64,000 nt of DNA, taken from contig CAZHAH010000002.1 of the NCBI GenBank assembly GCA_964530095.1, positions 21,691 through 85,690 on the forward strand. The letters are read 5' to 3'. Position numbers and translations under genes: made by a program. Source of the DNA: an uncultured Desulfobacteraceae bacterium (GTDB lineage Bacteria > Desulfobacterota > Desulfobacteria > Desulfobacterales > CAZHA01). Each line of letters opens with the position of its first letter. Positions within the stretch are counted from its first letter, which is position 1. Below, piece after piece: positions 1-64,000 of this stretch. The notes beneath the pieces were generated by a model. The model saw nothing but the letters and a program-made list of their open reading frames with translations, was not told the origin of the DNA and did no database searches.

Positions 1-345
1 CATCAGGAAATCTTTAATCGGTGCGGCCACAAGAATGATGAACAGGGCGTAATAGGCATTTTCAATCAGCTGAGCGTCCAAAGTACGGATCAGATAGGCG
101 CCGGTGAACAACAGGATGACATACTTCAGCACCTTACGTAAAAGGCTGTAGATCTGAGGATTGATTTTGACAAATTCATACTTCTTTTCTCGCTTTTCAA
201 TGAAGCTCAAGACGCGTTTTAATATCAGCCAAAGAACAAATGCCCCGACGACAATAATACCTATTTTGATGGGGGTTTGAAGATTCGCTTTCTCACCGCC
301 CAACATTACGACGACCTGATCAAGATATCCGACCCATTTATCCAT
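1..345 (-). CDS. 5' part (115 codons) of a membrane protein gene that runs off the left edge; possibly mechanosensitive-channel-like
   Basis: Own reverse-strand translation: ATG at 345-343 with AAGGAG about 6 nt upstream. MDKWVGYLDQVVVMLGGEKANLQTPIKIGIIVVGAFVLWLILKRV... stays open to base 1 and has hydrophobic helices. Not in the ORF track because it has no stop inside the window. Confidence 0.45.
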   Translation of the reverse strand, partial: MDKWVGYLDQVVVMLGGEKANLQTPIKIGIIVVGAFVLWLILKRVLSFIEKREKKYEFVKINPQIYSLLRKVLKYVILLFTGAYLIRTLDAQLIENAYYALFIILVAAPIKDFLM

Positions 346-522
346 GCAAAACTCCTTGTCATTTTTACGACGCCATCAAACTTGTTTGACAAATAGTCTA
401 GTTTAGCCTGGAAAACAACAATTTTCTAAATTATCAGGGTAGGTTAGGTTTTAGTAAGGCCTTGACATTTTATGGGGAATCCGATATGGCGGATTCACGA
501 AATCAACTTGCATAAAGTAACC

Positions 523-565
523 GTTCACGGGTTCAGAGGTTCAGTGGTTCACCGAAAACCTGAAC
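523..565. repeat. Tandem GTTCA octamer array (GTTCA at 523, 531, 539, 547; exact 8-nt period) followed by an inverted TGAAC at 561
   Basis: Read directly: ccGTTCAcggGTTCAgagGTTCAgtgGTTCAccgaaaaccTGAAC. A related array lies at 39315-39350. Confidence 0.8.
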
Positions 566-631
566 TGTTGATTCGTGATTTCATCATTTGCTCAATGACA
601 GTCAGGCAAGGTCACCTTTAGAAAAATAACC

Positions 632-697
632 CTGAACGGTGAACGTTGAGCCCTGGTCGCCTAGGGCGCCGCCAAAGGCGGGTAAACCTGTGAACGC
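632..697. repeat. 66-nt intergenic repeat, copy 1 (TGAAC heptads plus small GC hairpins)
   Basis: ctgaacggtgaacgttgagccctggtcgcctagggcgccgccaaaggcgggtaaacctgtgaacgc. 59 of 66 positions are identical to 45681-45746 by hand alignment and the last 33 nt are identical. Contains the CCGCC-AAA-GGCGG hairpin. Confidence 0.85.
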
Positions 698-721
698 CCA
701 CAGCAAAAAAGGAGTCGGATC

Positions 722-1507
722 ATGTTTGGAATGCACGATAATCAGCTCAATCGTATAAAGTCTCGAAAGAATCATAAATGTTATGGTATGGGGCTTGGAA
801 TCATCATCTTAGATGACGTTTATCCGGGCTTTCCGGGAGATGTGCGCAATGCGAGTGCCTATCCGTTCCCTATCCAGTATGAAATTGTGGAAGGCGTCGA
901 CATCAAGAGACTAGTGTATGAAGAAGATAAATCCTCCTGTCTGAAACCGATCGAGCAAGCCGCCAAAAAATTGGAGCGTATGGGATGCCGGGCGATTGCA
1001 GCTGAGTGTGGATACTTTTCATATTTTCAAAAGGAAATTGTCGAGACTGTTGACATTCCGGTTTTCATGTCCAGCTTGCTTCAGGTCCACTGGGCCCAGC
1101 GACTCATCGGTGCAGACAAAGTGGTTGGTATTCTAGCGGCGAATAAATCGCTGTTAACGCAGAAACATCTGGAAGCTGTCGGAATCGAGCTCGATAGCAA
1201 CTATGTCATCGGCGGGGCAAAAGATGATGGGCACTGTCCGGAATTTGATCACATATGGACGGAAGCCTTGCGAACGGATCCACCGGCCATCAGCTATGAC
1301 ATCGCTGAAAAAGATTTCCTGAAAGTCGCCGTTGCCTTTTACCAACAATTCCCGAACATGGGAGCCATGGTTTTGGAATGCACCGGTTTTCCGCCCTTTG
1401 CCAGAGCGGTTCAGAGGGAAATCGATATTCCCGTTTTTAGTTGGGGAACATTATTGGACTATGCGTATTCCGTGGTCGTGCACCGAGATTATTACGGACA
1501 TGTTTGA
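722..1507 (+). CDS. Asp/Glu racemase superfamily protein (two-Cys type)
   Basis: AGGAG 8 nt before the ATG. Motifs AAECGYFSYFQ and MVLECTGFPPF. Paralogue of 33306..34058 (GIIILDDVYPGFPGDV vs GILLIDTSVPFIPGDV). Confidence 0.8.
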   Translation: MFGMHDNQLNRIKSRKNHKCYGMGLGIIILDDVYPGFPGDVRNASAYPFPIQYEIVEGVDIKRLVYEEDKSSCLKPIEQAAKKLERMGCRAIAAECGYFSYFQKEIVETVDIPVFMSSLLQVHWAQRLIGADKVVGILAANKSLLTQKHLEAVGIELDSNYVIGGAKDDGHCPEFDHIWTEALRTDPPAISYDIAEKDFLKVAVAFYQQFPNMGAMVLECTGFPPFARAVQREIDIPVFSWGTLLDYAYSVVVHRDYYGHV

Positions 1508-1597
1508 TACACCGGGCCTGAAAAACCCATTCAAAACCGGACAGGGAAGGATTCGCAGATGAACACAGATGATGGCTTAATGCAAAGAGGACTTGAG

Positions 1598-2203
1598 ATG
1601 ACCTTGCCGGAAAAAACGATTTTGGGAGTTGGGGGCAGCCCCAGAATCCATGGAAATACAGATGTGCTGTTGAAATCTATTCTCAAAGGCGTTGGCGCGA
1701 AAGATATTCCTGCCGAAAGCGTCCAGCTGCGAGAGTATTATTTTCAACCTTGTATCGGATGTGAAAAATGCCGCAAGGATAAAATCTGCACCGGTTTAAA
1801 TGACGGCATGCAGCTTCTTTATCCGCAAATCATCAAAGCCCAGGGGTTGATTCTGATTTCGCCGACCCATAACTACAACATCACCGCGTGGATGAAAGCG
1901 TTTATCGATCGTCTTTACTGTTTTTATGAATTTGATGACAATCGGCCGAGAGGCTGGTCGAGCCATTTAGCCGGCCAGAAAAGAAAAGCTGTTATTGTCG
2001 CCGTATGTGAGCAACAAGATGAAAAAGATATGGGATTTACGCTCGAAGCCATGCGCCTGCCCCTGGAAGCATTGGGCTATGAGATACTGGCAGTGTTTCC
2101 GGTATTCGGGATCTTTGACCGGGGGGCGGTCAAAAAAGAAAAAGAGACGCTGATTCGGGTATCAGAATTGGGTCGCAATCTGGCGCAAGCATTGCTTTCG
2201 TAA
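1598..2203 (+). CDS. Iron-sulfur flavoprotein / NADPH-dependent FMN reductase family
   Basis: ILGVGGSPRIHGNTD, Cys cluster CIGCEKCRKDKIC, ISPTHNYNITAWMKAFIDR. Start placed at ATG 1598 (AGAGGA upstream); the ORF opens at 1559. Confidence 0.75.
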   Translation: MTLPEKTILGVGGSPRIHGNTDVLLKSILKGVGAKDIPAESVQLREYYFQPCIGCEKCRKDKICTGLNDGMQLLYPQIIKAQGLILISPTHNYNITAWMKAFIDRLYCFYEFDDNRPRGWSSHLAGQKRKAVIVAVCEQQDEKDMGFTLEAMRLPLEALGYEILAVFPVFGIFDRGAVKKEKETLIRVSELGRNLAQALLS

Positions 2204-2399
2204 TCCATTAGGGCGTACGATTTGATGTCTACGGGTGATCCATCAGGCTGCAGCAAGCCCAATCCGGACGCTTTTTTACGGACCCGCCGCCTCTTTTTTC
2301 GTCCGTGGTGTGAAACTGACTTGGAGCTTGCGCTTGGTTGGATTCGTAACTTTTTACGAGATCATCAAGGTTAGAACAATCAGGAAAGGAGCACAATTT

Positions 2400-2897
2400 A
2401 TGACTACAAAACAGTGGGACAATCCACCGGCGATGCAGATCGACAGCGATACAAACTATCTTGCGACGATGGAGACCGACAGAGGCACGATTGAGTTGGA
2501 GCTCTATTCACAATTTGCACCTCAAACGGTCAATAATTTTGTCTTTCTGGCAGGCGAGGGTTTCTACGATGGACTAACGTTTCACCGTGTAATCAGCGAC
2601 TTCATGATTCAGGGAGGAGATCCGACCGGCACAGGGCGAGGAGGACCGGGGTACCGGTTTGAAGATGAAGTGGAGGGAAATCCGCTGAAACACGAGCAAG
2701 GTGCCATATCAATGGCCAACGCCGGACCGGATACCAACGGGAGTCAGTTTTTCATCACCCATTTGCCTCAATCGCACCTGGACGGTAAACACACCGTGTT
2801 CGTCAAGGTGATATCCGGACAAACGGTCGTAGATAGCATCCGGCAAGGGGATAAAATGGTAAAGGTTGAGATAAGCGCTTTACCTTCGAAAGAATAA
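2400..2897 (+). CDS. Peptidyl-prolyl cis-trans isomerase, cyclophilin type
   Basis: [25 protein letters not shown] and [20 protein letters not shown] 2400 follows AGGAAAGGAG. The 55 upstream codons of the track ORF have no support. Confidence 0.9.
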
Positions 2898-2899
2898 AA

Positions 2900-3370
2900 A
2901 TGGCGCATATCATCGTACGGATGGCAGCCCCCAAAGATGCTGCCATTATTATCGAGTTTAATATTGCCATGGCCCGGGAAACCGAAGGAAAGGTATTGGC
3001 ATTTGATATCTTATCTGCGGGCGTGCATGCCGTAATGGAAAATCCCCAGCTGGGATTTTATCTTGTGGCTGACGCGGCAGGTGAAATTGCAGGTTGTTTA
3101 ATGGTTACGTCCGAATGGAGTGATTGGCGTAACGGCCTCTTTTGGTGGATTCAAAGTGTATATATCAAAAGAGGATTTAGGCGCCAGGGTGTTTATGCTA
3201 AAATGTTTGAATTCTTAAAGCGGAAAGCAGAACAAACACCCGAAGTGTGCGGCTTCCGATTGTATGTCGCCCAAAACAATCTGGCCGCCCATAAGACCTA
3301 TGCCTCCTTAGGGATGCATCAGACGCCGTATCAGGTCTATGAAGTATCAAAAGATCAAAGCTGTCGCTAA
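2900..3370 (+). CDS. GNAT-family N-acetyltransferase
   Basis: 156 aa with an acetyl-CoA-type loop IKRGFRRQGVYAKMF and an NNLAAHKTYASLGM tail. Family call by motif only. Confidence 0.7.
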   Translation: MAHIIVRMAAPKDAAIIIEFNIAMARETEGKVLAFDILSAGVHAVMENPQLGFYLVADAAGEIAGCLMVTSEWSDWRNGLFWWIQSVYIKRGFRRQGVYAKMFEFLKRKAEQTPEVCGFRLYVAQNNLAAHKTYASLGMHQTPYQVYEVSKDQSCR

Positions 3371-3425
3371 AAATGGAAAAGGACAAATCTCTTGAGCGAA
3401 CCGAATAAGCTAAGAGAATTTCCAT
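3335..3425. repeat. 91-nt direct repeat, copy A (last 11 codons of the GNAT gene plus 55 nt downstream)
   Basis: 86 of 91 positions identical to 4941-5031 by hand alignment. Confidence 0.9.
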
Positions 3426-3435
3426 CCACTCTTCA

Positions 3436-3669
3436 ATGGCATATAATCTACGGATCTACAATACGGCGAAGCACGTCAGATCTGCTCAGTGGCAGCCACA
3501 ATTGATCAGTCGAACGGGTTTTGAAGAATGGGAGGCTGGAGGTAGCCAGAGTTTTCTAGACCAAGCCCATCAACGATTGGAAGAAATTGTTGAAACTCAT
3601 ACCACATTAGAGCTTTCTGAAGAAAGGTTACAAGCGATTCAAGCCCGGATTGATAAATTTAAAAGATAA
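3436..3669 (+). pseudogene. 3' remnant of an MttB-family methyltransferase gene (last ~75 codons only)
   Basis: NTAKHVRSAQWQPQLISRTGFEEWEAGGSQ... aligns with HTFKHMKTVQTHPELIDRRVRVDWEADGGK... of the full mttB at 15655..17127. No upstream MttB body is present. Confidence 0.7.
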
Positions 3670-3858
3670 AACGTTACTAAATAAAAAAGAGCAAGGTGTT
3701 GAAATCCATCAGAAGTAAAAGAAGGAATGAATGGTCTTTGTCTGCGGGTTCTGCCTAAGCACTGTTGCTATAAGAATGGGAAGAATGTTTCGGTCTTTAT
3801 AACCAGTAATTTGGAAAGACCTTGCAATTCTGCGTGGATTTTAATAGTTGGATGGACT

Positions 3859-4092
3859 ATGTTTGATAAAGATAATTATAACTGCCCTTTCTGTGATAAA
3901 GATTTGTCAGCTAGAAATTTTCAACATAGACCAAGAAAAATGTTAATAGAAACTTGCCCACATTGCAATGAGAAATTGTCTTTTGATGCTTATTATGGGA
4001 TTCCTTTAAAACCAATGACTCGAAAACAGGTAGTCACTCTCCTTATAGTAATATTAATTGCTTATGGATTGTTGATATTCATAGCGAAATAA
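3859..4092 (+). CDS. Small zinc-ribbon protein with a C-terminal transmembrane helix (hypothetical)
   Basis: MFDKDNYNCPFCDKD...CPHCNEK (two CxxC pairs), then VVTLLIVILIAYGLLIFIA. Visibly AT-rich segment. Start moved to ATG 3859. Confidence 0.4.
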   Translation: MFDKDNYNCPFCDKDLSARNFQHRPRKMLIETCPHCNEKLSFDAYYGIPLKPMTRKQVVTLLIVILIAYGLLIFIAK

Positions 4093-4099
4093 AAAATTG

Positions 4100-4430
4100 T
4101 ATACACCGTGGCAGTGTGTGGAGGCTGCCATAATGATTGCCTCGAAACATCCCAACGTATTTTTAGGTATATCAGCTCACTCCCCGAAACAATTGTAGCC
4201 CGTTGATGGTCTAATTCATCAACTTGCACGCTGTGGCTTTTCTCCATTCCCGGACAAGGGCAATGTTAGCAGCACAGGGCTCATCAACGGTTAGAGCCGT
4301 CAGCCGCCTAACGGTCTTTCTTGAAGGCATTAACACTGTCACGGGTGAGGTTGAACTGGGCATCGACATCCGAGATGTATCGCTGAAAAACATGCATGAT
4401 TTGAAAAGCGCTGTCTTCACATTTCTTTAA
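4100..4430 (+). pseudogene. 3' remnant of an amidohydrolase-2-type gene with an in-frame TAG (4196-4198) and a frameshift
   Basis: Own translation: YTPWQCVEAAIMIASKHPNVFLGISAHSPKQL*PVDGLIHQL..., then in another frame ...FLEGINTV...LGIDIRDVSLKNMHDL. This is the pattern of C-terminal amidohydrolase-2 strands, and the N-terminal two thirds are absent. Confidence 0.45.
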
Positions 4431-4479
4431 GGACTCGAGCCAAAATTTGGGCCAGATCGAATAATAATGGTGACCCCAT

Positions 4480-4770
4480 TTATTGACTGATAGTATCAAG
4501 CCCAAAATTATCGAATAGCTCGTTGGCTTTGGCGATGGCCTTTGGATCGGTGATGCCCAGGTTGGTACCGAGCAACCCCAGTGTCTCAAACTCAGGTCCG
4601 CCTATACTGGGCGTTACCTGATAAGGCTCATCGAGGGCTATTGCTGTTTCTTGAATAGCGCTGAAAAGCTTACGGTTTCCTTCAGTTTCCAGTGACCACT
4701 CCCGATGCCTGACCTTCCGCGCAATTTTTTGCTTATTTTTCCTTTGGGATTTGTATTTCGCAGATATCAT
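4480..4770 (-). pseudogene. Internal fragment of an aldehyde:ferredoxin oxidoreductase (AOR) family gene
   Basis: GGPEFETLGLLGTNLGITDPKAIAKANELFDNFGLDTIS is the classic AOR mid-protein signature. It is flanked by stops with no N- or C-terminal domains. Confidence 0.6.
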
Positions 4771-4940
4771 CCCCCTTGCATATACATTTCCCGAGATTCC
4801 CTTTCAAAGCGGGCTGATAGTGTTTGCCGATTCCACTGTCCTGCTTAAAGTAACATTTCCAGGTTTCTTTACGGGACTCAGGATGAAATTGGGAACCATA
4901 TCAGTGATATCCGTTATCCACGACAACAGCACTGTATGGG

Positions 4941-5031
4941 GTTTATGAAGTATCAAAAGATTAAAACTGTCGCTAAAAATGGAAAAGGACAAATCCCTTG
5001 AGCGAACCGAATAAGCCAAGAGAATTTCCAT
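4941..5031. repeat. 91-nt direct repeat, copy B
   Basis: See copy A. Copy B abuts the truncated gene start at 5032-5176. Confidence 0.9.
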
Positions 5032-5176
5032 TAAATCCTTGGGGTGACCAGAAAAGAAAATAATGAACAAATGCACCGGCGAAAGCGAGAACGATTTTAA
5101 GGCCTAAATGAACGAGAGGCTTATCCCCTCCCAAGACGGCCACCCACTGATTCATGAATCCATGCACTTTATCCAT
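5032..5176 (-). pseudogene. 5' remnant (~48 codons) of a paralogue of the membrane protein gene at 1..345
   Basis: MDKVHGFMNQWVAVLGGDKPLVHLGLKIVLAFAGAFVHYFLF vs MDKWVGYLDQVVVMLGGEKANLQTPIKIGIIVVGAFVLWLIL. Similarity stops where repeat copy B begins. Confidence 0.5.
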
Positions 5177-5611
5177 ATTGCGCTCCTGGTGTCATTTAAC
5201 TTAGATATAGGGGAATAGGGCCATAAAGTCAAAAAAGTTTGGGCGTCGTAAAATCGTCCCGCACATTTCGGTGATCGCCCATGTTTTTCAGCGATCTGTG
5301 TTATAGAGTAGGGGACCCCCTTCCTCCGACTCTCGCCCCCCAACGCTTGGCTTTTTTCGGCTACAAAATTTTTCTGGTGGCTGCAAAAAACCGAATGGGT
5401 AGGCCAAGCGCTTTTCTAAGACGCTGAAAATTAAATCAATTTTCCGTTTTCCGGTAATATTACACCCCTAACAAAACCCCATTTTTTAAATTTGACTTTT
5501 AACATCGGTTTAATTATTCAAAACAGGGTTGCACTGTTTTTCCTGTCCTTAATAACCCAAAACATAACGGCCTGGACTTAAACTTGATCCCATTCTGGAA
5601 GGTTTAACACC

Positions 5612-7060
5612 ATGCAAGTAAACATCGCTGATGTAACCTGGGAAGCGTTTATTTACCCCAGATCTGCCAAAAGCGAAAAGACTGTTGAGGCCTACACCGA
5701 AGCCCTCTCTGTAGGGGCCCAGTTCCCGCCAATAAAAATCCAGCGGGTTTTTAACTACCCCGCTGACAATGGCAATACAAAAGCCACGTTAATCCTCGAT
5801 GGTATCCACCGCTGGTCTGCGTTTAAGGCAAAGGGGATCAAAGAGATTGCCGCCGTTGAATGGAAGAACAAGCCCCTTGATTACGAGAAAAACAAAGTGG
5901 CGCTTCTGCTCGAATCGGCAGGATGCAACCTCAGTCATGGTGATCGATTAAGCGCAAGCGATAAAAAGCGCATCGCCCGTGATATAGCGTCTACAGACCC
6001 GGAATGTATTTGGACGGAAGAAGCCCTTGCAAAAAAATTGGGGGTAATACGGCAGACCGTCAACAACTGGATTTCTGATATCAGGACTCGGCAAAAGGCT
6101 GGGCGGAATACGGTTATCCTCCGGTTGAGCCGCCTGGGTTGGCCTCAGGAGCAGATCGCAGAGATAGCGGGGGTGAGCCAGGGTAGGGTTGCTCAAATTA
6201 TTAATAATACCAATTTTGGCGGAATTAATAATTTGCTCTCCCAGGGCCGTGATATGGACTATATCGCTTCCCATTACAACATAGATCTCGCCCTGGCATG
6301 GGCTTTGCTGTTGGCGGGAAAAACAGACCAGGAAAAGTTCACTGCCCTTGGCTGGGGACTTCGAACCTGGGATCGGTGGTATTTCAATGACTGCGACCAG
6401 CGCTTCGGCGACGACTGGCCGGGCAGGATTCCGGCCCAGCTCGTTGCGCACACCCTTTTTTACTTTACCGACCCCGGAGACCTTGTTCTCGACCCGATGG
6501 CCGGCGGCGGCGTAGTCTCCGACGTTTGTCTGCTTTTTGAACGAAAATGCTTCTCCTTTGACATGGCCGTCAGAGATAACCGGCCGGAAATCCGCCATCG
6601 TTGCTGGGATACTGCTGATCTGAAATGGCCCCGGATCAAAAAACCCGATCTGATTTTTTTCGATCCCCCGTATTTTTCAAAGATGGACGTTGCATACAAA
6701 AAAATGACCGACAACACCACCTCGATCTCCTCTCTTTCCAAGGAAGACTACGAAGCCTTCCTATCTTATTTTTTTACCCTTGCGCACAAAAATGCCAAAC
6801 CTATAACCCGGCTGGCCTTCTTGAACGCCGACTGGCGGGATTTTGAATCGACACCAGCAAGAAAAGAACAGGCTGCCAACGCCATAACGATATTCGATTA
6901 TCACAGGCTGCTGTCTCAAACGGGCTGGGAAATCACCCACCGGATTGAATGCCCGCTGAGTTCCGAACGCTTCATCGGCTTTCAGGTCCGGCGGATGCAG
7001 GCAAAAAAAATATTGGGCACGGTATCCAGATCGCTTTTGATAGCAAAAAGGGGAAAATAG
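5612..7060 (+). CDS. ParB/Srx-like N-terminal domain + HTH + SAM-dependent DNA methyltransferase (DPPY type) fusion
   Basis: LILDGIHRW (DGxHR ParB-N motif), HTH-like QEQIAEIAGVSQGRVAQIINN, SAM loop VLDPMAGGGVVSD, catalytic IFFDPPYF. No restriction partner is adjacent. Ends in TAG. Confidence 0.75.
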   Translation: MQVNIADVTWEAFIYPRSAKSEKTVEAYTEALSVGAQFPPIKIQRVFNYPADNGNTKATLILDGIHRWSAFKAKGIKEIAAVEWKNKPLDYEKNKVALLLESAGCNLSHGDRLSASDKKRIARDIASTDPECIWTEEALAKKLGVIRQTVNNWISDIRTRQKAGRNTVILRLSRLGWPQEQIAEIAGVSQGRVAQIINNTNFGGINNLLSQGRDMDYIASHYNIDLALAWALLLAGKTDQEKFTALGWGLRTWDRWYFNDCDQRFGDDWPGRIPAQLVAHTLFYFTDPGDLVLDPMAGGGVVSDVCLLFERKCFSFDMAVRDNRPEIRHRCWDTADLKWPRIKKPDLIFFDPPYFSKMDVAYKKMTDNTTSISSLSKEDYEAFLSYFFTLAHKNAKPITRLAFLNADWRDFESTPARKEQAANAITIFDYHRLLSQTGWEITHRIECPLSSERFIGFQVRRMQAKKILGTVSRSLLIAKRGK

Positions 7061-7225
7061 CGGTGTCGCCTTGTAAAAAATGATGCTCCGATGCAGGTAA
7101 CAAGCACACTTCCCTCAGGATATCAGCCGGTCTCAAGACCTGAGATATGACATAGGGGGAAACCTTTATGCCATATGACGAAAAATTGAGGAAGATGGAA
7201 TAAAAATTGATCCCTGTGAAAATTT

Positions 7226-7900
7226 CTATCTGTCAGATAGACTATCTGCGATCCTACATATCAAATCAAAGGCCTCATGTATGTTGAAACTATCGAAATC
7301 AGCAGGTCTAAGCACAGGCCTCAACTGACCTTCCAGCTGCCGATCAAGCCCCCGATCAAGCCCCCGCTTATATTCTAAAGAGATGTCAACCGGAGTATTC
7401 CCCGGTACATCGAGCTTTTTTTTCACCATTATGAGGAAATCGTGATCATCAAGATCCAGCTTCATTTTACGGACAGCATGGAACAGGTCGAATAAATCCC
7501 GGATTGCAGGTTCTTTCCTGGTGAGGGCTGCCCGGACTTTTTCTGCGTATGCCTCCTGCATTTCCATTGCATGGACGGTAAAAATGAGAAGCAGAGACCG
7601 GCCACTAAAGGGATTCACAGCGATTGTGCGCGTCTCGACAGTCACCGAAGTACGAAGGAGCGGCTCACGGATGCCGATTTCAATTTTGACTTTCTCCTGC
7701 TTCTCCATCACAGCCGAAGGGTATTCAAGGTAACCGATGTATTGTCGCGATTCATTATGCCCGCTGAACGCTTTTGAAATGGCAATCCCAGGAATGACGG
7801 CAGGCAGTTGATTATAAATTTCCTTAATGGGGTCCATCTCGGAACGTATCTGATTTCCGGATATATGGCTCAGAAAAAAAATGCTTGACATGGAATTCAC
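7226..7900 (-). pseudogene. 5'-truncated AbiEii/AbiGii-family nucleotidyltransferase toxin gene
   Basis: C-terminal signature KVKIEIGIREP... and AYAEKVRAALTRKEPAIRDLFDLFH is present. The N-terminal NTase motif (GG[ST]AL ... SxDxD) is missing. Only a GTG start is available and there is no AbiEi partner. Confidence 0.55.
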
Positions 7901-7930
7901 ACAGGGCTATTCTGTCATACATAATGTTTT

Positions 7931-7953
7931 ATTGTCACGAATAGTGTGACAAT
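7931..7953. repeat. Perfect 8-bp inverted repeat ATTGTCAC-N7-GTGACAAT
   Basis: Read directly, just beyond the truncated 5' end of the AbiEii remnant. Possible former operator. Confidence 0.5.
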
Positions 7954-8246
7954 ACAGTGTTGTGGTTGCGACCCTACACTGTGATTTTCGATCCCACACG
8001 CCGCAGACCTATTATGGGGCTGCTCTTTTACCGCCTAGACGACCGATGAACTGCTGTATAAAGAGATGTAATGACTCAAAGGGAAAGATTTCCGGCTGCG
8101 TTATATACAGCAAAATCGTTTGGCGTTTGAGGCTTTGTGACAGCTTGTTGGGGGGGGTGAGCGACGCAAATATCGATCACCTCGCCTGTTTATACGGTAA
8201 ATGGACGTAGTTATGAATAACCCTATCCAACAAAAGGAGGTTTACA

Positions 8247-9110
8247 ATGACTATCGGAATGGTAAAAAAGTTAACCCGATCAACTTTGGCAATGGTAGTG
8301 GTATTGACCCTAGTGGGGTTCGTAACCATGGCGCATGCCGACGGGGTTATGGATCGCATAAACGCAGGTAAAACCATCAGACTCGGTTTTGCCAACGAAA
8401 TACCCTGGGCTTACCCGGGCGATAACCAAGCGCCGCTCGGCTTTGTCAACGCAATATCTTTGGGGGTCCTTAAAACGATGGGTTACACAAACATCGAACC
8501 CGTGGTGACGGATTGGGGCGGACTGATCCCGGGGTTAAAAGCCAAGCGCTTTGATCTCATTACCGGGGGGATGTATATCCTTAAGAGCCGCTGTGAAAAT
8601 GTTAATTTTTCAGAACCCATCGGTCTTTTTGGCGATAGTTGGCTCGTTCCAAAAGGGAATCCTAAAAATATTGGAAGCTATACTGATATTGCAGAAAAAG
8701 GCTTAGTCATGGTTACTGGCGTCGGTTACAGTTCGATTGAGGTTGCCAAAAAAGTTGGGGTTTCCGCGAAAAACATTATGGTTGTTCCGGGCAACACCGA
8801 AATTTTGGCAGCCGTCAAGGCCGGCCGTGCCGATGCCGGCAGTGTTACCTACTTCAGCGCCCTGCACTTATCCAAAGAAAGTGGCGGAGCTGTAGAGATT
8901 ACGGATCCAAGGTTAAATCCCGAATGGACCTTCAATTGGGTCGGCGTTGGCTTTCGCAAAGCAGATACCGAGTTTCTGGCTGCCTTTAACAAGGCCTTGA
9001 AAAAATATGTCGGGTCCGCTCAAATGATGGCAGATGTTGCGCAGTATGGATACTCGGAATCCCAACTTCCCGGAGATGCTACTACGGCCCATGTCTGCGA
9101 AACTCACTGA
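8247..9110 (+). CDS. Periplasmic substrate-binding protein, family 3, EhuB-like (ectoine/hydroxyectoine-type)
   Basis: AAGGAGG RBS and a signal peptide. IRLGFANEIPWAYPG...DWGGLIPGLKAKRFDLITGGMYI...RCENVNFSEP resembles EhuB as I remember it. Confidence 0.7.
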   Translation: MTIGMVKKLTRSTLAMVVVLTLVGFVTMAHADGVMDRINAGKTIRLGFANEIPWAYPGDNQAPLGFVNAISLGVLKTMGYTNIEPVVTDWGGLIPGLKAKRFDLITGGMYILKSRCENVNFSEPIGLFGDSWLVPKGNPKNIGSYTDIAEKGLVMVTGVGYSSIEVAKKVGVSAKNIMVVPGNTEILAAVKAGRADAGSVTYFSALHLSKESGGAVEITDPRLNPEWTFNWVGVGFRKADTEFLAAFNKALKKYVGSAQMMADVAQYGYSESQLPGDATTAHVCETH

Positions 9111-9153
9111 TCACCACCCGCACCCGTGCAGCATGGCCATGCAATGATGAGGT

Positions 9154-9182
9154 AAGGGTAACGCCCATTGGGCGTTACCCTT
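9154..9182 (+). promoter_or_regulatory. Intercistronic stem-loop after the binding-protein gene (no U-tract)
   Basis: AAGGGTAACGCCCA-T-TGGGCGTTACCCTT, a 14-nt perfect palindrome arm pair. Confidence 0.6.
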
Positions 9183-9254
9183 CGGATCTCAAATTAAGCC
9201 GTAAGATTCTGAGTGGGGCACCTAACTGTTCACTTAGATGAGAGATGAATCAAG

Positions 9255-9923
9255 ATGCAATCTTATTTCGAGTATCTCAAAACGTATGGGCCGAGGTTTT
9301 TCGATGGTACTATCATAACGCTTGAACAGGCAGCATTGGGTACGCTGATAGCTCTCGTTGTCGCCTTGACTGCGGCTTTTATGAAAATGTCTTCAATCTT
9401 TCCCGTGCGATGGCTGGGCGTCACTTATATTGAAATCTTCCGGGGGACTTCACTGCTGGTGCAGATGTATTGGATATTCTTTGTTCTGCCGCTTTTTGGC
9501 ATCACTTTAGAAAAATTTACGGCAGGTTACCTCGCCGTGGGCCTTAACCTGGGGGCTTACGGCGCGGAACTGGTGCGCGGGGCTGTGCAGTCGGTGCCCA
9601 AGGGGCAGTATGAAGCCGCCATCGCACTCAACCTAACCCCGTTCACGCGCATGCGCAGAATTATTTTTCCTCAGGCCCTGCTGATCATGATGCCGCCCTG
9701 GGGGAACCTGCTGATCGAATTGCTCAAGGCAACTGCGCTGGTTGCCCTGATATCTGTTCCCGATTTGATGTTCGAAGCCAAACAGACAAACATGACGACA
9801 TTCCTGTCTGCGCAGACATTTGGAACCGCTCTGATTATCTATTACGTCATCTCTCGGTTGATTATCTCTCCGGGCATGCGCAGGCTTGAAAAAAAGCTGT
9901 CGCAAAAATTGAGCATAGGATAA
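9255..9923 (+). CDS. ABC transporter permease (polar amino acid type, EhuC-like)
   Basis: 222 aa, multi-TM. EAA-like loop GQYEAAIALNLTPFTRMRRIIFPQA. Confidence 0.8.
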   Translation: MQSYFEYLKTYGPRFFDGTIITLEQAALGTLIALVVALTAAFMKMSSIFPVRWLGVTYIEIFRGTSLLVQMYWIFFVLPLFGITLEKFTAGYLAVGLNLGAYGAELVRGAVQSVPKGQYEAAIALNLTPFTRMRRIIFPQALLIMMPPWGNLLIELLKATALVALISVPDLMFEAKQTNMTTFLSAQTFGTALIIYYVISRLIISPGMRRLEKKLSQKLSIG

Positions 9924-9924
9924 G

Positions 9925-10614
9925 GTGATGTTTGACTGGAAATGGAGTTTTACTTTTGAAATTTTGCCGCGGCTGCTTCAGGCAACTGGCTATACCCTGC
10001 TTGCCGCCGGTATCGGCTATTCTATCGCATTGATTCTCGGTTTGGCCTTAGCCCTGGCGCAGCGTACACCGTATCGACTGCTGACCCGCATCGTAAGGGA
10101 GTTTGTCGAATTAGTGCGCTCCACGCCGCTTGTCCTGCAAATCTTTTTTGTGTTCTATGTGGGGCCTCAATTCGGTTTACGTCTGTCGCCGTGGACTGCG
10201 GGAATGATCGCCATCGGGCTGCACTACGCCGCCTATCTCTCGGAGGTCTACCGAGCCGGGCTGGACAGCGTCCCCAAAGGCCAGTGGGAAGCGTGCATCG
10301 CGCTGAATTTGAGCGTGAAACGGACTTACTTTAAGATCATCATTCCGCAGACCATCCCCATCGTTATCCCCGGATTCGGCAACTATCTGGTGGGCATTTT
10401 CAAAGACACCCCCATGCTTTCGGTCATCGGTGTCATGGAGCTCTTTCAGGTAGCAAATTCTATAGGCGCCGAAACCTATCGTTTTTTAGAACCCTACACG
10501 TTGGTCGGGCTGATATATTTGGGTCTCTCGTTGCCGACGGCGATGTTTATCCGACGCTTCGAAGACTGGGTTCGTGCTTCCCTGGGTATGAAAAAACTCT
10601 ATGCAAAGGATTGA
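9925..10614 (+). CDS. ABC transporter permease (EhuD-like)
   Basis: GQWEACIALNLSVKRTYFKIIIPQ. GTG 9925 or ATG 9928 directly after the upstream stop. Confidence 0.8.
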   Translation: MMFDWKWSFTFEILPRLLQATGYTLLAAGIGYSIALILGLALALAQRTPYRLLTRIVREFVELVRSTPLVLQIFFVFYVGPQFGLRLSPWTAGMIAIGLHYAAYLSEVYRAGLDSVPKGQWEACIALNLSVKRTYFKIIIPQTIPIVIPGFGNYLVGIFKDTPMLSVIGVMELFQVANSIGAETYRFLEPYTLVGLIYLGLSLPTAMFIRRFEDWVRASLGMKKLYAKD

Positions 10615-10619
10615 TTCTC

Positions 10620-11432
10620 ATGACCAGTGAAAATTTTCCTCTTGAATTGGAGGGTGACAACATCCCCATGGTTCGCTTCGACCGGGTGACCAAACGCTAT
10701 GGGGATCTGACGGTTCTCGATTCCCTGAACCTGGACGTCAAGGCCAATGAGATGATCGCCATCATCGGGCCTTCCGGGTCGGGTAAAACAACGGTTCTAC
10801 GCATGCTGATGACGTTGGAGTTGATCGACGAAGGGGTCATTTATGTCGATGGGAAACCCCTGACGCACATGGAAAAAGACGGGCAGTTAGTCTGGGCCAG
10901 CAAGCCATACATTCGCAAGATGCGCACCCAGCTCGGCATGGTATTTCAGCAGTTCAATCTGTTTCCACATATGACCGCCATTGAAAACTGCATGGAGGCG
11001 CTGGTACAGGTGTTGGGTTTGAGCAAGGATAAAGCCAGGCAGCGTTCGATGGATTTGCTGAACATGGTTGGCATGGAAGACAAGGCTGATCAGTACCCTG
11101 CTCGATTGTCCGGGGGACAGCAGCAACGGGTCGCCATCGCCAGAGCACTGTGTATGCGGCCTAAAATTATGCTGTTCGACGAGGTCACCTCCGCACTGGA
11201 TCCGGAAGTCATCGGCGAAGTGACGAATGTCATTAAGATGCTCAACGACAAGCATGATCTGACGATGCTGATGGTCACCCATCAAATGGGGTTTGCCCGG
11301 GAAATATCAGACCGGGTATGCTTTTTCTACGAAGGCAAGATTGCCGAGCAGGCACCTCCCGATCAATTTTTCGATAACCCTCAAAACGAACGTACCACGG
11401 AGTTTTTGAGTGCCGTGTTGGCAGCAGACTAG
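10620..11432 (+). CDS. ABC transporter ATP-binding protein (EhuA-like)
   Basis: Walker A GPSGSGKTT, signature LSGGQQQRVAIARAL, Walker B IMLFDE. ATG 10620 preferred over TTG 10611. Ends in TAG. Confidence 0.85.
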   Translation: MTSENFPLELEGDNIPMVRFDRVTKRYGDLTVLDSLNLDVKANEMIAIIGPSGSGKTTVLRMLMTLELIDEGVIYVDGKPLTHMEKDGQLVWASKPYIRKMRTQLGMVFQQFNLFPHMTAIENCMEALVQVLGLSKDKARQRSMDLLNMVGMEDKADQYPARLSGGQQQRVAIARALCMRPKIMLFDEVTSALDPEVIGEVTNVIKMLNDKHDLTMLMVTHQMGFAREISDRVCFFYEGKIAEQAPPDQFFDNPQNERTTEFLSAVLAAD

Positions 11433-11484
11433 CAATGCGCATGCGGCAGGTTTAACAAGTAAAATTGAAATGAAGGTGTGACTT

Positions 11485-12273
11485 ATGAGATGGCAACCAT
11501 TAAGAAAAATTTCCTTTGCTATTTGTATTGCTTTGGTTATCCAGGTACTGCTCCTGCCGGGATTAAAAGAAACAACTCCTTTAGCCGGCGAAAAACAAAT
11601 AACCGCCGTAACTACGCAATGGCCCCCTTATATGGGGCTTAGATTAATAGACAACGGATTTTTACCGGAAATACTTGTCGAAGCATTCGATCAATTTGGC
11701 TATACGGTAACCGTCGAATTTCGGCCTTGGGCAAGGGCACTTGATGATGTTAAAAAAGGGGATAAGGATATCTTATGCGGCGTATATTATACTAAAGAAC
11801 GTGAAGAATTTTTAGCCTACTCCCAATCCGTTGGGGAAATCCAGGATGTCTTATTTATGAAGAAAGGCAGAAACATCACCTATCAGCAACTAACGGACCT
11901 GAAACCTTATAAAATAGGAGTGCTCAGAAGCGCCGCCCATGGAAAAGAATTTGATACGGCTGATTTTTTGAATAAAGAAGAAGCAACGCATTATGGACAA
12001 AATATTCGAAAATTGCTAGTCGACAAAATTGATTTGATAGCCGGACCCAGGGATGTCATCAAATTCATCATTAAAAGGGATTATCCTTTATTCGTCGATA
12101 AAATAGAAGCCGTCAATCCCCCGCTTAGCATGAACAAAATATATTTTGGCTTTTCGAAAAAAGTTGCAGGGTACCAAGAACTTTTAAAAGCATTCGCCAA
12201 GGGATTGGCGCTGATAAAGAAAGATGGTACATATTACTGGCTCGCGAAAAAACATGGCGTTAATGTTTTTTGA
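11485..12273 (+). CDS. Second family-3 solute-binding protein (unknown ligand)
   Basis: Signal peptide, then WPPYMG...RPWARALDDVKKGDKDILCGVYYTKEREEF, typical of the family fold. Confidence 0.65.
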   Translation: MRWQPLRKISFAICIALVIQVLLLPGLKETTPLAGEKQITAVTTQWPPYMGLRLIDNGFLPEILVEAFDQFGYTVTVEFRPWARALDDVKKGDKDILCGVYYTKEREEFLAYSQSVGEIQDVLFMKKGRNITYQQLTDLKPYKIGVLRSAAHGKEFDTADFLNKEEATHYGQNIRKLLVDKIDLIAGPRDVIKFIIKRDYPLFVDKIEAVNPPLSMNKIYFGFSKKVAGYQELLKAFAKGLALIKKDGTYYWLAKKHGVNVF

Positions 12274-12311
12274 GCTAGTTGGAAATTGATTAGCTCGTAA
12301 AAAGTCGGAAA

Positions 12312-12404
12312 ACCGATTTCGAACCTCATCCCGCACGATTATCCGGTGGTCAGCAGCAACGGATCGCCATTGCAGGGGCGCTGGCCATGATGCCCAAAAT
12401 CTAA
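12312..12404 (+). pseudogene. Relic of an ABC ATPase gene (signature-motif segment only)
   Basis: Own translation: TDFEPHPARLSGGQQQRIAIAGALAMMPKI*. No Walker A or B on either side. Confidence 0.7.
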
Positions 12405-12417
12405 CCTAAGGATATCC

Positions 12418-13578
12418 ATGATGAGCCAATTCCCATTTTTCACACAAAATGAGTACGGTGCACGACTAGATGCAGTTCGGAAAATCATGATCGATCAAAA
12501 CCTTGAAGCATGCCTGGTTTCGGTTCCTGAGAACATTTATTATCTGGCAGGGATAAATCACTGGGGATTTTTCGCCTACCATATGTTAATCGTGACCCTT
12601 GAGAATGAAATGGTCTTGATTGCCCGTGACATGGAGCAGGTGACAATGGATCTCCAGCTGACCAATGCGCGTTTTGTAGGGTATGGCGACCTGGATGACC
12701 CGTCTCAGACCACCATAGAGGTCTTAAAGCAGGAGGGCTTGGACCAGGGAAAATTGGGGATTGAAAAAAACAGTCTATATCTTGCGATGGCCATTGCAGA
12801 AAGAATCCAAGAAGAGTTGCCAAATGTCGAATGGATTGATGCCTCGGATCTAATCTTTCAACATCGAGTGACGTTATCCGCATCGGAAATTAAGTACACT
12901 CGTAAAGCAGCTGCGATCACAGACGCCATGATGAGAGCAGCTATCGAAACAGCGGGGGCAGGCGTGACCGAAAAAGAGGTTGCGGCTGAGGTTCACCGCG
13001 CCATGATTTTGGCCGGCGGTGAGTACCCGGCGTTTGGGCCATTCATCCGATCCACACCAACTTTGGGTTTGGAACATGGCACCTGGTCGGATCGAACACT
13101 CGAAGTCGGGGATGCGCTGTTTGTCGAACTCTCCGGCAGTGCCGGACGATACCATGCACCGATGGGTCGTTTGATTTTCGTGGGGAAAAGACCTCCCGGA
13201 ACAGAGGAGATAGAGCAGGTGTGCCTCGAGGCATTTGAAAATGTGACTCAAGCGATACGCCCGGGAGTGACCGCCCATGAGGTGTATCAAGCCTGGCAGA
13301 ACCGGGTCGATGCAGCCGGGCTTGCCCATTACCGACGGCATCACTGTGGGTACATGGTGGGCAGTGCTTTTCCCCCAGCATGGTCAGGAGGGGGCGTACC
13401 ACGCGGTTTACGCCGTAACAGTCATTTGGAGCTGCGCGCCGGTATGGTTTTTCATCTTTTGTCGTGGCTGATGCATACGGGGCGGGAGGGTGATTATTTT
13501 ATCTCAGATTCCGTGTTGGTTACAGAAAATGGCTGCGAGGTGCTGACCACGATACCCCAATATGTTCACGTCGTCTAA
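12418..13578 (+). CDS. M24-fold hydrolase, creatinase/ectoine-hydrolase-like (paralogue 1 of 4)
   Basis: Creatinase_N-like N-terminus (ENIYYLAGINHWGFFAYHMLIV). Pita-bread C-domain with SGSAGRYHAPMGR and RHHCGYMVG. Confidence 0.75.
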   Translation: MMSQFPFFTQNEYGARLDAVRKIMIDQNLEACLVSVPENIYYLAGINHWGFFAYHMLIVTLENEMVLIARDMEQVTMDLQLTNARFVGYGDLDDPSQTTIEVLKQEGLDQGKLGIEKNSLYLAMAIAERIQEELPNVEWIDASDLIFQHRVTLSASEIKYTRKAAAITDAMMRAAIETAGAGVTEKEVAAEVHRAMILAGGEYPAFGPFIRSTPTLGLEHGTWSDRTLEVGDALFVELSGSAGRYHAPMGRLIFVGKRPPGTEEIEQVCLEAFENVTQAIRPGVTAHEVYQAWQNRVDAAGLAHYRRHHCGYMVGSAFPPAWSGGGVPRGLRRNSHLELRAGMVFHLLSWLMHTGREGDYFISDSVLVTENGCEVLTTIPQYVHVV

Positions 13579-13655
13579 TCGTTGCATAAAAACATGACAA
13601 ACTTATGATTAAAATAATGGTAATCTGGTGGTAGAAGATGTTTTACGCAAGATCC

Positions 13656-13760
13656 TTACGATAATGGTAGGGATCGAACCAAGGGGGTTCGACATACCAC
13701 TGATTTAATCGCTTTGCGGGCTGGGTAAATGTCTCGCAGGGTTATGGCTGCATTTTTCAT
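13656..13760 (-). pseudogene. 5' fragment (34 codons) of a threonine-dehydratase/EutB-like gene
   Basis: MKNAAITLRDIYPARKAIKSVVCRTPLVRSLPLS* parallels TLGEIYKAQKAIRPFVHRTPLVFS of 15086..15652. Stops before the PLP lysine. Confidence 0.6.
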
Positions 13761-13764
13761 ATTT

Positions 13765-14985
13765 TCAGTACTTCCCAAACTCCCACACCGCCTCATACAT
13801 CGCCATGATGTTTTCCGGAGGAACATCCGGAAGAATGTTATGAACCTGTGAAAAGATGAATCCCCCTCCGGGAGCGAGGTCGTCAATCCTTCTTTTCACC
13901 TCGTCACGGATTTCCTGCCTGGTCCCATGCGGAAGAATCCTTTGGGTGTCGCATCCGCCTCCCCAAAACCCCAAAACATCTCCGAACTCTTTTGTTAATC
14001 TTTTGGTATCCATATCGACCGCCGAGGCCTGAACCGGATTCAGAAAATCGACACCCGCTTCAATTAAATCAGGAATCAATCGGTAAACCGATCCGTCCGT
14101 GTGCATCACAATAGGGACTCCTGATGTTTTTTTGATGTGAGAATATAATTTTTGGTGGTATGGCTTGATCATCTTTCTGTACATTTCAGGTGAGATAATC
14201 GGAGCGTCCTGGGTCCCCAGGTCATCACTGACCTGCACGACATCCAGGTACTGTCCCAGCGCAGCCCAATATCGATCGAATCGTTCACAATAAACATCTG
14301 CAATTCGGTCCATGATTGCTTCGGCAAAAACGGGGCGTTCTATGAGATCGAGGAGGAAAACCTCCCACCCCCTGAGCCCCTGAGCGCCGGCAAATATATT
14401 GCCTGCAAAATTTGACCCCACTAAAGGGTAGTCCGTTTTTTCACGGATATTTTTGGCGAACTCTCTCGCTTCCTCAAGCGCCTGGTTCAAATCTTTTGGA
14501 AGATTAAAGTTTAGGCCGATATTGAAGATATCGTCCTGGCGACGGTCCAGGTCGGCCAAGGTTTCACAGTCCTTCAAGGGATAGTAAACCGGCTCAAAAA
14601 AATGACCTGCCGAAGGCCTCAAGTAGGTGATGTTCCCATCTGAATCTCTAACAACTTCAGACCCATCACTTTGAGTCACCGGGTTCCATGCCTCGGGGAT
14701 TTCACACAGCGACCCATCAGACATTTTTCCCGGTTTGTAATGGGCTTCTATATAAGCTGAATGAATGTCGGCCCTTACGGCCTGCAAAACGTCCTCTTCA
14801 ACATCGGCGAGTTGTTGAGTAACACAAACAATTCGTATATTTCCTTCCTTCAAACCCATGTATGATCTCAACCTTTTATAGGCAATCGCTGAAATGCCGC
14901 TCACATCAAGGCCACCCAAGTCTACGGGTACCCTATCCGGTTCTTGATGATTAATTGCATGTAAAACTCTCTCTCTTCTATTCAT
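13765..14985 (-). CDS. Uroporphyrinogen-decarboxylase (URO-D / MtaA-MtbA-like) family protein
   Basis: NRRERVLHAINHQEPDRVPVDLGG start and a TIM-barrel-like body. VMHTDGS occupies the position where MT2 enzymes have H-x-C-G. ATG 14985 (GAGGGGG upstream) preferred over 15000. Confidence 0.7.
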   Translation of the reverse strand: MNRRERVLHAINHQEPDRVPVDLGGLDVSGISAIAYKRLRSYMGLKEGNIRIVCVTQQLADVEEDVLQAVRADIHSAYIEAHYKPGKMSDGSLCEIPEAWNPVTQSDGSEVVRDSDGNITYLRPSAGHFFEPVYYPLKDCETLADLDRRQDDIFNIGLNFNLPKDLNQALEEAREFAKNIREKTDYPLVGSNFAGNIFAGAQGLRGWEVFLLDLIERPVFAEAIMDRIADVYCERFDRYWAALGQYLDVVQVSDDLGTQDAPIISPEMYRKMIKPYHQKLYSHIKKTSGVPIVMHTDGSVYRLIPDLIEAGVDFLNPVQASAVDMDTKRLTKEFGDVLGFWGGGCDTQRILPHGTRQEIRDEVKRRIDDLAPGGGFIFSQVHNILPDVPPENIMAMYEAVWEFGKY

Positions 14986-15085
14986 TAAGTTCCCCCTCAT
15001 CGGTGAAAGGTTTAGACAATCAGCTTACTTTGAATTCAGACTTCGTCGAATAGTCGCTTGGAAAATAATAGAAAAAGCACATCGC

Positions 15086-15652
15086 TCAATGGCCATTATG
15101 ACAAAGAATTTGATGTAAAACATCCATATTGATATTTCGTGAACTGATCACGGTCACCACTTCTCTGCCAATATCCTTTACAAGGTTGTTCATCAATGCT
15201 GCAATGCCGACAGACGCTGCACCTTCAATAACTATTTTTTCTTGTTCTAATGTATACTTGATCGCTGATGCGATCTGATCCTCGTTTACAAGTATCAAGT
15301 CGTCCACATACGTCTGAACCATATTGAATGTATAGCGGTTGTCAAGACCGATGCCCCCGCCCAAATTGTCAGCCAACGTTTCCAACTCTGCAACCTGTAC
15401 CGGCCTCCCGGCTTTCTGACTTTCATACATGGCGGCTCCTCGCTCCTCAGCGCTGAGGTTGCGCAGACGGTTTGTGGCACCACGGATCTTGAATGCACCG
15501 ATATCATGAACCGTTTCGAGTTTCAGGTATACAGATGCCCCGCAACGGATTGATATTCCGGTAGAAAATACAAGTGGGGTACGGTGAACAAAGGGGCGGA
15601 TCGCTTTTTGGGCCTTGTATATTTCACCCAATGTTACGGTTGATTCGGACAT
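15086..15652 (-). pseudogene. Threonine-dehydratase/EutB-like gene with an in-frame internal deletion of about 145 codons
   Basis: N-terminus through the PLP-Lys motif (GAFKIRGATNRLRNLSAEERG) joins directly to AAMYESQKAGRPVQV... In the full-length paralogue (28598..29592) these segments are ~145 residues apart, so GNHG and the Gly-rich phosphate loop are missing. Confidence 0.6.
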
Positions 15653-15654
15653 AA

Positions 15655-17127
15655 TTAGGAGACTCCCAACTCTTCTTCAGCCTCATCCACGATAGACCTG
15701 ATGGTGGAGACGACATCTGAAGGGAGTGGTTCCGGCTTGTGGGTCTTCAGAATATGTCTCGCCTTTTCCCATGCCCTGTCGTAGAGGCCCTTTCCACCGT
15801 CGGCTTCCCAGTCCACCCGCACTCTTCTATCGATAAGTTCCGGATGGGTCTGAACGGTCTTCATGTGCTTAAACGTGTGATCGTGGCCAAGGAAATGCCC
15901 GTGGGGTCCGATCTCTCGAATAACATCCACAGCAAGGGTTTCATCATTGACGGGAATGCCCTTGAGTACATACCTAATCATACTGATAAACTCATCGTCC
16001 ATTACCAGTTGTCCATAGTCCACGGTCATGCCAGTTTCGAGCTGTCCCACCCCATAAATCATGTTGGCACCTGCCAACGCTGGTAACAAGAGGGTAAGGG
16101 TTTTCTCATGGCCGGCCTGGACATCGGAGATCTTGCTATCGCACTACCCACCGGAGATCCAGCTTGGCAGGAGATATTTGCGGGCCATCTGAGCAGTCGC
16201 AGCACTGAGCAAGGCTGTTTCAGGATTACCGACAACTGCATTGCCTAGCCTCAGGTCCAAGCTGCAGGCTGAACTGCCGTAAAAACAGGGTGCGCCTTTT
16301 TGTGTCAACTGGCTGAGCACAACCCCCGAGAGGACTTCTGCGTTGTGGGTAACAAGGGCCCCCGCAAGGGTGACAGGCGACGAACCACCCGCCATACCCT
16401 GGCCCAATATTTCAATCGGCAACCCGGATCGGGACGTTGCCATGATAATTTGACAGCAATCTTTCACCATTTTGAGAGGCGTTACCAGAGCGGTGCCGAA
16501 TGTCATGATCGACCGATCTTTGAGCTTCTCTGCTCCTCCGACAACAGCCGCAGCCATTTCCAAAATTTTCTTGGCCAGGTATCCGCTCTGAGGTCCGATG
16601 AAACAGTGCTTGGTTGTATTCAAGAGCATGGCTTCGGCATTGTGGGCCGCAGCCACATTTTGGGCAACATCATTCGATCCCATTATCCTGTGACAGATAT
16701 CCATATTATCGAGGAAATCCATCAGGCGAGTACATTCAGCCAGGTCTCCTTTGGTGGTATCTCGTAATTCACCTGTGGTGGGATCGACCATCAATATCCC
16801 CTCACCAAAGGGATCAAATGCAACACTATTCATTTCAATTACCACGTCACGGTCTGGATTTCGCCCCGCCAGGACGACGGTCTCAGGGGCCGAGCTGACA
16901 GCCTCTTCCAGCAAATAAGGCGGAATCTTTACGATCTTCGTTTTCGGATCAACTGTGGCGCCCCCACCATCAAAGACTTCCATGGCTTCTTCATCTTCGA
17001 CAAATACGCCGTTTTTCCAGAGGACCTCCAGCGTCGCAGCGTGAATTCGATCCATGTCCGCATCGCTAAGGACGCTGAACGCTACACCTCCGTTTTCTGA
17101 TTTACCGGCACGAATGTTACGTTTCAT
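15655..17127 (-). CDS. mttB: Trimethylamine:corrinoid methyltransferase MttB with in-frame UAG at codon 328 (predicted pyrrolysine); 490 codons
   Basis: Track ORFs 16144..17127 and 15655..16089 are one reading frame interrupted only by TAG (16146-16144): ...[58 protein letters not shown] precedes ATG 17127. Close match to remembered Methanosarcina MttB around Pyl334. Confidence 0.85.
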
Positions 17128-17265
17128 GATATACTCCTTTTATTTCGGTTTCTATTCAAAGAAACTTGTCGAAGAGAGCGCAAAAGACTCTCGGCACTGG
17201 TAGCACCTTCTATTGCCTATCAAGGTACTCATCTTTTGGAAAATCTAAACTCAAAGCAGGCATGA

Positions 17266-18747
17266 TTACTTCCTATTCACACGCATAGAAATTGACGCAA
17301 GTTCTATCCCAGCATTTTTTTTCTTGGAATCCAAAAAAGCCTCTAGCTCTCGCACAGCTTCATCAGGCAGAGGTTCCTCTTGCGCATGGTTTTTCAAGAT
17401 GTCACTTATCAGGTCCTGGGATTTTTCTTCGGCCGTGCGGCCACCGGCTGCTTCCCAAATATCGTATTTGTCCCGGTCCAGGATAGTGGGTATAAAGTGC
17501 TCGGTGCGAAAATACTTAAAGGTATGATCGCAGCTCAAGAAATCTCCCCTGGGGCCTACTGCCTTGATTTCCTCAAAGGCCAGTGTATCGTTATTCACAG
17601 CGATGCCATCTGCCACTCGTTTGGACATGGCTATGATCTCATTATCAACCACCGTTTTCTCATAAGAGGCTCCCAGAGTATTTTCCAGCTCACCGCCGGC
17701 ATGATTAACATAGGTGACTCCCCCTAACAGACAAAGTAGATTGCTCATTAGACTTTCTACGCCTGCTTGCATTCCCAAACAGTTGGCATCGCTGGCGCCA
17801 CCGGTTCCCCGGCTGGGAATTCCATAATAGCGTGCCATCTGGGCAGTTGCCATGGAAAGTAGATCTGCTTCTGGAGCGCCATAGGGTAGAATGGTTGTCC
17901 GCATGTCCAATGCAGAGCATACGCAGCCGAACATGACCGGATTTCCGGGGTTGATGAGCTGAGCATAGGTGGCATGTGCCATAAACTCCGCTATTGCCTG
18001 GGCTAAGGCCCCGGCAATGGTCGCAGGACCCGTAGCCCCAGCCATCACTTCGGGAGCAATCATCAGCGGTATCTTTCGGTGGGCATATTCTGACAGCGCT
18101 TCCAACTCCTCGGCTGAGTTGGCCAGGGGGCTTTTGGTGTTGCACACCACCATGATGGGAAGCTGTCCCTTGGGCATGCCACACGCATCAGCTACAATCT
18201 CGGCAATCGTAATATGGTCCCGGGCACACTGACCATTAAAGGTTGTGCCCAGCACAGGTTTATTACTATGGATTAAGCTGGTTATAAACGCCCAGGCTTC
18301 TAAAACTCCTGGAGCCAAGCTGGCAGGATAGACACCTACAGTGGATATTTCATAATGCGGCAGGGCATCCGTCAGACGGGAGAAATCAATTCCATCCTGT
18401 TCAACTGCGGCGCGATGTTTACCACCGGCATCAATTACATTCAGGGCACAATTGGGGCCACTATAATATGTGTCTATGCCATTCATATCCAGGCTGTATT
18501 TGGGGTTACGCGCATGGAAGGTAAAGCGGGACGGAAGTTTTTTAAAACTGTTTTCAATCAAGCTGGCGGGAATCCGCACGATTTGCTTATCGAAATCTAC
18601 TTGAGCGCCCGCAGCATCATAGAGATCTAAAGCCTCCTGAAAAGGCATGCATAAGCCGATTTCCTCTACGATTCGCAGAGCCGTTAGGTGAATCTTTTTC
18701 ACATCATCCGGGGTGAGAACTTCGTAATAATTTGGGTGCTTGTCCAT
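17266..18747 (-). CDS. MttB-superfamily methyltransferase without an amber codon (quaternary-amine/betaine type, substrate unknown)
   Basis: 493 aa, colinear with the mttB next door. Ala occupies the Pyl column (SRGTGGASDANCLGMQAG). Confidence 0.85.
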   Translation of the reverse strand: MDKHPNYYEVLTPDDVKKIHLTALRIVEEIGLCMPFQEALDLYDAAGAQVDFDKQIVRIPASLIENSFKKLPSRFTFHARNPKYSLDMNGIDTYYSGPNCALNVIDAGGKHRAAVEQDGIDFSRLTDALPHYEISTVGVYPASLAPGVLEAWAFITSLIHSNKPVLGTTFNGQCARDHITIAEIVADACGMPKGQLPIMVVCNTKSPLANSAEELEALSEYAHRKIPLMIAPEVMAGATGPATIAGALAQAIAEFMAHATYAQLINPGNPVMFGCVCSALDMRTTILPYGAPEADLLSMATAQMARYYGIPSRGTGGASDANCLGMQAGVESLMSNLLCLLGGVTYVNHAGGELENTLGASYEKTVVDNEIIAMSKRVADGIAVNNDTLAFEEIKAVGPRGDFLSCDHTFKYFRTEHFIPTILDRDKYDIWEAAGGRTAEEKSQDLISDILKNHAQEEPLPDEAVRELEAFLDSKKKNAGIELASISMRVNRK

Positions 18748-18879
18748 CTATTTCGTCCTTTCAATATAATTTTGTAGAATATCGTGTTTAAATTCTCGTC
18801 TGTTGTTCCGATTGACTCTGGCAGCCATTGATATGTCTTCTGAGGCCCCTATCTACTCTGGAGGAGCTTGAAGATGTTC

Positions 18880-20037
18880 TTATTTGAGTACCAATCTATC
18901 TAAAGGGGTATGTGTAATGACCTCCAGTCCATCTTCATTTAATATCGCAGTATTGGAAATAAATGGGTCTGCAGGATGCCCCAGGTTGATCCAGGATTCC
19001 AGGTGGAAAACCATGCCTGCCTTGAGTTCTCGATCACTTTCGGCACGCAGGCTTCTGACCTTGGTGCCCCCTACCCAGCTGGGAGGAAAACCGATTCCGG
19101 TGATATATCCGCAGTGATGGCGATGATAATCGATGCCTGCCTTATCCACAACCGCCTGCCAGGCGTTATAGGCATCGGCGGCGGTCATCCCTGGTTTTAC
19201 AGTGGAAATCAGGGTATCATTCGCTTCCAGATTGATTTTCATAAGATCTTCTGCCCCCTCAGGAGCCTGACCCATATAGACGACCCTGGTTTCCGGGGCA
19301 TGATAGCGGCGATAGCAGCCACTCACACAGATCGCCAGGGGATCGCCCTGCTTGAGATCATATGGGTTCCAACTGGCATGTTCCTGGTGCAGATTGGTCG
19401 GGGAGTGCACAAATGGGGCAAATCCAGGAATTTCACTTCCAGCCTTTATCATGGCTTTATAAAGTTCTGCGGCAACATCTTGAACTTTTATACCAACTCT
19501 TGCAATCTCGTGAGCTGCGTGCATGGCAGCATCGGATGCATGGGCAGCCTTCCTGGTGTATTCCAGTTCTTTGGGTGACTTGCAGTCCCTTAGGTCCTCG
19601 ATAATGCCGGAGGCATCCACGAAAGTGGCATTGCCAAGCCCCTCCACAATAGTCTCGGCATCATGCACCGTAAAAAAAGCATGATCTTTTTCCATGCCGA
19701 TCCGTTTTTTGTCCAGTTTGTGATCTTTAATTCGGGCCACGGTAAACTCAGCTGAATCTTCATCATCAGTGTGTCCATACCACAGAGCCAGATCTCCCAC
19801 CTGCTCGTTAATCACCACTTCTTCCATGGCCCTGGTGATGAGGATTAATTTGCCATCCTGTGGTACAATGAGCATCTGGTAAGCGAAGTGGCCCTGGTGA
19901 TCTAAACCGGTAAGGTAAAAGATGTTTTCCGGGCTGGAAACCAAAAAAATTTCCAGGTCTCTTTTTGCCATTTCATTACGCACAGCCCGCAGGCGTTTAT
20001 CATATTCCTCCTTACTAAAATAATCATGAACCCACAT
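18880..20037 (-). CDS. M24-fold hydrolase, creatinase/ectoine-hydrolase-like (paralogue 2)
   Basis: ENIFYLTGLDHQGHFAYQMLIV, SGCYRRYHAPETR, RHHCGYITG. Closest to 12418..13578. Start moved to ATG 20037 by alignment with that paralogue. Confidence 0.75.
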   Translation of the reverse strand: MWVHDYFSKEEYDKRLRAVRNEMAKRDLEIFLVSSPENIFYLTGLDHQGHFAYQMLIVPQDGKLILITRAMEEVVINEQVGDLALWYGHTDDEDSAEFTVARIKDHKLDKKRIGMEKDHAFFTVHDAETIVEGLGNATFVDASGIIEDLRDCKSPKELEYTRKAAHASDAAMHAAHEIARVGIKVQDVAAELYKAMIKAGSEIPGFAPFVHSPTNLHQEHASWNPYDLKQGDPLAICVSGCYRRYHAPETRVVYMGQAPEGAEDLMKINLEANDTLISTVKPGMTAADAYNAWQAVVDKAGIDYHRHHCGYITGIGFPPSWVGGTKVRSLRAESDRELKAGMVFHLESWINLGHPADPFISNTAILNEDGLEVITHTPLDRLVLK

Positions 20038-20175
20038 AGCTCCTATCCTTTTCAAACCGCCAAACTTAAGTGCCTGCATGGCACTTTATTTCGTGTATCC
20101 TTTTGTCCACATGGTACCTATTGATTCACCTGAGCAAAGTCGATAAAAGGTTCCTCGATGATCGTTGTTGAAATA

Positions 20176-21330
20176 TCACAGCATAATCAAATCCCTTGTA
20201 TATTTCGATAAAATTTCCACGCCGGTTTCTGTCACCAGGACATTGTCGATAATTCTAACGCCAAACTTTTCTTCATGAATATAAATGGGAGGCTCTATCG
20301 TTATGACCATACCAGCCTTAAGGATTTTCTCACTCCCGCCGAACAGCTCAAGCGTGTCGCACCATGAAGGTGGATAACCCGGAGCTAAGCTGTAGCCTGT
20401 CAAATGGGTGCGATACTTATCCATCCCAGCGTCTGCAATGATTCTTTTTGCTGCCTCGTGCGGGATAGCAGCAGGCACTCCTGGTCTTATCTCAGCTATC
20501 GCTGCATCGCATGCCTCGCGAACGATGTTATATATTTCCTGAACTCGAGGTCTGGGTTTACCGAGACACATTTGCCGTCCAACGGTACTGACATACCTTT
20601 TATATACGGAACCCCATTCGGTAGTTATGTCATCACCCCTTTTTATTTTTCGTTGTGTTGGCAAGGCGTGCGGGTAGCAGGTTCTTTTTCCGGTGCCGAT
20701 GTTCATTGGGCTTGGGCTAGAATCACTGCCCAGCTTAAGTAATGTATAGGTGATTTCAGCGCTAAGCTCGATTTCGGTCATACCCTCACGGACCACTTCG
20801 ATACACCTCTGCAACCCTGCATCCCCGATTTCAGCGGCCCTTTTTATATATTCCAACTCCTTTGGAGACTTGACATGCTTCAGTCTGGCTACAAAATCCG
20901 GATCCTCCAGAACCAAAGAATCGCCAAGGTAATCTTTGATGTCCAGGTAGTCATAAATACCCAGATAGTAGTAAGGCGCCTCCAAACCGATCCGAAGTTT
21001 TAAATAGTTCCCCGCCTGCATTACCTTATTAATAGCCTCAATCGGCTTTTCCGGCTCGCGACCACCCCAACCCACGACCTCATCAGCCAGACTTGTATCT
21101 ATATATTCTGCTACTTCTGCCAATCTGGTGATGATGACAAGGGGTTTTTCCTCCTGCGGAAAAAACAGACATTGGAATTCCTGATAGCTTTTTGCTCTGG
21201 AACCGAGAAGCCAATGGATGCTGATCGGCGAGGTAATCAGCATTAAATCGATCTGAGCCTCTGCCATCGCCGTTCTCAGTTTGACGTGTCTTTGCTGAAA
21301 TTCATTCATTGAAAAGTCTTCTTTAGACAT
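20176..21330 (-). CDS. M24-fold hydrolase (paralogue 3, most divergent)
   Basis: Creatinase_N-like N-terminal domain. WGSVYKRYVSTVGR and THLTGYSLA. GGGGAGAG RBS. Confidence 0.7.
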   Translation of the reverse strand: MSKEDFSMNEFQQRHVKLRTAMAEAQIDLMLITSPISIHWLLGSRAKSYQEFQCLFFPQEEKPLVIITRLAEVAEYIDTSLADEVVGWGGREPEKPIEAINKVMQAGNYLKLRIGLEAPYYYLGIYDYLDIKDYLGDSLVLEDPDFVARLKHVKSPKELEYIKRAAEIGDAGLQRCIEVVREGMTEIELSAEITYTLLKLGSDSSPSPMNIGTGKRTCYPHALPTQRKIKRGDDITTEWGSVYKRYVSTVGRQMCLGKPRPRVQEIYNIVREACDAAIAEIRPGVPAAIPHEAAKRIIADAGMDKYRTHLTGYSLAPGYPPSWCDTLELFGGSEKILKAGMVITIEPPIYIHEEKFGVRIIDNVLVTETGVEILSKYTRDLIML

Positions 21331-21367
21331 ATACTCTCCCCTAAAGGCTACCTAAAATAAAATTCTC

Positions 21368-22555
21368 TTAGACTTTCATATTATTGAAAAATTTAAATGC
21401 TGTACGAATATAGATCTCAACACCGATATTAAGTGCATCCTCATCAATATTAAACTGTGGATGGTGATGGGGAAAGCAGGTCCCTTTGGCCTCGTTTCCC
21501 GTACCAACAAAAAGGAATGCGCTCGGTACCCGATCCGCGAACTCCGCAAAATCCTCACCAGCCATGGACACAAAGGAAACAATAGACCGAGGATCGCCCA
21601 GAACCTCTTGGACAACCGGGCGAACCAGCTCGATCATGTCTGGATCATTGGCCAAAGCCGGATGGCCGTAAATCAACGATAACTCATATTCGGCGCGGTG
21701 GGTCCGACAGATGCCGGCAATGATTCTTTCAAAACGCTCACTCAGTTTTTCTTTTCCATCTTCAGCTTCTTCATACAGAAATCGAATCGTTCCGGAGAGT
21801 TTCACTTTGTCCGGGATTATGTTCCAGGCGGTTCCCCCCTTGATTTCACCGAACACGATACTGGTTGGTGTGAGCACATCAAGTTCGCGCGTTTGAATGA
21901 TTTGAAGCGTCTGAACCACCTCAGCGGCAGTGATGATTGGGTCCACGGCGCTCTGGGGGGTCGCTGTATGTCCACCACGACCGATGATGGTTATCTCAAA
22001 ATAATACATTCCGGCCATAACGGGGCCGGCTTCAACCGCGATTTTGCCGGTTGCGATGGGACTCCAGAGATGAATGCCCAGGCAAGCGTCGACCGGCGGG
22101 TCTTCGCGCACACCGGCTTCAATCATGGCCATGGCGCCGCCGTTCTCTTCATTGGGTTGAAATACGAATTTGATATTTCCGCGCAGATTTTCACGGCTTT
22201 GGGAAAGGATTTTTGCCGCTCCAAGGAGCATGGCCATATGGCCGTCGTGGCCGCAGGCATGCATTTTGCCGTCAATCCGCGAACGGTAGGGGACATCACA
22301 TTCTTCCCGGATGGGCAGGGCGTCCATATCCGCGCGGAGCATAAAGGTGGGGCCTTTTACGGCGCCGCTCAAAAGACCCACCACGCCCGTTCCGCTGACG
22401 CCGGTTTTAACTTCCAATCCGCATTGCTGCATATATTCGGCAATCTTTTCGGCGGTTTTAAATTCTTCGTGACCGAGTTCCGGGTATTGATGGAAATAAC
22501 GGCGTAATTCCACGACTTCATCATTTAAGGCGAGAACTTCTGGTGAAATTTTCAT
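21368..22555 (-). CDS. M20D amidohydrolase (N-acyl-amino-acid deacylase / hippurate hydrolase type)
   Basis: LRRYFHQYPELGHEEFKT, RADMDALP, MHACGHDGHMAMLLGAA. Confidence 0.85.
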   Translation of the reverse strand: MKISPEVLALNDEVVELRRYFHQYPELGHEEFKTAEKIAEYMQQCGLEVKTGVSGTGVVGLLSGAVKGPTFMLRADMDALPIREECDVPYRSRIDGKMHACGHDGHMAMLLGAAKILSQSRENLRGNIKFVFQPNEENGGAMAMIEAGVREDPPVDACLGIHLWSPIATGKIAVEAGPVMAGMYYFEITIIGRGGHTATPQSAVDPIITAAEVVQTLQIIQTRELDVLTPTSIVFGEIKGGTAWNIIPDKVKLSGTIRFLYEEAEDGKEKLSERFERIIAGICRTHRAEYELSLIYGHPALANDPDMIELVRPVVQEVLGDPRSIVSFVSMAGEDFAEFADRVPSAFLFVGTGNEAKGTCFPHHHPQFNIDEDALNIGVEIYIRTAFKFFNNMKV

Positions 22556-22609
22556 TGCGGGCCTCTTTATCTACGCAAATGCACTTGTCGGTAAGGATTT
22601 GCGTTAGGG

Positions 22610-23332
22610 TTAGGATTTCGGTTCAAGCCGGAACAGCTGACCGTATCCTTCATTCTTGGAATTGACGCCTGCTAGGCGCAGCAAGTCCCACACGGTGGCC
22701 TGGTTGGCGCTGACGACCGGTTTGCCAAGGTCTTGCTCCAATACCCGAAGAACTTCCACGGTACGAAAATTGGTACAGCTGATAAAGATGGCATCCGCCG
22801 CGCTGTTATCTGCCGCCTTTGCCAGCCGATACGCAGCGCCTGCGGGTTGATTGAATATCTCACGGTAAAGGCCCAGGCCTTGGAGAACGACGACCTCAAA
22901 CCCGCTGTCTTCCATGAAGGTTTTCAAACGTGCGTTGATTTCGTCTGGGTAAGGAGTGACGATGGAAATTTTTTTAGATCCAAGAGCCTTGAGCGCCCGG
23001 ACTGCGGCCGTCGTAGAGGTGGTGCAGGGAGCGCCGGCAGCGGTTTCCATACGGCGAATAATTTCCAAATCACTATCAACCCCGTGTACAAAACTTCCGG
23101 AAGTACATGCATAGGCAATGGCATCGAGACGGATGACGTTCAGATCGGCGGCAGCCTTGTCGATATCCTCACTCTGGGTTTGCGCCTCCAATACCGCCAG
23201 GGTTTGTTCTTCCTGAGGAACGCTTATGCGCGTAATGTGGACACTAACCCCGCGAGGGGCCAATTCCCAATATTCGTGATCCAATGCACCGTCAGCCGGG
23301 TAAATGATCCCTAATTTGGCTCTCCAAGACAT
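22610..23332 (-). CDS. Maleate cis-trans isomerase / arylmalonate decarboxylase / EutA-like protein with both catalytic-type Cys
   Basis: KLGIIYPADG, AYACTSGSF (Cys76 by my count), AIFISCTNF (Cys186). Confidence 0.75.
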   Translation of the reverse strand: MSWRAKLGIIYPADGALDHEYWELAPRGVSVHITRISVPQEEQTLAVLEAQTQSEDIDKAAADLNVIRLDAIAYACTSGSFVHGVDSDLEIIRRMETAAGAPCTTSTTAAVRALKALGSKKISIVTPYPDEINARLKTFMEDSGFEVVVLQGLGLYREIFNQPAGAAYRLAKAADNSAADAIFISCTNFRTVEVLRVLEQDLGKPVVSANQATVWDLLRLAGVNSKNEGYGQLFRLEPKS

Positions 23333-23370
23333 GTTTCCTCCACATATTCCGTTTACAGTGTCAATAAAAC

Positions 23371-25005
23371 TTACTGCGGTGAGTTAGGTACATCTAGTGC
23401 CCGGCGCAGAATGGATATCGGATGGGCCACCGGAAGAGCGGAAGCCCCGTGCATGCGGACCTGGCACGGTCCACATTCGCTCAAAGCAATATCGGGTTTG
23501 AGAGTGCTCAATGACTCGGACAGCTGCCGGCCGACATCGGTGCTGATCTTGTATTTCTCGGCTTTGAAGCCATAACTCCCTGACTGACCGCAGCAGTTGG
23601 CATCCAACACATCAACTTTGAACTCGGGGATCTTTTCAAGGATCTCAACAAGCGGCCGGCCGATTTTTTGCGTGCGCAAATGACACGGCGTATGATAGGC
23701 TGCATGTAAAGGAACGGGATTTAAGTCGAGCTGCAACTCCCCGGTCTCGATGAGGTGGCGCAGATATTCTCCGAGGTCATGTGTACGGGCAGCGATATCG
23801 GCGGCGTTTGCCATCCCCAGCACTTCTGAGTACTCATGTTTGAGCATCAAGCTGCAGCTGGTACAGCTGGCAATAATCTCATATCCCCGGTCGCACCAGG
23901 GTTGGAGCGCTGAGATATTCGCTTCAGCCAGTTTTCGTGCGCTGTCCATATCACCGCTGCTGACCAGCGGCAACCCGCAGCAACACTGTTGTGGAATCTC
24001 GACGTGAAATCCCAGATTTTCAAACACCGCAACCGCGTCTTTACCGGGATCGGTGTCATTGTAATGCGTATAACATCCGACAAAATAGATGATCTTGCGT
24101 TTGGCGGTGCCAGGTTCGGCCTTCGGCAAACGCTGTTTAATCCAGTGCTTAAATGGTCGGGCATACGGCACCATCTCTGCCTTGCGACTGATGCCTAATG
24201 CAGTTTCCATGCCGCTGCGTACAAGGGTGCTTGCCAAAAGGCGGTTGCTCAGGGACGGAAAAAGGCCGCCCATTTTTCCCATCAACTCGGCGCGCCCCAG
24301 CATCCAATCCCTTAAGCTGCGACCTTTCTCCCGAACATAAGCATCTTTCACTTGGGCGTTTATACGGTTCAAGGCAACGCCGGAGGGGCACGCCACGTGA
24401 CAATTCAGGCACAGACTGCAGAAATCGGTGTTTTCTTCAATGGGGGCCGCCTTGGTGCCGTCTCTGTCGATTCTAACGCCGGATGACATCACTTCGGTAA
24501 TGACGGCCGGGCTGGGGAAGCTGTCATCCATTTCAGCGGCCACCGGACACGCCGCGTTACATACCAGGCACCCGATGCAGCAGGACAGGTTGGCGTAGTC
24601 GATCTCGGACTCAGGCAAAGCGGCCGCCGGTTGCGGCCCACTTGCAGCGGTCTCACCGTATGAAAGCGTTTGTACAAATCCGGTTTGGTAACGCTCCCGG
24701 TCAACAATGAGATCTCTGATAACCGGGAAGTTTGGCAGCGGCCCGATGTGAAGATCATTTCCATCGACCATCGTTCGGCAGGCCAGAACCGGCTTGCCGT
24801 TCACTTCGACCGCACAGCTACCGCATTTGCCCGCTTCACAGGACGAGCGAAAGGCCAAACTGTCGTCCTGGGAATTCTGGATTTCTGCCAACACCTCCAG
24901 AACGGTCTGGCTGGGATAATGTTTCAGTTCATACGGTTGCACGTACGATGCGGGTGTTGCCTCGTTTTGATAACGATCAATCTCTACTTTAAACGTTTTA
25001 GCCAT
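23371..25005 (-). CDS. TfrB-like iron-sulfur subunit: SdhB-type 2Fe-2S + two 4Fe-4S motifs + two CCG domains
   Basis: CEAGKCGSCAVEVNGKPVLAC; CIGCLVCNAACP; CSLCLNCHVACP; QQCCCGLP and ANCCGQSGSYG. Confidence 0.8.
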   Translation of the reverse strand: MAKTFKVEIDRYQNEATPASYVQPYELKHYPSQTVLEVLAEIQNSQDDSLAFRSSCEAGKCGSCAVEVNGKPVLACRTMVDGNDLHIGPLPNFPVIRDLIVDRERYQTGFVQTLSYGETAASGPQPAAALPESEIDYANLSCCIGCLVCNAACPVAAEMDDSFPSPAVITEVMSSGVRIDRDGTKAAPIEENTDFCSLCLNCHVACPSGVALNRINAQVKDAYVREKGRSLRDWMLGRAELMGKMGGLFPSLSNRLLASTLVRSGMETALGISRKAEMVPYARPFKHWIKQRLPKAEPGTAKRKIIYFVGCYTHYNDTDPGKDAVAVFENLGFHVEIPQQCCCGLPLVSSGDMDSARKLAEANISALQPWCDRGYEIIASCTSCSLMLKHEYSEVLGMANAADIAARTHDLGEYLRHLIETGELQLDLNPVPLHAAYHTPCHLRTQKIGRPLVEILEKIPEFKVDVLDANCCGQSGSYGFKAEKYKISTDVGRQLSESLSTLKPDIALSECGPCQVRMHGASALPVAHPISILRRALDVPNSPQ

Positions 25006-25037
25006 TGGTTCACCTTTACAGTGTCCTTGCTTACGGT

Positions 25038-26720
25038 TTATTCTGGATGAATCTCGGTGATATCAACAGGTCTCACCCCCGCACGCATGCCCTGAGCCTC
25101 CTCGTCCATCTCGATGACGGTGCAGTACGGGGGCGTTGTGGCATCGAGCTGGGGAAAGTTCTCCACATAGTGAGCACCACGGCTTTCCTTTCTCATTTGT
25201 GCGGCAGTGACGATCATTTGGGCCACTTTTACCATTTTTTCAACATCCAGGTAAGCCAGGAGACTATAGTTGTGGTGCAATCCCGACCCGTTGATGCCGA
25301 TCCCGGGGAGTAATTCTTGCTCAATTTCTTCCAGGGCTTGCTTGGCTGTTTCCAGACCTTTGACTGTCCTTGAAACGTACACATGCGCTTGCATCACCCG
25401 CCGTAACCGGTCCTTTGCCTGGGCAGCGGTCAGTTCGGAAACGCCTCGATTGAGAAGGCCCTGTATGCGCGAGGTCTCCTCTGCCACCTGATTTTTGTCC
25501 GGCACCCGGCGATCAGTCTGGTCTGCATACCGGGAGGCGCTGGTGCCTGCGCGTGACCCGAATACGAGAATCTCTGACAAACTGTTTCCGCTGAGACGGT
25601 TGCCGCCCTGCACGCCGCCTGAGACTTCACCTGCCGCAAATAGGCCCGGGGCTGTGGATCGTGCGTCGCGATCAATAGCTACGCCGCCCATGAAAAAGTG
25701 CGCCGAGGGTGCAATCTCTACGCGCTGATGACGGTAATCAAAGCCGCGTTCAGCGCAGATTTCCCATTCGTACTTGAAGCTGCGCAATGTTTCCTCGGGA
25801 ACTTCGGTGGCATCCAGAAAAACCCCGCCATGTTGGGTGCCGCGACCTTCGGTAATTTCGGTATAGATGCCGCGGGCCAGCCGATCTCGGGTGGTATGTT
25901 CCAGCAACTCCGGTTCGTATTTGGCCATGAAGCGCTCATTTCCAGCGTTGTAGAGTTTGGCATACTCTTGAACACCCAGAATAAAGCCATGCAGGGATCT
26001 AGGGTATACCAGCCCACAGGGATAGAATTGAACCTGTTCCATATTGATCAGACTGGCACCAGCCGCCAGCGCCAGTGCCAGACCGTCCCCGGTAACTTTG
26101 ATTGGGTTGCTGGTAACAGGATACAGCTGGCCGACACCACCGGTGGCCAGCACAACGGCCAAGGCATTGACCTGAACGATTTCGCCGTTGCCTAAATCCA
26201 CTCCCATGGCACCGATTACGCTGCCGCCATGGGTAAGCAGGCGCGTTGTGGTTATATCCGGGTGGTGATCGACCCCCTGGCGAAGCAGTTGGGCGCGGAG
26301 CACTTTCGTCATCTGGAGCCCCACGCGGTCACTGATGGCCATCACGCGGGGATAACTGTGCCCACCGGCACGGTCCAAAACATAGCGCCCATCCGATTCT
26401 TTGTCGAAGCGAAGTCCCCACTTTTCCATTTCCATGACGCGATCCTGGGCTTCGGCCGTCAACACGCGCACCAGCGGCTGATCGCTCAAGTAAGATCCGC
26501 CCACAATCGTGTCGCGAAAGTGAACATCAACCGAGTCTTCGGGTACGCTCCATGGGCCTACGGCCGATACGCCGGCGCCGCTCACTGTGCCGCCGCTGCG
26601 CCCCACCAGCCCTTTGTCCCAGATGGTAACTCGCCGACCGGCTTCAGAGGCACGGATAGCGGCATACAGACCGGCACCCCCTGTGCCGATCACCAATACA
26701 TCAGTCTCAAAAACCCTCAA
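25038..26720 (-). CDS. FAD flavoprotein of the SdhA/FrdA/TfrA/NadB family
   Basis: TTG start with AGGAGG 7 nt upstream. VLVIGTGGAGLYAAIRASEAG, HFFMGGVAID, LFAAGEVSGGVQGGNRLSGNSL. No membrane-anchor gene nearby. Confidence 0.8.
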   Translation of the reverse strand: MRVFETDVLVIGTGGAGLYAAIRASEAGRRVTIWDKGLVGRSGGTVSGAGVSAVGPWSVPEDSVDVHFRDTIVGGSYLSDQPLVRVLTAEAQDRVMEMEKWGLRFDKESDGRYVLDRAGGHSYPRVMAISDRVGLQMTKVLRAQLLRQGVDHHPDITTTRLLTHGGSVIGAMGVDLGNGEIVQVNALAVVLATGGVGQLYPVTSNPIKVTGDGLALALAAGASLINMEQVQFYPCGLVYPRSLHGFILGVQEYAKLYNAGNERFMAKYEPELLEHTTRDRLARGIYTEITEGRGTQHGGVFLDATEVPEETLRSFKYEWEICAERGFDYRHQRVEIAPSAHFFMGGVAIDRDARSTAPGLFAAGEVSGGVQGGNRLSGNSLSEILVFGSRAGTSASRYADQTDRRVPDKNQVAEETSRIQGLLNRGVSELTAAQAKDRLRRVMQAHVYVSRTVKGLETAKQALEEIEQELLPGIGINGSGLHHNYSLLAYLDVEKMVKVAQMIVTAAQMRKESRGAHYVENFPQLDATTPPYCTVIEMDEEAQGMRAGVRPVDITEIHPE

Positions 26721-26762
26721 GATTATTCCTCCTCGTTTCTATGGAGCGATGTCTGTTTGTCT

Positions 26763-27506
26763 CTATGGCAAAGACGTCTGAAACAAGCGGCCTGCATTCG
26801 GCAGGGATTCCTTTACACCGGCCAATTGCAGGGCGTGCCACATGCTGGCCATATTGGCGCTGAACACCGGCTTGCCGAGATCCCTTTCCAGGGCTTCAGC
26901 GATGGGGCTGAGCACGATACCGGTATCGCTCACAAAAACCGCTTCGGCTTCATCGGTATCGGCTTTGCGTACCATGTCACTGATTGTAGACAAATCGATT
27001 CTCCCGATATCCCAGTCCAGCGTAAGGCCTAATCCCACATGGTTGACGACGCTAACCCCAAAATGCTCTACATATTGGATCAGCTTTTCATTCAACCGCG
27101 GTTCATAAGGTGTGGCCAGGGCCACCTTCTTTACGGCCAAAGCCTGCATTGCCGCTATCAACGATGTGGAGGTGGTCGTCGCCGGGCAGCGACCGCCTTC
27201 ACTCAACATCGTGCGCAAATTCTTGTCCCACTCCGGGCCGCGGCTGAAGCTGCCGGACGTACACATCCAGACAATCGCATGCGGCCGAATCGTGGCCAAA
27301 TCGGCGGCATGCTGGTTGAATTCCTTCCCTTCGGCCACTTCCTGCATGCTTTCCAAGGTCACGCTGCCCTCATCCGGCATGGAGGTGCGGGTGATGTGTA
27401 CGGATACCCCGGGCGGACAAAGGGTGTAATATTCCATATCCGCCAATCCGGAGGCAGGATAAACGATTCCGATGCGCGCCCGCCAGCCGTAACTCGCTTT
27501 GTGCAT
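26763..27506 (-). CDS. Second maleate-isomerase/EutA-like protein, second Cys position replaced (SDTG)
   Basis: RIGIVYPASG and VWMCTSGSF retained. VFVSDTGIV sits where the paralogue has FISCTNF. Ends in TAG. Confidence 0.75.
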   Translation of the reverse strand: MHKASYGWRARIGIVYPASGLADMEYYTLCPPGVSVHITRTSMPDEGSVTLESMQEVAEGKEFNQHAADLATIRPHAIVWMCTSGSFSRGPEWDKNLRTMLSEGGRCPATTTSTSLIAAMQALAVKKVALATPYEPRLNEKLIQYVEHFGVSVVNHVGLGLTLDWDIGRIDLSTISDMVRKADTDEAEAVFVSDTGIVLSPIAEALERDLGKPVFSANMASMWHALQLAGVKESLPNAGRLFQTSLP

Positions 27507-27530
27507 TTTTAGTAATCTCCTTACACGATT

Positions 27531-28601
27531 TTATTTCTCTTTAGCCCAAATGATATCTTTGATTACCGCATCTAAGACTTCCTTTGCCCCTTCACCGCCC
27601 ATCTTCAGATACTTTTGACGAAGCGGTTTCGCTTTTTCCCTGAAAGCGGCAATCTCTTCATCCGTCAATTCGATATACTTCATTGTCGGTTTGGCTTTCA
27701 TGATCATTTGCTTGCGTTTTTCGTTCAACCTAGGTTCAAAATCGAAAATATACTCATTGGCGCCCTCGACAGCATTGTCTATCAGAACTCGAATATTTTC
27801 CGGAAGGTCCTTAATGAACTCATGGTTGGCGGCAAAAGTTCCGATAAACGGCAACTGATTGGCTTTGATCATATAATCCTGGACTTCGTAAAACTTCATC
27901 TCCTGGATGGCGAAAAAGGGCTGCGTTTCAGCATCAATCCTACCCAGCTCAAGGTTATAATAAATCTGGCCGTATGGAACAGTCATAACGTATGCGCCGT
28001 ACAGGCGATAAGCCGTAATGAGAAACGGAGAGGACATGACCCTAAATGTAATTCCTTCGAAATCCGCGGGTTTCCGCAGCGGTTTATTGGCCGTCCATAT
28101 CTGCCAGCCTTCCTCAATAATTGACAGCAGTTCCAGCTTGTTTTTTCGGTAGTACTTTCCAAGAACCTTATATGTATTCGGACCTTTGCGCAGGATTTTT
28201 TCGAGCAGCTTGAAATCCGTTGGAAACAGGTAGTGAATGGAAAAAACCTGAACCTCGGGGATATAGGAACCCAGATGTCCGGGGGACTGAAAGGCGAACT
28301 GAAGATCTCCTTTCTGTAAAAGTTTCGTGATCTCTCCAGACGTGCCGAGCTCTCCATAAAAGTGAATGTTGCAGCGAATCTTTCCATTAGATTTATTTTC
28401 TAAGATCTCAACGAACTTATTAGCATACTCATGTTGCATGCTGCCTTCGATTTCTTCCAGGGCCACTTGCCACAAATATTTTACCGCGCCGGCTCGTTCG
28501 GCGTACCCGAAGATCAGTATACACCCCATAAGTACTGTCATGAGTCCTGTTGCCGGTCTCAAGGCCGGCCGCCTCCAACTTTTCATATGGATACGGATCA
28601 C
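27531..28601 (-). CDS. TRAP-type (DctP family) solute-binding protein, orphan (no own membrane subunits)
   Basis: Signal peptide. Colinear paralogue of 32165..33214 (EEIEGS...YGELGTSGEI...FSIHYLFPT). GTG 28601 overlaps the restored stop of the upstream gene (GTGA). Confidence 0.75.
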   Translation of the reverse strand: MIRIHMKSWRRPALRPATGLMTVLMGCILIFGYAERAGAVKYLWQVALEEIEGSMQHEYANKFVEILENKSNGKIRCNIHFYGELGTSGEITKLLQKGDLQFAFQSPGHLGSYIPEVQVFSIHYLFPTDFKLLEKILRKGPNTYKVLGKYYRKNKLELLSIIEEGWQIWTANKPLRKPADFEGITFRVMSSPFLITAYRLYGAYVMTVPYGQIYYNLELGRIDAETQPFFAIQEMKFYEVQDYMIKANQLPFIGTFAANHEFIKDLPENIRVLIDNAVEGANEYIFDFEPRLNEKRKQMIMKAKPTMKYIELTDEEIAAFREKAKPLRQKYLKMGGEGAKEVLDAVIKDIIWAKEK

Positions 28602-29592
28602 TGTGTCCCCCCCTTAACAAGTCTGCTTTGTATGATGCGAATATATTCTTCCGAGTCGATGCTGCTACCTGTCAGCAGGAGCTCAACCTTTTTTCCTTTC
28701 ACATCTATCTTCCGACTCAACAGCGCACCGACACCGACCACCCCGGCTCCCTCTACGATCAACCGGTGCTGATCGAAGGTATAAAAAAACCGTCTTTTAT
28801 CTCTTCTTCGGATACCAACAAGTGTTCATCCGTAAATTTCTCCACCAACGGCAACGTGTACCGGTTATCAAAACCGATACCCCCTAAAAGCGAATCGGCA
28901 ATGGAATCTTTTTCTTCCACCTGAACGGGTCTGCCGGCTTTAAGGCTTTCCGCCATGGCCGGAGATCGCTCCAGAGAAAGCCCGACAATATGAATGCCCG
29001 GATTGATCGATTTGGCCGCCATGGCAATCCCTGCCAAGAGACCGCCGCCGGACAGCTGAATCATCAGGATATCGGTATCGGGAAGCTTTGACAGTATTTC
29101 GAGCCCAATGGTCCCCTGGCCAGCGATGATCATCGGATCATCAAACGGGACAACAGGGACAAGTCCCCGGGACGCTGCCAGTTGTTGATAGTTCTTCTCC
29201 GCTTCATCCTGGGAATGGCCTTTTACCGAGACTTCCGCACCAATTTTTCTGATGATATCGGCCCGGTAGGCAGCGACATGTTCGGATAGACAAACAAGCG
29301 CTTTAATTCCGGTTTGTCCGGCCACATAGGCCACTGCCTTGCCGTGGTTGCCGGTTGAAAAAGTGATGACGCCTTTTTTCTTCTCTTCTTCGCTGAGGCT
29401 TAGGATCTTATTTGCCGCGCCTCTCACTTTAAAGGCACCAGTGTTCTGCAGACATTCCAGCTTCAAGTGAACCGAATGCGCACCGGTTCTTTCCGCCAAA
29501 TCACTGGATGGCAACAGCGGCGTTTGAAGGATCACCGGTTCAATTCGAACATGGGCTCGATACACATCATGCAGCGTCGGTAGGTGTGTCAT
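28598..29592 (-). pseudogene. EutB-like threonine/serine dehydratase (PLP) interrupted by a -1 frameshift in an A7 run (28783-28789)
   Basis: The track ORF (28759..29592) ends ...EEEIKDGFFIPSISTG*. The next frame continues FFYTFDQHRLIVEGAGVVGVGALLSRKIDVKGKKVELLLTGSSIDSEEY... to TGA at 28600-28598, matching the C-terminus kept in the paralogue (KYTLEQEKIVIEGAASVGIAAL). One extra A restores 331 codons. Confidence 0.75.
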
Positions 29593-29604
29593 AAAACTCC
29601 TTTT

Positions 29605-30042
29605 CTATCGCCGTGTAACGAAAACCGAGATGGGAGATCGACGCAACACTTTCTCCGCCGTACTGCCCATGACAATCTTTTTCAAATCCGACCGACCATG
29701 GGAGCCGGCAAATACCAGATCATAGTTGCCGTTTTCAATCTCATAAAGGCAGCTGATATAAGGCGTTCCCTTTCGAATTTTTCGCTTATATCCGATCTTG
29801 GCCAATTCGGGAATCGCCGCTTCCAGGTTATCAAACTGCTCTTCGGCATGTTTTTCAAGTTTTCGCTCTAAAGTGTGATATTCGGAATCGGATAACACAT
29901 AGGTCAGATTGTGTGTGTCACGAACAACATTCAGGATGGTCAGACGTGAATTATATTTTTTCGCAAAATCGACTGCTGCTTTAACCGCTTCATCGGAATC
30001 TTTGGAAAAGTCGGTCAATACAAGCACATTTTGATATTCCAT
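29605..30042 (-). CDS. Universal stress protein (UspA family), in a TeaD-like position
   Basis: 145 aa. ILVLTDFS...LTILNVV...LVFAGSHGRSDLKKIVMGSTAEKVLRRSPISVFV. GAGGAG RBS. Ends in TAG. Confidence 0.85.
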   Translation of the reverse strand: MEYQNVLVLTDFSKDSDEAVKAAVDFAKKYNSRLTILNVVRDTHNLTYVLSDSEYHTLERKLEKHAEEQFDNLEAAIPELAKIGYKRKIRKGTPYISCLYEIENGNYDLVFAGSHGRSDLKKIVMGSTAEKVLRRSPISVFVTRR

Positions 30043-30056
30043 AGGTCGCTCCTCGT

Positions 30057-30153
30057 GATTCTGGATGCTCGTTCTGGATGAGATAAGGATTTTTTTTAAT
30101 CCAAGCTAAAGTCGGTAACTTCGAGCAGCATCGAGAATCCAGCATCCAGCATC
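30057..30153. repeat. Inverted cluster of CTGGATG / CAGCATC heptads around a GGATT-T6-AATCC hairpin
   Basis: CTGGATG at 30061 and 30074. The complement CATCCAG/AATCCAG is at 30143 and 30136. CAGCATC at 30126, 30140, 30147. Hairpin at 30087-30102. Confidence 0.6.
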
Positions 30154-30220
30154 TCTAAGCTACAAGCTATACTAGGTATCCTGCCGTTATGAAATTGGCT
30201 GGTTTGAGTCCTTGGCTCAG

Positions 30221-31510
30221 CTAGCCACCCATTGCCATGCTCGGTAAAAACAGGGCGATTTGAGGAAAGGTAATCAGGATGATCGTCGCCAGAATCAGAA
30301 TCAGCAGAAACGGCAGCGAGTGACCGATCACCTCGAGATACGGTCGTCGGAATATGAGCTGGGCGGTGAAAATATCGCAACCAAAAGGCGGTGTCGCCGA
30401 ACCAACCGCCGCTTGCAAAGTCACCAGCGTTCCCAGTAGAATGGGATTCACCCCCGCACCCACCACATAGGGCTGAAAAACCGGACTGAGAATGAATATG
30501 GCCACGATGGGGTCCACAAACATGCAGGCTACAAAGTAAACGACCACAATGATCGAAATCACCCACAGCATCGACGGATCGGGGCCGAACAACGGCGGCA
30601 GAAGCTGTTGAGGGATCTGCAAAAAACCGATTAAAAATGAAAATGCCTGGCCGGCCCCAACCAGAATGAAGACAACCCCGGTAATCACACCGGTCTGCAA
30701 AAAAGCATCGACAATTTTCTGGAACGTGATGGCCTTATAAACGATGGTCTCCAAAATCAATGCATATAGCACGGCAGCGGCGGCGGCCTCGGTGGGACTG
30801 AAAATCCCGGCATAAATACCACCAACGATGATTACTGGAAACCCCATGACCGGAAGCCCGTCCTTGACCGCGGACACCCGCTCGGCCCAGCTAGCCTTGG
30901 GCAAGGTTGGGACTTTTTTCACTTTGGAATAGATATAACAATAAATCGAAAACATCAGAAGGATCATCAGACCGGGAAAAACACCGGCCAGGAAGAGCAT
31001 CCCGATGGAGGTGCTGGTGGCCACCCCGTAAACGATAAAGCCGATGCTGGGAGGGATGAGAAAGGCGATATCGCTAGCGTTGATAATTAATCCCAGCGTA
31101 AAAGAGCTTTTATATCCTGCTTCCAGCAGCATGGGCCGCATGGTGCCGCCGATGGCGGCGACGGTGGCTTGGGTTGAGCCGGAAACGGCGCCGAAAAGCG
31201 TGCAACTCGCGTTGGTAGTAATGGGCAATCCGCCCGGCAGATGGCCCACAAAGACTTTCAGCATTCGTATTAACCGGCCGGCGGACTCACCGGATGTGAT
31301 GATACTGGCCGAGAGAATAAACATCGGCACACAGACCAATGCCGACGGCGTCACCCCGGTGATGATCTGCTGCACCATGGTAATGATCATTTTAGGTGCG
31401 AAATCCGGCATGTAGATGACTAGGTAAAGGATTAAAGAACCTAAAAGAGTTACCATAAAGGGGAACCCGAACAGTAACATCGTTGCCAGACTGATCCCAA
31501 AAAGTGTCAT
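30221..31510 (-). CDS. TRAP transporter large permease (DctM family)
   Basis: 429 aa polytopic protein. Start overlaps the stop of the small subunit (ATGA). Ends in TAG. Confidence 0.9.
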   Translation of the reverse strand: MTLFGISLATMLLFGFPFMVTLLGSLILYLVIYMPDFAPKMIITMVQQIITGVTPSALVCVPMFILSASIITSGESAGRLIRMLKVFVGHLPGGLPITTNASCTLFGAVSGSTQATVAAIGGTMRPMLLEAGYKSSFTLGLIINASDIAFLIPPSIGFIVYGVATSTSIGMLFLAGVFPGLMILLMFSIYCYIYSKVKKVPTLPKASWAERVSAVKDGLPVMGFPVIIVGGIYAGIFSPTEAAAAAVLYALILETIVYKAITFQKIVDAFLQTGVITGVVFILVGAGQAFSFLIGFLQIPQQLLPPLFGPDPSMLWVISIIVVVYFVACMFVDPIVAIFILSPVFQPYVVGAGVNPILLGTLVTLQAAVGSATPPFGCDIFTAQLIFRRPYLEVIGHSLPFLLILILATIILITFPQIALFLPSMAMGG

Positions 31511-32091
31511 ATCTGCACCCCCCCTATCTCTTCATCTTCGTATTCGCTCTGTTGATCCGGAGACTGCCAGGGGTCCTTTTCAGTCAAATTCTTGATGATC
31601 GTTCGGATATACTGGATACCTGCCAGGCCGAATCCGATAGGAATAATCACGTAAAATGTCCATTTCGGCATGCGCAAGGCCGGTGTCATGTGCCCTTTAC
31701 TCATGGCATTGGCCAGATACTCGTAGGAGGCCCACGTCATGATCCCCATAACGATCGCACTGACAATTGAGATGATAATAATAAACGTCTTCTCCATTTT
31801 TGGCGGCATGGCGTCTAAAAACGCACCCATGCGGATATGTCGTGCCTTCCTGACGCCGTAGCTGACACCGGTAAAGGTAGTCAGCAACACCAGAAACACG
31901 GACACTTCCTCGGCGAAATAGATGCTTTGAAAAAAAATTCGGGCAAACACATTGGCGATTAAAAGAATGCCGAGGGCGGCAACGCAAAACACCAAAATGG
32001 ATACTTCCACACCGTTGACGATCAAACCGGTGTAGTGGTTGATTCTCTGGAAGACGGACGACTCACCTGGATCCCTACTTTTATCATTCAT
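31507..32091 (-). CDS. TRAP transporter small permease (DctQ family)
   Basis: 194 aa with 4 predicted helices. Positioned between DctP-like and DctM-like genes. Confidence 0.85.
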   Translation of the reverse strand: MNDKSRDPGESSVFQRINHYTGLIVNGVEVSILVFCVAALGILLIANVFARIFFQSIYFAEEVSVFLVLLTTFTGVSYGVRKARHIRMGAFLDAMPPKMEKTFIIIISIVSAIVMGIMTWASYEYLANAMSKGHMTPALRMPKWTFYVIIPIGFGLAGIQYIRTIIKNLTEKDPWQSPDQQSEYEDEEIGGVQI

Positions 32092-32123
32092 TTCGCGGTC
32101 TCCATTGCGGATGAATCTGAGAC

Positions 32124-32154
32124 GGTACTGCGGCAGTGGGACCGCCGCAGTACC
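32124..32154 (-). promoter_or_regulatory. Intercistronic stem-loop after the TRAP binding-protein gene (11-bp perfect stem, no U-tract)
   Basis: GGTACTGCGGC-agtgggacc-GCCGCAGTACC. Confidence 0.6.
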
Positions 32155-32164
32155 ATTGGAGCGG

Positions 32165-33214
32165 TTATTTGATGCCTAATGCGCTTTTTGCATTTTCGAT
32201 GTCTTTTAAAAGCGCATCGAGAATTGCCTGGGATCCTTCGCCCCCGATTTTGGTATATTGTGGATAAACGGTCTCCGCCTTGGCCTTGAAGGTAGCAATG
32301 GTGGCATCATCCAGTACGTTGAATTTCAGCGATGGTTTGGCCTTTTTCATTTTTTCTCCATCACTGACGTTTCTTTCGGTAATCCATTTACCGGCCGGGA
32401 TGATGGCATCGATCCAGAACCTGCGCATCTCCTGCTGAACTTCCTTGGGAAGGTTGTCGAAAAACTTCTTGTTCACCGTAGGAATGCCGATAAACGGCTC
32501 ACTTTTCAACTGGGTCAAGTAGTTCTGAACCTCATAGAACTTCATGCTGAAGATGGCAAACAGCGGGTTGACCTGGGCATCGATCAGGCCCATTTGAAGA
32601 CCGCTGTAGACTTCGCCGTAGCTCATCGGTGTAGGCGCGGCCCCATAAGCCTTATAGTCTTCCACCAGCAGCTTGGAAGACATCAGGCGAAGTTTGAGAC
32701 CCTTGACGTCATCCAGTGATTTAATTTCTTTTTTGGAGCTCATCCACTGCCACCCTTCAAACATAATCGAAAGCGGTACGAGACCGTTTTTCCTGAAGGC
32801 TTTTTCCAACAGAGGCATAAACTCACCCTTTCTCACCATCCAGTCCAGAATTTCCGGAATTTTTTTGGTGGGAAATAGGTAGTTTAAAGCCAGCACCTGG
32901 GCCTGGGGAACAAACGAACTAATCCAGGCGTAATCGGAAAACACATACTGCACCACACCCATTTGGGCCAGTTCGTTGATGTCGCCAGTGGCCCCCAGAG
33001 TGCCATAGGGGTAGACATTGATGTCAATTTTGCCGCCGGACCATTTTTTCATATGATCGGAAAAATTTCTGGCCCAGACGGTCATGAAATCACCTTCAAT
33101 CTCTTCTGAAGCCAGTTTGGCCTTAACTGCCGGTCCGGTGTAACTGGCGGCCATGGCGGTGCCAAAGAGGCCGAGAATAAAAAGGGCGGTTAATAGCATG
33201 ATGGTTTTTTTCAT
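32165..33214 (-). CDS. TRAP-type (DctP family) solute-binding protein, TeaA/UehA-like position
   Basis: AAGGAG RBS and a signal peptide. EEIEGDFMTVWARNF...YGTLGATGDINE...LNYLFPTK. Confidence 0.8.
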   Translation of the reverse strand: MKKTIMLLTALFILGLFGTAMAASYTGPAVKAKLASEEIEGDFMTVWARNFSDHMKKWSGGKIDINVYPYGTLGATGDINELAQMGVVQYVFSDYAWISSFVPQAQVLALNYLFPTKKIPEILDWMVRKGEFMPLLEKAFRKNGLVPLSIMFEGWQWMSSKKEIKSLDDVKGLKLRLMSSKLLVEDYKAYGAAPTPMSYGEVYSGLQMGLIDAQVNPLFAIFSMKFYEVQNYLTQLKSEPFIGIPTVNKKFFDNLPKEVQQEMRRFWIDAIIPAGKWITERNVSDGEKMKKAKPSLKFNVLDDATIATFKAKAETVYPQYTKIGGEGSQAILDALLKDIENAKSALGIK

Positions 33215-33305
33215 GGTTCGACTCCTTTCATTCGCGGCTCGACAGAGCGAGCCTTGGGTTGTGGGTTAAAATTTAAGGTGTGTTGCGTTCCGAGTTTATC
33301 TCCTT

Positions 33306-34058
33306 TTATATAAAACCGGAAAACCGCTGCCGGACCACTGCCGAAAATACATAATTGATCATGGTGACATAATCGAACACCGGTAGCTTCACGGCTTCCT
33401 GAACGGTCGCAGCGTATGGCGGCAACAGACTGCATTCCAGCAGAATGGCCCCAACAGACGGATCTGTATCCACAAGATTTCGGGCCGCTGCAACCACTTC
33501 CTTTTCCACAGCTTCGGTGTCTAAAATTCCGGTTTCCTCGATGGCGAAACTGAAAAAATGCTTTCGATGCTCCAGTCCTTCAAGAACCACACGGTCCGTA
33601 TCGTGAACGCCCATTTGAAGAAGCAGCTTTCTGTCCAGGCTTCGGGAATCCGCGGTAATCACTCCCACCTTTGCCTTATCTCCCATGATGTTGCTGATAA
33701 AGGGAATCTGCAGCAGGCTGGAAAGAAATACCGGAATATCCAGCTTGCCGGCCAGCTTAGACTGGTGAATCGCCATGAATCCGCAATCGCCTGTAATGGC
33801 TCTAACGCCCTGACCCGCGAGCTCCTCGGCGGCTGTCTTCAATGCGTCGAACACCGAGGGATCTTTGCCGACTGCACGCGCGACCGTAAACCCCTCCACT
33901 TTTCGAAAACGCACCGGGAAAGGGTATGTGGTCGCATTGGCGACATCCCCCGGAATGAAAGGCACGGAGGTATCTATCAGCAGAATTCCGACGGCCTCTC
34001 CGCTGCTGACCTGGCCTTTGCGTGCTTTGTAGATGATGCTTTTCCCCTCCAAACTCAC
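33306..34058 (-). CDS. Asp/Glu racemase superfamily protein (two-Cys type), paralogue of 722..1507
   Basis: ITGDCGFMAIHQ and ILLECSLLPPY. Start set to GTG 34058, which overlaps the upstream TGA (GTGA). The track ORF start 34160 would overlap the upstream gene by 106 nt. Confidence 0.75.
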   Translation of the reverse strand: MSLEGKSIIYKARKGQVSSGEAVGILLIDTSVPFIPGDVANATTYPFPVRFRKVEGFTVARAVGKDPSVFDALKTAAEELAGQGVRAITGDCGFMAIHQSKLAGKLDIPVFLSSLLQIPFISNIMGDKAKVGVITADSRSLDRKLLLQMGVHDTDRVVLEGLEHRKHFFSFAIEETGILDTEAVEKEVVAAARNLVDTDPSVGAILLECSLLPPYAATVQEAVKLPVFDYVTMINYVFSAVVRQRFSGFI

Positions 34059-35230
34059 TCTTTCAGAAACAGCTTTCGTGGAAAATCGGCAAAAGTTTCG
34101 CAACCGGTTTCCGTTATCCGAAAAGACTCGCTGCACTCGAATCCATAGTCGTCCATCCACATGCCCAAAATCATGTGAAAAGTCATATTGGGTGCTAAAA
34201 CTGTTTTATCGCCGGGGCGTAAACTGGCCGTATGCTCGCCCCAGTCCGGAGGGTAATTCAGTCCCATGGCATAGCCTATTCGCGATTCTTTCTCCAGACC
34301 CGCTTTAGCGATATGCTTCCGCCAGACCAGTTCAATTTCCTCGCAACGCAGGCCGGGTTTTATCGTATCGAGCGTTAGATTGAGCCCCTCGACGGTATGT
34401 TCAGCAAGGCTTGAGAGTTTCTCCGGTGGATTCTTTCCGAGATAAGCGGTTCGGGCTAGCGGAGAATGATAACGATGACGGCAGGCGGCAAGTTCCAGAT
34501 TCACCGCCTGGTTTTTTTCATACGGTTCGTCGGTCCATGTAAGATGCGGCGCAGAGGTCTTTTCACCGGTGGGCATCATCGGCACGATAGCAGGATAGTC
34601 TCCGCCGAATTCATCGGTGCCCGCCATCTGGGCCTGATAAACCGCGGCCACGGCGTCACATTCCCGCACACCCGGCGCCAGGTTATCGAGGGCAGTCTGC
34701 ATTACCTTTTCGGAAATCTTTCCGGCCTGCTGCATGTAATTGATTTCAGCATCGGATTTGATGAGCCGCACCCAGGAAACAAGCAGATTCCCATCCTTGA
34801 TCTCGGCCTTGGGAAGATCCTTTTGAAGCGCCAGGAACCCGCGGGCACTGAAATAATAGGCATCCATTTCCACACCTATCGTTTGCGTACCCCAGCCGCG
34901 GCGCCTGATTTCATCGGCCACGAAATTCATGGGATGCTTGATCGGATTTTGCACATAATCATCCGGGTAGCCGATAATATGATCATCGTTTAGAAAAGTT
35001 GTGTGCCGGGCCCCGGCCGCATCCATTCCGCGACCTATCCACAAAGGTGTTGCCAAATCGATGGCGACTACAACCGCCTGAGGCACGTAAAAAGACCAGC
35101 CGTCGTATCCGGTCAGATAGTTCATATTGGCCGGGTCGGAAACGATCAGCACATCAATTCCGGCATTATCCATCCGCTTTTTTGTTTTACCGATTCGCGC
35201 TTGATACTCATCGATTTGAAACAGGGCCAT
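34055..35230 (-). CDS. Ectoine hydrolase DoeA/EutD-like M24 hydrolase (paralogue 4)
   Basis: LIVSDPANMNYLTGYDGWSFYVPQAVVVA...WIGRGMDAAGARHTTF...IIGYPDDYVQ closely resembles the DoeA N-terminal signature as I remember it. AACRHRYHSPLAR. GAGGAGG RBS. Confidence 0.75.
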   Translation of the reverse strand: MALFQIDEYQARIGKTKKRMDNAGIDVLIVSDPANMNYLTGYDGWSFYVPQAVVVAIDLATPLWIGRGMDAAGARHTTFLNDDHIIGYPDDYVQNPIKHPMNFVADEIRRRGWGTQTIGVEMDAYYFSARGFLALQKDLPKAEIKDGNLLVSWVRLIKSDAEINYMQQAGKISEKVMQTALDNLAPGVRECDAVAAVYQAQMAGTDEFGGDYPAIVPMMPTGEKTSAPHLTWTDEPYEKNQAVNLELAACRHRYHSPLARTAYLGKNPPEKLSSLAEHTVEGLNLTLDTIKPGLRCEEIELVWRKHIAKAGLEKESRIGYAMGLNYPPDWGEHTASLRPGDKTVLAPNMTFHMILGMWMDDYGFECSESFRITETGCETFADFPRKLFLKE

Positions 35231-35262
35231 CGTTTCCTCCTCTTATTGGCGTGGCTAAATAT

Positions 35263-36435
35263 TTATGTTTTCAATGCAGCAACACCTCGCTCGATGCGGG
35301 CAATCCCCTCCTTCAGCTGTTCCATACTTGCAGCAAAGGAAAGACGAACATATCCTTCCCCGGTTTTTCCGAAAATGCTTCCCGGTACGACAGCCACCTT
35401 GTGCTCTTTCACGAGATATTTGGCAAAATCCCACGATGACATCCCAAATGACGAAATGTTCGGAAAAGCATAAAAGGTCGATTCCGGTTTGAGGCACTGA
35501 ATTCCATCAATGGCGTTGAGACCCTCATGGACGAAATGTCGTCTTTTGTCATAGGTGGCAACCATCTCTCGTATGCAGTCCTGGGGAGCGGAAATGGCCG
35601 CCAGGGCAGCCCTCTGAGCAACTGCGGTCACGCCTGACACCATGTGTTCCATGAGCTTTTCCATCTCGTCGATGATCGCCTTCGGAGCAGTAGTGTAACC
35701 GACTCGCCAGCCTGTCATGGCATAGGACTTGGAGAGGGTAAAGGCGGAGATGGTCCGCTCGGCCATATCGTCAAAAGCACCGATGCTGACGTGCTGATGA
35801 CCGTCAAACAGAATATCTTCGTACGGCTCGTCGGAAAGAACGATCAGATCATGTTCCTTGGCTATCTGAGAAATAGAGCCTAAAATGGGTTCATCAAAAA
35901 TCGCGCCCGTTGGATTGGACGGTGAATTGATGATCATCAACTTGGTTTTAGCGGTAATAGCGGCACGGATATCGGTTGGATCGACTTTGAAATGATTGGC
36001 TTCACGAGCGGGGACTGCCACCGGCACCCCGCCGAAAAGCCTTATTTGGGAGTAGTAATCGTATCCCGGGTCGATTACAATCACCTCATCGCCCCGGTTG
36101 AGCAGATGCAAACAGGTATTGAAAATGACCTGCATGGCCCCCACGGCGACATATATTTCCGTATCCGGATCTGCAATGATATTGTTTTGACGTTTCAGTT
36201 TCTCGGCAATGGCATTTCTGAGGTCGATAAATCCTTTGGCCGGCGGATAACGGGTATACCCGTCATCCAGCGCCTTTTTGGCCGCATCGCGGATAAATTC
36301 AGGCGTGCCGAAATCGGGTTGACCGATCCCCAGGTTCACCACGTCGGGAATCTCGTCGGCTAAGGCAAACATGACGCGGATACCCGACCACTCGACTTCA
36401 TGGGTGCGGGCGGACAGTTGTTTTTCAATCGGCAT
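35263..36435 (-). CDS. Class I/II pyridoxal-phosphate aminotransferase (AspC/AlaT-like)
   Basis: NLGIGQPDF, SPSNPTG, PLP-Lys motif FTLSKSYAMTGWRVGY. ATG 36435 (AAAGGA upstream) preferred over TTG 36450. Confidence 0.85.
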   Translation of the reverse strand: MPIEKQLSARTHEVEWSGIRVMFALADEIPDVVNLGIGQPDFGTPEFIRDAAKKALDDGYTRYPPAKGFIDLRNAIAEKLKRQNNIIADPDTEIYVAVGAMQVIFNTCLHLLNRGDEVIVIDPGYDYYSQIRLFGGVPVAVPAREANHFKVDPTDIRAAITAKTKLMIINSPSNPTGAIFDEPILGSISQIAKEHDLIVLSDEPYEDILFDGHQHVSIGAFDDMAERTISAFTLSKSYAMTGWRVGYTTAPKAIIDEMEKLMEHMVSGVTAVAQRAALAAISAPQDCIREMVATYDKRRHFVHEGLNAIDGIQCLKPESTFYAFPNISSFGMSSWDFAKYLVKEHKVAVVPGSIFGKTGEGYVRLSFAASMEQLKEGIARIERGVAALKT

Positions 36436-36446
36436 GTGCAATCCTT

Positions 36447-37397
36447 TCAACCGGTCACCGGCAGCAAGAGATCGGCAGCTCCTTTTTTAGAAGTTTTTAA
36501 CTCCGGGGCATGTCTATCCATCAGTTCATAGATTATGGCGGCTATCTTCACTTTTTCACGAACCAGATCCCGATGAAACGATTCAAACGCCCAAGGTTTG
36601 TAAATGTCTCCTTCCGAGGTGCCCGGTTCGATCTTGAAATAGACCGGTGAGGCTACCCGTGCAATTTCCGGGGTCTCATAGGCACGGAACATGCCGCCGA
36701 AAGCGTCAACGATGATGATGTAGACATCAAGGGGGATGTCCACCGCCCGTCGAATACTGCCCAGTATGGGCAACGACACATCGGAGATCGGATTGAGGGA
36801 GTTGACACCCATGGATTCGACGACTTTGGCGCCGGCTGCGCTGCAGTAGCCGCCGAAAACCGAGAATTTAAAGATGGTCTCCGGCGGGATCAAGCCTTCG
36901 GCGCGCATCTTGTTGAGCAAAAACAGAACGCCTTCATCATACACCAGAAATCCCCTGTGGCCGGCTTCAATGTTTCGCATGATATCGGCGATGTGATAGG
37001 ATATATTATCCGATCCCCGCAGACGAAAACCTTGCATACCACCTTCCGGTGTAGAGATCTCCTTGGATCCGGGATCCCAGCCCTTGCGGTGACCCACGGT
37101 CATGATCATTTCGATCTTCTCATCGTGAGCCATCCGGGCCATATCCTTGAGTTCCTGAAAATCACAATAGGTGGAACCTCCCACAGCGGCGATGGCCCGG
37201 TGGATAGTTACTTTCCGTTTTTCGGCTTCGTCGATCATGGCTTCCATCGTAGATGCCCTTTCCACACCGGCAATCTCGATGCGGTAATTAGCACCGTCTG
37301 CAAAGCTTTTTTCGGATGTGGGCAGATCCCAGGCATCCCGTCCGGGGATGCCCTCTTTTTCCATAAAGTTACGAATTTTTTCCAATACCTCTGACAT
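36447..37397 (-). CDS. Conserved-looking protein of unknown function (316 aa)
   Basis: GAGAGG RBS, tightly packed between PanB-like and aminotransferase genes. I recognise no motif. The alternating hydrophobic/charged pattern could fit an alpha/beta barrel. Confidence 0.6.
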   Translation of the reverse strand: MSEVLEKIRNFMEKEGIPGRDAWDLPTSEKSFADGANYRIEIAGVERASTMEAMIDEAEKRKVTIHRAIAAVGGSTYCDFQELKDMARMAHDEKIEMIMTVGHRKGWDPGSKEISTPEGGMQGFRLRGSDNISYHIADIMRNIEAGHRGFLVYDEGVLFLLNKMRAEGLIPPETIFKFSVFGGYCSAAGAKVVESMGVNSLNPISDVSLPILGSIRRAVDIPLDVYIIIVDAFGGMFRAYETPEIARVASPVYFKIEPGTSEGDIYKPWAFESFHRDLVREKVKIAAIIYELMDRHAPELKTSKKGAADLLLPVTG

Positions 37398-37438
37398 GAT
37401 AACCTCTCAATTTAAGTACGATGCTGTTTCGAATACGG

Positions 37439-38296
37439 TTACTCGCTGTTCTCCATTAGTTTATTAAGCTTTGGAAGTTCTCCTTCCACCATCTTGTATG
37501 CATGTTCTTCTTTTGGAAAATGGCCGCTACGAGCCTCGTCAGCATAGAGTCTGAAGGCTTCAATGGTCTTTTCCGCCAGGTTTGCATATTTTTTAACGAA
37601 CTTCGGTGTAAAGGCTTGGAATATACCCAGCACATCGCTACAAATCATGAGCTGGCCGTCGGCTTCCCAGCCGGCACCAATACTGTAGACAGGGATGGTC
37701 AGATTGTCGCGAATAATACCGCAGACTTCCGGCGGAACCGCTTCCACCAGCAGTGAATAAGCGCCGGCCTCTTCGATGGCCCAGGCATCCGCTATCACAT
37801 CTTTTGCTGCTTCGGCGGTCCTGCCCTGGGCCTTAAAGCCGCCCAGCTGTCCGGAGCTCTGGGGCGTCAGCCCGATATGTCCCATTACCAGCATACCGGC
37901 GTCGGCGATGGCCCGAATCTGGGGGCACACCCGCTGGCCGCCCTCGAGCTTGATTGCATCCACCCGGGCTTCCTTTAGAAATCTGCCGGCATTGCGAACC
38001 GCCTCTTCAACGCTGACTTGATAGGACAAAAAGGGCATGTCGCCGATAACAAACGTGTTGGGCGCTCCGCGGCGGACCGCTTCGCTGTGCCAGATGCACT
38101 GATCCATGGTGACCGGCACCGTTCCCTCATATCCGTAGACACACATTCCCAGCGAATCACCCACCAGAATCATATCCATGCCGGCCTGTTCCGCAAAGTT
38201 GGCCGTCCAGTAATCGTAAGCGGTGATCCATACCGCAACCTGCCGCGATTCCTTCATTTTCTGCAAATCGATTCTTGAAAACTTCTTTTTGGCCAT
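37439..38296 (-). CDS. panB: 3-methyl-2-oxobutanoate hydroxymethyltransferase (PanB) family enzyme in a catabolic context
   Basis: ITAYDY...LVGDSLGMCVYGYEGTVPVTMDQCIWHSEAVRRG...VIGDMPFLSYQ...DAIKLEGG...MGHIGLTPQS...GGFKAQGR. AGGAGG RBS. Confidence 0.8.
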   Translation of the reverse strand: MAKKKFSRIDLQKMKESRQVAVWITAYDYWTANFAEQAGMDMILVGDSLGMCVYGYEGTVPVTMDQCIWHSEAVRRGAPNTFVIGDMPFLSYQVSVEEAVRNAGRFLKEARVDAIKLEGGQRVCPQIRAIADAGMLVMGHIGLTPQSSGQLGGFKAQGRTAEAAKDVIADAWAIEEAGAYSLLVEAVPPEVCGIIRDNLTIPVYSIGAGWEADGQLMICSDVLGIFQAFTPKFVKKYANLAEKTIEAFRLYADEARSGHFPKEEHAYKMVEGELPKLNKLMENSE

Positions 38297-38305
38297 TTTA
38301 TCCTC

Positions 38306-39085
38306 CTATTCGGATGTCGTATTCCCCAATCCATGGGAGATGGTCCGGCAGACGCGCCGAACCTCTTTTTGTATTTCCCTGACCCGGGCGCTGGTGACAC
38401 GGCTGACCGGTCCTGCCACACTGATGGAAAAACGGGACATGCCGGTATGGTCGAATATGGGTGCGGCCACGCACCTGAGGCCCTTGGACAACTCCTCATT
38501 GTCGACGGCGTATCCATTCATCCGGATTTTTTCGAACTCTTTTTTCAAGGCTGCTTTCGACGTGATGGTTTTGGGGCCAAGGGGTTTCAATTCGATGGTT
38601 TCCAGGATCCGGTTTCTTTCGGCTTCGGGCAGGAAGGCGAAAATCGACTTGCCCAGAGCCGTACAATAGGCTGGGGCCCGTGAACCCAAGGGCGAATCCA
38701 TACGCAGCACTTCGGGCGAATCGATTTTGTCGATGTGAAGAACATCCGATCCATCCAGGTATCCGAGATTGATGGTTTCCTTGAAGGCCTGTGACAGTTC
38801 GTTCATCAGCGGCCGCGCCATTTGCCGGATTTCGAACCGATCCGCAACCCGGGCACCCATGCGGTAAGTTTTGAATGTCAACCGGTAGCGGTTTTCAGCG
38901 GTCTTTTCTACATAACCCAGCTCTTTCAGTGTCGCCAGGAACCGGTGGCTGCCCGCCCGGTTGTAACCCAACCGATTGGCCACCTCGGACACCGACAGAT
39001 CCTCATTTTTTGACAACAGCTCCAACACTTTCAGTCCCTTTGCCAGTGAACTGATGAAAAAGTATTTTTCTCCTGCAGCAGGCAA
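38306..39085 (-). CDS. IclR-family transcriptional regulator
   Basis: SSLAKGLKVLELLS...LSVSEVANRLGYNRAGSHRFLATLKELGYV, then an effector domain. TTG start with AAAGGA. Confidence 0.85.
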   Translation of the reverse strand: MPAAGEKYFFISSLAKGLKVLELLSKNEDLSVSEVANRLGYNRAGSHRFLATLKELGYVEKTAENRYRLTFKTYRMGARVADRFEIRQMARPLMNELSQAFKETINLGYLDGSDVLHIDKIDSPEVLRMDSPLGSRAPAYCTALGKSIFAFLPEAERNRILETIELKPLGPKTITSKAALKKEFEKIRMNGYAVDNEELSKGLRCVAAPIFDHTGMSRFSISVAGPVSRVTSARVREIQKEVRRVCRTISHGLGNTTSE

Positions 39086-39148
39086 CTGATATCCTTTCTG
39101 TTGAAAGAAAATGACTATGAAAAGCGATCATCCTTGATGAACACTATG

Positions 39149-39210
39149 TGTGACATAAAACCGTAATATGTGACAGTCTAATGGAGATGGGTTCGGTTTG
39201 TCAAGACAAA
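39149..39210. promoter_or_regulatory. Candidate operator sites in the divergent iclR / dehydrogenase intergenic region
   Basis: TGTGACA at 39149 and 39169 (20-nt spacing). Perfect palindrome TTTGTC-AA-GACAAA at 39197-39210. Confidence 0.3.
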
Positions 39211-39314
39211 TTTTTATGAAATCATGCTTTAAAACACCAGGAATTTGTTCCGAAATGGAAATCTATTCTTGTTTTTTAAATTGAAATCGCCGGGAGTAAA
39301 GGATATAGGTAACC

Positions 39315-39350
39315 GTTCAAGGGTTCACGGTTCAAAGATTCAGAGGTTCG
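39315..39350. repeat. GTTCA octamer array, second locus (GTTCA 39315, 39323, 39330; ATTCA 39338; GTTCG 39346)
   Basis: gtaaccGTTCAaggGTTCAcgGTTCAaagATTCAgagGTTCG. Same gtaaccgttca lead-in as the array at 523. Confidence 0.75.
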
Positions 39351-39407
39351 GCCGTTAGCGGGAAACATTGAAACGCCTAACCTGGCTTTAATAATGAGGT
39401 CAATAAA

Positions 39408-40355
39408 ATGGATGATCAACATCATTTGTTAATTCTAAGCAAGGATTCAGAACGATTTGCAGCGTTAATCAGGCAGCATGATTTTGAAAAACTTCACCTC
39501 GGCGTTTATGATTCACAAGTGGACGTTCGCAAGCAATTGGAGCAATGTAATATTATTTTAGGTGAACCAAATAAAATTGCACCCATTTTAGACGCGACCA
39601 AAAAAATAAAGTGGGTCCAATCCACATGGGCAGGGGTAGACGACCTGATGCGGTCACCCGTCCGTAAGGATTATATTCTGACCGGCGTAAAGGGGATTCA
39701 TGACGCGATGATGAGTGAGTACGTGTGGGCGTACATCATTGGATGGGAAAGGCGAATCTTTCAAATTCGCGCCAACCAAGAAAAAAAGATCTGGAAACCG
39801 ATACATTATGCGAGCTTGAAGGGAAAACGGTTGGGCGTCTGTGGTATGGGGTATATCGGAAAGCATATCGCCCGGGTGGCGAAGCAATTCGGAATGGAGG
39901 TGTGGGGATACAAACGCACGGCGGCCGATGTGGCCGAAGCAGATCGGCTTTTTGCGGGCGACGAATTTAACTTGTTTTTAACGCAACCAGACTACATTGT
40001 AATCACGCTCCCGAATACACCAGAGACCTACCATCTCTTTGACAAAGCGGCCTTTGAGGCAATGAAAAAAACGGCGGTTTTGATCAACGTGGGGCGGGGA
40101 TCAGTCGTCTCGGAGTCGGCGCTGATTCAAGCACTGGATGAAAACAAAATTGGCGGCGCCATACTGGATGTGTTTGAAACCGAGCCGCTTCCCCCCGATA
40201 GCCCCCTTTGGACCCATGCGCGGGTATTAATCACACCGCACATCTCCTCTTTGAGCTTCCCCGAGGATATTGTTCCCATTTTTGCAGAAAACTACCGTCG
40301 TTTCATCTCCGACCAACCGCTTTTGCATGTGATCGATTTTAATCAAGGGTACTGA
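39408..40355 (+). CDS. NAD-dependent D-2-hydroxyacid dehydrogenase family protein
   Basis: GVCGMGYIGKHIARVAKQFGMEV (Rossmann), VLINVGRGSVV, ILDVFETEPLP, ITPHIS. Confidence 0.85.
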   Translation: MDDQHHLLILSKDSERFAALIRQHDFEKLHLGVYDSQVDVRKQLEQCNIILGEPNKIAPILDATKKIKWVQSTWAGVDDLMRSPVRKDYILTGVKGIHDAMMSEYVWAYIIGWERRIFQIRANQEKKIWKPIHYASLKGKRLGVCGMGYIGKHIARVAKQFGMEVWGYKRTAADVAEADRLFAGDEFNLFLTQPDYIVITLPNTPETYHLFDKAAFEAMKKTAVLINVGRGSVVSESALIQALDENKIGGAILDVFETEPLPPDSPLWTHARVLITPHISSLSFPEDIVPIFAENYRRFISDQPLLHVIDFNQGY

Positions 40356-40358
40356 GAT

Positions 40359-40634
40359 GTGGAAAAAAGGACAAATCCTGCGTGGGAGCACTTTAAGCTA
40401 ATCCTTTGGGTGATTTTGATAATTGAATTTCTCCTGTTTCTCATCGCGCTGACGGTGGGGCGGGCTTCCGATTTTCAATTAATCTTTTATACTTCGTTTT
40501 GGATCGGGCTGCTAATTGCCATTGTATTTTTGTGTATCTATCTGTTAAATATTTTAGAAATCCTTCTAACCGCAGGCGTTAAAAAGGTTCGCAAAATGAT
40601 TGCTAAAGGAAGGGGAAGCAGGGATGTCAATTGA
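40359..40634 (+). CDS. Small hypothetical membrane protein (GTG start)
   Basis: Two clear hydrophobic helices. No homology recognised and it overlaps the next gene start. Confidence 0.3.
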   Translation: MEKRTNPAWEHFKLILWVILIIEFLLFLIALTVGRASDFQLIFYTSFWIGLLIAIVFLCIYLLNILEILLTAGVKKVRKMIAKGRGSRDVN

Positions 40635-41238
40635 ATCCTTATTGGGCTTTACGCTGGCCATGTTTATTCTCGCCGTTACCCCCGGTCCGGGTGTATTTGC
40701 GTCGGTTTCACAAGCGCTTTCAGAGGGATTTCGCTCATCCTGGGATGTCATTGCCGGAATTATTCTGGGGGATCTTCTGTTTCTGATACTGGCGGTGTTC
40801 GGACTGTCGGCAATTGCATATGCCCTGGGGAATTTGTTTTTCATCATCAAATGGATCGGCGGCACCTATCTGATATGGCTCGGATGGCGGATGTGGCGGC
40901 GGAATCCGGACGTATTTCATCCAATCCGGAACGCTGAAAGGCGTAACGGCAGACAGCGATTTATGGGAGGACTTTTGATCACTCTGGGTAATCCCAAAGT
41001 TATCCTGTTTTATGCCGGGTTTTTGCCCACTTTTCTGGAATTAGCCCGGTTAAGAATTATTGATATTCTCATGGTGGCTGGTGTTGTGACGATGGTTCTG
41101 GGGGGAGTAATGGGTGTTTATGCCTATTCAGCTGCGCGTGCGCGACAACTCTTTTCCAGTGAACGCGCTCGTCGCAATCTGAACCGGAGCGCGGGAACGG
41201 TCATGATGGGGGCCGGGGTCATTATCGTTACCCGTTGA
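40624..41238 (+). CDS. LysE/RhtB-family amino-acid exporter
   Basis: AVTPGPGVFASVS, WIGGTYLIWLGWRMW, NPKVILFYAGFLP. ATG 40624 preferred. Confidence 0.8.
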   Translation: MSIESLLGFTLAMFILAVTPGPGVFASVSQALSEGFRSSWDVIAGIILGDLLFLILAVFGLSAIAYALGNLFFIIKWIGGTYLIWLGWRMWRRNPDVFHPIRNAERRNGRQRFMGGLLITLGNPKVILFYAGFLPTFLELARLRIIDILMVAGVVTMVLGGVMGVYAYSAARARQLFSSERARRNLNRSAGTVMMGAGVIIVTR

Positions 41239-41337
41239 GGAATCCAGTAGAAGAAGAAAAAAGAAAAGATCAAGCTGTATTCCCGCTACCCGGTAACGAG
41301 TATACTGATTTATAATGGCATAACAATTGCGCATTAT

Positions 41338-41805
41338 GTGCTGGGAGGCATAGGAATCATTTTTGGGTACGATTTTAACTGGACGGGTTTGCCTTTGGGC
41401 TTGTTTTACATCGTATTCGCTTTTGTACAAATGTATATCCTCATGCCGTATATGGTTTGCTCCAATTGTGTTTATTATAAAATCAAGGATTCACTTTGCA
41501 TTTCCGGACTCAATATCGTTTCCAGAAAGATTGCCAGAGAGGGGAATGTAAAAGACTTCCCCAAACGCGGGGAAGGCGTCTTCTGCCATAACCATCTCTA
41601 TATGGCCTCTTTATTTTTGCCCCTTATCGCCATGATTCCGGCCCTGATCATCAATTTTTCTCTGATACTGCTGATACTATTTATGACGGTGGCGGGGTTG
41701 CTCTTATACCGTTTCTTTGTGGTTTTCCCCAAAACGGCCTGCATTCACTGCCGGGCGAAGTATGACTGTCCGAACGCTAAGGCCATGGGGCTCAGCGAAG
41801 TCTAG
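41338..41805 (+). CDS. Cys-rich polytopic membrane protein (hypothetical)
   Basis: MVCSNCVYYKIKDSLC and ACIHCRAKYDCPN flank hydrophobic helices. The frame is open from 41251 but has no ATG upstream. Ends in TAG. Confidence 0.45.
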   Translation: MLGGIGIIFGYDFNWTGLPLGLFYIVFAFVQMYILMPYMVCSNCVYYKIKDSLCISGLNIVSRKIAREGNVKDFPKRGEGVFCHNHLYMASLFLPLIAMIPALIINFSLILLILFMTVAGLLLYRFFVVFPKTACIHCRAKYDCPNAKAMGLSEV

Positions 41806-41807
41806 TT

Positions 41808-41951
41808 AGTGCCTGAACGAAAACTGTCTTTTTAGCCCATATCTGCGTTGGATAAAAAATTTTAATCCTCGGAATACAGGGAGTATGCCTGCGGTTAAAA
41901 TTTTGATCCGCCTTGATCTGAACCAAAAATCCTAGTTTTCGTTCAGGCACT
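41808..41951. repeat. 144-nt imperfect palindromic element with perfect 18-nt terminal inverted repeats
   Basis: AGTGCCTGAACGAAAACT (41808-41825) vs AGTTTTCGTTCAGGCACT (41934-41951). The inner arms partially pair (GGAT-AAAAATTTTAA / TTAAAATTTT-GATCC). Confidence 0.8.
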
Positions 41952-42062
41952 CATTCGTGTCCATCCATAAATGGTCGTGGATGAGCACTATCAAAATGTT
42001 AATGGTTATTGGCATCAATCACGTTCATTATTTAATATTCCTTGGATTGATGTGAGGCAATC

Positions 42063-42692
42063 ATGTTTTCGGCATTATCTGCGGGTGTGGTCCTGGGGTT
42101 GTCGGCCGGTTTGACTCCCGGCCCTTTATTGACGCTGGTGATCACCCAAACGCTCAGGCACAATATCCGGGAAGGGATTAAAGTTGCCCTGGCCCCGTTA
42201 ATTACCGATGTTCCCATCATCGTCATTTCCCTGCTGGTTTTAGGCAGGCTGAGTGATTTTAACCGGGTACTTGGCCTGATCTCAATCGCAGGCGGCATTT
42301 ATGTTTTATATTTAGCCTATGAAAGTGCCCGGACAGGACCGGTTGATCTTCAAATCTCAAAAGAACATCCCCGATCGCTAAAAAAAGGGTCTCTGATCAA
42401 TATTTTCAATCCGAACCCCTACCTTTTTTGGATAACCGTCGGCGCCCCGCTCATGCTGAAAATGGGAGCTGAAACCCGACTGGCGCCGGTCATATTCGTG
42501 TTGTGTTTCTATCTCCTTCTGGTGGGTTTGAAGGTTTGTATGGCGGTCATTGTGGGAAAATCGCGATCCTTCTTAAGCGGACGTATTTATGTGAATATAA
42601 TGCGAAGCTTGGGGGTGGTGCTGGCATTGTTTGCCTTGTTTTTATTCAAAGATGCGGTGCAATTGCTGGGAATAGTGCCGTCAATATCGTAA
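42063..42692 (+). CDS. LysE/RhtB-family exporter (second copy)
   Basis: GLTPGPLLTLVITQT, NPNPYLFWITVGAP. Confidence 0.8.
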   Translation: MFSALSAGVVLGLSAGLTPGPLLTLVITQTLRHNIREGIKVALAPLITDVPIIVISLLVLGRLSDFNRVLGLISIAGGIYVLYLAYESARTGPVDLQISKEHPRSLKKGSLINIFNPNPYLFWITVGAPLMLKMGAETRLAPVIFVLCFYLLLVGLKVCMAVIVGKSRSFLSGRIYVNIMRSLGVVLALFALFLFKDAVQLLGIVPSIS

Positions 42693-42715
42693 AGAAAGGA
42701 GTTCATAATTTTGCC

Positions 42716-43522
42716 ATGAAAATTATTCGTTTTCTGGACACATCGAATCGAGTGGTATACGGCCGGGAGCATCCGGACGGGATCATAACACGGTTGGATG
42801 GGGAAATATTTAAGGAACTGAAAGACTCGGGACAAAAGATTCAGGTCAAAAAACTGCTTACACCGGTGACACCCCCGGCCATATTATGCATCGGCCTCAA
42901 CTATCGACAGCACGCGGCTGAAACCGGATCGGAGATACCCCGTTATCCGGTGCTGTTTATGAAGAATCCGGGATCCGTGTGTCATCCTCAAGATCCGATT
43001 CTTTTGCCGAAGTCTTGTGTGGACCCACCACAGGTGGATTATGAAGGTGAGCTCGCAGTGGTCATAGGCAAACGCGCTAAAAACATTTCCGAATCCGCGG
43101 CCCTCGAATATGTGATCGGATACACGGTCGGCAACGACATCTCTGCCCGGCGATGGCAAAAACACGCCGGCGGGGGACAGTGGATACGGGGTAAAAGCTT
43201 CGATACGTTTTGCCCCCTGGGACCTCGAATTGTTACCTCCGATGAATTGACTGATCCGCAAAACCTGGAACTCAAATCATTTGTGAACGGAGAGGTCATG
43301 CAAAGCACCAACACAGGTGATATGATTTTTCCGGTAATAAAGCTGGTATCGTATTTGTCTGAAAGTACCACCCTGTTACCCGGTACGATCATCATGACCG
43401 GCACACCGGGAGGAGTGGGCTACAAACGCACACCGCCTGTTTATCTTCACCCCGGTGATACCTTAGAGGTTCGCATCGATCACATCGGGCGATTGACCAA
43501 TCGTGTGGCTCTAGAGGAATAA
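42716..43522 (+). CDS. Fumarylacetoacetate hydrolase (FAH) family protein
   Basis: ILCIGLNYRQHAAE, VDYEGELAVVIGK, GYTVGNDISAR, GTIIMTGTPGGVG. ATG 42716; the track ORF start lies inside the LysE gene. Confidence 0.85.
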   Translation: MKIIRFLDTSNRVVYGREHPDGIITRLDGEIFKELKDSGQKIQVKKLLTPVTPPAILCIGLNYRQHAAETGSEIPRYPVLFMKNPGSVCHPQDPILLPKSCVDPPQVDYEGELAVVIGKRAKNISESAALEYVIGYTVGNDISARRWQKHAGGGQWIRGKSFDTFCPLGPRIVTSDELTDPQNLELKSFVNGEVMQSTNTGDMIFPVIKLVSYLSESTTLLPGTIIMTGTPGGVGYKRTPPVYLHPGDTLEVRIDHIGRLTNRVALEE

Positions 43523-43530
43523 ACCCAACC

Positions 43531-44454
43531 ATGTCTGAACTTGACGTTTTGGTGATGGGCCGCAATTGCCTCGACTATATCGCGGTCGTCGATCAATTCC
43601 CTTGCGAAGATCAAAAAGTTCCCCTTCATGCCAGGCACATGGAGGGGGGAGGGCAGGGAGGAACCGCATCCTGTTGCATTGGGCAGTTGGAGGGCAGGGT
43701 GGCGCTGGTCGGCAACGTAGGCAATGACGCCGAAGGTCGTATTTGCCTTAAACGGCTCAAAGATTCCGGAATCGATACAACTCATGTACGGGTTGTGGAA
43801 AAAGCACGGACGCCCGTGGCATATGTTTTCGTGACCACCGCCACCGGTCAGCGAACGATCATCTATGAGCAAAATACGCTTCCTCGTTTAGAATACGGGA
43901 GTCGCTTAAAAAATCTGGTTCCCCGTGCGAGCGTTGGTTTGCTTGACCCGGAAGCGACGCACCTGGGGCGGCAATTGAGGCAATTTGGCGGCCATCGTTT
44001 TAGAATCGTATACGATTGTGAACGATGGCGGGATGGAATCGAGGACATGATGGGGGTGGCGGATTTTTTCATTCCTTCATCAGATTTCCTTAACAGTCCA
44101 AGGCTGGGTTTAGGTAAGAGGCCGCTGGCGGAGAAAATATTTAGATTGGATGCACAAATAAGCGGCAGGCTGATCGTCACCCACGGAGACAAGGGAGCCT
44201 ACTATTTCCGTGATCAAAAGCTCTATCAGGTTGCTCCCCCGGAAGTCCAGGTGCTAGACACCACCGGCGCCGGCGATAATTTTCACGGCGCTTTCGCCCT
44301 CGCCCTATCGCGTGGAACGGACCTCAAACGATGCGTGAAGTTCGCTGTGGCGGTTGCATCGCTTTCCTGCAGGGAATATGGCGGACGTAAAGGGATTCCG
44401 CATTTATCCGAGGCGCTTGCGGCGGCGGAGAGACTCGTATCCCGAGCCGTATAA
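43531..44454 (+). CDS. PfkB-family carbohydrate/nucleoside kinase
   Basis: GGGQGGTASC and the C-terminal DTTGAGDNFHGAFALAL signature. Confidence 0.8.
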   Translation: MSELDVLVMGRNCLDYIAVVDQFPCEDQKVPLHARHMEGGGQGGTASCCIGQLEGRVALVGNVGNDAEGRICLKRLKDSGIDTTHVRVVEKARTPVAYVFVTTATGQRTIIYEQNTLPRLEYGSRLKNLVPRASVGLLDPEATHLGRQLRQFGGHRFRIVYDCERWRDGIEDMMGVADFFIPSSDFLNSPRLGLGKRPLAEKIFRLDAQISGRLIVTHGDKGAYYFRDQKLYQVAPPEVQVLDTTGAGDNFHGAFALALSRGTDLKRCVKFAVAVASLSCREYGGRKGIPHLSEALAAAERLVSRAV

Positions 44455-44480
44455 GGAAACCTTCTAATGTAGAGGTATGT

Positions 44481-45698
44481 ATGCCTTTCAAAAGACAGAT
44501 ACCGTTGTTGAACGATCGTCACAGTCATCCGTTTCTGTATGCTGCTTTAGGGACCTGCATCGATTTGAGATTCATCAACCAAAAGAACGATGCACTAGAT
44601 CTCATTCAGCAAGCGGACGATGACGTCATCGTGGCCATGGGATGGAACGACGGTTTATATCGGTTCCAAATGACGGAATTGGATGCTTTGCCACCGACGG
44701 TCATTATCAATGCCTCGTTGCACGGTTACCTTATCAATCACGCTGCCAAAGAGATGCTCCAGGGCATGCATCCCGATATTATTCGGAACATGTATGATAG
44801 GAATTGGATTGAAACGAACTATTTCAGGGTTCTTCGGTTTTTCATGGGTTTAAAGCCGTGTCGGATGGAAAATTTAAACGCATTCTACGATGATCTTCTG
44901 AATCGAGGCGTTTGGTCTGCGGAAGAATTGTCACTGTGGGGCAAGAACCAGATAGCGCTGTTTGATGCCGGTGGTCTTTGTGAACGATCTAAATTTTGGA
45001 TGGATCTGCATACATTCAAGGAACTCGATCATGACATGAAGAAAAGAGTGCACGGACTCAAAATATTTGCCGATGGCGCCCTGGGCCCCAAAACCGCTAA
45101 ACTCAGTAAGTCGTATTTAACCGGAGAGGAGGGAGTTCTCAGCTACACGGATGAGGCCCTTTACGAACACACAAAAGATGTGCTCAAACACTCAAAACCG
45201 ATTGCCATTCATGCCATTGGGGATCAGGCCATCGATCAGGTGATTGCAACCATGATCAAATGCAAGCAAACATTTGGCGTGCTCCCTGAAATTCGTATGG
45301 AGCATTGTCAATTCATCTCACGGGAAACCGCCCAAAAGGCCAAAACGCTGGGAATCGTTTTAAGCATGCAACCGAATTTCAGCACGGATTCGACTCATTA
45401 TAGAGACAGGCTCTCCCAGGGTTACTGCACCTGGAACAATCCCTTTCGGATGCTGATCGACGAAATTGGATTCGTGCCGGGTGAGGATTTAATTCTGGGC
45501 TCGGATGGCATGCCGCACGGGGTTCAATATGCGCTCGAAAGCGCTCTTTTCCCACCCTATGAAGGACAGCGGCTGACATTGGATGAATTCGTGGCTGGGT
45601 ATTGTCTGCCGGATGAAACCTATGGACATATTGAGGTGTTGGTTGATGAGGAGGAATCAAAGGTTACCACACAGGTAACCTTGAACGGTGAATTCTGA
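44481..45698 (+). CDS. Amidohydrolase-3-type metal-dependent hydrolase
   Basis: LNDRHSHP, IAIHAIGDQAID, MEHCQF, SMQPNF, LGSDG. The last 5 codons and the stop lie inside repeat copy 2. Confidence 0.7.
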   Translation: MPFKRQIPLLNDRHSHPFLYAALGTCIDLRFINQKNDALDLIQQADDDVIVAMGWNDGLYRFQMTELDALPPTVIINASLHGYLINHAAKEMLQGMHPDIIRNMYDRNWIETNYFRVLRFFMGLKPCRMENLNAFYDDLLNRGVWSAEELSLWGKNQIALFDAGGLCERSKFWMDLHTFKELDHDMKKRVHGLKIFADGALGPKTAKLSKSYLTGEEGVLSYTDEALYEHTKDVLKHSKPIAIHAIGDQAIDQVIATMIKCKQTFGVLPEIRMEHCQFISRETAQKAKTLGIVLSMQPNFSTDSTHYRDRLSQGYCTWNNPFRMLIDEIGFVPGEDLILGSDGMPHGVQYALESALFPPYEGQRLTLDEFVAGYCLPDETYGHIEVLVDEEESKVTTQVTLNGEF

Positions 45699-45746
45699 AC
45701 CCTGGTCGCCTGCGGCGCCGCCAAAGGCGGGTAAACCTGTGAACGC
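45681..45746. repeat. 66-nt repeat, copy 2, between convergent genes
   Basis: ttgaacggtgaattctgaaccctggtcgcctgcggcgccgccaaaggcgggtaaacctgtgaacgc; see copy 1. Confidence 0.85.
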
Positions 45747-45752
45747 TTACAA

Positions 45753-46517
45753 CTATTTTACTTCGGAAAAGAATCCGGCCTTCAAGAATTCGCGATTTAA
45801 ACGGGCGATGTTGGTGATCGAAATTTCCTTGGGACACTCCGCCTCACACTCGGATTCGTTGGAACAATTGCCAAACCCGACGGCGTCCATGGCCTTTATC
45901 ATTTGAGTGGCGCGCCTGGCGGCTTCCGGCTTGCCTTGGGGCAAAAGCGCCAGATGAGACACTTTGGCTCCCACAAAAAGCATGGCCGAAGCATTTGGGC
46001 AAGTCGCCACACAAGCGCCACACCCGATGCAAGCGGCGGCATCCATCGCCTTTTCAACAATTTCCTGGGGAATAAGAATTGCGTTGCCATCCTGGGCTCC
46101 ACCGGTCTTGGCCGATATATAACCGCCAGCCTGGATAACCCTGTCAAAAGCACCGCGGTCGATAACCAGGTCCTTGATTACCGGAAAGGCTCTGGCCCGA
46201 AATGGTTCGATTACAATGGTATCGCCATCTGAGAAATGACGCATGTGGAGCTGGCATAAAGTGGTGGCCGTTTCATGTCCATGGGCGCGGCCATTGGCAA
46301 CGGCGCCACAGGTCCCACAAATTCCCTCCCGGCAATCGTGATCAAAGGCGATGGGATCCTGATTCGAAAGGGTCAGCTGCTCATTGACCACATCGAGCAT
46401 CTCCAGAAAAGACATGTCCACAGAGATATCCCGGGCCTGAAAGATTTCAAAGTTACCCTTGCTGCGGGCATCTTTTTGACGCCAAACCTTAAGGGTTAAA
46501 TTGATGGTCTGGGTCAT
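45753..46517 (-). CDS. sdhB: Succinate dehydrogenase/fumarate reductase iron-sulfur subunit
   Basis: [40 protein letters not shown]. Ends in TAG. Confidence 0.9.
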
Positions 46518-48427
46518 TTGTAGCTCCTTTGGGAAAGCGCGACGTTTTCAAACTGAAGTGTTTCCTGATGCAATTTCGGATCCTGGTGGTCAGCGCCGAA
46601 TTCCCAGGCAGATACGTGGCAAAACCGGTCATCATCGCGTTTGGCCTCATTGTCTTCGGTCTGGTAGGCTTCATTGAAGTGGCAGCCGCAGGATTCTTGA
46701 CGTGCCAGGGCATCGATGATCATCAATTCTCCAAATTCAAGGAAATCGGCTACCCGCTCGGCCCGTTCCAGGCTTTGATTGAATTCCATTTGTGATCCGG
46801 GAATGCGTACGTTTTCCCAGAATTCTTCGCGAAGCGATTGGATCCGTTGTCCGGCCAGGGTCAATCCGTCATTAGTGCGTGACATTCCGCAATATTCCCA
46901 GATAATCAGCCCCAGTTCGCGATGAAAATCATCGACCGTGCGTCGGCCTTTTATAGAAAGCAGTTTTTTGATGCGGGCATCGGCTGCCGCCGCGACGTCC
47001 TTAAAGGCCGGGTGTGAATCCGTGATGTTTTCCAGGGTTGTTCCGCTAAGATAACCCCCAATGGTATAGGGGATGATAAAATAGCCATCCGCGAGCCCCT
47101 GCATTAATGCGCTGGCCCCGAGCCGATTGGCACCATGGTCGGAAAAGTTAGCCTCGCCCAGCACAAACAGGCCGGGAATGGTACTCATCAGGTTGTAGTC
47201 CACCCAGAGTCCGCCCATGGTATAGTGCACCGCCGGATAAATCATCATCGGGGTTTTGTAAGGGTCTTCACCGGTTATTTTTTCATACATCTGGAAAAGA
47301 TTGCCGTATTTTTGGTGAATGACGTCCTGGCCGTCACGCTTTATGGCATCCGCAAAATCGAGAAAGACCGCAAGTCCGGTTTCACCGACACCCTTACCCA
47401 TATCGCACTGGGCCTTTGCATTGCGTGAGGCCACGTCGCGGGGGACAAGATTTCCGAAGCTGGGGTATTTTTCTTCAAGATAATAATCTCTATCTGATTC
47501 CGGAATCTGCTCAGGCGGACGTTTGTCTCCGGCAGTTTTGGGAATCCAGACCCGACCATCATTGCGTAAACTTTCACTCATCAACGTCAGTTTGGACTGA
47601 TAGGTACCATGCACCGGGATACAGGTAGGATGAATTTGGGTAAAACAAGGATTGGCAAAAAAAGCGCCTTTTTTATAGGCCCTAAATGTTGCCGAAACAT
47701 TGGAAGCCATGGCGTTGGTGGATAGAAAATAGGCATTTCCGTATCCTCCGGTACAGAGAATCACCGCATGACCGGTATGGGTCTCGAGCTGGCCGCTGAT
47801 CAAATTGCGGACCACTATTCCGCGCGCGTACCCTTTTATGGTAACGATTTCCACAAGCTCGCGGCGTGGAAACAGGGTCACCTTCCCATCGGCAACCTGG
47901 CGCATGAGAGCACGATAAGCCCCCAAAAGGAGTTGCTGTCCGGTCTGACCTCTGGCATAGAACGTCCTTGCGACTTGAGCGCCGCCAAAACTGCGGTTGG
48001 CCAAAAGTCCCCCATAATCACGCGCAAAAGGAACACCCTGGGCAACGCATTGATCGATGATATTGTTGCTTATCTGAGCCAGACGATAGACGTTGGCCTC
48101 GCGGGAACGGAAATCCCCCCCCTTTATCGTGTCATAAAACAGGCGCCAGATGCTGTCGCCTTCATTGGTGTAATTTTTAGCAGCGTTGATGCCGCCCTGG
48201 GCAGCGATACTATGGGCCCGCCGCGGACTGTCCTGAATGCAAAATGTCTTTACGTTGTACCCCAGCTCTGCAAGGGAGGCCGATGCGGAACCGCCGGCAA
48301 GGCCTGTCCCCACCACAATGATATCAAACTTTTTTTTATTGGCGGGATTTACCAGTTTTAGGTTAAATCGGTGGCGATCCCATTTTTCCGATAAGGGACC
48401 GCCTGGTATTTGGGCATCAAGCTGCAT
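46514..48427 (-). CDS. sdhA: Succinate dehydrogenase/fumarate reductase flavoprotein subunit (type-B enzyme)
   Basis: [65 protein letters not shown]. Confidence 0.9.
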
Positions 48428-48440
48428 GTACGATCCTTTC

Positions 48441-49082
48441 TTAAGACCAAACCGAGAAATAGAGAGGTATCAAACCAAAACCGATGCCGACGGCAAAACT
48501 GAACACAATCCCGGCAATTTTTATGACAGGCATGTATTTGGCTTGATTGGCACCGATTGTTTGAAAAGCGCTCCAGACGCCATGGCTTACGTGTATGGCC
48601 GCAACAACCATGGCAAGCACATATAACGTTACGTATCCGGGATGTGAAAATGCATCGGATACGATTTGAAATATTGTCGTATCGGTTTTATCCACAAAAT
48701 GGAAATTGAACAGGTGGGTAATGACGAAGATAAGGAGCAGAAAGCCGGTATAAGGCATCGTGGCGGAGCCAATGGTTCTACCACCCGCACGACGGTTAAC
48801 GGCATAACGTACGGGTCTTGATTTGAAATTTTGATAAAACAGGGTTGCTCCGGTCAGTACATGTGCCAACGCCAAAAGCAAAAGGCCCATTTCCACGATG
48901 GATAGAAGCGGTCCGTATGAATGGAGACGCTCGGCATAGCTGTTAAAAGCATCGGGGCCGGCGTAAAGGGTAAAGTTGCCGGCAAGGTGGACGGTTAAAA
49001 AGCCGCAGAATGACAGGCCGGTGACAGCCATCATGAATTTTTTCCCGATGGATGACCAAAGCGTCCGTTTTAGCCAGCTCAT
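48441..49082 (-). CDS. sdhC: Dihaem cytochrome b membrane anchor (b558-type, 5 helices)
   Basis: 213 aa with conserved His in helices ([30 protein letters not shown]). First gene of the sdhCAB order. Confidence 0.8.
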
Positions 49083-49460
49083 CCTATCCTCCTAGTGCTG
49101 AGTCTCGCCGCTTTGCGGTGAATCTTTGTGGTTTTGTGGGGGAGGTGATATGCCCCCAATTCAGTGTCTTCTACTAGCTATCAAAGCATTTTTTCTAATT
49201 TTTTGCATCGGATGTGTCAACATAATTCTTAAACCACCAGTCATCGCGGTTGATTTGGGTGATGCTAGCGGCAACGGATTGCAAAGCCGTGTTACCGGCC
49301 ATGCAAATAGCTTGACACCCTAGGAAAGCTCGTATAGTTTATACAATTTAAATTATTTCCATTAGGCCAAAGTGCTCGGGCCTCGTTCGGGCCTGTATAT
49401 GACTTGCTCCTGGAACTCGACAACAGAATGTCGGCCGGATGACGAAGTGGGGTTGTTTTT

Positions 49461-50213
49461 ATGGTTTCTCAAAATATCACCATTATTCAAATGATCAGCA
49501 ATGCCGGGCTGATGGTGCAGTTTGTATTGCTGTTACTTTTTTTCTTCTCCGTTACCTCTTGGGCTATTATTTTAATTAAATACCGATATATTCGCCGCGC
49601 ATTTAAGGAATCAGATTATTTCACTGATTTTTTTTGGAAAAGCAGAGACTTGTCGGAAGCCTTTAATAAGGCCAAACAATTCCAGGGAAGTCCGATTGCC
49701 AGGATCTTTCGAATTGGATATATCGAGCTAAAAAAATTAAGTCAGTCGGGTATCTCTCTTACGGCTCAAACAGCGTCTGCTTCAAAAGGGGGTACCGCCA
49801 CTCTGGATGGCCGACTTATGGGGATGGATAATCTTCAGCGTGCTTTACGCCGGGCCATGAATACCGAATTAACACGCATAACTCAACTGGTACCTTTTCT
49901 GGCGACAACCGGCAATACCACGCCCTTTATCGGATTGTTCGGAACCGTTTGGGGGATCATGAATTCATTTCATGGGATTGGGCTTAAAGGCTCAGCCAGT
50001 CTTGCAGTCGTGGCGCCGGGCATTTCCGAGGCGCTGATTGCAACCGCAGCGGGTTTGGCCGTAGCCATTCCGGCGGTGATTGCCTTTAATCACTTTACAA
50101 ACAAGATCAGAATTATTGAGTCTGAATTACAGAGTTTCTCAGCCGATTTTTTAAATATCGTCGAACGCGATATTATCCCCGTTAAAGGACCAGACAATGG
50201 CATTCGAAGGTAA
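49461..50213 (+). CDS. tolQ: Tol-Pal system protein TolQ (MotA/TolQ/ExbB channel)
   Basis: LATTGNTTPFIGLFGTVWGIMNSF and PGISEALIATAAGLAVAIPAV. Confidence 0.9.
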   Translation: MVSQNITIIQMISNAGLMVQFVLLLLFFFSVTSWAIILIKYRYIRRAFKESDYFTDFFWKSRDLSEAFNKAKQFQGSPIARIFRIGYIELKKLSQSGISLTAQTASASKGGTATLDGRLMGMDNLQRALRRAMNTELTRITQLVPFLATTGNTTPFIGLFGTVWGIMNSFHGIGLKGSASLAVVAPGISEALIATAAGLAVAIPAVIAFNHFTNKIRIIESELQSFSADFLNIVERDIIPVKGPDNGIRR

Positions 50214-50637
50214 TAGAGACGGCTTGATGTCACAAATCAATGTGACGCCGTTCGTGGATGTGATGCTCGTATTGTTGATTATTTTCATGGTGACGGCTCC
50301 GATGATGATTCAGGGTGTCGATGTCTCACTGCCGGAAGCGACGTCGGAACCGCTGCAATCCGAAACCGATAATCTCCTAATTACCATCGATAAAAGTAAC
50401 CGTGTTTATATTAACGATTATCGGGTAACACTCGATTTTCTGCGGGAAAAACTCCAAAAAATATTAGAGGGTCGTGAAAACCGAAGCGTTTATCTCAGGG
50501 CCGATAAAGATATTTCCTATGGAATGGTCGTCCGTGTGATGTCGGAAATAAAAAATGCCGGGGTTGAGAAACTGGGAATGGTTACAGAACCGATTGCGGA
50601 CGATGAGCAAAAGCCCTATGCCAAAACTAAAAGCTGA
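50197..50637 (+). CDS. tolR: TolR (ExbD/TolR family)
   Basis: SQINVTPFVDVMLVLLIIFMVTAP. Confidence 0.9.
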   Translation: MAFEGNRDGLMSQINVTPFVDVMLVLLIIFMVTAPMMIQGVDVSLPEATSEPLQSETDNLLITIDKSNRVYINDYRVTLDFLREKLQKILEGRENRSVYLRADKDISYGMVVRVMSEIKNAGVEKLGMVTEPIADDEQKPYAKTKS

Positions 50638-51554
50638 TGAAGCAAAATGTCCATGCACATGCGTACCTGTATCAACAAATGGAAAGCGATCTAGGTCCGT
50701 TTTTGACCATGTTTGTGATTTCAATCGTATGCCATTTCGCCTTTTTTGCAATTGTCGTGTTAACCCCAGGGCATACGCGTTCGAAACGATTTGAGCCGCG
50801 CATCATCAATGTGAATCTGGTTGCTTTACCAAGACCGAAAGCGCTGCCAGCACCGAAAGCGTCTCCGAAATCGACAGAGAAAGTCACCGTTAAACCCGAA
50901 GCACCAACGGTCAAACGGGTTGAAGAGAAACCGGTTATTAAAGAAACGGTGACTCTTGCGCCGAAGTCGGCGCCAGAAATTTCGGTAGCACCCAAACCGA
51001 AACCGGTTAAGGCCAAAACATCGCTCAAACAAAAAACCTTTAAACCCCGAACGGTTGTAAAGCCGGCTATAAAAAGGATTGAAAAAAAAGTTGAAGAATC
51101 GCGGCCAACCCTAATCTCCGAAGCCATCAATCGGCTCAAAGATAAAGTTGACCAGACAGAAAAAGACCGCCGCAATAAAGCTCAAAAGGAAGAGCAGGCA
51201 GGACGCAGCCCATTATGGGCGGAGATGGGCGAATCCGGGTCCGGCAAGGAAGAATTTGGAGGTCTGATTCAAATATACAAACTTGAAATCGCCTATCGGG
51301 TTCAAAAAAACTGGGCCTATTCCGACCAATTGGCAGGCCGTCAAAGCAAGCTCAAGGCCTTGTTGGTATTTAAGGTCATGCCTGATGGTGAAATCAAGGA
51401 CGTCTTTTTCACCGATCGATCCGGCGACGTCTACTTAGATGAATCAGCCTATAAAGCAGTCATCAAATCAAACCCGGTGCCTCCACATCCCAAGGGGCTT
51501 GCAAGGCCATTTATCACAGTTGGCCTTCGTTTTACACCTGAAGGGGTGAAGTAA
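50637..51554 (+). CDS. tolA: TolA-like protein (N-terminal anchor, Pro/Lys-rich linker, TonB_C-like domain)
   Basis: ATG overlaps the tolR stop. PKALPAPKASPK... linker. C-terminal VFKVMPDGEIKDVFFTDRSGD. Confidence 0.65.
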   Translation: MKQNVHAHAYLYQQMESDLGPFLTMFVISIVCHFAFFAIVVLTPGHTRSKRFEPRIINVNLVALPRPKALPAPKASPKSTEKVTVKPEAPTVKRVEEKPVIKETVTLAPKSAPEISVAPKPKPVKAKTSLKQKTFKPRTVVKPAIKRIEKKVEESRPTLISEAINRLKDKVDQTEKDRRNKAQKEEQAGRSPLWAEMGESGSGKEEFGGLIQIYKLEIAYRVQKNWAYSDQLAGRQSKLKALLVFKVMPDGEIKDVFFTDRSGDVYLDESAYKAVIKSNPVPPHPKGLARPFITVGLRFTPEGVK

Positions 51555-51597
51555 CGGGGCACAGGCGCAAAAGATTAAAAGGAGCAAAATAAATCAA

Positions 51598-52923
51598 ATG
51601 ATTAGGCAGAGCATAAAGAAAATCGGCTTCGTTCTGGCGGCAGTGATCTTGTTGACGGCCGGCATTGGACATGCGGAATACGATTATATTGATATCAGCA
51701 ATCCCTTTTTAAGAAAGATTCCGGTCGCTGTGCCGGTTTTTAAAGCGATTACGGGGGCTGATGGGGAAATTGAGCTGTCCATAAAAGCCGCTGATTTGCT
51801 TTCATCCGCCTTGGCCTTTACCGGTTATTTTAAAACCCTTGACAGGGGGGCCTTTCTCGTCAACCCCGAGGAATTCGGGATCGTCAGCGCAAACATTAAC
51901 TTTGAAAATTGGACCAGTATCGGGGCCGAGCTTCTGGTAACCGGCGGACTGACTGTAAAAGACAAGATCATTGAGATGGAAATCCGTATTTTCGACACAT
52001 TTAAACAAAAACTGCTCATCGGGAAAAAATACAAAGGGTGGATCAATGATCAAAGGCGGATGATTCACCGGTTCTGCGGCGAGGTGATTTATCGCTTCAC
52101 CAATACGCGAGGTGTTTTTGATACCAAGCTGGCTTTTATCTCCACTGGTGACGGAAACAAGGAAATTTATATAAGTGATTTTGATGGGTACGGACCCAAA
52201 AGGTTTACGCACAACAAAAGTATCACCCTATCACCGTCGTGGTCGTCGGATGGAAAATGGATGGCCTACACCTCCTTTGTGAAAGGAAAGCCTGATTTGT
52301 ATATCCGGCACATCAAGGAGAAGCGGGGTACTGTCGTTTCGAAAGAGGGCCTAAACAGCTCGCCGGCTTGGGTTCCGGGAAAGTTTGCCCTTGCCGCTTC
52401 CATGTCTTTTTCAGGTGATCCGGAAATTTATTTGTTGACCGGGACCGGGAAAATTATTAAAAGGCTGACCCATAGTCGAGGGATTGATGTCTCCCCTTCA
52501 TGGTCACCAGACGGCAAAAAGATGGCCTTTGTCTCGAAACGTTCCGGGTCTGCACAGATTTATATTATGGATTTAGAATCAGGACGAGTTAAAAGATTGA
52601 CATTTCAGGGGAAATACAATACACAACCAGAATGGTCCCCAAAAGGTGATAAAATCGCTTATTCGGCGATGGAAAATGGGGAGATTAATATTTACGTAGT
52701 GGATACGGAAGGGAATCATCCGGCTCAACTGACATATGGGACCGGAAACAACGAGTCTCCCTCGTGGTCGCCGGATGGAAGCCTGATCGCTTTCAGTTCA
52801 ACGCGTGAGGGGCCTGCGAGAATCTATATGATGAATGCGTTTGGAACCGACCAGCGGCGATTACTGGTCATGCCCGGCCAGCAAACAAATCCTAACTGGT
52901 CACCGTGGACTAGTCGTTATTAA
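51598..52923 (+). CDS. tolB: TolB periplasmic beta-propeller protein
   Basis: Repeated SPSWSPDG / PEWSPKGD / SPSWSPDGS blades and a signal peptide. Confidence 0.9.
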   Translation: MIRQSIKKIGFVLAAVILLTAGIGHAEYDYIDISNPFLRKIPVAVPVFKAITGADGEIELSIKAADLLSSALAFTGYFKTLDRGAFLVNPEEFGIVSANINFENWTSIGAELLVTGGLTVKDKIIEMEIRIFDTFKQKLLIGKKYKGWINDQRRMIHRFCGEVIYRFTNTRGVFDTKLAFISTGDGNKEIYISDFDGYGPKRFTHNKSITLSPSWSSDGKWMAYTSFVKGKPDLYIRHIKEKRGTVVSKEGLNSSPAWVPGKFALAASMSFSGDPEIYLLTGTGKIIKRLTHSRGIDVSPSWSPDGKKMAFVSKRSGSAQIYIMDLESGRVKRLTFQGKYNTQPEWSPKGDKIAYSAMENGEINIYVVDTEGNHPAQLTYGTGNNESPSWSPDGSLIAFSSTREGPARIYMMNAFGTDQRRLLVMPGQQTNPNWSPWTSRY

Positions 52924-52956
52924 GCCTTACCAAGCACAACTTAAAAGGAGGAGAAA

Positions 52957-53607
52957 ATGCGGAAAAATGTGTGGGTTATCTTGGCGCTGTTGCTTGTAAT
53001 CCCTGGATTACTTTTTACGGTTTCATGTGCAAAGAAAACAGTCAAATCGGATGCCACCGCAGCAGTGGATGCTGCCAAACAAGAAGAAGCGATAACGGCC
53101 AGACAGGCAGCCATCAAGGCCACCGAAGAGGCGAAGAAAGAAGAGCTGGCTAGAAAAGCCGCTGAGGAGGCCGCTCGTAAAAAGGCTGCTGAAGAAGCAG
53201 CTCAAAAGGCAGCGTTGGAAGATCAAAAGGCCAAAGAAGATGCCGAAAAACGGAAAATTTTGTCTACCATACAACTTTTTGAAAGCGAAGATATCTATTT
53301 TGAGTATGATAAGTCTCGCCTCTTACCGGCTGCCCGAGAACTGCTCAAGAAAAAAGCACAATGGCTGCGAGACAACCCTGAGGCCATAATTCTAATTGAG
53401 GGGCATTGTGACGAGCGGGGAACAAACGAATATAACCTGGCCCTAGGGGAGAGACGAGCGCGTAGCGCAAAAACATATCTCACCGACCTGGGGATATCAC
53501 CGTCGCGGCTGACCACCATCAGTTACGGCGAAGAGCGTCCGGTAGATTCAATGCAAACCGAAGAGGCTTGGGCCAAGAATCGGCGTGCGCATTTTGAGAT
53601 TGAATAG
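52957..53607 (+). CDS. pal: Peptidoglycan-associated lipoprotein Pal with a long Ala/Glu/Lys-rich linker
   Basis: Lipobox FTVSC. OmpA-like [22 protein letters not shown]. ~70-residue AEK-rich segment in between. Ends in TAG. Confidence 0.85.
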
Positions 53608-53765
53608 AGTGGAATTGTAATGGAATGGGGCTGAAACAGCCAAAGGCTGTTTCCCTCATTTTATTTTGTGATGTAAAAAGATAATAACGACCGGCTTGCT
53701 TAGCCTCTCTTAACCAGCTTGGCGTGGGCGAGTCGGTCTCCGTGCTTTAATCACCCAAGATTTCC

Positions 53766-54680
53766 ATGAATATAAGATATCTTTTTATTTTGGCTGGTAT
53801 GATGATGTTGCTGGGGTGTGTAACCGAGGATGATTTTGTACAAATTGACAATCGCCTGACGCAACTTGAGAAACGAAATGCCCAGCAGGAAAAACAATAC
53901 GCTGACATCACTCAAACCATTCAACAGCAGACACAAGAATCCCAGCAGACAACTTCTCAAATAACCGAGCAGTTAAAAAATTATCGCCAGGAACGTAAAG
54001 GAGAAGACCAGAAGCTTCGTACCCAGGCTGCTGAACTTCGCAGTTTGATCGAGGAACTGGGGGAAGAAATCCAAGAGATCGGGGGCCGTCTGGAGGAAAC
54101 GGCATTTGTATTGCGGCAGAAAACGGCTTCGATGGAAGAAAAGAATTCGCATGCCTCAAATGAACTGCGCCGGTTAGACACTTCAATCAACTCCATTAAG
54201 GCTCGGACTTCACACATTGAAAGGTATTTGAACTTAGAATCCCCTGAGACCCAAACGGAAAAAGGGGGAGCTCTGGTGCCAAAACCCTCACCAAAAGGTG
54301 TGGCCAGCCTTACAGAGAACGAACTCTATGCTTCAGCCAAACAGGCGTTTGATCAAAGTGAGCTAGAGCAAGCGCGCGAAAAATTTGTTTCATTTATCAA
54401 GGCCTTTCCCAAATCGAAACAGGCAGACAATGCCCAGTTTTGGATCGGCGAAATTTTTTATCGCGAGAAGTGGTATGAAAAAGCGATATTGGAATATCAA
54501 AAGGTTATCGAAAATTACCCCAGGGGAAACAAGATTAAGGCTTCACTCTTAAAACAGGGACTTGCCTTCTATAAGCTCGGTGATAAAGCCAACGCGCGTC
54601 TCATTTTGAGGGAATTACTAAAAAAATATCCCAAATCAAACGAATCCAAAATTGCTAAAAAGATACTCAAAGGGACGTAA
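53766..54680 (+). CDS. cpoB: Tol-Pal-associated coiled-coil/TPR protein CpoB (YbgF)
   Basis: Lipobox-like LLGC, Q/E-rich coiled coil, C-terminal TPRs (YASAKQAFDQ..., AQFWIGEIFYREKWYEKAILEYQKVIENYP). Confidence 0.75.
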   Translation: MNIRYLFILAGMMMLLGCVTEDDFVQIDNRLTQLEKRNAQQEKQYADITQTIQQQTQESQQTTSQITEQLKNYRQERKGEDQKLRTQAAELRSLIEELGEEIQEIGGRLEETAFVLRQKTASMEEKNSHASNELRRLDTSINSIKARTSHIERYLNLESPETQTEKGGALVPKPSPKGVASLTENELYASAKQAFDQSELEQAREKFVSFIKAFPKSKQADNAQFWIGEIFYREKWYEKAILEYQKVIENYPRGNKIKASLLKQGLAFYKLGDKANARLILRELLKKYPKSNESKIAKKILKGT

Positions 54681-54760
54681 CCAGAAACATAACCTTCGGA
54701 TTCAGCGGCGATGGATTTGGGAACCAGGGTGTTGAAGCTTTAACCGTTTACGAACACAAG

Positions 54761-55276
54761 ATGATTAAGATCATCGGAATTGATCCGGGCCTGGCTTCAA
54801 CGGGGATCGGGATAGTCAGTGGAGACGGACGCAGAATTCCCCAGTTTTCTTTCGGATGCATCGCGACCTCAAAAAAAGATACCCTGCCTAAACGTCTGGA
54901 GCAGATCTTTTCAGAAATTCTTCTTACCTTGCAGGATCAAAAACCGAACCTCCTCGTGGTGGAAGATATCTTTTCCCTCAAGGCTTACCCAAAATCCGGA
55001 ATAAATCTAGGCAAAGTCACCGGAGTCATTCTTTTGGCCGGGTCAAAGATGGGCATACCGGTCGTTGAACTTCCGGTGCGGGAGGCTAAACTGATATTAA
55101 CCGGTAATGGCAACGCAACCAAAAACCAACTTGAAAAGGCGGTGCGTTTTTTGCTGGGCCTTAAAAAGCCGATTCGGCCTTACCATGCATCGGATGCCGT
55201 CGCCCTGGCCATCATCGGGATGTATCGATACCGTGAAAACACCGTGACAATGCGGCCGGCACAGATGAAAAGGTAA
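54761..55276 (+). CDS. ruvC: Holliday junction resolvase RuvC
   Basis: IIGIDPGLASTGIGIV...LVVEDIF...YHASDAVALAI. Confidence 0.9.
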   Translation: MIKIIGIDPGLASTGIGIVSGDGRRIPQFSFGCIATSKKDTLPKRLEQIFSEILLTLQDQKPNLLVVEDIFSLKAYPKSGINLGKVTGVILLAGSKMGIPVVELPVREAKLILTGNGNATKNQLEKAVRFLLGLKKPIRPYHASDAVALAIIGMYRYRENTVTMRPAQMKR

Positions 55277-55318
55277 AACCCTTGAGCATAATCAAAAGGT
55301 ATAACCAAGGGGAATAAG

Positions 55319-55939
55319 ATGATCGGTTATTTGGAAGGTCGGTTATTGAAAAAGGAAGGTGACAGGATACTCCTGCTTGCAAATCAGGTGGGGTATGAAG
55401 TGTTGCTACCGGCATTTATTATGGAAACGATCGGTGTCAAGCAAATAGGCGAAGAAATTACCCTATATATCTTTTGGCAACAAACCGAACGACAGCCCAA
55501 ACCGATCTTGATCGGGTTTAATCTAGATGCGGAAAGGGAATTTTTTCAACATTTTATCTCGGTTGAAGATGTCGGGCCCGTTAAGGCGGTGAAGGCATTA
55601 AGCATACCGATCCGGGAAATCGCCATTGCCATCGAAACCAAAGATGTTGCCAAGCTTCAACAGCTAAAAGGGATCGGACAACGAACCGCCCAAAAAATCG
55701 TCGCAACACTTGAAGGCAAAATGGACAAGTTTGCCTTGATACGCAAAGACGACCAGGTCGAGGTTCCGGAAATGAAAGATATTTCCCGGCCGGTAATGGA
55801 TGTACTCGTCAGCCAGCTGGGGCATAAAACCAAAGATGCCAATGCGATGATTGCGCGTGCCTTGCAATCTAATAAATCCATTCATACGGCCGAGGAATTA
55901 TTTGAAGAGGTATATCGAGGGGAGGCCGAGTCATGGTAA
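55319..55939 (+). CDS. ruvA: Holliday junction branch migration protein RuvA
   Basis: [10 protein letters not shown]...GYEVL; Hh[17 protein letters not shown]. Confidence 0.9.
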
Positions 55940-56967
55940 AAGAGAATAAGACCCTTGAAACCCATATCCTTAGCGGGGCCTGCCTTCCAACCGATGAATC
56001 AAGCGAAATACAGACACTGCGTCCACAGCGGCTATCTGAATACGTGGGACAGAATGAAGTGGTGGAAACCCTGAAAATTGCAATTGAAGCCGCCCAACAG
56101 CGAGAAGAACCCGTCGACCATGTCCTTTTTCACGGCCCGCCGGGTCTTGGGAAAACGACTTTAGCGCACATCATCGCCACCGAGATGGGGGGAGACCTGA
56201 CCATTACTTCGGGACCGGCCCTCGAGAAAGGCGGAGATTTGATCGGGATTCTGACCCATCTTGAAGAGGGGGATACATTTTTCATTGATGAGATTCATCG
56301 TATCCCCAAAGTGGTAGAAGAGTTTTTGTATTCGGCCATGGAGGATTTCGCCGTTGATTTTGTGTTTGACAAAGGCGTGCATGCGCGCAGCCATCGGTAT
56401 CGTCTAAACCGGTTTACACTAGTGGGTGCCACAACCCGCGTCGGTTTATTATCGGCGCCATTGCGGGACCGATTCGGTATTTTCAGAAGCCTTCATTTTT
56501 ATACGCATGCGGATTTGGTTAAAATTATTAAACGCTCCGCCAGCCTTCTGGAGGTATCGATTGATGAAGCAGGTGCTCATGAGCTGTCGCGCCGCAGTCG
56601 AGGAACGCCTAGAATCATCAACCGGCTTTTAAAAAGGGTCAGAGACTACGCGCAGGTCCGGGCTGAAGGCGCGATTACCCGGGAGACGGTTGAGGCGGGT
56701 CTGTCACTGGAAGGTGTTGATCAAATCGGATTGACAGATCTTGATCGACGATACTTAAAAACCATCATCGAATTTTATAAGGGTGGGCCGGTTGGGATTG
56801 AAGCGATCGCAGCCACTCTGCAAGAAGAGACCGATACTTTAGTCGATGTAATTGAACCTTACCTGTTGAATATCGGTCTGGTTACCCGAACGCCCGCCGG
56901 AAGAAAGGCCTCGGAAGCGGCCTATAAACATTTGGGTTTTAATTATCAAAAACGGATGTTTTTTTAA
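55933..56967 (+). CDS. ruvB: Holliday junction DNA helicase RuvB
   Basis: [35 protein letters not shown]...PLRDRFG. Confidence 0.95.
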
Positions 56968-56982
56968 GAAGGCAGATGATTC

Positions 56983-57786
56983 ATGTCTGTGATTACACTA
57001 ACCACGGATTTCGGCGACACAGACGAATATGTCGGGGTTCTCAAGGGCGTTATACTGGGGATTAATCCTCAAGCACAAATTGTTGACATTACGCACCGAA
57101 TAGACCCTCAGGACCTTATTCAGGCTGCGGTTGTGGTTCAATCGGCATATGCGTATTTCCCTCCGGGAACGGTTCATGTTGTGGTGATTGATCCGGGAGT
57201 GGGGGGTGATCGATCGGTTTTGGCTATGCAACTCGGTGGACATACATTTTTAGCGCCCAACAATGGCGTCCTTTCCCGGGTTATGGAAACGGCGCAAATA
57301 GAGATCATTATCCAGGTTGAAAACAGAGAATTTTTTCTCCAACCGGTCAGCCGCACCTTCCATGGACGCGATATTTTCGCGCCGGTAGCAGCACATCTTT
57401 CCAAAGGGCTGAAAATCGAAAAGCTGGGTACGCGACCGAATGAGCACTATATTGAAACGCTTAAAATTCCGAAACCGGAAGCCTCCGACAGCAGGGTATT
57501 GACGGGAATAATTGTTTCGATAGACCGTTTTGGGAACCTGATTACGAACATTGATTTGAAGTGCTTGAATTCCTTCTGTAAGCGTGATAAGGAACAACCG
57601 GAATTCCGAATTGGCGGCTATCGCATTAAAGGTTTATCAAAGAATTATGCATCTGCCGGAACATCCGTTCCGGTGGCCCTGATCGGCAGTCGTGGCTATC
57701 TGGAAATAGCGGTCAACTGTGGAAGCGCCGGGGCCTTTTTTAAGGTCCAAAAAGGAGACCCCGTCATCGTCACCCTATCCGGTTGA
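56983..57786 (+). CDS. SAM hydroxide adenosyltransferase / SAM hydrolase (DUF62, chlorinase-fluorinase-like) family
   Basis: ITLTTDFGDTDEYVGVLKGVI, VVIDPGVG, TFHGRDIFAPVAAHL. Confidence 0.75.
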   Translation: MSVITLTTDFGDTDEYVGVLKGVILGINPQAQIVDITHRIDPQDLIQAAVVVQSAYAYFPPGTVHVVVIDPGVGGDRSVLAMQLGGHTFLAPNNGVLSRVMETAQIEIIIQVENREFFLQPVSRTFHGRDIFAPVAAHLSKGLKIEKLGTRPNEHYIETLKIPKPEASDSRVLTGIIVSIDRFGNLITNIDLKCLNSFCKRDKEQPEFRIGGYRIKGLSKNYASAGTSVPVALIGSRGYLEIAVNCGSAGAFFKVQKGDPVIVTLSG

Positions 57787-57868
57787 AGGATGATGACCGA
57801 GCATGGTTGTCAAACATTCCGTTTAACCGGTTTAGGCGGTTGAAAAAGACCGGGTTTCGTTGGTGGAT

Positions 57869-58954
57869 ATGAAACGATACAGCATACGGTTTCTTTTTGT
57901 TATAATACTTTTGGTTTCAGCCCAAGCGGAAGCATCTGCTACAAAAGGGCCTGATCCGAGTCTTCAGATGAATGTAATGCCGCTGTTGAACAAGGCGGCA
58001 CTTAAAAAAATCCCGGATGTATTGCTCGCTTTTGATCCGGGGGATAACATTGCGCACTCAATCGTGGTTGAAAAAAAGACCCAACAAATTATGCTTTATG
58101 CGTATGACGGAACGTTCGAAGAAGTATACCGCAAAAAATGTTCGACAGGTGAAGTCCCGGGTCGTAAAACACGGTCAGGGGACAAAAAAACACCCGAAGG
58201 TATTTATTTTTTTACAAAAGAATTTGTAAAAAAACAACTGACCCCTATATACGGAAGCCGTGCGTTCCCGATGGATTATCCAAACCTTCTAGATCAAAGG
58301 GCAAAAAGAAATGGATACGCCATTTGGATGCATGGCACCAACAAACCCATTGAACCGCGCGATACGAACGGCTGCGTCGCTCTAAAGAATGACGATATCG
58401 ACGCCTTCGCGAAATTAATTGTTTTAAACCGGACACCCATCGTTGTTACCGATGAAATTAAATACGTGGATGTTGGCATTCAAGAAAAGACCAAGGCGAC
58501 CCTTTTAAGATTTCTGACCCGATGGAAGGATTCCATCAAAGGTACCTACCGAGACAATCGGCAGTTTTACGATCAGAAATACTTTGCGGAAACCCCCTGG
58601 TGGACCTGGTATAAGCAAAAAAAACGGATGTTTGTTCTTAATCCCTCATTATCAATAGAACTAAAAAGAATATCAATCCTGAGACATAATAAAATCTATG
58701 TCGCGCTGTTTGATAAATTTATCAAATACCTGGATGCAGATATTTTTGTCGGTACCCAAAAACTGTTTATGGCTGAAACGGAGAACGAATTAAAAATTGT
58801 AGGAGAAGAATATCAGGCATTGTCTAGGGGCCTGAAGGCTTCTCGCTTAAAAGATCCTGTTAGGATTGCCTTTGAAACCTTGCGCAAGCGTCTGAAAACA
58901 AAACAAAAAGTTGCCTATGGGACCAAGGCCCGGCCCCAGCAGGGTGCTTTTTAA
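57869..58954 (+). CDS. L,D-transpeptidase (YkuD) domain protein with a long C-terminal extension
   Basis: Signal peptide. GDKKTPEGIYFF and YAIWMHGTN...TNGCVAL catalytic motif. ATG 57869. Confidence 0.75.
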   Translation: MKRYSIRFLFVIILLVSAQAEASATKGPDPSLQMNVMPLLNKAALKKIPDVLLAFDPGDNIAHSIVVEKKTQQIMLYAYDGTFEEVYRKKCSTGEVPGRKTRSGDKKTPEGIYFFTKEFVKKQLTPIYGSRAFPMDYPNLLDQRAKRNGYAIWMHGTNKPIEPRDTNGCVALKNDDIDAFAKLIVLNRTPIVVTDEIKYVDVGIQEKTKATLLRFLTRWKDSIKGTYRDNRQFYDQKYFAETPWWTWYKQKKRMFVLNPSLSIELKRISILRHNKIYVALFDKFIKYLDADIFVGTQKLFMAETENELKIVGEEYQALSRGLKASRLKDPVRIAFETLRKRLKTKQKVAYGTKARPQQGAF

Positions 58955-58976
58955 TTTGAAAAGAAAAAAAGGAAAC

Positions 58977-59864
58977 ATGGGAAAAAAATTGAAGCCGGCT
59001 GAGAGGAATCTTCAAGCATATCTGAGGCGATTTAGGCATTGGGATCTCCTCCTTATCCGAAGCGACGGCCAGACAATTCCATTGGGAGATCTAAAGATAT
59101 CGGTAGCGGTGGCTATTATCGTGTTAGCCGTAGCCGCAACGATAAGTATTGCATTCTTTATGCGCTATAAAGGCGTTATGAAGGAGAATACGACAATTCA
59201 AAAAGTGTTGAGTAGTTCACAAAATGAGTCTTTGACGCTTCGTAAGGAGAAGGAAGCACTCATGGTACGCCTGGTATTAGCCGAAGCCAAGCATCAGGAG
59301 TACAAAGCCGGCACCGGAAAGAAACTCCCCAAAGATGTTTTTGAAGCGTTGTCCCTAAAGAAGGACTCCCAGGCGAGTTCAGATCAAAAATCGGCTTTGA
59401 TTTCCGGAGATCTGAAAGGGCAGCCTGCAGCCTCAAAAACCGAGCCGAAACAAGAATCAAAAACTGAATCAAAAGCCGGGTCGATCGTGCCGGACAGATC
59501 CAAGCACGTCGATATTGATGAATTCACGATTGCGTATGACCAAAATTCAGGTATTGCAAAAGCGAAATTTAGAATCATTAAAATCGACCGAGAAGCTACA
59601 AATGCATCCGGGTATGCGTTTGTGGTGCTCAAACCGAACGATGTGCTCCAAAGCGAATGGGTTGCAATGCCAGTCAGCGAATTGGTAGACGGCCGGCCGG
59701 TGCAGATAAAGAAGGGCCTTTCTTTTTCAATATCACGATACAAGACGATGCGGTTTAAAAAATCAATTGTTGGTGAGTTCAAGCGCTTCAAGGTTGCGAC
59801 TGTGTTTGTGTTTGATAAGACAGGCCAAACACTGATAGAAAGGGATGTTTCGATAAACAGGTAA
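58977..59864 (+). CDS. Hypothetical single-pass membrane protein (coiled-coil, low-complexity Ser/Lys linker, beta-rich C-domain)
   Basis: ATG 58977 after AAAGGAAAC. TM ISVAVAIIVLAVAATISIAFF. No recognisable motif. Confidence 0.5.
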   Translation: MGKKLKPAERNLQAYLRRFRHWDLLLIRSDGQTIPLGDLKISVAVAIIVLAVAATISIAFFMRYKGVMKENTTIQKVLSSSQNESLTLRKEKEALMVRLVLAEAKHQEYKAGTGKKLPKDVFEALSLKKDSQASSDQKSALISGDLKGQPAASKTEPKQESKTESKAGSIVPDRSKHVDIDEFTIAYDQNSGIAKAKFRIIKIDREATNASGYAFVVLKPNDVLQSEWVAMPVSELVDGRPVQIKKGLSFSISRYKTMRFKKSIVGEFKRFKVATVFVFDKTGQTLIERDVSINR

Positions 59865-59926
59865 TCGGGAAAGAATTTCGTACATATTACATTCTAATAT
59901 TCCCGATAAATGGAAACTGGAGGTGA

Positions 59927-60364
59927 ATGATGCCAAAGAACCCGAAAAGCGTTTCCATCATTGATGAAGGGCTTAAGATCGAAGGAACGATTTCATGTGA
60001 TGGCAAGCTGATTATCAAAGGCATACTGGAAGGAACTCTATTGGGCGATGAGGTGATTATCGCCAAAGAGGGAGTCGTGGCAGCAGATGCCAGGGTAAAA
60101 CGTATCGCTATCAATGGAATTTTTAAAGGGGAAGTCAACGCCACAGATGAATTGGCGATCCTGGCAAATGGGAACTGCGCCGGGAAAGTTGTTTGCAAAG
60201 ATCTGATTATCGAATCCGGCGGAGTCCTGAATGCCGAAGTGGTCTACATGACAGTTGAAGATGTCAAACCTGAACCTGATTTTGCATCGCCTCCAGAAGA
60301 AGAGCCGATATCCAAAGCAAGCTATAGCCCGATTATTAATCTTTTAGGTCCTAACGGAAATTAG
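59927..60364 (+). CDS. Bactofilin (DUF583) cytoskeletal protein
   Basis: GGAGGTG RBS. Beta-helix repeats IEGTISCDGKLIIKGILEGTLLGDEVIIAKEGVV...INGIFKGEV...GNCAGKVVCKDLIIESGGVLNAEV. Ends in TAG. Confidence 0.85.
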   Translation: MMPKNPKSVSIIDEGLKIEGTISCDGKLIIKGILEGTLLGDEVIIAKEGVVAADARVKRIAINGIFKGEVNATDELAILANGNCAGKVVCKDLIIESGGVLNAEVVYMTVEDVKPEPDFASPPEEEPISKASYSPIINLLGPNGN

Positions 60365-60478
60365 CCGCAGCCCCACAGAATAAGAACAAAAACCCTTTGT
60401 GCAGGCGAATCGATTTCTGGCGTCATTTACAAATATCAGGCAACTGTTAAACAAAATAATGCATGGCTGATTTTTCAC

Positions 60479-60508
60479 TTGACATGGAATAAGAATTTAA
60501 TTAATACT
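60479..60508 (+). promoter_or_regulatory. Candidate sigma70-type promoter for rplM-rpsI
   Basis: Perfect TTGACA at 60479-60484. Weak -10 candidates TAATAC/AATACT lie 17-18 nt downstream. Confidence 0.3.
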
Positions 60509-60539
60509 TCCCGATTCATTTTAACAGGAGCCTGAGAAC

Positions 60540-60977
60540 TTGAAAAAATACACTTATTTTGCAAAACATTCGGATATCCAAAGCAAGTGGTGGGTGGTCG
60601 ACGCCAACGGAGCAATCCTCGGCAGGCTTGCAAGTATGATCGCCTCGCGGCTAAGAGGCAAACACAATCCTCTGTTTACCCCGCATATCGATAGCGGGGA
60701 TCATGTTATCGTCATTAATGCCGAAAAGATTGCCCTAACGGGGAAAAAATTTGAACAAAAACAATACCACCGACACAGTGGTTACATTGGGGGCTTAAAG
60801 TCAATAACGGCCAGAAAACTACTCGAAAAAAAACCGGAAGACCTGATTCGTTTTGCGGTAAAAGGGATGCTTCCCAAAAACAGGCTGGGGAGGAGTCTTT
60901 TTAAAAAATTAAAAGTTTACAGTGGAACCAAGCATCCGCATGAAGCTCAGAAACCAGAGGTTATAGAAGTGTCATAA
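60540..60977 (+). CDS. rplM: 50S ribosomal protein L13
   Basis: TTG start 9 nt after [21 protein letters not shown]...[24 protein letters not shown]. Confidence 0.95.
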
Positions 60978-61019
60978 AGACCAGCGTATGCGAAGCCGGT
61001 CAAGTTGAGGGAGATATAT

Positions 61020-61415
61020 ATGGCGAAAAATAGTATTTACTACGCAACCGGAAAAAGAAAGAACGCCACAGCCCGGACGTGGCTCACGCCAGGCAAGGGC
61101 GAAGTCATTGTGAACGATCGGGCGCTGGAAGACTATTTCGATATTGAAAGCCTAAGGGCAACCATAACCCAGCCTTTTGTGCTGACCAATACTCTTGGGA
61201 CATTCGATGTAAAAGTCAATGTGCTGGGAGGCGGTATTCACGGGCAAGCCGGTGCCATTCGACACGGCATTACCGGTGCGTTGATAAAAGTAAATCCGGA
61301 ACTTCGCCAGGTGCTTAAAAAGGCCGGTTTTGTGCGGCGTGATCCCCGCCGAAAAGAAAGAAAAAAGTATGGGCAGAAAGGGGCTCGGGCGCGGTTTCAG
61401 TTTTCAAAACGATAA
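61020..61415 (+). CDS. rpsI: 30S ribosomal protein S9
   Basis: [16 protein letters not shown]...[19 protein letters not shown]...[16 protein letters not shown]...[10 protein letters not shown]. Confidence 0.95.
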
Positions 61416-61443
61416 AATATATTTTATCTTTTTCATTAAAAAA

Positions 61444-61474
61444 GGGGGGTAGGCTTAGCTATCCCCCTTTTTTT
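61444..61474. terminator. Bidirectional rho-independent terminator between rpsI (+) and the ParM-like gene (-)
   Basis: A6-GGGGGGTAG-gcttag-CTATCCCCC-T7. 9-bp stem including one G-U pair. Confidence 0.8.
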
Positions 61475-61489
61475 ATGGATGGACACGAA

Positions 61490-62509
61490 TTAAGACTCAG
61501 GGCTCTGCCACAGATGCTGGCCGTATTTAAAGTATCCTCGAACGTTGTTTAATCGGGTGTCAATTTTACCGCGCATGGGGATCATGTTCCCGATAATCAG
61601 CGGCATAAGATACTGGGCCAAGACCGTGCTTCCGCCGCCGGTAAAGAGTATTTTATCTATGTCCCAATCTTCGGCCCACAGCCGTTCAATCTCGCTTGCA
61701 ATAATCTCCGCCAGACGGGCGTACACCTGGTCACGAATGCTGGAGAAATTATATTCCTGGCCTTTAATTTTAATGGATCCGGATTCAGCGGCTTTGTACA
61801 TCCGGTAAAGTTCGACATTCGTGTTGCTTCTTTCACGCAGCTTATTGGAGATGATGCTGAAAGCCTTGGAAATCCCGGTATCCAACGTCCGGCTCCCCCG
61901 GTCAATATACTGTAAGTTGTCCAAAATGGTAATGTCGGTGGTTCGGAAACCAATGTCGATCACGCCGACTTTCTTTTTCGCCAAATCCTGATCAATTAGG
62001 TTGCCGTCGTCATTTAAGACCACATTGAGCGCACTACCGATGGGTTGCGGAAGCATACAGATTTTGTCAATTGTAATCAGTCTGCGTACGGTTTGTCCAT
62101 CCGGTTGCGTAAAAATGATTTCATGTTTTCCCTTTAATATCTCCGTGAAAGCATTTTTCTTTTCCTTAAAGTAGATAATGGGTAGCCCTGAAACCAAATT
62201 GATCGGTTCGTTTTCGGTTCCCATGTACCCGGCTGCCGTTAAAGCCAGAACCTTAACAAAATCCGAAATTAATTTGTCCTGATCTAAAGTAAAGTGCCGG
62301 ACATTCGATTGGTTCTCTGCTAGATCGCCGACAAAATACGTTTTTCCATCAATGGTGACGTGGAAATATTCAGTTGGCGAAACCTCATTGAAGTCTGACC
62401 AGAAATGCAGGCCGGTCGCATCTCCTAAAAGCGATTTGAAAATTAGGGGATCTTTGTAACCGGCCACCTTCGTAAAACCAAACCCAATATCTATACCTAA
62501 GACTTCCAC
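61490..62509 (-). CDS. ParM/StbA-type actin-like ATPase (chromosomal, orphan)
   Basis: Phosphate-1 GIDIGFGFTKV, phosphate-2 GVIDIGFRTTDITI, adenosine ILFTGGGSTVLAQ. Confidence 0.7.
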   Translation of the reverse strand: MEVLGIDIGFGFTKVAGYKDPLIFKSLLGDATGLHFWSDFNEVSPTEYFHVTIDGKTYFVGDLAENQSNVRHFTLDQDKLISDFVKVLALTAAGYMGTENEPINLVSGLPIIYFKEKKNAFTEILKGKHEIIFTQPDGQTVRRLITIDKICMLPQPIGSALNVVLNDDGNLIDQDLAKKKVGVIDIGFRTTDITILDNLQYIDRGSRTLDTGISKAFSIISNKLRERSNTNVELYRMYKAAESGSIKIKGQEYNFSSIRDQVYARLAEIIASEIERLWAEDWDIDKILFTGGGSTVLAQYLMPLIIGNMIPMRGKIDTRLNNVRGYFKYGQHLWQSPES

Positions 62510-62681
62510 GTTATCCTCCTGTCCCTAAATGGTTGGGTTAAACCTCAGCTTTCGCATAATTGAGGTTAAAGCGTTTTTCAATACATATTTGCGCAAAGAG
62601 AGGGAAAAATTAAAAGGGGTCTGCAAGATTGTCATTCCATGCATTGTTGCTTCGCTTTGTTTAAGCTCCTTTACGAGGGTT

Positions 62682-63023
62682 TCAGAGATGAGATAGATAA
62701 ATGACCCGCACTTTGGCTGGTTTTTCGAATGCGACGATATCCGAGAGCCTGTCTGTGATTTCGGTCAAATCGCTTTTACCAAATCTCAGCATTTCATTGA
62801 TAATAATCTTAAGCTTGTCGGGATTGCTCCCTTCAACAAGGATGAATTCATCTTCGCTGGGTTTGCTATTCAGGATGGCGACTTGTTTGGATTTGGGATG
62901 ATAAAACAAATAAATGGGATGAGCAGATAACGTTTTGGTTACAAAATCATACTCTTGGGATTTTAATCCATCTAATATCAAGGTCTTTAGGTTTGAGTTT
63001 TTATCAAGCGTTAAGCGCTCCAT
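62682..63023 (-). CDS. Hypothetical 113-aa protein upstream of the ParM-like gene
   Basis: Clean ORF. No motif recognised. Confidence 0.45.
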   Translation of the reverse strand: MERLTLDKNSNLKTLILDGLKSQEYDFVTKTLSAHPIYLFYHPKSKQVAILNSKPSEDEFILVEGSNPDKLKIIINEMLRFGKSDLTEITDRLSDIVAFEKPAKVRVIYLSHL

Positions 63024-63406
63024 ACGATCCGAATCTCTTTAAACAATATGTGAAAAAATGCCAAATACAATTGTGCTGACCAAAACCGTCTTTGAATAAG
63101 TATCGATCTTATCAAAAAAAAATATCCGACACAAGAAACTTCGCATCACTTTCGCGGTAACATCAAAGTTAACCGTAAGATAGAAGAGGTTTGCTTTCGC
63201 GGATACGCCATTGAAATCCCAAATTACAATACTCAAATTCCAAACAATATCAAAAAACCAAATTTCAATAACCTGCCTGGTCCATTCCGAACCTTGTAAA
63301 ACACGAAATTTCTTGGTAAGTAATACCAAAGAGGTGCCCGCCTCACGTAGGCGCGTCCATCTCATCAGGAATCAAGCAAAACCCAGCGCGATGTAATTTG
63401 GCAATC

Positions 63407-64000
63407 ATGACTGTGCTTGAAAATCTCGACCTTACGACCAATATTGGACGTTTGCCGATTCAAAACCCTGTTTTAACTGCCTCGGGCACATTTGGCTATG
63501 GCCAGGAGTTTGAGCCATTGGTCGAACTTGACCGTCTTGGGGCGATCATCGTCAAAGGGATTTCATTAGAGGCGTCAAAAGGGAATCCACCGCCTCGAAT
63601 TGTTGAAACGGCCTGTGGAATGCTCAATGCAATCGGTCTGGAAAATGTGGGCATCGAAGTCTTTGAAAAGGAAAAACTCCCCTTTTTGAAATCGCTAAAA
63701 GTACCGATTTTGGCCAATATCTATGGAAAGACGATCGAAGAATATGCAGACCTGGCCGCGCGCCTTGATGGTATCGACGGGATTGCTGGAATTGAAGTGA
63801 ATATTTCATGCCCCAACGTTAAGGCCGGTGGAATCGTATTTGGCGTGAATCCTCAAGCCGCTTTTGATGTGGTTGCGGCAACAAGGCGCCAGACTCAAAA
63901 ACCATTAATGGTCAAACTTTCGCCGAATGTTACCAGTATTACCGAAATCGCCGCAAAGGTGACTGAAGCCGGAGCCGATTCAATCTCGCTCATTAACACC
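63407..64000 (+). CDS. pyrD: Dihydroorotate dehydrogenase catalytic subunit (class 1), 5' part; continues past the right edge
   Basis: Own translation from ATG 63407: MTVLENLDLTTNIGRLPIQNPVLTASGTFGYGQEF...GMLNAIGLENVG...GIEVNISCPNVKAGG...LMVKLSPNV...SLINT. Open for 198 codons to the window end. Confidence 0.85.
   Translation, partial: MTVLENLDLTTNIGRLPIQNPVLTASGTFGYGQEFEPLVELDRLGAIIVKGISLEASKGNPPPRIVETACGMLNAIGLENVGIEVFEKEKLPFLKSLKVPILANIYGKTIEEYADLAARLDGIDGIAGIEVNISCPNVKAGGIVFGVNPQAAFDVVAATRRQTQKPLMVKLSPNVTSITEIAAKVTEAGADSISLINT

Follow-up and report, generated by a model that had tools for sequence, protein, structure and literature searches.

Does an anaerobic bacterium that carries recognisable parts of the ectoine utilisation machinery in one long run with methylamine methyltransferase genes use them all together, or are they separable? 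The question is raised by the window analysed here, a 64-kb stretch of DNA from an uncultured marine Desulfobacteraceae bacterium, a sulfate reducer, in which 24 co-directional ORFs occupy about 25 kb between 39085 and 13656, all on the minus strand (Table 1). The original prediction, made from the letters alone, described this run as a single supercluster for anaerobic osmolyte breakdown fused to methylamine demethylation. The run itself is real: both halves recur in Logan assemblies made independently from other sets of reads. Its widest intergenic gap, DctM to Usp, is 178 nt, as foreseen (at most ~180 nt); of the five overlaps claimed, three or four can be counted, each of four bases (Unk316/aminotransferase, DoeA/Rac, DctQ/DctM and possibly EutB/DctP2). 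A promoter-like site lies ahead of iclR at 39204-39175. The anaerobic setting also fits, the lineage being obligately anaerobic and the closest relatives being uncultured Desulfobacterales/Desulfobacteraceae and the Olavius Delta-1 symbiont.

Table 1. Features of the region: the minus-strand run in gene order from IclR downwards, then the plus-strand unit. Functions in the names are predictions; scores are in bits, against model cut-offs where two values are given.
Feature	Coordinates	Strand	Basis
IclR-family regulator, first gene of run	38306..39085	-	IclR Pfam domains; BhcR 203 vs cut-off 350
PanB-family 2-oxoacid hydroxymethyltransferase	37439..38296	-	NF001452 336>272; TIGR00222 303>208
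Unk316, unannotated 316-aa TIM-barrel protein, divergent U32/class-II-aldolase-like fold	36447..37397	-	AF2 and Foldseek
Class-I (AspAT-like) aminotransferase	35263..36435	-	below every NCBIfam cut-off; PDB ArAT/AspAT 330
DoeA/EutD orthologue, predicted ectoine hydrolase	34055..35230	-	TIGR02993 508 vs cut-off 613, full length
PRK07475 Asp/Glu-racemase-family protein (Rac)	33306..34058	-	NF005679 292>231
TRAP transporter dctP1-dctQ-dctM, TeaABC/UehABC-like	30221..33214	-	DctM TIGR00786 324>268
Universal stress protein (Usp), TeaD-like position	29605..30042	-	Usp family
eutB, hydroxyectoine-utilisation dehydratase-like	28598..29592	-	1-nt deletion in T7 run at 28789-28783
Second, orphan TeaA/UehA-like TRAP solute-binding protein (DctP2)	27531..28562	-	PDB matches
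Amdase-family (EutA-like) protein 1	26763..27506	-	EutA 102 vs cut-off 318; Amdase 102 vs cut-off 225
TfrA-like Frd/Sdh/NadB-family flavoprotein	25038..26720	-	TfrA 473<718; NadB 324<453
TfrB-like iron-sulfur subunit	23371..25005	-	GlpC NF008369 376>278, residues 138-538; TfrB 243<385
Amdase/Asp-Glu-racemase-family (EutA-like) protein 2	22610..23332	-	EutA 147 vs cut-off 318; Amdase 126 vs cut-off 225
M20 N-acyl-amino-acid amidohydrolase, candidate N-acetyl-DABA deacetylase	21368..22555	-	TIGR01891 361>154
M24a hydrolase, most divergent paralogue	20176..21330	-	DoeA_2 154, PepQ 138, below all cut-offs
M24b hydrolase, conserved partner of non-Pyl MttB	18880..20079	-	DoeA_2 239 vs cut-off 575
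Non-pyrrolysine MttB-superfamily methyltransferase	17266..18747	-	TIGR02369 355<525
Pyl-type trimethylamine methyltransferase MttB	15655..17127	-	TIGR02369 679>525; TAG 16146-16144; PYLIS 16146-16047
eutB-like remnant	15086..15652	-	internal deletion, profile positions about 75-206 gone
URO-D/MtaA-family methyltransferase, 406 aa (public gene calls)	13765..14985	-	Pfam URO-D 91
N-terminal stub of third eutB-like gene, 34 codons	13656..13760	-	MKNAAITLRDIYPARKAIKSVVCRTPLV... matches EutB N-terminus
ehuB-ehuC-ehuD-ehuA, Ehu-type ectoine/hydroxyectoine ABC importer	8247..11432	+	NCBIfam EhuA-D scores
Second family-3 solute-binding protein, in ehu unit	11485..12273	+	Pfam SBP_bac_3; no NCBIfam match
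ABC ATPase gene remnant, signature-motif region	12330..12400	+	76% identical to ehuA 11097-11167; intergenic gap
M24c, creatinase/DoeA-like M24 hydrolase, last gene of ehu unit	12418..13578	+	ectoine_DoeA_2 242 vs cut-off 575

The ring-opening enzyme is the most readily recognised. As predicted, the product of the gene at 34055 is a DoeA orthologue: TIGR02993, though its cut-off is not reached, is the best NCBIfam match (PepQ scores 66 bits), and in a PDB search the crystallised Halomonas elongata DoeA, 6TWK, matches at 405 bits with 48% identity, and the prolidases, which come next, reach at most 76. The chemistry of EutD and EutE is known (PMC8739950). Profile searches of the entire 64 kb found no EutC, EutE/DoeB, DoeC or class-III aminotransferase, so that the description of a non-canonical doe/eut set, an ectoine-type uptake and ring-opening module lacking the canonical complement, is borne out. 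What did not survive is the notion of the M20 protein as an unrelated stand-in for DoeB. It is DoeB2-like (271 against a cut-off of 550 for NF038260), and accompanies DoeA in 13/13, 5/7, 9/10 and 17/21 of the loci when four groups are counted separately, and so in most loci from Desulfobacterota, Spirochaetes and Bacillota; because of this recurrent partnership it is likely the DoeB substitute. Its top NCBIfam match is carboxypeptidase CpsA (393, cut-off 500), and its PDB matches are ILL2 and YxeP (266 and 254 bits).

For uptake, the predicted sequence of a TRAP system followed by a Usp gene, as in teaABCD, holds. DctP1 best matches UehA 3FXB (162 bits) and TeaA (153 bits) among PDB entries; for DctP2 the matches are 4PFI (238), TeaA (178) and UehA (173), with the next-best outside this group at 118. 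Both binding proteins thus group with the two ectoine-binding structures. (DctP2, the PRK07475 gene and the 316-aa gene had not been listed in the original prediction.) The plus-strand Ehu-like importer is likewise upheld, EhuA (395>345), EhuC (254>197) and EhuD (260>205) passing curated cut-offs with EhuB borderline (188.6 vs 190.9; best PDB match Sinorhizobium meliloti 2Q88, 89 bits). However, in two comparison loci (L095 and L097; such loci and contigs are labelled L here) Ehu accompanies MttB and M24 rather than DoeA, and its substrate may therefore be other than ectoine. Ehu permeases beside Pyl-MttB have been described in marine Deltaproteobacteria (PMC8318568).

The hydroxyectoine branch is in a different condition. 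The dehydratase gene is of EutB type as predicted, but it is frameshifted; the score rises from 352 as called to 404.5 on repair, within 9 bits of the cut-off (413) and more than 110 bits over the next family. The same frameshift occurs in L003 and L004 and is fixed in several assemblies. The larger of the two further eutB remnants matches NF005680 in two stretches, 1-74 and 207-322, is just 47-57% identical to the main eutB, and is seen again in independent assemblies. EutC-like genes were found in 24 related loci, so the missing EutC looks like a specific feature of the present strain and no trait of the anaerobic pathway. Relatives also have a second DoeA and a Rac-adjacent M20 that this strain lacks. 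With eutB frameshifted and neither EutC nor a second DoeA present, the hydroxylated branch is probably impaired here, and the first two of these look like strain-specific loss of that branch. As for EutA, the Amdase-family genes at 22610 and 26763, originally taken as two EutA-like genes, both fail the EutA model, arylmalonate decarboxylase scoring alike; the PRK07475 protein, encoded alongside DoeA in 11/13 loci from Desulfobacterota and 6/7 from Spirochaetes, is likely the better EutA analogue.

Downstream of ring opening and deacetylation, three genes probably replace DoeD and DoeC, to judge by their distribution: those for the class-I aminotransferase (in 10/13 Desulfobacterota loci), Unk316 and PanB. 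Asd was found in none of about 17 Unk316 loci; conversely, all seven loci with Asd have a class-III aminotransferase, four have aspartokinase, and none has PanB or Unk316. The aminotransferase resembles generic AspAT. Unk316 (732 clusters at 50% identity in its family) has no match in Pfam or NCBIfam searches, although 15/40 family members match Peptidase_U32; its AF2 model (pLDDT 95) gives YdjI, AgaY, FBA and U32 as best Foldseek matches. Both the class-II aldolase His metal ligands and the U32 Fe-S Cys are absent, and 'aldolase' for the modelled protein is therefore a description of fold only. Ectoine-type clusters that include PanB come from Desulfobacterales, Halanaerobiaceae, Syntrophomonadaceae and a single Spirochaete; PanB is missing from otherwise complete clusters L009 and L063. 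Since it passes the true-PanB models, it could be ordinary pantothenate biosynthesis, here by chance location. The redox block, whose TfrB-like subunit joins an SdhB-like 2Fe-2S/4Fe-4S N-terminus to a GlpC/HdrD-like CCG C-terminus, is found with DoeA and M20 also present in L007, L002, L074/L098 (Desulfuromusa) and L099 (Anaerolineae).

Among the methylamine genes, the Pyl-MttB is identified by its in-frame TAG and by Rfam PYLIS_3 (77.5 vs 38). The non-Pyl copy, 30.5% identical to it, best matches the glycine betaine methyltransferase MtgB in PDB (9YCE/2QNE, 266 bits). M24b (DoeA at 150 bits in the PDB search) is paired with this copy in five contigs of variable neighbourhood, L007, L087, L090, L091 and L094. 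M24c shares 44% identity with M24b and 28% with DoeA, and has homologues adjoining non-Pyl MttB in L094, L095 and L097; M24a is 23-28% identical to the other M24s. The URO-D protein scores 52 against the MtaA/CmuA cut-off of 235, and its gene is seen on eight contigs. Elsewhere the M24-MttB pair stands apart from any DoeA orthologue, with IclR, Ehu and URO-D genes of its own, as in the orders Ehu-IclR-UROD-OCD-M24-MttB (L095) and EhuA-MttB-M24-IclR-Amdase-TfrAB-Amdase (L097). The window has neither a corrinoid protein gene nor genes for RamA or the pyl set.

The reading that we favour, and hold to be rather probable, is that separable modules have come together in this lineage as a mosaic, which forms a chromosomal island for the catabolism of nitrogen-rich compatible solutes. 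Module A (39085-27531 with the M20 gene at 22555-21368) would represent ectoine/hydroxyectoine catabolism in its Thermodesulfobacteriota form. Uptake would be via the TRAP system, Usp and extra binding protein; DoeA would open the ring to N-alpha-acetyl-diaminobutyrate, from which M20 would take off acetate to leave diaminobutyrate (DABA), while the hydroxylated branch would be the task of the PRK07475 protein and EutB. DABA would then reach central metabolism via the class-I aminotransferase, Unk316 and the PanB paralogue; in one chemically plausible variant alpha-transamination would yield a 4-substituted 2-oxobutanoate, and C3-C4 cleavage would give pyruvate with the C1 unit passing to tetrahydrofolate. 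Module B (27506-22610) would be an accessory redox block of flavoprotein and FeS/CCG subunit between the two Amdases, its substrate, by homology, most likely a C4 product resembling aspartate or fumarate. Module C (8247-21330, both strands), comprising Ehu and its extra binding protein, M24c/M24a, M24b-non-Pyl MttB, Pyl-MttB and URO-D, would carry out corrinoid-dependent demethylation of trimethylamine and of another methylated amine, probably a product or a substrate of the M24 hydrolases.

That the whole 25 kb is instead a single operon for one substrate class, with M24 ring or amidine opening coupled to MttB demethylation (of, say, an N-methylated cyclic amidine or other methylated ectoine-like osmolyte taken up via Ehu), we consider unlikely. 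It would accord with the unbroken, closely spaced run, in which no convincing internal terminator was found, with DoeA being the closest characterised M24 relative of both M24b and M24c, and with the direct joining of EhuA-MttB-M24 to the redox block in L097. Further, L007 interleaves the MttB genes with the downstream trio (M24b-MttB-M24-PanB-Unk316-AT-MttB(Pyl)-DoeA'-DoeA-Amdase-TfrAB-Amdase-M20), and on several metagenome contigs the M24b-MttB pair abuts PanB-Unk316, DoeA' or M20, which favours a tighter link in function than the modular reading implies. However, MttB lies within 10 kb of DoeA in just 1/80 species-level DoeA-centred loci, so the predicted fusion to methylamine demethylation stands for a narrow clade only. 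Synteny in other genomes is otherwise as had been anticipated: the typical Desulfobacterales order is IclR-PanB-Unk316-AT-DoeA-Rac-M20-DctPQM-(Usp)-EutB-(DctP2)-DoeA'-OCD, and Spirochaetes, Atribacterota and anaerobic Bacillota share the core of DoeA, Rac, M20, TRAP and EutB. In Spirochaetes, in Bacillota and in most Desulfobacterales, no MttB accompanies the complete ectoine core. Ectoine and hydroxyectoine have no N-methyl group, and we know of no methylated substrate of the sort a single pathway would require. There is no corrinoid protein gene in the vicinity, the GC content shifts from 0.47-0.50 to 0.54 over the 22-28 kb part, and the gene remnants at module junctions point to assembly by recombination.

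Those remnants also bear on whether the island is being lost in the present strain and is little functional, which is very unlikely. The fixed eutB frameshift, the two further eutB remnants, the ABC-ATPase remnant and the genes absent relative to relatives would all be expected of decay; against it, all other genes have kept their full length undamaged and are under purifying selection (pN/pS 0.05-0.32 in comparison with orthologues), eutB retains an open frame of 61 codons past the frameshift (pN/pS 0.22-0.47), and the remnants sit at junctions, as rearrangement, not general decay, predicts. DoeA, EutB, EhuB and M20 (as DoeB2) being under curated equivalog cut-offs was counted against the mosaic. 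With EutA also under its trusted cut-off, CpsA topping the M20 matches and many homologues publicly named 'Xaa-Pro dipeptidase', the locus might be thought one for generic peptide or N-acyl-amino-acid salvage, its transporters carrying amino acids or dicarboxylates and the ectoine labels being annotation carry-over. This is the least probable of the readings, given the distance of DoeA from the prolidases, the repaired EutB score, the three Ehu subunits of four above equivalog cut-offs, the grouping of both TRAP binding proteins, the recurrence of the same gene set around DoeA in several phyla, and L099, where DoeA, M20, class-III aminotransferase, Asd and aspartokinase are together.

The ectoine cluster type is itself already published, having first appeared in print in April 2026 as a Thermodesulfobacteriota type without eutE/ssd, described from sequence alone (PMC13188858). 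New here are the conserved M24-non-Pyl MttB pair, moving with Ehu, IclR and URO-D genes; the Amdase-TfrAB-Amdase block, recurring with DoeA and M20 across three phyla; and the mutual exclusion of the aminotransferase-Unk316-PanB trio and the class-III aminotransferase/Asd/aspartokinase set. The L099 set would suffice for a full ectoine-to-aspartate route if its enzymes use the predicted intermediates. For the present organism, the gene complement makes it most likely that ectoine is imported and broken down by a route unlike that of aerobic bacteria.

The cluster that runs down the minus strand from iclR is real and unusual, as the original prediction had it. Its 24 consecutive ORFs have a largest gap of 178 nt and three or four 4-nt overlaps, and were identified by curated HMMs (NCBIfam), Pfam and PDB sequence searches. 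Both halves, remnants included, were recovered in independent Logan assemblies of other runs, and in comparison with orthologues all intact genes have a pN/pS of 0.05-0.32; on these two grounds the gene run is confirmed. Its sole regulator gene is of the IclR type. Promoter and terminator scans gave counts at the level of shuffled sequence, and sub-operons are neither defined nor excluded by them. The functions attached to the genes of the cluster are, throughout, predicted ones.

Outside the island, the window carries ordinary chromosomal genes (SdhABC, Tol-Pal, RuvABC, rpsI). Immediately left of the ehu operon, a gene for a DNA methylase/HTH protein lies with one for the type IV toxin AbiEii; both recur as neighbors in an independent 35-kb assembly (L102), and a variable region may have its edge here. 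At a module junction, where the second binding-protein gene is followed by an intergenic gap and then by the M24 hydrolase gene M24c, a 71-nt stretch in the gap with 76% identity to the signature-motif region of ehuA is a remnant of another ABC ATPase gene. Divergent from iclR is a set of enzyme and exporter genes whose adjacency to the cluster is kept in other assemblies of the same organism (L003); relatives gave no evidence that the two are linked.

Positions of the cluster, its remnants and its surroundings within the window
Feature	Coordinates	Strand	Remark
Run, start: IclR regulator, PanB, Unk316, class-I aminotransferase, DoeA/EutD, PRK07475 Asp/Glu-racemase-family protein	from 39085	minus	Unk316, unannotated 316-aa protein
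Run, middle: DctP-DctQ-DctM, Usp, EutB, second DctP, Amdase-family 1		minus	
Run, continued: Frd/NadB-type flavoprotein, SdhB+CCG iron-sulfur protein, Amdase-family 2, M20 amidohydrolase		minus	
Run, end: two M24 hydrolases, non-Pyl MttB, Pyl-MttB, eutB remnant, URO-D methyltransferase, eutB stub	to 13656	minus	
eutB	29592-28598	minus	
T7 run in eutB	28783-28789	minus	1-nt deletion
eutB zero-frame stop	28759	minus	
Second TeaA/UehA-like binding protein	28562-27531	minus	orphan
GC rise	22000-28000		
In-frame TAG of Pyl-mttB	16146-16144	minus	
PYLIS_3 (RF02510)	16047-16146	minus	starts exactly at the TAG
eutB remnant	15652-15086	minus	188-aa ORF without profile positions about 75-206
eutB stub	13760-13656	minus	34-codon N-terminal piece
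ehuBCDA, second family-3 binding protein, then M24c	M24c 12418-13578	plus	converge on the minus-strand run
71-nt ehuA-like stretch	12330-12400		matches ehuA at 11097-11167
DNA methylase/HTH gene, AbiEii gene	5612-7900		
D-2-hydroxyacid dehydrogenase, two LysE-type exporters, FAA-hydrolase-family protein, PfkB kinase, amidohydrolase	39408-45698	plus	divergent from iclR
SdhABC (cytochrome b, flavoprotein, FeS)	45753-49082	minus	7 kb from the cluster

The characterized protein closest to the DoeA of the cluster is a proven ectoine hydrolase, well apart from other M24 enzymes. The match to TIGR02993 (EC 3.5.4.44) is full-length (4-391 to 6-391 of 391) at 508 bits, below the cut-off of 613, and that to the crystallized Halomonas elongata DoeA (6TWK) runs end to end (405 bits; 385 columns at 48% identity), with the next PDB match, a prolidase, at 76 bits at most. 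The protein is a putative ectoine hydrolase and would yield N-alpha-acetyl-diaminobutyrate (ADABA). Many close homologs, with 77-91% identity, come from MAGs of Desulfobacterales and from the Olavius Delta-1 symbiont. When the proteins of the window were mapped onto 80 species-level loci around DoeA homologs, the typical order in Desulfobacterales was IclR-PanB-Unk316-AT-DoeA-Rac-M20-DctPQM-(Usp)-EutB-(DctP2)-DoeA'-OCD, where AT is the class-I aminotransferase, Rac the PRK07475 protein (292 in the window, above its cut-off of 231), DoeA' a second DoeA and OCD the EutC-like family. The core order of the window matches that of the relatives L008, L013, L060 and L069.

As originally stated, no gene for a DoeB/EutE deacetylase of the AstE/AspA family was detected, there being no NCBIfam or Pfam match among the cluster proteins. 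That absence rests on HMM scans of the window proteins, since the proteobacterial loci, in which the DoeA-like genes are not located in eut clusters, gave no canonical EutE. The function, however, need not be missing. DoeA has an M20 gene within 10 kb in all 13 loci of the Desulfobacterota type, in nine of ten from anaerobic Bacillota/Atribacterota, in 17 of 21 from Bacilli and in five of the seven Spirochaete loci. By type the protein is an N-acyl-amino-acid amidohydrolase (ILL2/YxeP), though at 271 it is below the cut-off of 550 of the DoeB2 model. Because of this type and this co-occurrence, M20 is the obvious stand-in for EutE/DoeB. The first two proposed steps are supported by the published conversion, by EutD and EutE, of ectoine and hydroxyectoine to ADABA and hydroxy-ADABA and then to diaminobutyrate (DABA) and hydroxy-DABA (PMC8739950). 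A literature search returned nothing on DoeA_2/DoeB2.

The expectation of a TRAP transporter and Usp gene arranged as in teaABCD was borne out. The order P-Q-M-usp is that of TeaABC-TeaD of H. elongata and UehABC of Ruegeria pomeroyi, and the binding proteins find their top PDB matches in UehA, TeaA and 4PFI, with other DctP proteins 40-60 bits lower. Scores to UehA/TeaA are only 153-178 bits and there is the extra orphan binding protein, which are differences from these systems. A Glu, an Arg and an Asn, which we take to be the ligand contacts of UehA/TeaA, are conserved in the alignment of the first DctP. A TeaABC/UehABC-like transporter for putative ectoine/hydroxyectoine uptake is the reading that these similarities favor. 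Of the ABC importer resembling EhuABCD of Sinorhizobium meliloti, EhuA, EhuC and EhuD are at or above the equivalog cut-offs and EhuB is just under (188.6 against 190.9; 89 bits to the S. meliloti protein). EhuB is the specificity-determining subunit of such importers. The company that the Ehu genes keep in relatives is MttB and M24 genes rather than DoeA.

Of the hydroxyectoine genes, eutB is broken. At its T7 run the window and L003 have GGT-TTTTTTAT, where orthologs, none of which has a frameshift there, have GGTATGTTTTAT. The -1 frame encodes the conserved C-terminus, is open for 61 codons and has a pN/pS of 0.22-0.47, and repaired EutB scores 404.5 (cut-off 413), with the next family trailing by over 110 bits. 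Read in the zero frame, GG_T TTT TTT_A includes T_TTT_TTT, a slippery heptamer whose register is right for a shift to -1; if recoding occurs, the peptide KDGFFYTFDQHR would be expected. Two further eutB-like pieces, both reproduced in independent assemblies, flank the URO-D gene on the minus strand and look like rearrangement scars at the end of the island. The two genes earlier thought EutA-like, both of the Amdase family, reach only 147 and 102 with the EutA model, whose cut-off is 318. The reported lack of EutC holds for the window (no tblastn match at E<=1) but not as a general feature, as 24 of the DoeA-centered loci carry EutC-like (OCD-family) genes. A second DoeA copy, 46-56% identical to the first, is common in relatives; none is present in the window, whose other M24 genes are only 23-28% identical to DoeA. 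With neither an EutC-like match nor a second DoeA, the hydroxyectoine branch looks reduced in this strain. EutABC is required for hydroxyectoine use in the published system (PMC8739950).

Between the orphan binding protein and M20 lies the Amdase-TfrAB-Amdase block, in which two Amdase-family genes flank a Frd/NadB-type flavoprotein and an FeS subunit that joins CCG domains to an SdhB-like N-terminus. This subunit architecture agrees with that of thiol:fumarate reductase TfrAB, L-aspartate oxidase NadB and GlpC. Unlike TfrAB, the pair is below both Tfr cut-offs (TfrA 473 against 718; TfrB 243 against 385), has these Amdase flanks and occurs in ectoine-type clusters; the FeS subunit passes the GlpC model (376, cut-off 278). 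As a canonical SdhABC is encoded nearby, the pair is an extra enzyme rather than a housekeeping one, and from the family of the flavoprotein, aspartate or a C4 dicarboxylate would be expected as its substrate. Homologs of the flavoprotein (59-86% identity) were placed in context across relatives. The block directly follows DoeA in L007 and L002; in Desulfuromusa L098 (and L074) the order is TRAP-DoeA-GDH-proline racemase-TfrAB-aspartokinase-M20, in Desulfobacterales L097 it is EhuA-MttB-M24-IclR-Amdase-TfrAB-Amdase-M24, and Anaerolineae L099 has an Ehu-like ABC transporter, a class-III aminotransferase, aspartate-semialdehyde dehydrogenase (Asd), aspartokinase, the block, M20 and DoeA. The block accompanies DoeA and M20 in three phyla. 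GC content across it is 0.535-0.548 and in its flanks 0.46-0.50, as would fit a separate origin. In a small sample, clusters with the block tend to be without EutB and OCD within reach. That fits the original suggestion that such genes are there in place of the canonical ones, and would also be in keeping with the decay of eutB here.

At the other end of the run, Pyl-MttB passes its model (679, cut-off 525) across an in-frame TAG, at which the PYLIS_3 element begins (77.5 bits, gathering score 38); no other Rfam family reached the gathering score over the whole window. The predicted pyrrolysine reading is solid. Compared with the Pyl-MttB/MttC/RamA system, there is also a URO-D/MtaA-family methyltransferase (for which a start five codons downstream of the longest start codon agrees with public gene calls), but the 64 kb hold no MttC or other B12-binding homolog, no RamA activase and no pylTSBCD, nor any tRNA, tRNA-Pyl included. 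Non-Pyl MttB is below the same cut-off (355 against 525) and nearest the glycine betaine methyltransferase MtgB (266 bits), from which it differs in having a conserved M24 hydrolase partner. M24b, this partner, shares 44% identity with M24c, and DoeA is the characterized M24 enzyme to which both are nearest, though far below cut-offs. Creatinase was rejected for both, creatinase structures being missing among PDB matches headed by DoeA. The DMSP lyase DddP was rejected too (29-35 bits, cut-off 600).

That the 25 kb form one unit, as had been proposed, overstates the case. MttB genes are interleaved with PanB-Unk316-AT-DoeA in L007 (87% DoeA identity), and this is the only one of the 80 DoeA-centered loci with MttB near DoeA. 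A metagenome scan centered on non-Pyl MttB gave 10 mostly short loci, informative for immediate neighbors only, in which a conserved M24b-MttB pair is followed variously by M24-PanB-Unk316, PanB, DoeA' or M20. With these contexts, which include L094 (M24c-IclR-M24b-MttB) and L095 (EhuBCDA-IclR-UROD-OCD-M24-MttB), the pair is seen as a unit of its own with Ehu, IclR and URO-D genes, one that has repeatedly been shuffled with ectoine genes in one uncultured Desulfobacterales clade. No description of the M24-MttB pair was found in a literature search. Ehu permeases beside Pyl-MttB are known from marine Deltaproteobacteria (Kivenson et al., PMC8318568); from an Ehu-type annotation in that setting, ectoine uptake may not follow.

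Putative ectoine/hydroxyectoine clusters in Thermodesulfobacteriota, e.g. Desulfospira joergensenii, were described from sequence in April 2026 (AEM, PMC13188858). They lack eutE, ssd and EnuR, have no synteny with Proteobacteria, usually have two eutD homologs and contain 'grey' genes (M20, PanB, Unk316, AT) for which no roles were given. The ectoine part of the window is of this reported type: co-directional and centered on eutD, with a TRAP transporter of the uehPQM type and eutB, and without eutE and ssd. It adds a larger, mosaic and partly degraded variant, in which there are one DoeA-type gene, no EutC, a frameshifted eutB and 24 ORFs in place of 9-13, the increase being the Amdase-TfrAB-Amdase-M20 genes and the M24/MttB/URO-D extension. 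With canonical systems, H. elongata doeABCD and R. pomeroyi uehABC-usp-eutABCDE-asnC-ssd-atf, it shares DoeA/EutD, an EutB-like dehydratase, TRAP genes followed by usp and an Ehu ABC importer. However, M20 is present instead of the AstE/AspA deacetylase, the class-III aminotransferase, semialdehyde dehydrogenase and EutC are absent, IclR takes the place of EnuR (MocR/GabR) or AsnC, and the host is a strict anaerobe. The view of an ectoine-type system wired unlike doe/eut stands.

What follows DABA is suggested by two mutually exclusive gene sets around DoeA. One comprises a class-III aminotransferase and Asd, often with aspartokinase, in seven Asd loci (L099, L074 and five of Spirochaetes). 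It would reverse the aspartate-to-DABA steps of ectoine biosynthesis, and its kinase step could yield ATP. In L099 (Anaerolineae MAG, GCA_035341665.1, 1208-15337) and the Spirochaete loci L047, L062 and L081 all three genes lie by DoeA and M20, which suggests such a DABA-to-aspartate route with possible substrate-level phosphorylation. The other set is Unk316, mostly with PanB and in Desulfobacterales also with the class-I aminotransferase, in about 17 loci of Desulfobacterales, Halanaerobiaceae and Syntrophomonadaceae. Unk316 or PanB occurs in 0/7 Asd loci, and Asd in none of those with Unk316. The window has the second set: no class-III aminotransferase (DoeD/Atf) was matched by tblastn with queries from L001 and L099, and no aldehyde dehydrogenase (DoeC/Ssd) was present among the scanned ORFs. 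A complete Deltaproteobacteria MAG chromosome (CP070652.1, L001/L009) keeps Unk316 and AT without PanB, and has in addition an arginase-family gene, a class-III aminotransferase, OCD and YjgF; close by are genes for a flavoprotein and a short 2Fe-2S protein.

PanB passes both of its models (NF001452, 336 against 272; TIGR00222, 303 against 207.6), and no panC, panD or panE is near it or elsewhere in the window. Unlike biosynthetic PanB, it sits between regulator and Unk316 in ectoine-type clusters, with IclR and Unk316 as neighbors in the window, L008, L013, L018, L069, L038, L040 and L071. When Desulfobacterales copies are compared with those of Halanaerobiaceae, Syntrophomonadaceae and a Spirochaete, its identity (59-70%) exceeds that of DoeA (55-58%) and Unk316 (42-47%) across the same loci. 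The family of Unk316 numbers 732 clusters at 50% identity, and the protein itself had no Pfam, NCBIfam or significant PDB sequence match. A first model from a shallow alignment (25 sequences, >=80% identity; pLDDT 60) gave uninformative fold matches and was replaced by one from a deep alignment (pLDDT 95, pTM 0.93), which is a TIM barrel. Among solved folds, the class-II aldolases YdjI, AgaY and FBA and a U32 protein come nearest to it, at a modest TM of 0.45-0.58, and Pfam U32 weakly touches 15/40 relatives and not the window protein. Conservation is of Asp, Glu, Lys and Arg, and the nearly invariant columns contain neither Cys nor His. Without a Pfam U32 match, the Fe-S cysteines of U32 hydroxylases or the three His metal ligands of class-II aldolases, Unk316 is not assigned to either family.

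PanB adds a folate-bound C1 unit to, or removes it from, C3 of a 2-oxo acid, which makes a candidate route from DABA via a 4-substituted 2-oxobutanoate to pyruvate and methylene-tetrahydrofolate chemically plausible. The class-I aminotransferase would turn DABA into 4-amino- or 4-hydroxy-2-oxobutanoate, EutB could form the same kind of compound from hydroxy-diaminobutyrate, and the dedicated PanB paralog with Unk316 would effect the split. Co-localization with MttB in this lineage would then arise because both feed folate-level C1 units into the Wood-Ljungdahl pathway, and the conserved M24-non-Pyl MttB pair would be a new substrate class within the MttB superfamily. That anaerobes of several phyla have this route for the four-carbon skeleton of ectoine and that the pair is such a new class is, for the two jointly, a long shot.

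In marine and saline sediments, few microbial osmolytes are as abundant as ectoine and hydroxyectoine, and complete-oxidizing sulfate reducers are major mineralizers of seabed carbon. To our knowledge, the biochemically proven ectoine degradation pathways are all from aerobic Proteobacteria. In 2018, ectoine consumers were still thought to be confined to that group (PMC5924519). Three testable leads are provided: AT/Unk316/PanB versus aminotransferase/Asd/aspartokinase, the Amdase-TfrAB block, and the M24-MttB pair. Cloneable candidates are M20 as deacetylase and AT, Unk316 and PanB as one route from DABA to central metabolism, with the class-III aminotransferase, Asd and aspartokinase as an alternative that could conserve ATP; the large Unk316 family and the M24-MttB pair become tied to osmolyte catabolism. 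If the cluster works as proposed, complete-oxidizing sulfate reducers would remove ectoines under anoxic conditions, with other enzymes after ring opening.

Follow-up and report, generated by a model that had tools for sequence, protein, structure and literature searches.

An in-frame UAG as the predicted pyrrolysine codon of a trimethylamine methyltransferase gene in an uncultured Desulfobacterales bacterium

The window, by which we mean the whole 64-kb stretch of DNA analysed here, carries on its minus strand between 17127 and 15655 what is very probably one mttB gene, encoding a pyrrolysine (Pyl)-dependent trimethylamine (TMA):corrinoid Co-methyltransferase whose UAG at codon 328 is decoded by a pyl system encoded elsewhere. 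The host is an uncultured, marine-type Desulfobacterales bacterium. We infer from the features described below that Pyl is actually inserted at residue 328 and that TMA is the substrate. The substrate is the less certain of the two, because the residue equivalent to Met249 of Methanosarcina barkeri MttB is replaced by glutamine and the gene context is unlike that of classical mtt operons.

Translation of the window from 17127 to 15655 on the minus strand gives a single open frame of 490 sense codons on reading through its sole internal stop, a TAG at 16146-16144 (codon 328 of 490), to a terminal TAA at 15657-15655. This agrees with an earlier note on the same DNA, which had described an unbroken frame with these boundaries. 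In the list of open reading frames, the gene appears as two halves, 16144..17127 (327 aa, starting with ATG) and 15655..16089 (144 aa, starting at an internal TTG), so the break at the TAG and the resumption at the TTG are as that note had reported. An AAGGAG Shine-Dalgarno motif at 17134..17139 on the minus strand precedes the ATG at 17127 by 6 nt. The internal TTG at 16089 has no such motif before it, which is consistent with the earlier observation that only the 5' half has a ribosome-binding site. Promoter and terminator scans produced signals that were not above shuffled expectation. If the TAG were a true stop, the calculated chance that the following 162 codons would stay open is roughly (61/64)^162, or about 4e-4, and the continuity of the mttB frame is therefore beyond chance. 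All public assemblies that we examined split the gene into a 327-aa ORF and a shorter downstream ORF. In contigs identical to the window, the public gene calls are 327 and 135 aa, just the kind of division that had been predicted for automated annotation. We suggest that the annotation be corrected to a single 490-codon coding sequence with a translation exception at codon 328.

The read-through protein, with X at position 328, was compared with TIGR02369 (NCBIfam trimeth_pyl), which is a curated equivalog model of Pyl-containing MttB with a cutoff of 525 bits. It scores 678.6 bits and covers profile positions 2-469 of 469. When the halves are scored separately they give 418.1 and 242.6 bits over positions 2-313 and 316-469, respectively. 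In the C-terminal half it is the second residue that first matches, at position 316, which leaves positions 314-315 to be occupied by the TAG codon and the next codon. The halves likewise match positions 29-337 and 340-499 of the Pfam MTTB profile (PF06253), and the post-TAG part matches the C-terminal third of the MttB model with E=6e-72.

Of the solved structures, M. barkeri MttB (7XCL/7XCM/7XCN) matches best (E=9e-108, residues 2-485, 40.3% identity). X328 aligns with chain residue 334 of 7XCL, where X is pyrrolysine, and the variant 7XCM has K at this position. The earlier note had recognized the Pyl334 column from its flanks. The alignment places the TAG in that column and the flanks do match, although one stretch of the M. 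barkeri flank differs from the letters given there and actually reads PALAGANTIYG. Gly110 and Tyr364 are 100% conserved among Pyl-MttBs, where they position a water that activates the Pyl imine; in the M. barkeri enzyme, the carbonyl of Gly110 holds the water bound to the imine, and the Y364F substitution lowers Vmax from 48 to 1.7 turnovers per minute, or about 28-fold (PMC9842639). By pairwise mapping, the equivalents in the window protein are Gly108 (codon at 16804..16806, minus strand) and Tyr358 (codon at 16054..16056, minus strand), and the Tyr364-equivalent position is Tyr in 12 of 12 Desulfobacterales sequences compared. Two other positions have changed: Thr111 of M. barkeri is Glu in the window protein, and Met249, which gates the TMA pocket, is Gln (Gln243). 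The TIGR02369 score and the retention of the Gly110 and Tyr364 equivalents uphold the earlier proposal that the gene encodes a trimethylamine methyltransferase.

The probability that the TAG is a sequencing or assembly error inside an ordinary sense codon is negligible, and nothing in favour of such an error came to light. Logan contigs from SRR31802803, SRR8146440, SRR24302412 and SRR24302411 are 100% identical to the window across the TAG. These contigs represent four runs from three projects, and their identity to the window is 100% over 13-21 kb; further runs contain other stretches of the window, with 100% identity at the amino-acid level. The recurrence of the TAG at 16144-16146 in independently assembled contigs excludes an assembly error for practical purposes, which settles a concern raised in the earlier note, and orthologues from other species also carry the TAG.

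Conservation of the codon extends well beyond this organism. About 37 of the best 120 database homologues are exactly 327 aa in length (57-87% identity, corresponding to the N-terminal 67% of the query), and hence end at the same codon as the window TAG. A genome scan that used one genome per species detected 13 related loci, the best of which matches with 90% identity; the window's own genome is not among them. All of these loci are from Desulfobacterales, Desulfobacteraceae or Desulfobacula metagenome-assembled genomes (MAGs), two being labelled only as Proteobacteria. In 11 of the 11 loci that cover the column (53-90% identity), a TAG at codon 328 is the sole in-frame stop, and neither TAA nor TGA ever takes its place.

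Purifying selection on mttB is equally strong on either side of the TAG, with dN/dS of about 0.1. In Nei-Gojobori comparisons made at dS 0.46-0.9, relative to locus L007, dN/dS of the pre-TAG part is 0.121 and that of the post-TAG part 0.125; relative to L008 the two values are 0.101 and 0.092. We also assigned changes to the window branch by using L007 and L008 as references. Neutrality would lead one to expect about 77% nonsynonymous changes. Before the TAG we observe 19 synonymous against 5 nonsynonymous changes; for the post-TAG part the counts are 11 and 1, respectively (P=8e-7 for the post-TAG counts under neutrality). These patterns imply that the 162 post-TAG codons have been translated in frame in this lineage, and provide indirect evidence that translation would run past the UAG to a full-length product.

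The same measurements bear on whether mttB could be a pseudogene or relic, in which the Pyl machinery was lost or never present, so that translation would end at the TAG and leave the 3' part unread. The window and the sequence just beyond it are without pyl genes, pylT and mttC, and decayed neighbours are present (two defective eutB-like ORFs and an mttB fragment at 3436-3669), both of which would suit a relic. However, post-TAG dN/dS (0.09-0.125) is equal to pre-TAG, the post-TAG changes on the window branch are almost all synonymous, and the post-TAG codons contain neither a second stop nor a frameshift. We therefore regard a relic as very unlikely, given a selection test that would miss only a very recent loss of the machinery.

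It is also conceivable that the UAG is read by a near-cognate or other suppressor tRNA that inserts a canonical residue at position 328. In close full-length homologues the Pyl column is occupied by Trp, Ala or His. Two of those tested, P0004 (Ala, 733.5 bits) and P0007 (Trp, 713.3 bits), score above the TIGR02369 cutoff, which means that a canonical residue can occupy the Pyl site in related proteins. Yet if such a residue were tolerated here, a sense codon would have taken the place of the costly stop, whereas the TAG is kept in all 11 relatives, several of which have pylT and pylS alongside, as Pyl decoding predicts. Moreover, the window encodes no tRNA. Decoding as a canonical residue thus appears extremely improbable, and decoding as Pyl is the reading that we prefer.

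TAG also ends 11 of the 59 other confident ORFs in the window, including those for an ABC transporter ATPase, DctM and an Sdh/Frd-type iron-sulfur subunit. Recoding is therefore specific to the site in mttB and does not reflect a genome-wide reassignment of the codon. Recoding of the mttB UAG competes with termination, as it does in other Pyl-using bacteria.

Sequence starting at the UAG (16047..16146, minus strand) matches the Rfam PYLIS_3 model (RF02510) with 77.5 bits, compared with a gathering score of 38. We did not find a stable, conserved stem-loop after the UAG, either by the RF02510 pairing or by folding against shuffled sequences. Of roughly 7 pairs in the model, 5 are non-canonical in the window sequence, and the minimum free energy of the 100-nt region is -23.9 kcal/mol, compared with a mean of -26.8 for dinucleotide shuffles (z=+0.86). 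The non-canonical pairs and a fold no better than shuffles speak against counting this match as an RNA element, and we judge that it reflects conserved coding sequence (D-x-K...QAGHEKT...PALAGAN-IYG). Since its score derives from conserved codons, the match is not independent support for Pyl.

Genes for Pyl biosynthesis and decoding were sought within the window and around it. ARAGORN detected no tRNA genes in the 64 kb, and a Pfam/NCBIfam scan of the 71 window ORFs of at least 70 aa detected no PylS, PylB, PylC, PylD, B12-binding corrinoid protein or RamA. The sequence available past the window ends (about 3.5 kb on the right and almost nothing on the left) likewise contains no pyl gene, tRNA, corrinoid protein or activase. 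We infer that pylTSBCD, mttC and ramA are located elsewhere in the organism's genome.

Relatives carry the Pyl machinery. ARAGORN found tRNA-Pyl(CUA) in loci L009, L010, L013 and L017. The consecutive genes of L017 are pylT, pylSn, an MttC-type corrinoid gene, pylB, pylC, pylD and pylSc. L010 has pylT, pylSc, mttB with its TAG, an MttC-type corrinoid gene, a split mtbB and pylC, and L013 has mttB with its TAG, an MttC-type gene, an MtaA-like gene, pylT, pylSc and pylB. One MAG, JASFTQ01, has both the pyl cluster of L013 and L016, whose mttB is an 86% orthologue of the window gene.

A pyl-mttB locus with pylT (L028-L031) shares three projects and three runs with the window. We considered whether P0107/L028, with its pyl-mttB-mttC-mtbB arrangement, might be the window organism's own, and rejected it as evidence for this genome. 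Its identity to MAG CAYWMP01 is 99.8%. Its tetranucleotide composition correlates less well with the window (r=0.85) than that of other species' loci does, no repeats are common to L028 and the window, and its best run, SRR31802801, is missing from the look-ups of window genes (n=4). The identity to CAYWMP01 and the differing pattern of abundance across runs indicate that L028-L031 probably belongs to a co-resident organism. Other candidates were set aside because of their origin: the PylSc homologues P0122 and P0202 come from unrelated samples, and the homologue P0031, at 72% identity, derives from an unrelated organism of the marine water column.

If the preferred explanation is correct, tRNA-Pyl(CUA) and PylS, together with PylBCD biosynthesis, all encoded elsewhere in the genome, would decode UAG328 as pyrrolysine. 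The read-through product would be a 490-residue TIM-barrel enzyme, and stopping at the UAG would leave a 327-residue fragment whose barrel lacks its final portion. If the enzyme works as M. barkeri MttB does, Tyr358 and the Gly108 carbonyl would hold a water that activates the pyrroline imine of Pyl328. Pyl328 would then bind TMA and present a methyl group to Co(I) in a cognate corrinoid protein of the MttC type, also encoded elsewhere. From there the methyl group would pass to a C1 carrier, which in a sulfate reducer is probably tetrahydrofolate.

The genes adjacent to mttB include relatives of methyltransferases. A non-Pyl paralogue of the MttB superfamily (17266..18747, minus strand, 493 aa; Pfam MTTB E=4e-107) scores 355.5 bits on TIGR02369, which is under the cutoff of 525, and is 30% identical to the Pyl copy. 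As the earlier note had stated, it has Ala at the Pyl column and no stop. An 86% orthologue of this paralogue is found in L007, and its product is probably a quaternary-amine methyltransferase. On the other side of mttB, 2 nt past its stop codon, begins a truncated ORF for a EutB-like PLP dehydratase (15086..15652, minus strand, 188 aa) that matches only positions 4-74 and 207-322 of the EutB profile; in L016, a full-length eutB-like gene adjoins the orthologous mttB. It is followed by an ORF for a distant URO-D or MtaA/CmuA-like protein (13765..15000, minus strand, 411 aa; Pfam URO-D E=7.5e-26). This protein scores 52 bits on TIGR01463, far below the cutoff, is about 25% identical to URO-D/MtaA-like genes near the pyl clusters of relatives, and has no orthologue in the related loci. 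Speculatively, it is a candidate methylcorrinoid:acceptor methyltransferase. There are signs of decay near mttB, in the form of two defective eutB-like ORFs and the mttB fragment at 3436-3669.

In the window and in L007, L008 and L016, the TAG-containing mttB resides in a rearranged catabolic island, and the orthologous genes are never beside mttC or pyl genes. The island encodes four M24 creatinase/DoeA-like hydrolases, one DoeB-like M20 deacylase, two EutA-like and two EutB-like proteins, a TfrAB-like flavoprotein/FeS pair, an aminotransferase, a PanB-like protein and an IclR regulator, as well as two TRAP systems and one ABC transporter. The gene context of mttB resembles that of ectoine degradation. 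At the position of Met249, Gln is present in the window, L007, L008, L009 and L011, and Met is present in L010, L012, L013, L014, L015 and L017; the Met-bearing L010, L013 and L017 have pylT and pyl genes nearby. A stand-alone Pyl-mttB without a nearby mttC is also found in L032, where it is beside an MFS transporter, so adjacency to mttC is usual but not required.

These observations raise the question of whether the Pyl enzyme might act on another methylamine, or on TMA that is freed in situ, as part of an island for catabolism of osmolytes or amino-acid derivatives. The M24/DoeA-like, DoeB-like, EutA/EutB-like, aminotransferase and TRAP neighbours, the lack of an adjoining mttC, and a Gln variant that is distinct from the Met of the pyl-linked L010, L013 and L017 are all compatible with such a role. 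On the other hand, the protein scores above the equivalog cutoff of TIGR02369 and retains the Gly and Tyr that Pyl activation needs, stand-alone Pyl-mttB genes also occur in unrelated contexts (L032), and in islands that have been rearranged the gene neighbourhood is a weak guide to function. We consider this role unlikely. A related proposal is that the window gene and its orthologues in L007, L008 and L016 form a distinct group in which mttB was separated from the pyl/mttC operon and became part of an island for catabolism of osmolytes, ectoine- or creatine-like in type, with Met249 changing to Gln and with either a new substrate or TMA generated by the island. Its probability is small. The island context and the Gln variant might mark a functional shift, though on thin evidence. 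We continue to favour TMA as the substrate.

The MttB of the window and that of M. barkeri belong to the same fold family, can be aligned end to end, have the UAG in an identical column, and have Gly110 and Tyr364 in common. Their lengths are similar: 490 residues in the window protein, and numbering to about 495 in M. barkeri (the 7XCL chain has 503). Identity between them is only 40.3%; the window protein has Glu in place of Thr111 and Gln in place of Met249, and its host is a bacterium. Also unlike in M. barkeri, mttC, mttP and ramA do not adjoin the window gene, and the methyl acceptor is presumably not coenzyme M. The non-Pyl members of the superfamily include Desulfitobacterium hafniense MtgB (PDB 2QNE/9YCE), and the paralogue at 17266-18747 is of this non-Pyl kind. 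The window MttB gives 236 bits with MtgB and 364 with M. barkeri MttB, and its gene has the UAG and exceeds the Pyl-MttB cutoff.

Among Desulfobacterales, the mttB genes of L010/L028, L013 and L017 have their TAG at codon 328, as in the window, and encode proteins 53-61% identical to the window protein. They lie within a few kb of pylT, pylS(c/n), some or all of pylB, pylC and pylD, and a gene for an MttC-type protein, whereas the window mttB and its orthologues in L007, L008 and L016 are not near pyl genes.

A Pyl-encoding mttB was described in 2007 in a symbiotic deltaproteobacterium, the delta1 symbiont of Olavius algarvensis (PMC1976440), and in 2021 marine Desulfobacterales genomes designated "bbl" were found to have the conserved UAG, with non-Pyl paralogues in the same locus and a corrinoid protein encoded close by (PMC8318568). 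The window resembles these systems in its affiliation with Deltaproteobacteria/Desulfobacterales, in the conserved UAG and post-UAG residues, and in the non-Pyl MttB paralogue at the same locus. It differs in that the bbl genomes encode a cognate corrinoid protein within 10 genes (PMC8318568), whereas the window encodes none in 64 kb and has an ectoine-degradation-like island. A role for Desulfobacterales in competing with methanogens for TMA has already been proposed (PMC8318568), and one more uncultured sulfate-reducer lineage could compete with methylotrophic methanogens for TMA in marine sediments. Pyl-MttB has already been published from marine Desulfobacterales and from other Deltaproteobacteria (PMC1976440, PMC8318568). 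The window gene adds to this known kind, and its sole forward-looking element is a possible change of substrate, suggested by the unusual context and the Gln243 variant.

The TAG-containing mttB gene lies within what appears from its gene content to be a large island resembling ectoine or creatine degradation loci (12418-39085). Two TRAP systems and an IclR-type regulator are predicted there, together with an aminotransferase, four M24 hydrolases, an M20 enzyme resembling DoeB, two proteins similar to EutA, one similar to PanB and a pair similar to TfrAB. This island is retained, yet rearranged, in the three closest relatives (L007, L008 and L016), and the orthologous TAG-containing mttB is found within it in the window and in all three.

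Two EutB-like PLP dehydratase genes of the window, both on the minus strand, look defective as judged from their sequences. The first is a 188-amino-acid ORF that abuts mttB (15086-15652) and matches only positions 4-74 and 207-322 of the EutB profile, which corresponds to an internal deletion of ~130 residues. The second (28759-29592; 277 amino acids) is shorter than its 77% identical L008 orthologue of ~325 amino acids, from which it diverges past the residues "IKDG", leaving its C-terminus ~45 residues short.

This second EutB-like gene also belongs to one of two same-frame gene pairs in the window that are divided by just a single TAG stop and a few codons. In this pair, a Usp gene (29605-30042) precedes the EutB-like gene and ends at a TAG at 29605-29607 on the minus strand. 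In the other, an IclR gene (38306-39085) precedes the PanB-like gene (37439-38296), with the separating TAG at 38306-38308, also on the minus strand. If UAG read-through were unselective, each pair would yield a fusion protein. The same-frame arrangement of both pairs is probably coincidental.

Judged by the genes predicted in it, the region at 3436-8000 looks degraded or mobile. Two gene fragments lie there, one for the C-terminal 77 amino acids of an MttB (3436-3669), corresponding to positions 425-494 of the Pfam MTTB model, and one for an aldehyde:ferredoxin oxidoreductase (4480-4770); the region also encodes a DNA methylase/HTH protein (5612-7060) and a protein resembling the AbiEii toxin (7226-7900). 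Logan contigs from all runs share two end points, one at ~669, which is 53 bp upstream of an ORF at 722-1507, and one at ~45,717, which is 36 bp past a gene at 45753-46517. These common ends suggest repeats or strain-variable junctions at both positions.

A probably co-resident Desulfobacteraceae population, 99.8% identical to the MAG CAYWMP01, is present in runs that also contain the window. Its locus (L028-L031) is a compact methylamine/pyrrolysine island comprising pylT, pylSc, mttB with its TAG, mttC, a split mtbB, pylC and a non-pyrrolysine mttB, with another split copy of mtbB encoded on the opposite strand; the layout is identical to that of L010, another Desulfobacterales locus. In marine water-column metagenomes (JGI and ENA), a 72% identical TAG-containing mttB (L032-L039) adjoins an MFS transporter gene, and neither mttC nor pyl genes are present within 10 kb of it. 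A stand-alone pyrrolysine mttB is therefore not unusual.

Five full-length homologues with 44-57% identity to the window's MttB have a sense residue at the pyrrolysine column. Three of them (P0007, P0008 and P0021) carry Trp there, whereas P0004 has Ala and P0090 has His. With the pyrrolysine equivalog model TIGR02369, P0004 reaches 733.5 bits and P0007 reaches 713.3 bits, both above the true TAG gene of the window, and automated annotation would therefore label both as trimethylamine (TMA) methyltransferases.

In Methanosarcina barkeri MttB, binding of MttC shifts Met249 and opens the TMA pocket (PMC9842639). The equivalent codon 243 of the window's mttB (16399-16401, minus strand) encodes Gln, as it does in L007, L008, L009 and L011; Met occupies this column in L010, L012, L013, L014, L015 and L017, as in the M. 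barkeri enzyme.

Follow-up and report, generated by a model that had tools for sequence, protein, structure and literature searches.

A four-gene block in an ectoine-type operon

The window, the whole 64,000-nucleotide stretch of DNA analysed here, comes from an uncultured marine bacterium of the sulfate-reducer type. On its minus strand lie four genes in the order Amd2-TfrA-TfrB-Amd1, with intergenic gaps of 42, 32 and 38 nt, and all four open reading frames were verified at the coordinates and in the arrangement given by a first-pass annotation of this DNA (Table 1). The flavoprotein gene starts with TTG, with GGAGG ahead of the start. No transmembrane-like helix was found in any 19-residue segment of the four proteins, and no membrane anchor lies beside the flavoprotein pair, the neighbours of the block being a solute-binding protein gene and an M20 hydrolase gene. 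The annotation had described the pair as TfrA/TfrB-like, soluble or peripheral and separate from sdhCAB, and the domains, the transmembrane scan and the position of sdhCAB agree with this. The block is well beyond chance, as at least five further genomes or metagenome contigs of uncultured organisms contain it too.

Table 1 Features of the four-gene block and its surroundings (positions in the window)
Feature	Position	Strand	Basis or remark
Two DoeA_2-like M24 hydrolases	20176-21330, 18880-20079	-	DoeA_2 models, 154 and 239 bits
M20 amidohydrolase, DoeB2-like	21368-22555	-	DoeB2 model 271 bits, amidohydrolase subfamily 361 bits
Amd1 (AMDase/EutA-like paralogue)	22610..23332	-	PF17645, 130 bits, E = 1e-37
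TfrB-like FeS-CCG fusion (SdhB-GlpC/TfrB-like), 544 aa	23371..25005	-	Pfam: PF13085 (SdhB-type 2Fe-2S), Fer4_8, two PF02754 (CCG)
TfrA-like flavoprotein (SdhA/FrdA/NadB-type), 560 aa	25038..26720	-	PF00890 FAD_binding_2, 246 bits; PF02910 Succ_DH_flav_C, 89 bits
Amd2 (AMDase/maleate-isomerase family)	26763..27506	-	PF17645, 114 bits, E = 1e-32
DctP2, orphan TRAP solute-binding protein	27531..28601	-	PF03480; directly upstream of the block, 24-nt gap
eutB (hydroxyectoine dehydratase-like)	28598..29592	-	EutB model 352 bits, residues 6-269 only
usp and UehABC-like TRAP transporter	29605..33214	-	NCBIfam
TRAP parts: DctM, DctQ, DctP	30221-31510, 31507-32091, 32165-33214	-	
Racemase-like gene	33306-34160	-	PRK07475, 292 bits
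DoeA/EutD-like ectoine hydrolase	34055-35230	-	TIGR02993, 508 bits
Class I/II aminotransferase	35263-36450	-	Operon head
316-aa protein without Pfam domain	36447-37397	-	Operon head
PanB-like	37439-38296	-	Head of conserved operon (35263..39085)
IclR regulator	38306-39085	-	Head of conserved operon (35263..39085)
sdhCAB, canonical type B	45753-49082		Separate from the block

A hydrolase, a deacetylase and an ectoine-type transporter are found here in one transcription unit. The uehABC-usp order is that of the Leisingera eut operon, and the main TRAP binding protein has UehA (3fxb) and TeaA (2vpn) as its best PDB matches; DctP2 is closest to another TRAP binding protein (4pfi, 238 bits), followed by TeaA and UehA, both of them ectoine/hydroxyectoine binders. 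EhuA, EhuC and EhuD of an Ehu-like ABC system exceed their equivalog cut-offs. The DoeA-like hydrolase matches H. elongata DoeA (6twk) at 405 bits and is 50% identical to S. meliloti DoeA, and the M20 gene and two M24 genes (18880..22555) lie downstream of the block.

The canonical operon reads uehABC-usp-eutA-eutB-eutC-doeA-doeB and that of the window uehABC-usp-eutB(broken)-dctP2-Amd2-TfrA-TfrB-Amd1-M20-M24, the block filling the eutABC slot after usp. The window eutB is probably a pseudogene, judging from a frameshift at a T7 run (28783-28789) beyond which the C-terminus goes on in another frame; the identical 277-aa truncation is called in two independent assemblies (L001 and L002). Apart from two decayed copies in the window, no EutB was found in the window or in the TfrA-bearing loci searched, and an EutC/OCD homologue was absent from the window and from 11 of these 12 loci.

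A flavoprotein without a fumarate pocket

The flavoprotein falls below the cut-offs of all of the named families that it resembles: TfrA (473 bits, cut-off 718), SdhA/FrdA (TIGR01812; 385 bits, cut-off 567) and NadB (TIGR00551; 324 bits, cut-off 452.75). Its identity to E. coli NadB, FrdA and SdhA is about 30% in each case, and in a small neighbour-joining tree its family forms a clade of its own, which neighbours NadB. We compared pocket residues across 114 members of this family, using E. coli FrdA numbering. From the canonical fumarate site (His232, Thr244, Glu245, Arg287, His355 and Arg390) only Arg287, His355 and Arg390 are retained, each in 114/114 members; His232 is replaced by Tyr or Phe and Thr234 is lost throughout, and no member has the TExxRGEG loop (T244/E245/R248). 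The covalent-FAD histidine (His44) is likewise absent from every member, with Gly at this position in 112 and an alignment gap in the other two. The protein is thus predicted to bind FAD non-covalently and to have a changed substrate pocket, that for fumarate being lost.

Assignment to SdhA/FrdA was rejected on the score, the missing His44 and the lack of an adjacent membrane anchor. Placement in the NadB clade, which would have undercut the first-pass annotation, was likewise rejected: the score lies outside the family, the QFHPT and TEALRGEG motifs of NadB are both altered, and neither nadA nor nadC occurs among the window ORFs scanned.

The main reading of that annotation was the isomerisation of a C4-dicarboxylate (maleate or fumarate) coupled to its reduction. 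It loses its footing here, as His232 and, in the TExxRGEG loop, Thr244, by which the distal carboxylate is held, are gone in all 114 members; the annotation had itself asked whether the substrate residues are canonical for fumarate, and they are not. We consider it very improbable that the pair is a plain soluble fumarate or thiol:fumarate reductase that clears fumarate formed from ectoine-derived aspartate, with the flanking genes as maleate isomerases. TfrA and TfrB are the top-scoring NCBIfam models, the domain architecture is identical to that of TfrB, JGI pipelines name homologues 'fumarate reductase (CoM/CoB) subunit A' and ectoine catabolism ends in aspartate; however, both proteins score far under the equivalog cut-offs, the residues that bind and activate fumarate are missing, a whole canonical sdhCAB is already present in the window, and there is no neighbouring gene for aspartase or fumarase. 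Coenzymes M and B as thiol donors are also implausible, the hosts being bacteria; coenzyme B is not known from organisms other than methanogens and related archaea.

An iron-sulfur partner with a GlpC-like CCG half

The partner protein combines a 2Fe-2S domain, two CxxCxxCxxxCP motifs (CIGCLVCNAACP at 143 and CSLCLNCHVACP at 196) and two CCG motifs (at 342 and 471) in one chain without a membrane anchor, which is the TfrB architecture and matches the first-pass motif description exactly. The double CCG domain is of the GlpC/HdrD type, and an additional Cys occupies the position of the 3-Cys motif of E. coli SdhB/FrdB. The score against the TfrB model is below the cut-off (243 against 385 bits), whereas residues 138-538 exceed that of the GlpC model (NF008369; 376 against 278 bits), and homologues are named 'GlpC' in databases because of this match. 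Identity to E. coli GlpC is 32%, and in every fused locus the gene is paired with an SdhA-like gene and not with glpA/glpB. We propose that the protein is a conduit for electrons, which it would exchange with quinone or with a thiol/disulfide partner.

Two non-equivalent paralogues of the AMDase family

The first-pass annotation had treated the flanking genes as two isomerase-like genes. Both do belong to PF17645 (gathering cut-off 25.9 bits), but they are not equivalent, a difference that had been overlooked. Amd1 carries a Cys/Cys pair, as do the canonical EutA proteins from S. meliloti and Leisingera, with which it shares 31-33% identity. Amd2 instead has a Cys/Asp pair (WMCTSGS ... VSDTGIV) at the positions aligned to AMDase G74/C188; this pair is kept in the upstream orthologues of five loci (L004, L006, L008, L010 and L011) and in 95 of the 120 homologue clusters listed. 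Both proteins are far below the cut-off of the EutA model (TIGR02990; 147 bits for Amd1 and 102 for Amd2, cut-off 318) and below that of the AMDase equivalog (126 and 102 bits, cut-off 225), and neither has the Gly74/Cys188 arrangement. On the basis of these residues, we propose that Amd1 is an alpha-carbon epimerase or racemase and that Amd2 is a cofactor-independent dehydratase acting on a beta-hydroxy imino or amino acid. L184 and L185 have AMDase-family proteins with the Cys/Asp pair and 56-58% identity to Amd2, but no TfrAB; the activity of Amd2 would therefore not be tied to the flavoprotein.

Gene context in related loci

A survey of the isomerase-TfrB-TfrA-isomerase block, as the annotation had suggested, showed that it is conserved, with identities of 50-80%, among uncultured members of the Desulfobacterales and of Chloroflexi/Anaerolineae. 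The order Amd2-TfrA-TfrB-Amd1 is kept in L004 (Desulfotignum), L006, L008 (Chloroflexi), L010 and L104, and L090 has the same gene set in another order. The surroundings are those of ectoine-type catabolism, with a DoeA-like hydrolase, an M20 deacetylase resembling DoeB2 and transporters of the Ueh/Ehu type; in L004 and L006, however, the M24 genes are only distant DoeA_2-like ones, there is no M20 gene close by, and MttB-type methyltransferases are encoded. In L104 and L010, a compact operon DoeA-Amd2-TfrA-TfrB-Amd1-M20 directly follows the IclR, PanB-like, 316-aa protein and aminotransferase genes.

In three Desulfuromusa-type loci (L005, L007 and L014), a single proline-racemase-superfamily gene directly upstream of TfrAB takes the place of the AMDase genes. 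The best PDB match of its product is a trans-3-hydroxyproline dehydratase (4k7g_B), with which it shares a Ser/Thr pair, and the cluster also encodes DoeA-like (460 bits) and DoeB2-like proteins and a TRAP transporter 66-87% identical to that of the window. The exchange has the appearance of a non-orthologous displacement.

More distant family members, L091 and L092, lie in other gene contexts; in L092 (the aerobe Neobacillus, 40% identity), the TfrA-like protein is accompanied by an amino-acid ABC transporter, a small 2Fe-2S protein and a PRK07475 protein that has a Cys/Cys pair. L009 combines TfrAB with an OCD/EutC-like gene, next to DHDPS- and RidA-family genes.

These contexts bear on an oxidative alternative, in which the pair would be an anaerobic quinone-linked dehydrogenase performing NadB-like C-N oxidation of a D-configured cyclic imino or amino acid (D-ectoine, a D-hydroxyproline-type compound or a diaminobutyrate derivative), with the racemase-like proteins supplying the stereoisomer, in parallel to DadX/DadA or to hydroxyproline epimerase and D-hydroxyproline dehydrogenase. 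The flavoprotein is always accompanied by a gene of the cofactor-independent racemase superfamily, even in Neobacillus; the L009 neighbours are typical of D-hydroxyproline catabolism; and a plasmid of the aerobic Roseovarius links M24 and Cys/Cys AMDase-family genes to a heterotetrameric sarcosine-oxidase-type amine dehydrogenase. The clade position beside NadB and the non-covalent FAD, which NadB shares, fit such a role as well. We nevertheless regard it as unlikely: the conserved partner of TfrAB is a one-thiol variant (Cys/Asp or Gly/Cys) or a Ser/Thr dehydratase-type protein of the proline-racemase superfamily, for which two-base racemisation is impossible, D-ectoine is not known from nature, ring opening in the canonical ectoine route takes place without the need for a prior oxidation, and the eutBC slot, which the block occupies, is assigned a reduction in the literature.

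A candidate route for hydroxyectoine dehydroxylation

Our preferred reading, offered tentatively and at somewhat less than even odds, is that the block works as a module for the reductive removal of the hydroxyl group from 5-hydroxyectoine, or from ring-opened hydroxy-N-acetyl-diaminobutyrate, by a chemistry that we infer. It would replace two steps of the aerobic route, those of the PLP dehydratase EutB and of EutC, an imine/ene reductase that uses NAD(P)H. The block sits in the eutB/eutC slot and may therefore strip hydroxyectoine of its hydroxyl by an undescribed anaerobic route. A side suggestion of the first-pass annotation, that the pair substitutes for the EutC redox step, is favoured by this position and by the lack of EutC in all loci but one.

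Hydroxyectoine would enter through the Ueh-like TRAP transporter and the Ehu-like ABC system, together with the additional binding protein. Amd1, as an EutA-like Cys/Cys enzyme, would epimerise the alpha-carbon (C4) and bring H-4 and OH-5 into the anti arrangement. The Cys of Amd2 would then take the alpha-proton while its Asp protonates the departing beta-hydroxyl, giving 2-methyl-1,6-dihydropyrimidine-4-carboxylate, an alpha,beta-unsaturated carboxylate. In the TfrA-like protein, the retained His355 and Arg390 may bind the single carboxylate, and the C=C (or tautomeric C=N) bond would be reduced to ectoine by hydride from the non-covalent FAD and a proton from Arg287. Electrons would reach FAD through the 2Fe-2S, two 4Fe-4S and CCG clusters of the TfrB-like subunit, supplied by menaquinol or some dithiol; if menaquinol is the donor, hydroxyectoine would be a respiratory electron sink. 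The DoeA-like M24 enzyme would then hydrolyse the ectoine, and the DoeB2-like M20 enzyme would remove the acetyl group.

The EutC family is OCD, as is the reductase that follows the dehydratase in the hydroxyproline pathway. [quoted passage not shown] In the published scheme, itself untested, EutC reduces the same dihydropyrimidine (PMC5924519).

Several points count against reductive dehydroxylation. Among RNA runs, none was found to contain the locus. Menaquinol may be too weak a reductant for the enamine/imine couple, and the non-covalent FAD fits the oxidative, NadB-like role equally well. The co-occurrence of TfrAB and an OCD/EutC-like gene in L009, the contexts of L091 and L092 and the Cys/Asp relatives without TfrAB also weigh on this side, and the MttB-type methyltransferases of L004 and L006 have no role in the scheme.

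EctD is an O2-dependent hydroxylase, with no activity without O2. The block might be imagined to run in reverse in anaerobes, with TfrAB dehydrogenating ectoine and Amd2 hydrating the product to make hydroxyectoine in place of EctD. This would be the microscopic reverse of the route proposed above, and an aspartokinase gene adjoins TfrAB in five loci; however, the clusters hold uptake systems, ring hydrolases and deacetylases and are headed by IclR-type catabolic regulators, ectABC genes are absent, and oxidation of a saturated C-C bond is disfavoured by non-covalent FAD. We give this direction hardly any credence.

Comparison with known systems

The analysis establishes the gene content, conservation, residue patterns and synteny of the block, which appears to be a new form of an enzyme of known kind. 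It resembles TfrAB of Methanothermobacter (NF004900/NF004898) in its two subunits without a membrane anchor and in their domains and motifs, and differs in missing both equivalog cut-offs, in the replaced fumarate-binding His/Thr/Glu, in a CCG half that is nearer to GlpC than to TfrB, and in its bacterial host and osmolyte-catabolism context.

With EutABC of S. meliloti, Ruegeria and Leisingera it shares the slot after uehABC-usp and before hydrolase and deacetylase, an EutA-like Cys/Cys protein and the presumed task of converting hydroxyectoine to ectoine or ring-opened equivalents (PMC5924519, PMC13188858). Here, in contrast, EutB, a PLP dehydratase, is either missing or decayed, and EutC, which is NAD(P)H-dependent and of the OCD family, is missing. 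The FeS-flavoprotein pair and a Cys/Asp paralogue stand in their place, and the deacetylase is of the M20 (DoeB2-like) type rather than DoeB.

The trans-3-hydroxy-L-proline pathway, with its t3HypD dehydratase and pyrroline-2-carboxylate reductase (Zhao et al. 2014, eLife, PMC4113996), offers a parallel in its logic: a beta-hydroxy cyclic imino acid is dehydrated without a cofactor, and the ketimine/enamine is then reduced. Its reductase is an NAD(P)H-dependent member of the OCD or MLD2 family, whereas the block has an SdhA/SdhB-type FeS flavoenzyme, and the likely substrate of the block is a tetrahydropyrimidine rather than a pyrrolidine. Recruitment of such a flavoenzyme to reduce dehydro-ectoine, a heterocycle and not a dicarboxylate, with respiratory-chain or thiol electrons, alongside a Cys/Asp dehydratase from the Asp/Glu-racemase superfamily, would amount to a PLP- and NAD(P)H-independent dehydroxylation of hydroxyectoine in marine anaerobes, which we consider somewhat less likely than not.

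The double CCG after two ferredoxin-type motifs, with no transmembrane helix, recalls E. coli GlpC and Sulfolobus SdhE, which are quinone-facing, peripherally attached subunits (PMC2754724 for SdhE). The FeS-CCG protein of the block is unlike GlpC in being fused to an SdhB-type N-terminus (PF13085) and in having an SdhA-like partner rather than GlpA/GlpB.

The four-gene block

The block consists of four tightly spaced minus-strand open reading frames in the order Amd2, TfrA-like flavoprotein, TfrB-like FeS protein and Amd1, with intergenic gaps of 42, 32 and 38 nt; Amd1 and Amd2 are paralogues of the AMDase family. The first-pass annotation had described a TfrAB-like pair between two isomerase-like genes, and this observation holds, as do the domains and the FeS motifs that it quoted, which lie at residues 143 and 196 (CxxCxxCxxxCP) and at residues 342 and 471 (CCG). 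GGAGG precedes the TTG start of the flavoprotein gene, and transmembrane-type hydrophobic stretches are absent from all four proteins. A separate canonical b558-type sdhCAB in the window scores above family cut-offs. An Amd2–TfrA fusion through read-through of the Amd2 TAG stop was ruled out by a second in-frame TAG seven codons on. Promoter and terminator scans gave counts not above those of shuffled sequence and no site in the block gaps, and a look-up of RNA runs found none for the locus.

Table. Features of the block and its surroundings (positions within the window).
Feature	Position	Strand	Remarks
DNA-methylase/HTH protein	5612-7060		
AbiEii-type nucleotidyltransferase toxin	7226-7900		
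Ehu-type ABC transporter	8247-13578	plus	EhuB-like (8247-9110), then EhuC, EhuD, EhuA; range includes the two genes that follow
SBP_bac_3 protein	11485-12273		second, partial; after Ehu genes
M24 hydrolase	12418-13578		DoeA_2-like
MtaA/URO-D-like gene	13765-15000		
eutB copy 2 remnant, 188 aa	15086-15652	minus	EutB model positions 4-74 and 207-322, middle lost
MttB, trimethylamine methyltransferase	15655-17127	minus	one in-frame TAG at 16144-16146
MttB-family methyltransferase	17266-18747	minus	non-Pyl
M24 hydrolase	18880-20079	minus	creatinase/DoeA_2-like
Amd1	22610-23332	minus	PF17645, AMDase/maleate-isomerase family
FeS protein, 544 aa	23371-25005	minus	SdhB-type 2Fe-2S domain, ferredoxin dicluster region, two CCG domains
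Flavoprotein, 560 aa	25038-26720	minus	FAD_binding_2 and Succ_DH_flav_C
Amd2	26763-27506	minus	PF17645, AMDase/maleate-isomerase family
eutB copy 1, hydroxyectoine dehydratase gene	28598-29592	minus	frameshift at T7 homopolymer run 28783-28789
PRK07475-family racemase-like gene	33306-34160	minus	Cys/Cys; after DoeA
316-aa protein	36447-37397	minus	operon head, between PanB-like gene and aminotransferase
PanB-like hydroxymethyltransferase	37439-38296	minus	
sdhCAB	45753-49082		b558 type
ParM/Alp-type actin-like protein	61490-62509	minus	lower-GC stretch at window end

The flavoprotein and its substrate pocket

The best model for the flavoprotein is TfrA, yet the score is 473 bits against a cut-off of 718; the SdhA/FrdA and NadB models give 385 bits (cut-off 567) and 324 bits (cut-off 453), and identity is about 30% to each of E. 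coli NadB, FrdA and SdhA. The protein and its homologues form a separate clade, the relation of which to methanogen TfrA was judged solely from HMM scores. Enzymes of the FrdA family (E. coli FrdA numbering) hold the proximal carboxylate with His355 and Arg390, use Arg287 as the proton shuttle and hold the distal carboxylate with His232 and Thr244. We compared the pocket across 114 full-length family members by alignment with E. coli FrdA, SdhA and NadB and PDB sequences. Arg287, His355 and Arg390 are invariant (114/114), and Gly occupies the position of the covalent-FAD histidine. At the His232 position there is Tyr in 79 members and Phe in 35, and the Thr234 position holds Cys, Ser, Ala, Leu or another residue. 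Automatic alignment was unreliable for the T244/E245/R248 loop, for which a NadB-anchored alignment and a motif count were used instead; the hinge motif T-E-x-x-R-G-E-G was counted in none of the 114, and the ectoine-cluster clade reads G-[IV]-Q-E-Y at this site.

Judged from these residues, the flavoprotein appears to keep the machinery for chemistry beside one carboxylate and to have lost the dicarboxylate pocket, which would make fumarate, succinate, maleate and aspartate unlikely substrates. The dicarboxylate chemistry first suggested for the block is thus not supported, given that the fumarate-pocket residues are lost in all 114 members, and the enzyme is very unlikely to be a plain fumarate reductase in spite of the TfrA model ranking first. 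The clade is sizeable and misannotated (as ‘fumarate reductase (CoM/CoB)’, ‘L-aspartate oxidase’ and ‘GlpC’), with a pocket that would exclude fumarate, and metabolic reconstructions that count its genes as fumarate reductase or GlpC would be wrong.

The FeS subunit and conservation of the block

Its domain matches make the FeS subunit an SdhB–GlpC fusion. Residues 138-538 pass the GlpC equivalog cut-off (376 bits versus 278) and the TfrB score falls short (243 bits versus 385); identity to E. coli GlpC is 32%. A fourth Cys is present at the site of the three-Cys 3Fe-4S motif of E. coli SdhB and FrdB. Members of the small fused family are all from uncultured organisms, with about 45 clusters at least 46% identical to the subunit, from Desulfotignum, Desulfobacterales, Desulfuromusa, Anaerolineae and Chloroflexi, under the database name ‘GlpC’. 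A scan of 185,579 species genomes placed the fused type in at least five loci among the best 80, and a metagenome scan in at least one among the best 80, true GlpC genes crowding the matches listed.

The order Amd2-TfrA-TfrB-Amd1 is repeated in five related loci: L004 (Desulfotignum), L006, L008 (Chloroflexi), L104 and L010, the closest relative, labelled Desulfobacterales. The short contig L011 shows Amd2, TfrA and TfrB, and L090 has the same gene set reordered (two AMDase genes, M20 and M24, then TfrA and TfrB). Identical genes occur in separate metagenome assemblies of this organism, which derive from seawater and marine samples.

The block in ectoine-type operons

In every case the block was found in an ectoine-type catabolic cluster. 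The DoeA/EutD-like hydrolase of the window matches the H. elongata DoeA structure at 405 bits and S. meliloti DoeA at 50% identity, and the M20 gene resembles DoeB2. The main TRAP binding protein finds its best matches in the ectoine binders UehA and TeaA; for the orphan DctP2, 4pfi ranks first, followed by TeaA and UehA. EhuA, EhuC and EhuD score above equivalog cut-offs; the binding protein of this ABC system is closest to EhuB. These plus-strand genes, together with the second, partial SBP_bac_3 protein and the DoeA_2-like M24 hydrolase that follow them, are convergent with the long minus-strand operon. Just upstream of them, a DNA-methylase/HTH protein and an AbiEii-type toxin look like a defence or mobile-element remnant.

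The compact operon of L104 and L010 reads IclR, PanB-like, 316-aa protein, aminotransferase, DoeA, Amd2, TfrA, TfrB, Amd1 and M20. The window has an insert between DoeA and Amd2, comprising a PRK07475 racemase-like gene, uehABC, usp, eutB and dctP2. The 316-aa protein is 82–83% conserved in L010 and L104; it had no match in Pfam or NCBIfam, and AlphaFold2 run without an alignment gave a pLDDT of 37.

Canonical operons (S. meliloti pSymB and a Leisingera plasmid) read (ehu or ueh)-usp-eutA-eutB-eutC-doeA-doeB, and comparison with the window therefore places the block in the eutABC slot. We searched the window and 12 TfrA-bearing loci by tblastn with EutB and EutC queries from three sources. A EutC/OCD homologue was absent from the window and from 11 of the 12 loci, the exception being L009, and no EutB was found in the set besides two decayed copies in the window. 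In copy 1, the last ~50 residues are read in a different frame, whose end overlaps the dctP2 start through a shared GTGA; its truncation to 277 aa is also called in independent metagenome assemblies. The alternative raised in the first-pass annotation, that the block stands in for the EutC redox step, is therefore supported by context, namely the eutABC slot and the absence of EutC.

An aspartokinase lies beside TfrAB in five loci (L005 9691-10992, L007 11788-13089, L014 12966-14300, L008 980-3721 and L011 10-1215), accompanied in L008 by aspartate-semialdehyde dehydrogenase and a class-III aminotransferase. Run in reverse, such enzymes could convert aspartate semialdehyde to aspartate with a gain of ATP in anaerobic ectoine breakdown.

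Flanking AMDase genes and their replacement

Amd1 and Amd2 are not equivalent at the AMDase Gly74/Cys188 positions. Amd1 (downstream) has Cys/Cys, as in genuine EutA, to which it is 31–33% identical, and Amd2 (upstream) has Cys/Asp in every orthologue, a pair also found in 95 of the 120 homologue clusters listed. The single AMDase gene of L009 is Cys/Asp; those of L090 are Gly/Cys and Cys/Cys. A restriction of the Cys/Asp paralogue to TfrAB loci was ruled out by L184 (6207-12916) and L185 (342-4877), where proteins 56–58% identical to Amd2 occur without TfrAB. Neighbours there are M20, an enolase-superfamily gene, DUF3830 and an ABC transporter in one locus, and creatininase, RidA and a class-III aminotransferase in the other.

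The Desulfuromusa-type loci (L005, L007 and L014) have one proline-racemase-superfamily protein in place of both AMDase genes. It is matched best in NCBIfam and the PDB by trans-3-hydroxy-L-proline dehydratases, and it carries the Ser/Thr pair seen in chain B of the t3HypD structure 4K7G, a pair described by Zhao et al. 2014 (PMC4113996). These clusters also include a DoeA-like hydrolase (460 bits) and a DoeB2-like M20 gene, along with a TRAP system 66–87% identical to that of the window, and they probably handle the same solute.

In the main rival explanation, the flavoprotein would be a dehydrogenase that oxidizes a D-imino or D-amino acid supplied by a racemase, and three observations speak for this. 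The flavoprotein has a deep association with racemase-superfamily genes, as in Neobacillus jeddahensis (L092), where a PRK07475-family gene (12002-12751) adjoins a TfrA-like flavoprotein (40% identical), a small 2Fe-2S protein and an ABC transporter for amino acids; the neighbours in L009 are of hydroxyproline type, and there is an aerobic analogue with a sarcosine-oxidase-type enzyme in Roseovarius pelagicus (L098). However, the Desulfuromusa partner proved to be of the Ser/Thr dehydratase type, so that a racemase with a D-amino-acid dehydrogenase is no longer the first choice, and the conserved AMDase partner, a one-thiol variant, also counts against it. The Roseovarius cluster (plasmid NZ_CP106737.1, 2684-15056) comprises an Ehu-type ABC transporter, an M24 peptidase, a Cys/Cys AMDase-family gene, heterotetrameric sarcosine-oxidase-like genes and a Rieske protein, and may be an O2-dependent counterpart of the M24, AMDase and redox-enzyme theme.

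A proposed route for hydroxyectoine dehydroxylation

Ectoine and hydroxyectoine rank with the most abundant osmolytes of bacteria. EutC is a member of the OCD family. To our knowledge, biochemical proof of hydroxyectoine dehydroxylation is lacking even in aerobes, and anaerobic ectoine use is almost unstudied. In the published, untested scheme, EutA inverts a centre, EutB forms 2-methyl-1,6-dihydropyrimidine-4-carboxylate and EutC reduces this to ectoine (PMC5924519); a later proposal, as summarized in PMC13188858, has the same steps act on ring-opened hydroxy-ADABA or hydroxy-DABA. The trans-3-hydroxy-L-proline pathway combines cofactor-free dehydration with OCD-family reduction of the cyclic ketimine/enamine (PMC4113996). 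[quoted passage not shown]

We propose that the block dehydroxylates hydroxyectoine. Amd1 would epimerize C4, and Amd2 would then eliminate water in anti fashion, with Cys as the base and Asp as the acid. The t3HypD-like protein would eliminate water directly in syn fashion, and this would account for the single gene of the Desulfuromusa-type clusters. The TfrA-like flavoprotein would reduce the resulting α,β-unsaturated monocarboxylate using the retained carboxylate clamp and Arg proton donor, with electrons passing from menaquinol or some dithiol through the FeS chain and CCG domain. More speculatively, the exchange to aromatic and Glu residues where the distal carboxylate was once held would suit a delocalized amidinium cation. 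Three observations weaken the dehydroxylation model: Cys/Asp paralogues without TfrAB adjoin RidA, creatininase, M20 and enolase-superfamily genes; an OCD gene coexists with TfrAB in L009; and MttB-type methyltransferases in L004, L006 and the window fall outside the scheme.

If the proposal holds, the block would be a concrete enzyme set for hydroxyectoine dehydroxylation in marine and brine sulfate reducers, Desulfuromusa and Chloroflexi, and dehydration may be a new kind of reaction for those AMDase/maleate-isomerase family members that have one thiol. A 2026 survey reports putative Thermodesulfobacteriota ectoine clusters of 9–13 genes with two eutD, no eutE or ssd, and unexplained genes, and does not discuss a TfrAB-type enzyme (PMC13188858). 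A full-text search found no literature combining hydroxyectoine, sulfate reducers and fumarate reductase. We regard the enzyme as a variant form of a known type, in a new version of a known, biochemically unproven pathway.

Other genes in the window

The two halves of the trimethylamine methyltransferase MttB match model positions 2-313 and 333-469 on either side of the in-frame TAG, a pyrrolysine-codon signature, and the organism probably decodes UAG as Pyl. Nearby, the gene for a non-Pyl MttB-family methyltransferase adjoins that of a creatinase/DoeA_2-like M24 hydrolase, a pairing conserved in L004 (3872-6492, overlapping genes) and L006 (984-3628), and a MtaA/URO-D-like gene is near the pair in the window. 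The pair may be an anaerobic demethylation and hydrolysis module for some N-methylated solute. At the window end, a stretch of lower GC carries the gene for a ParM/Alp-type actin-like protein.
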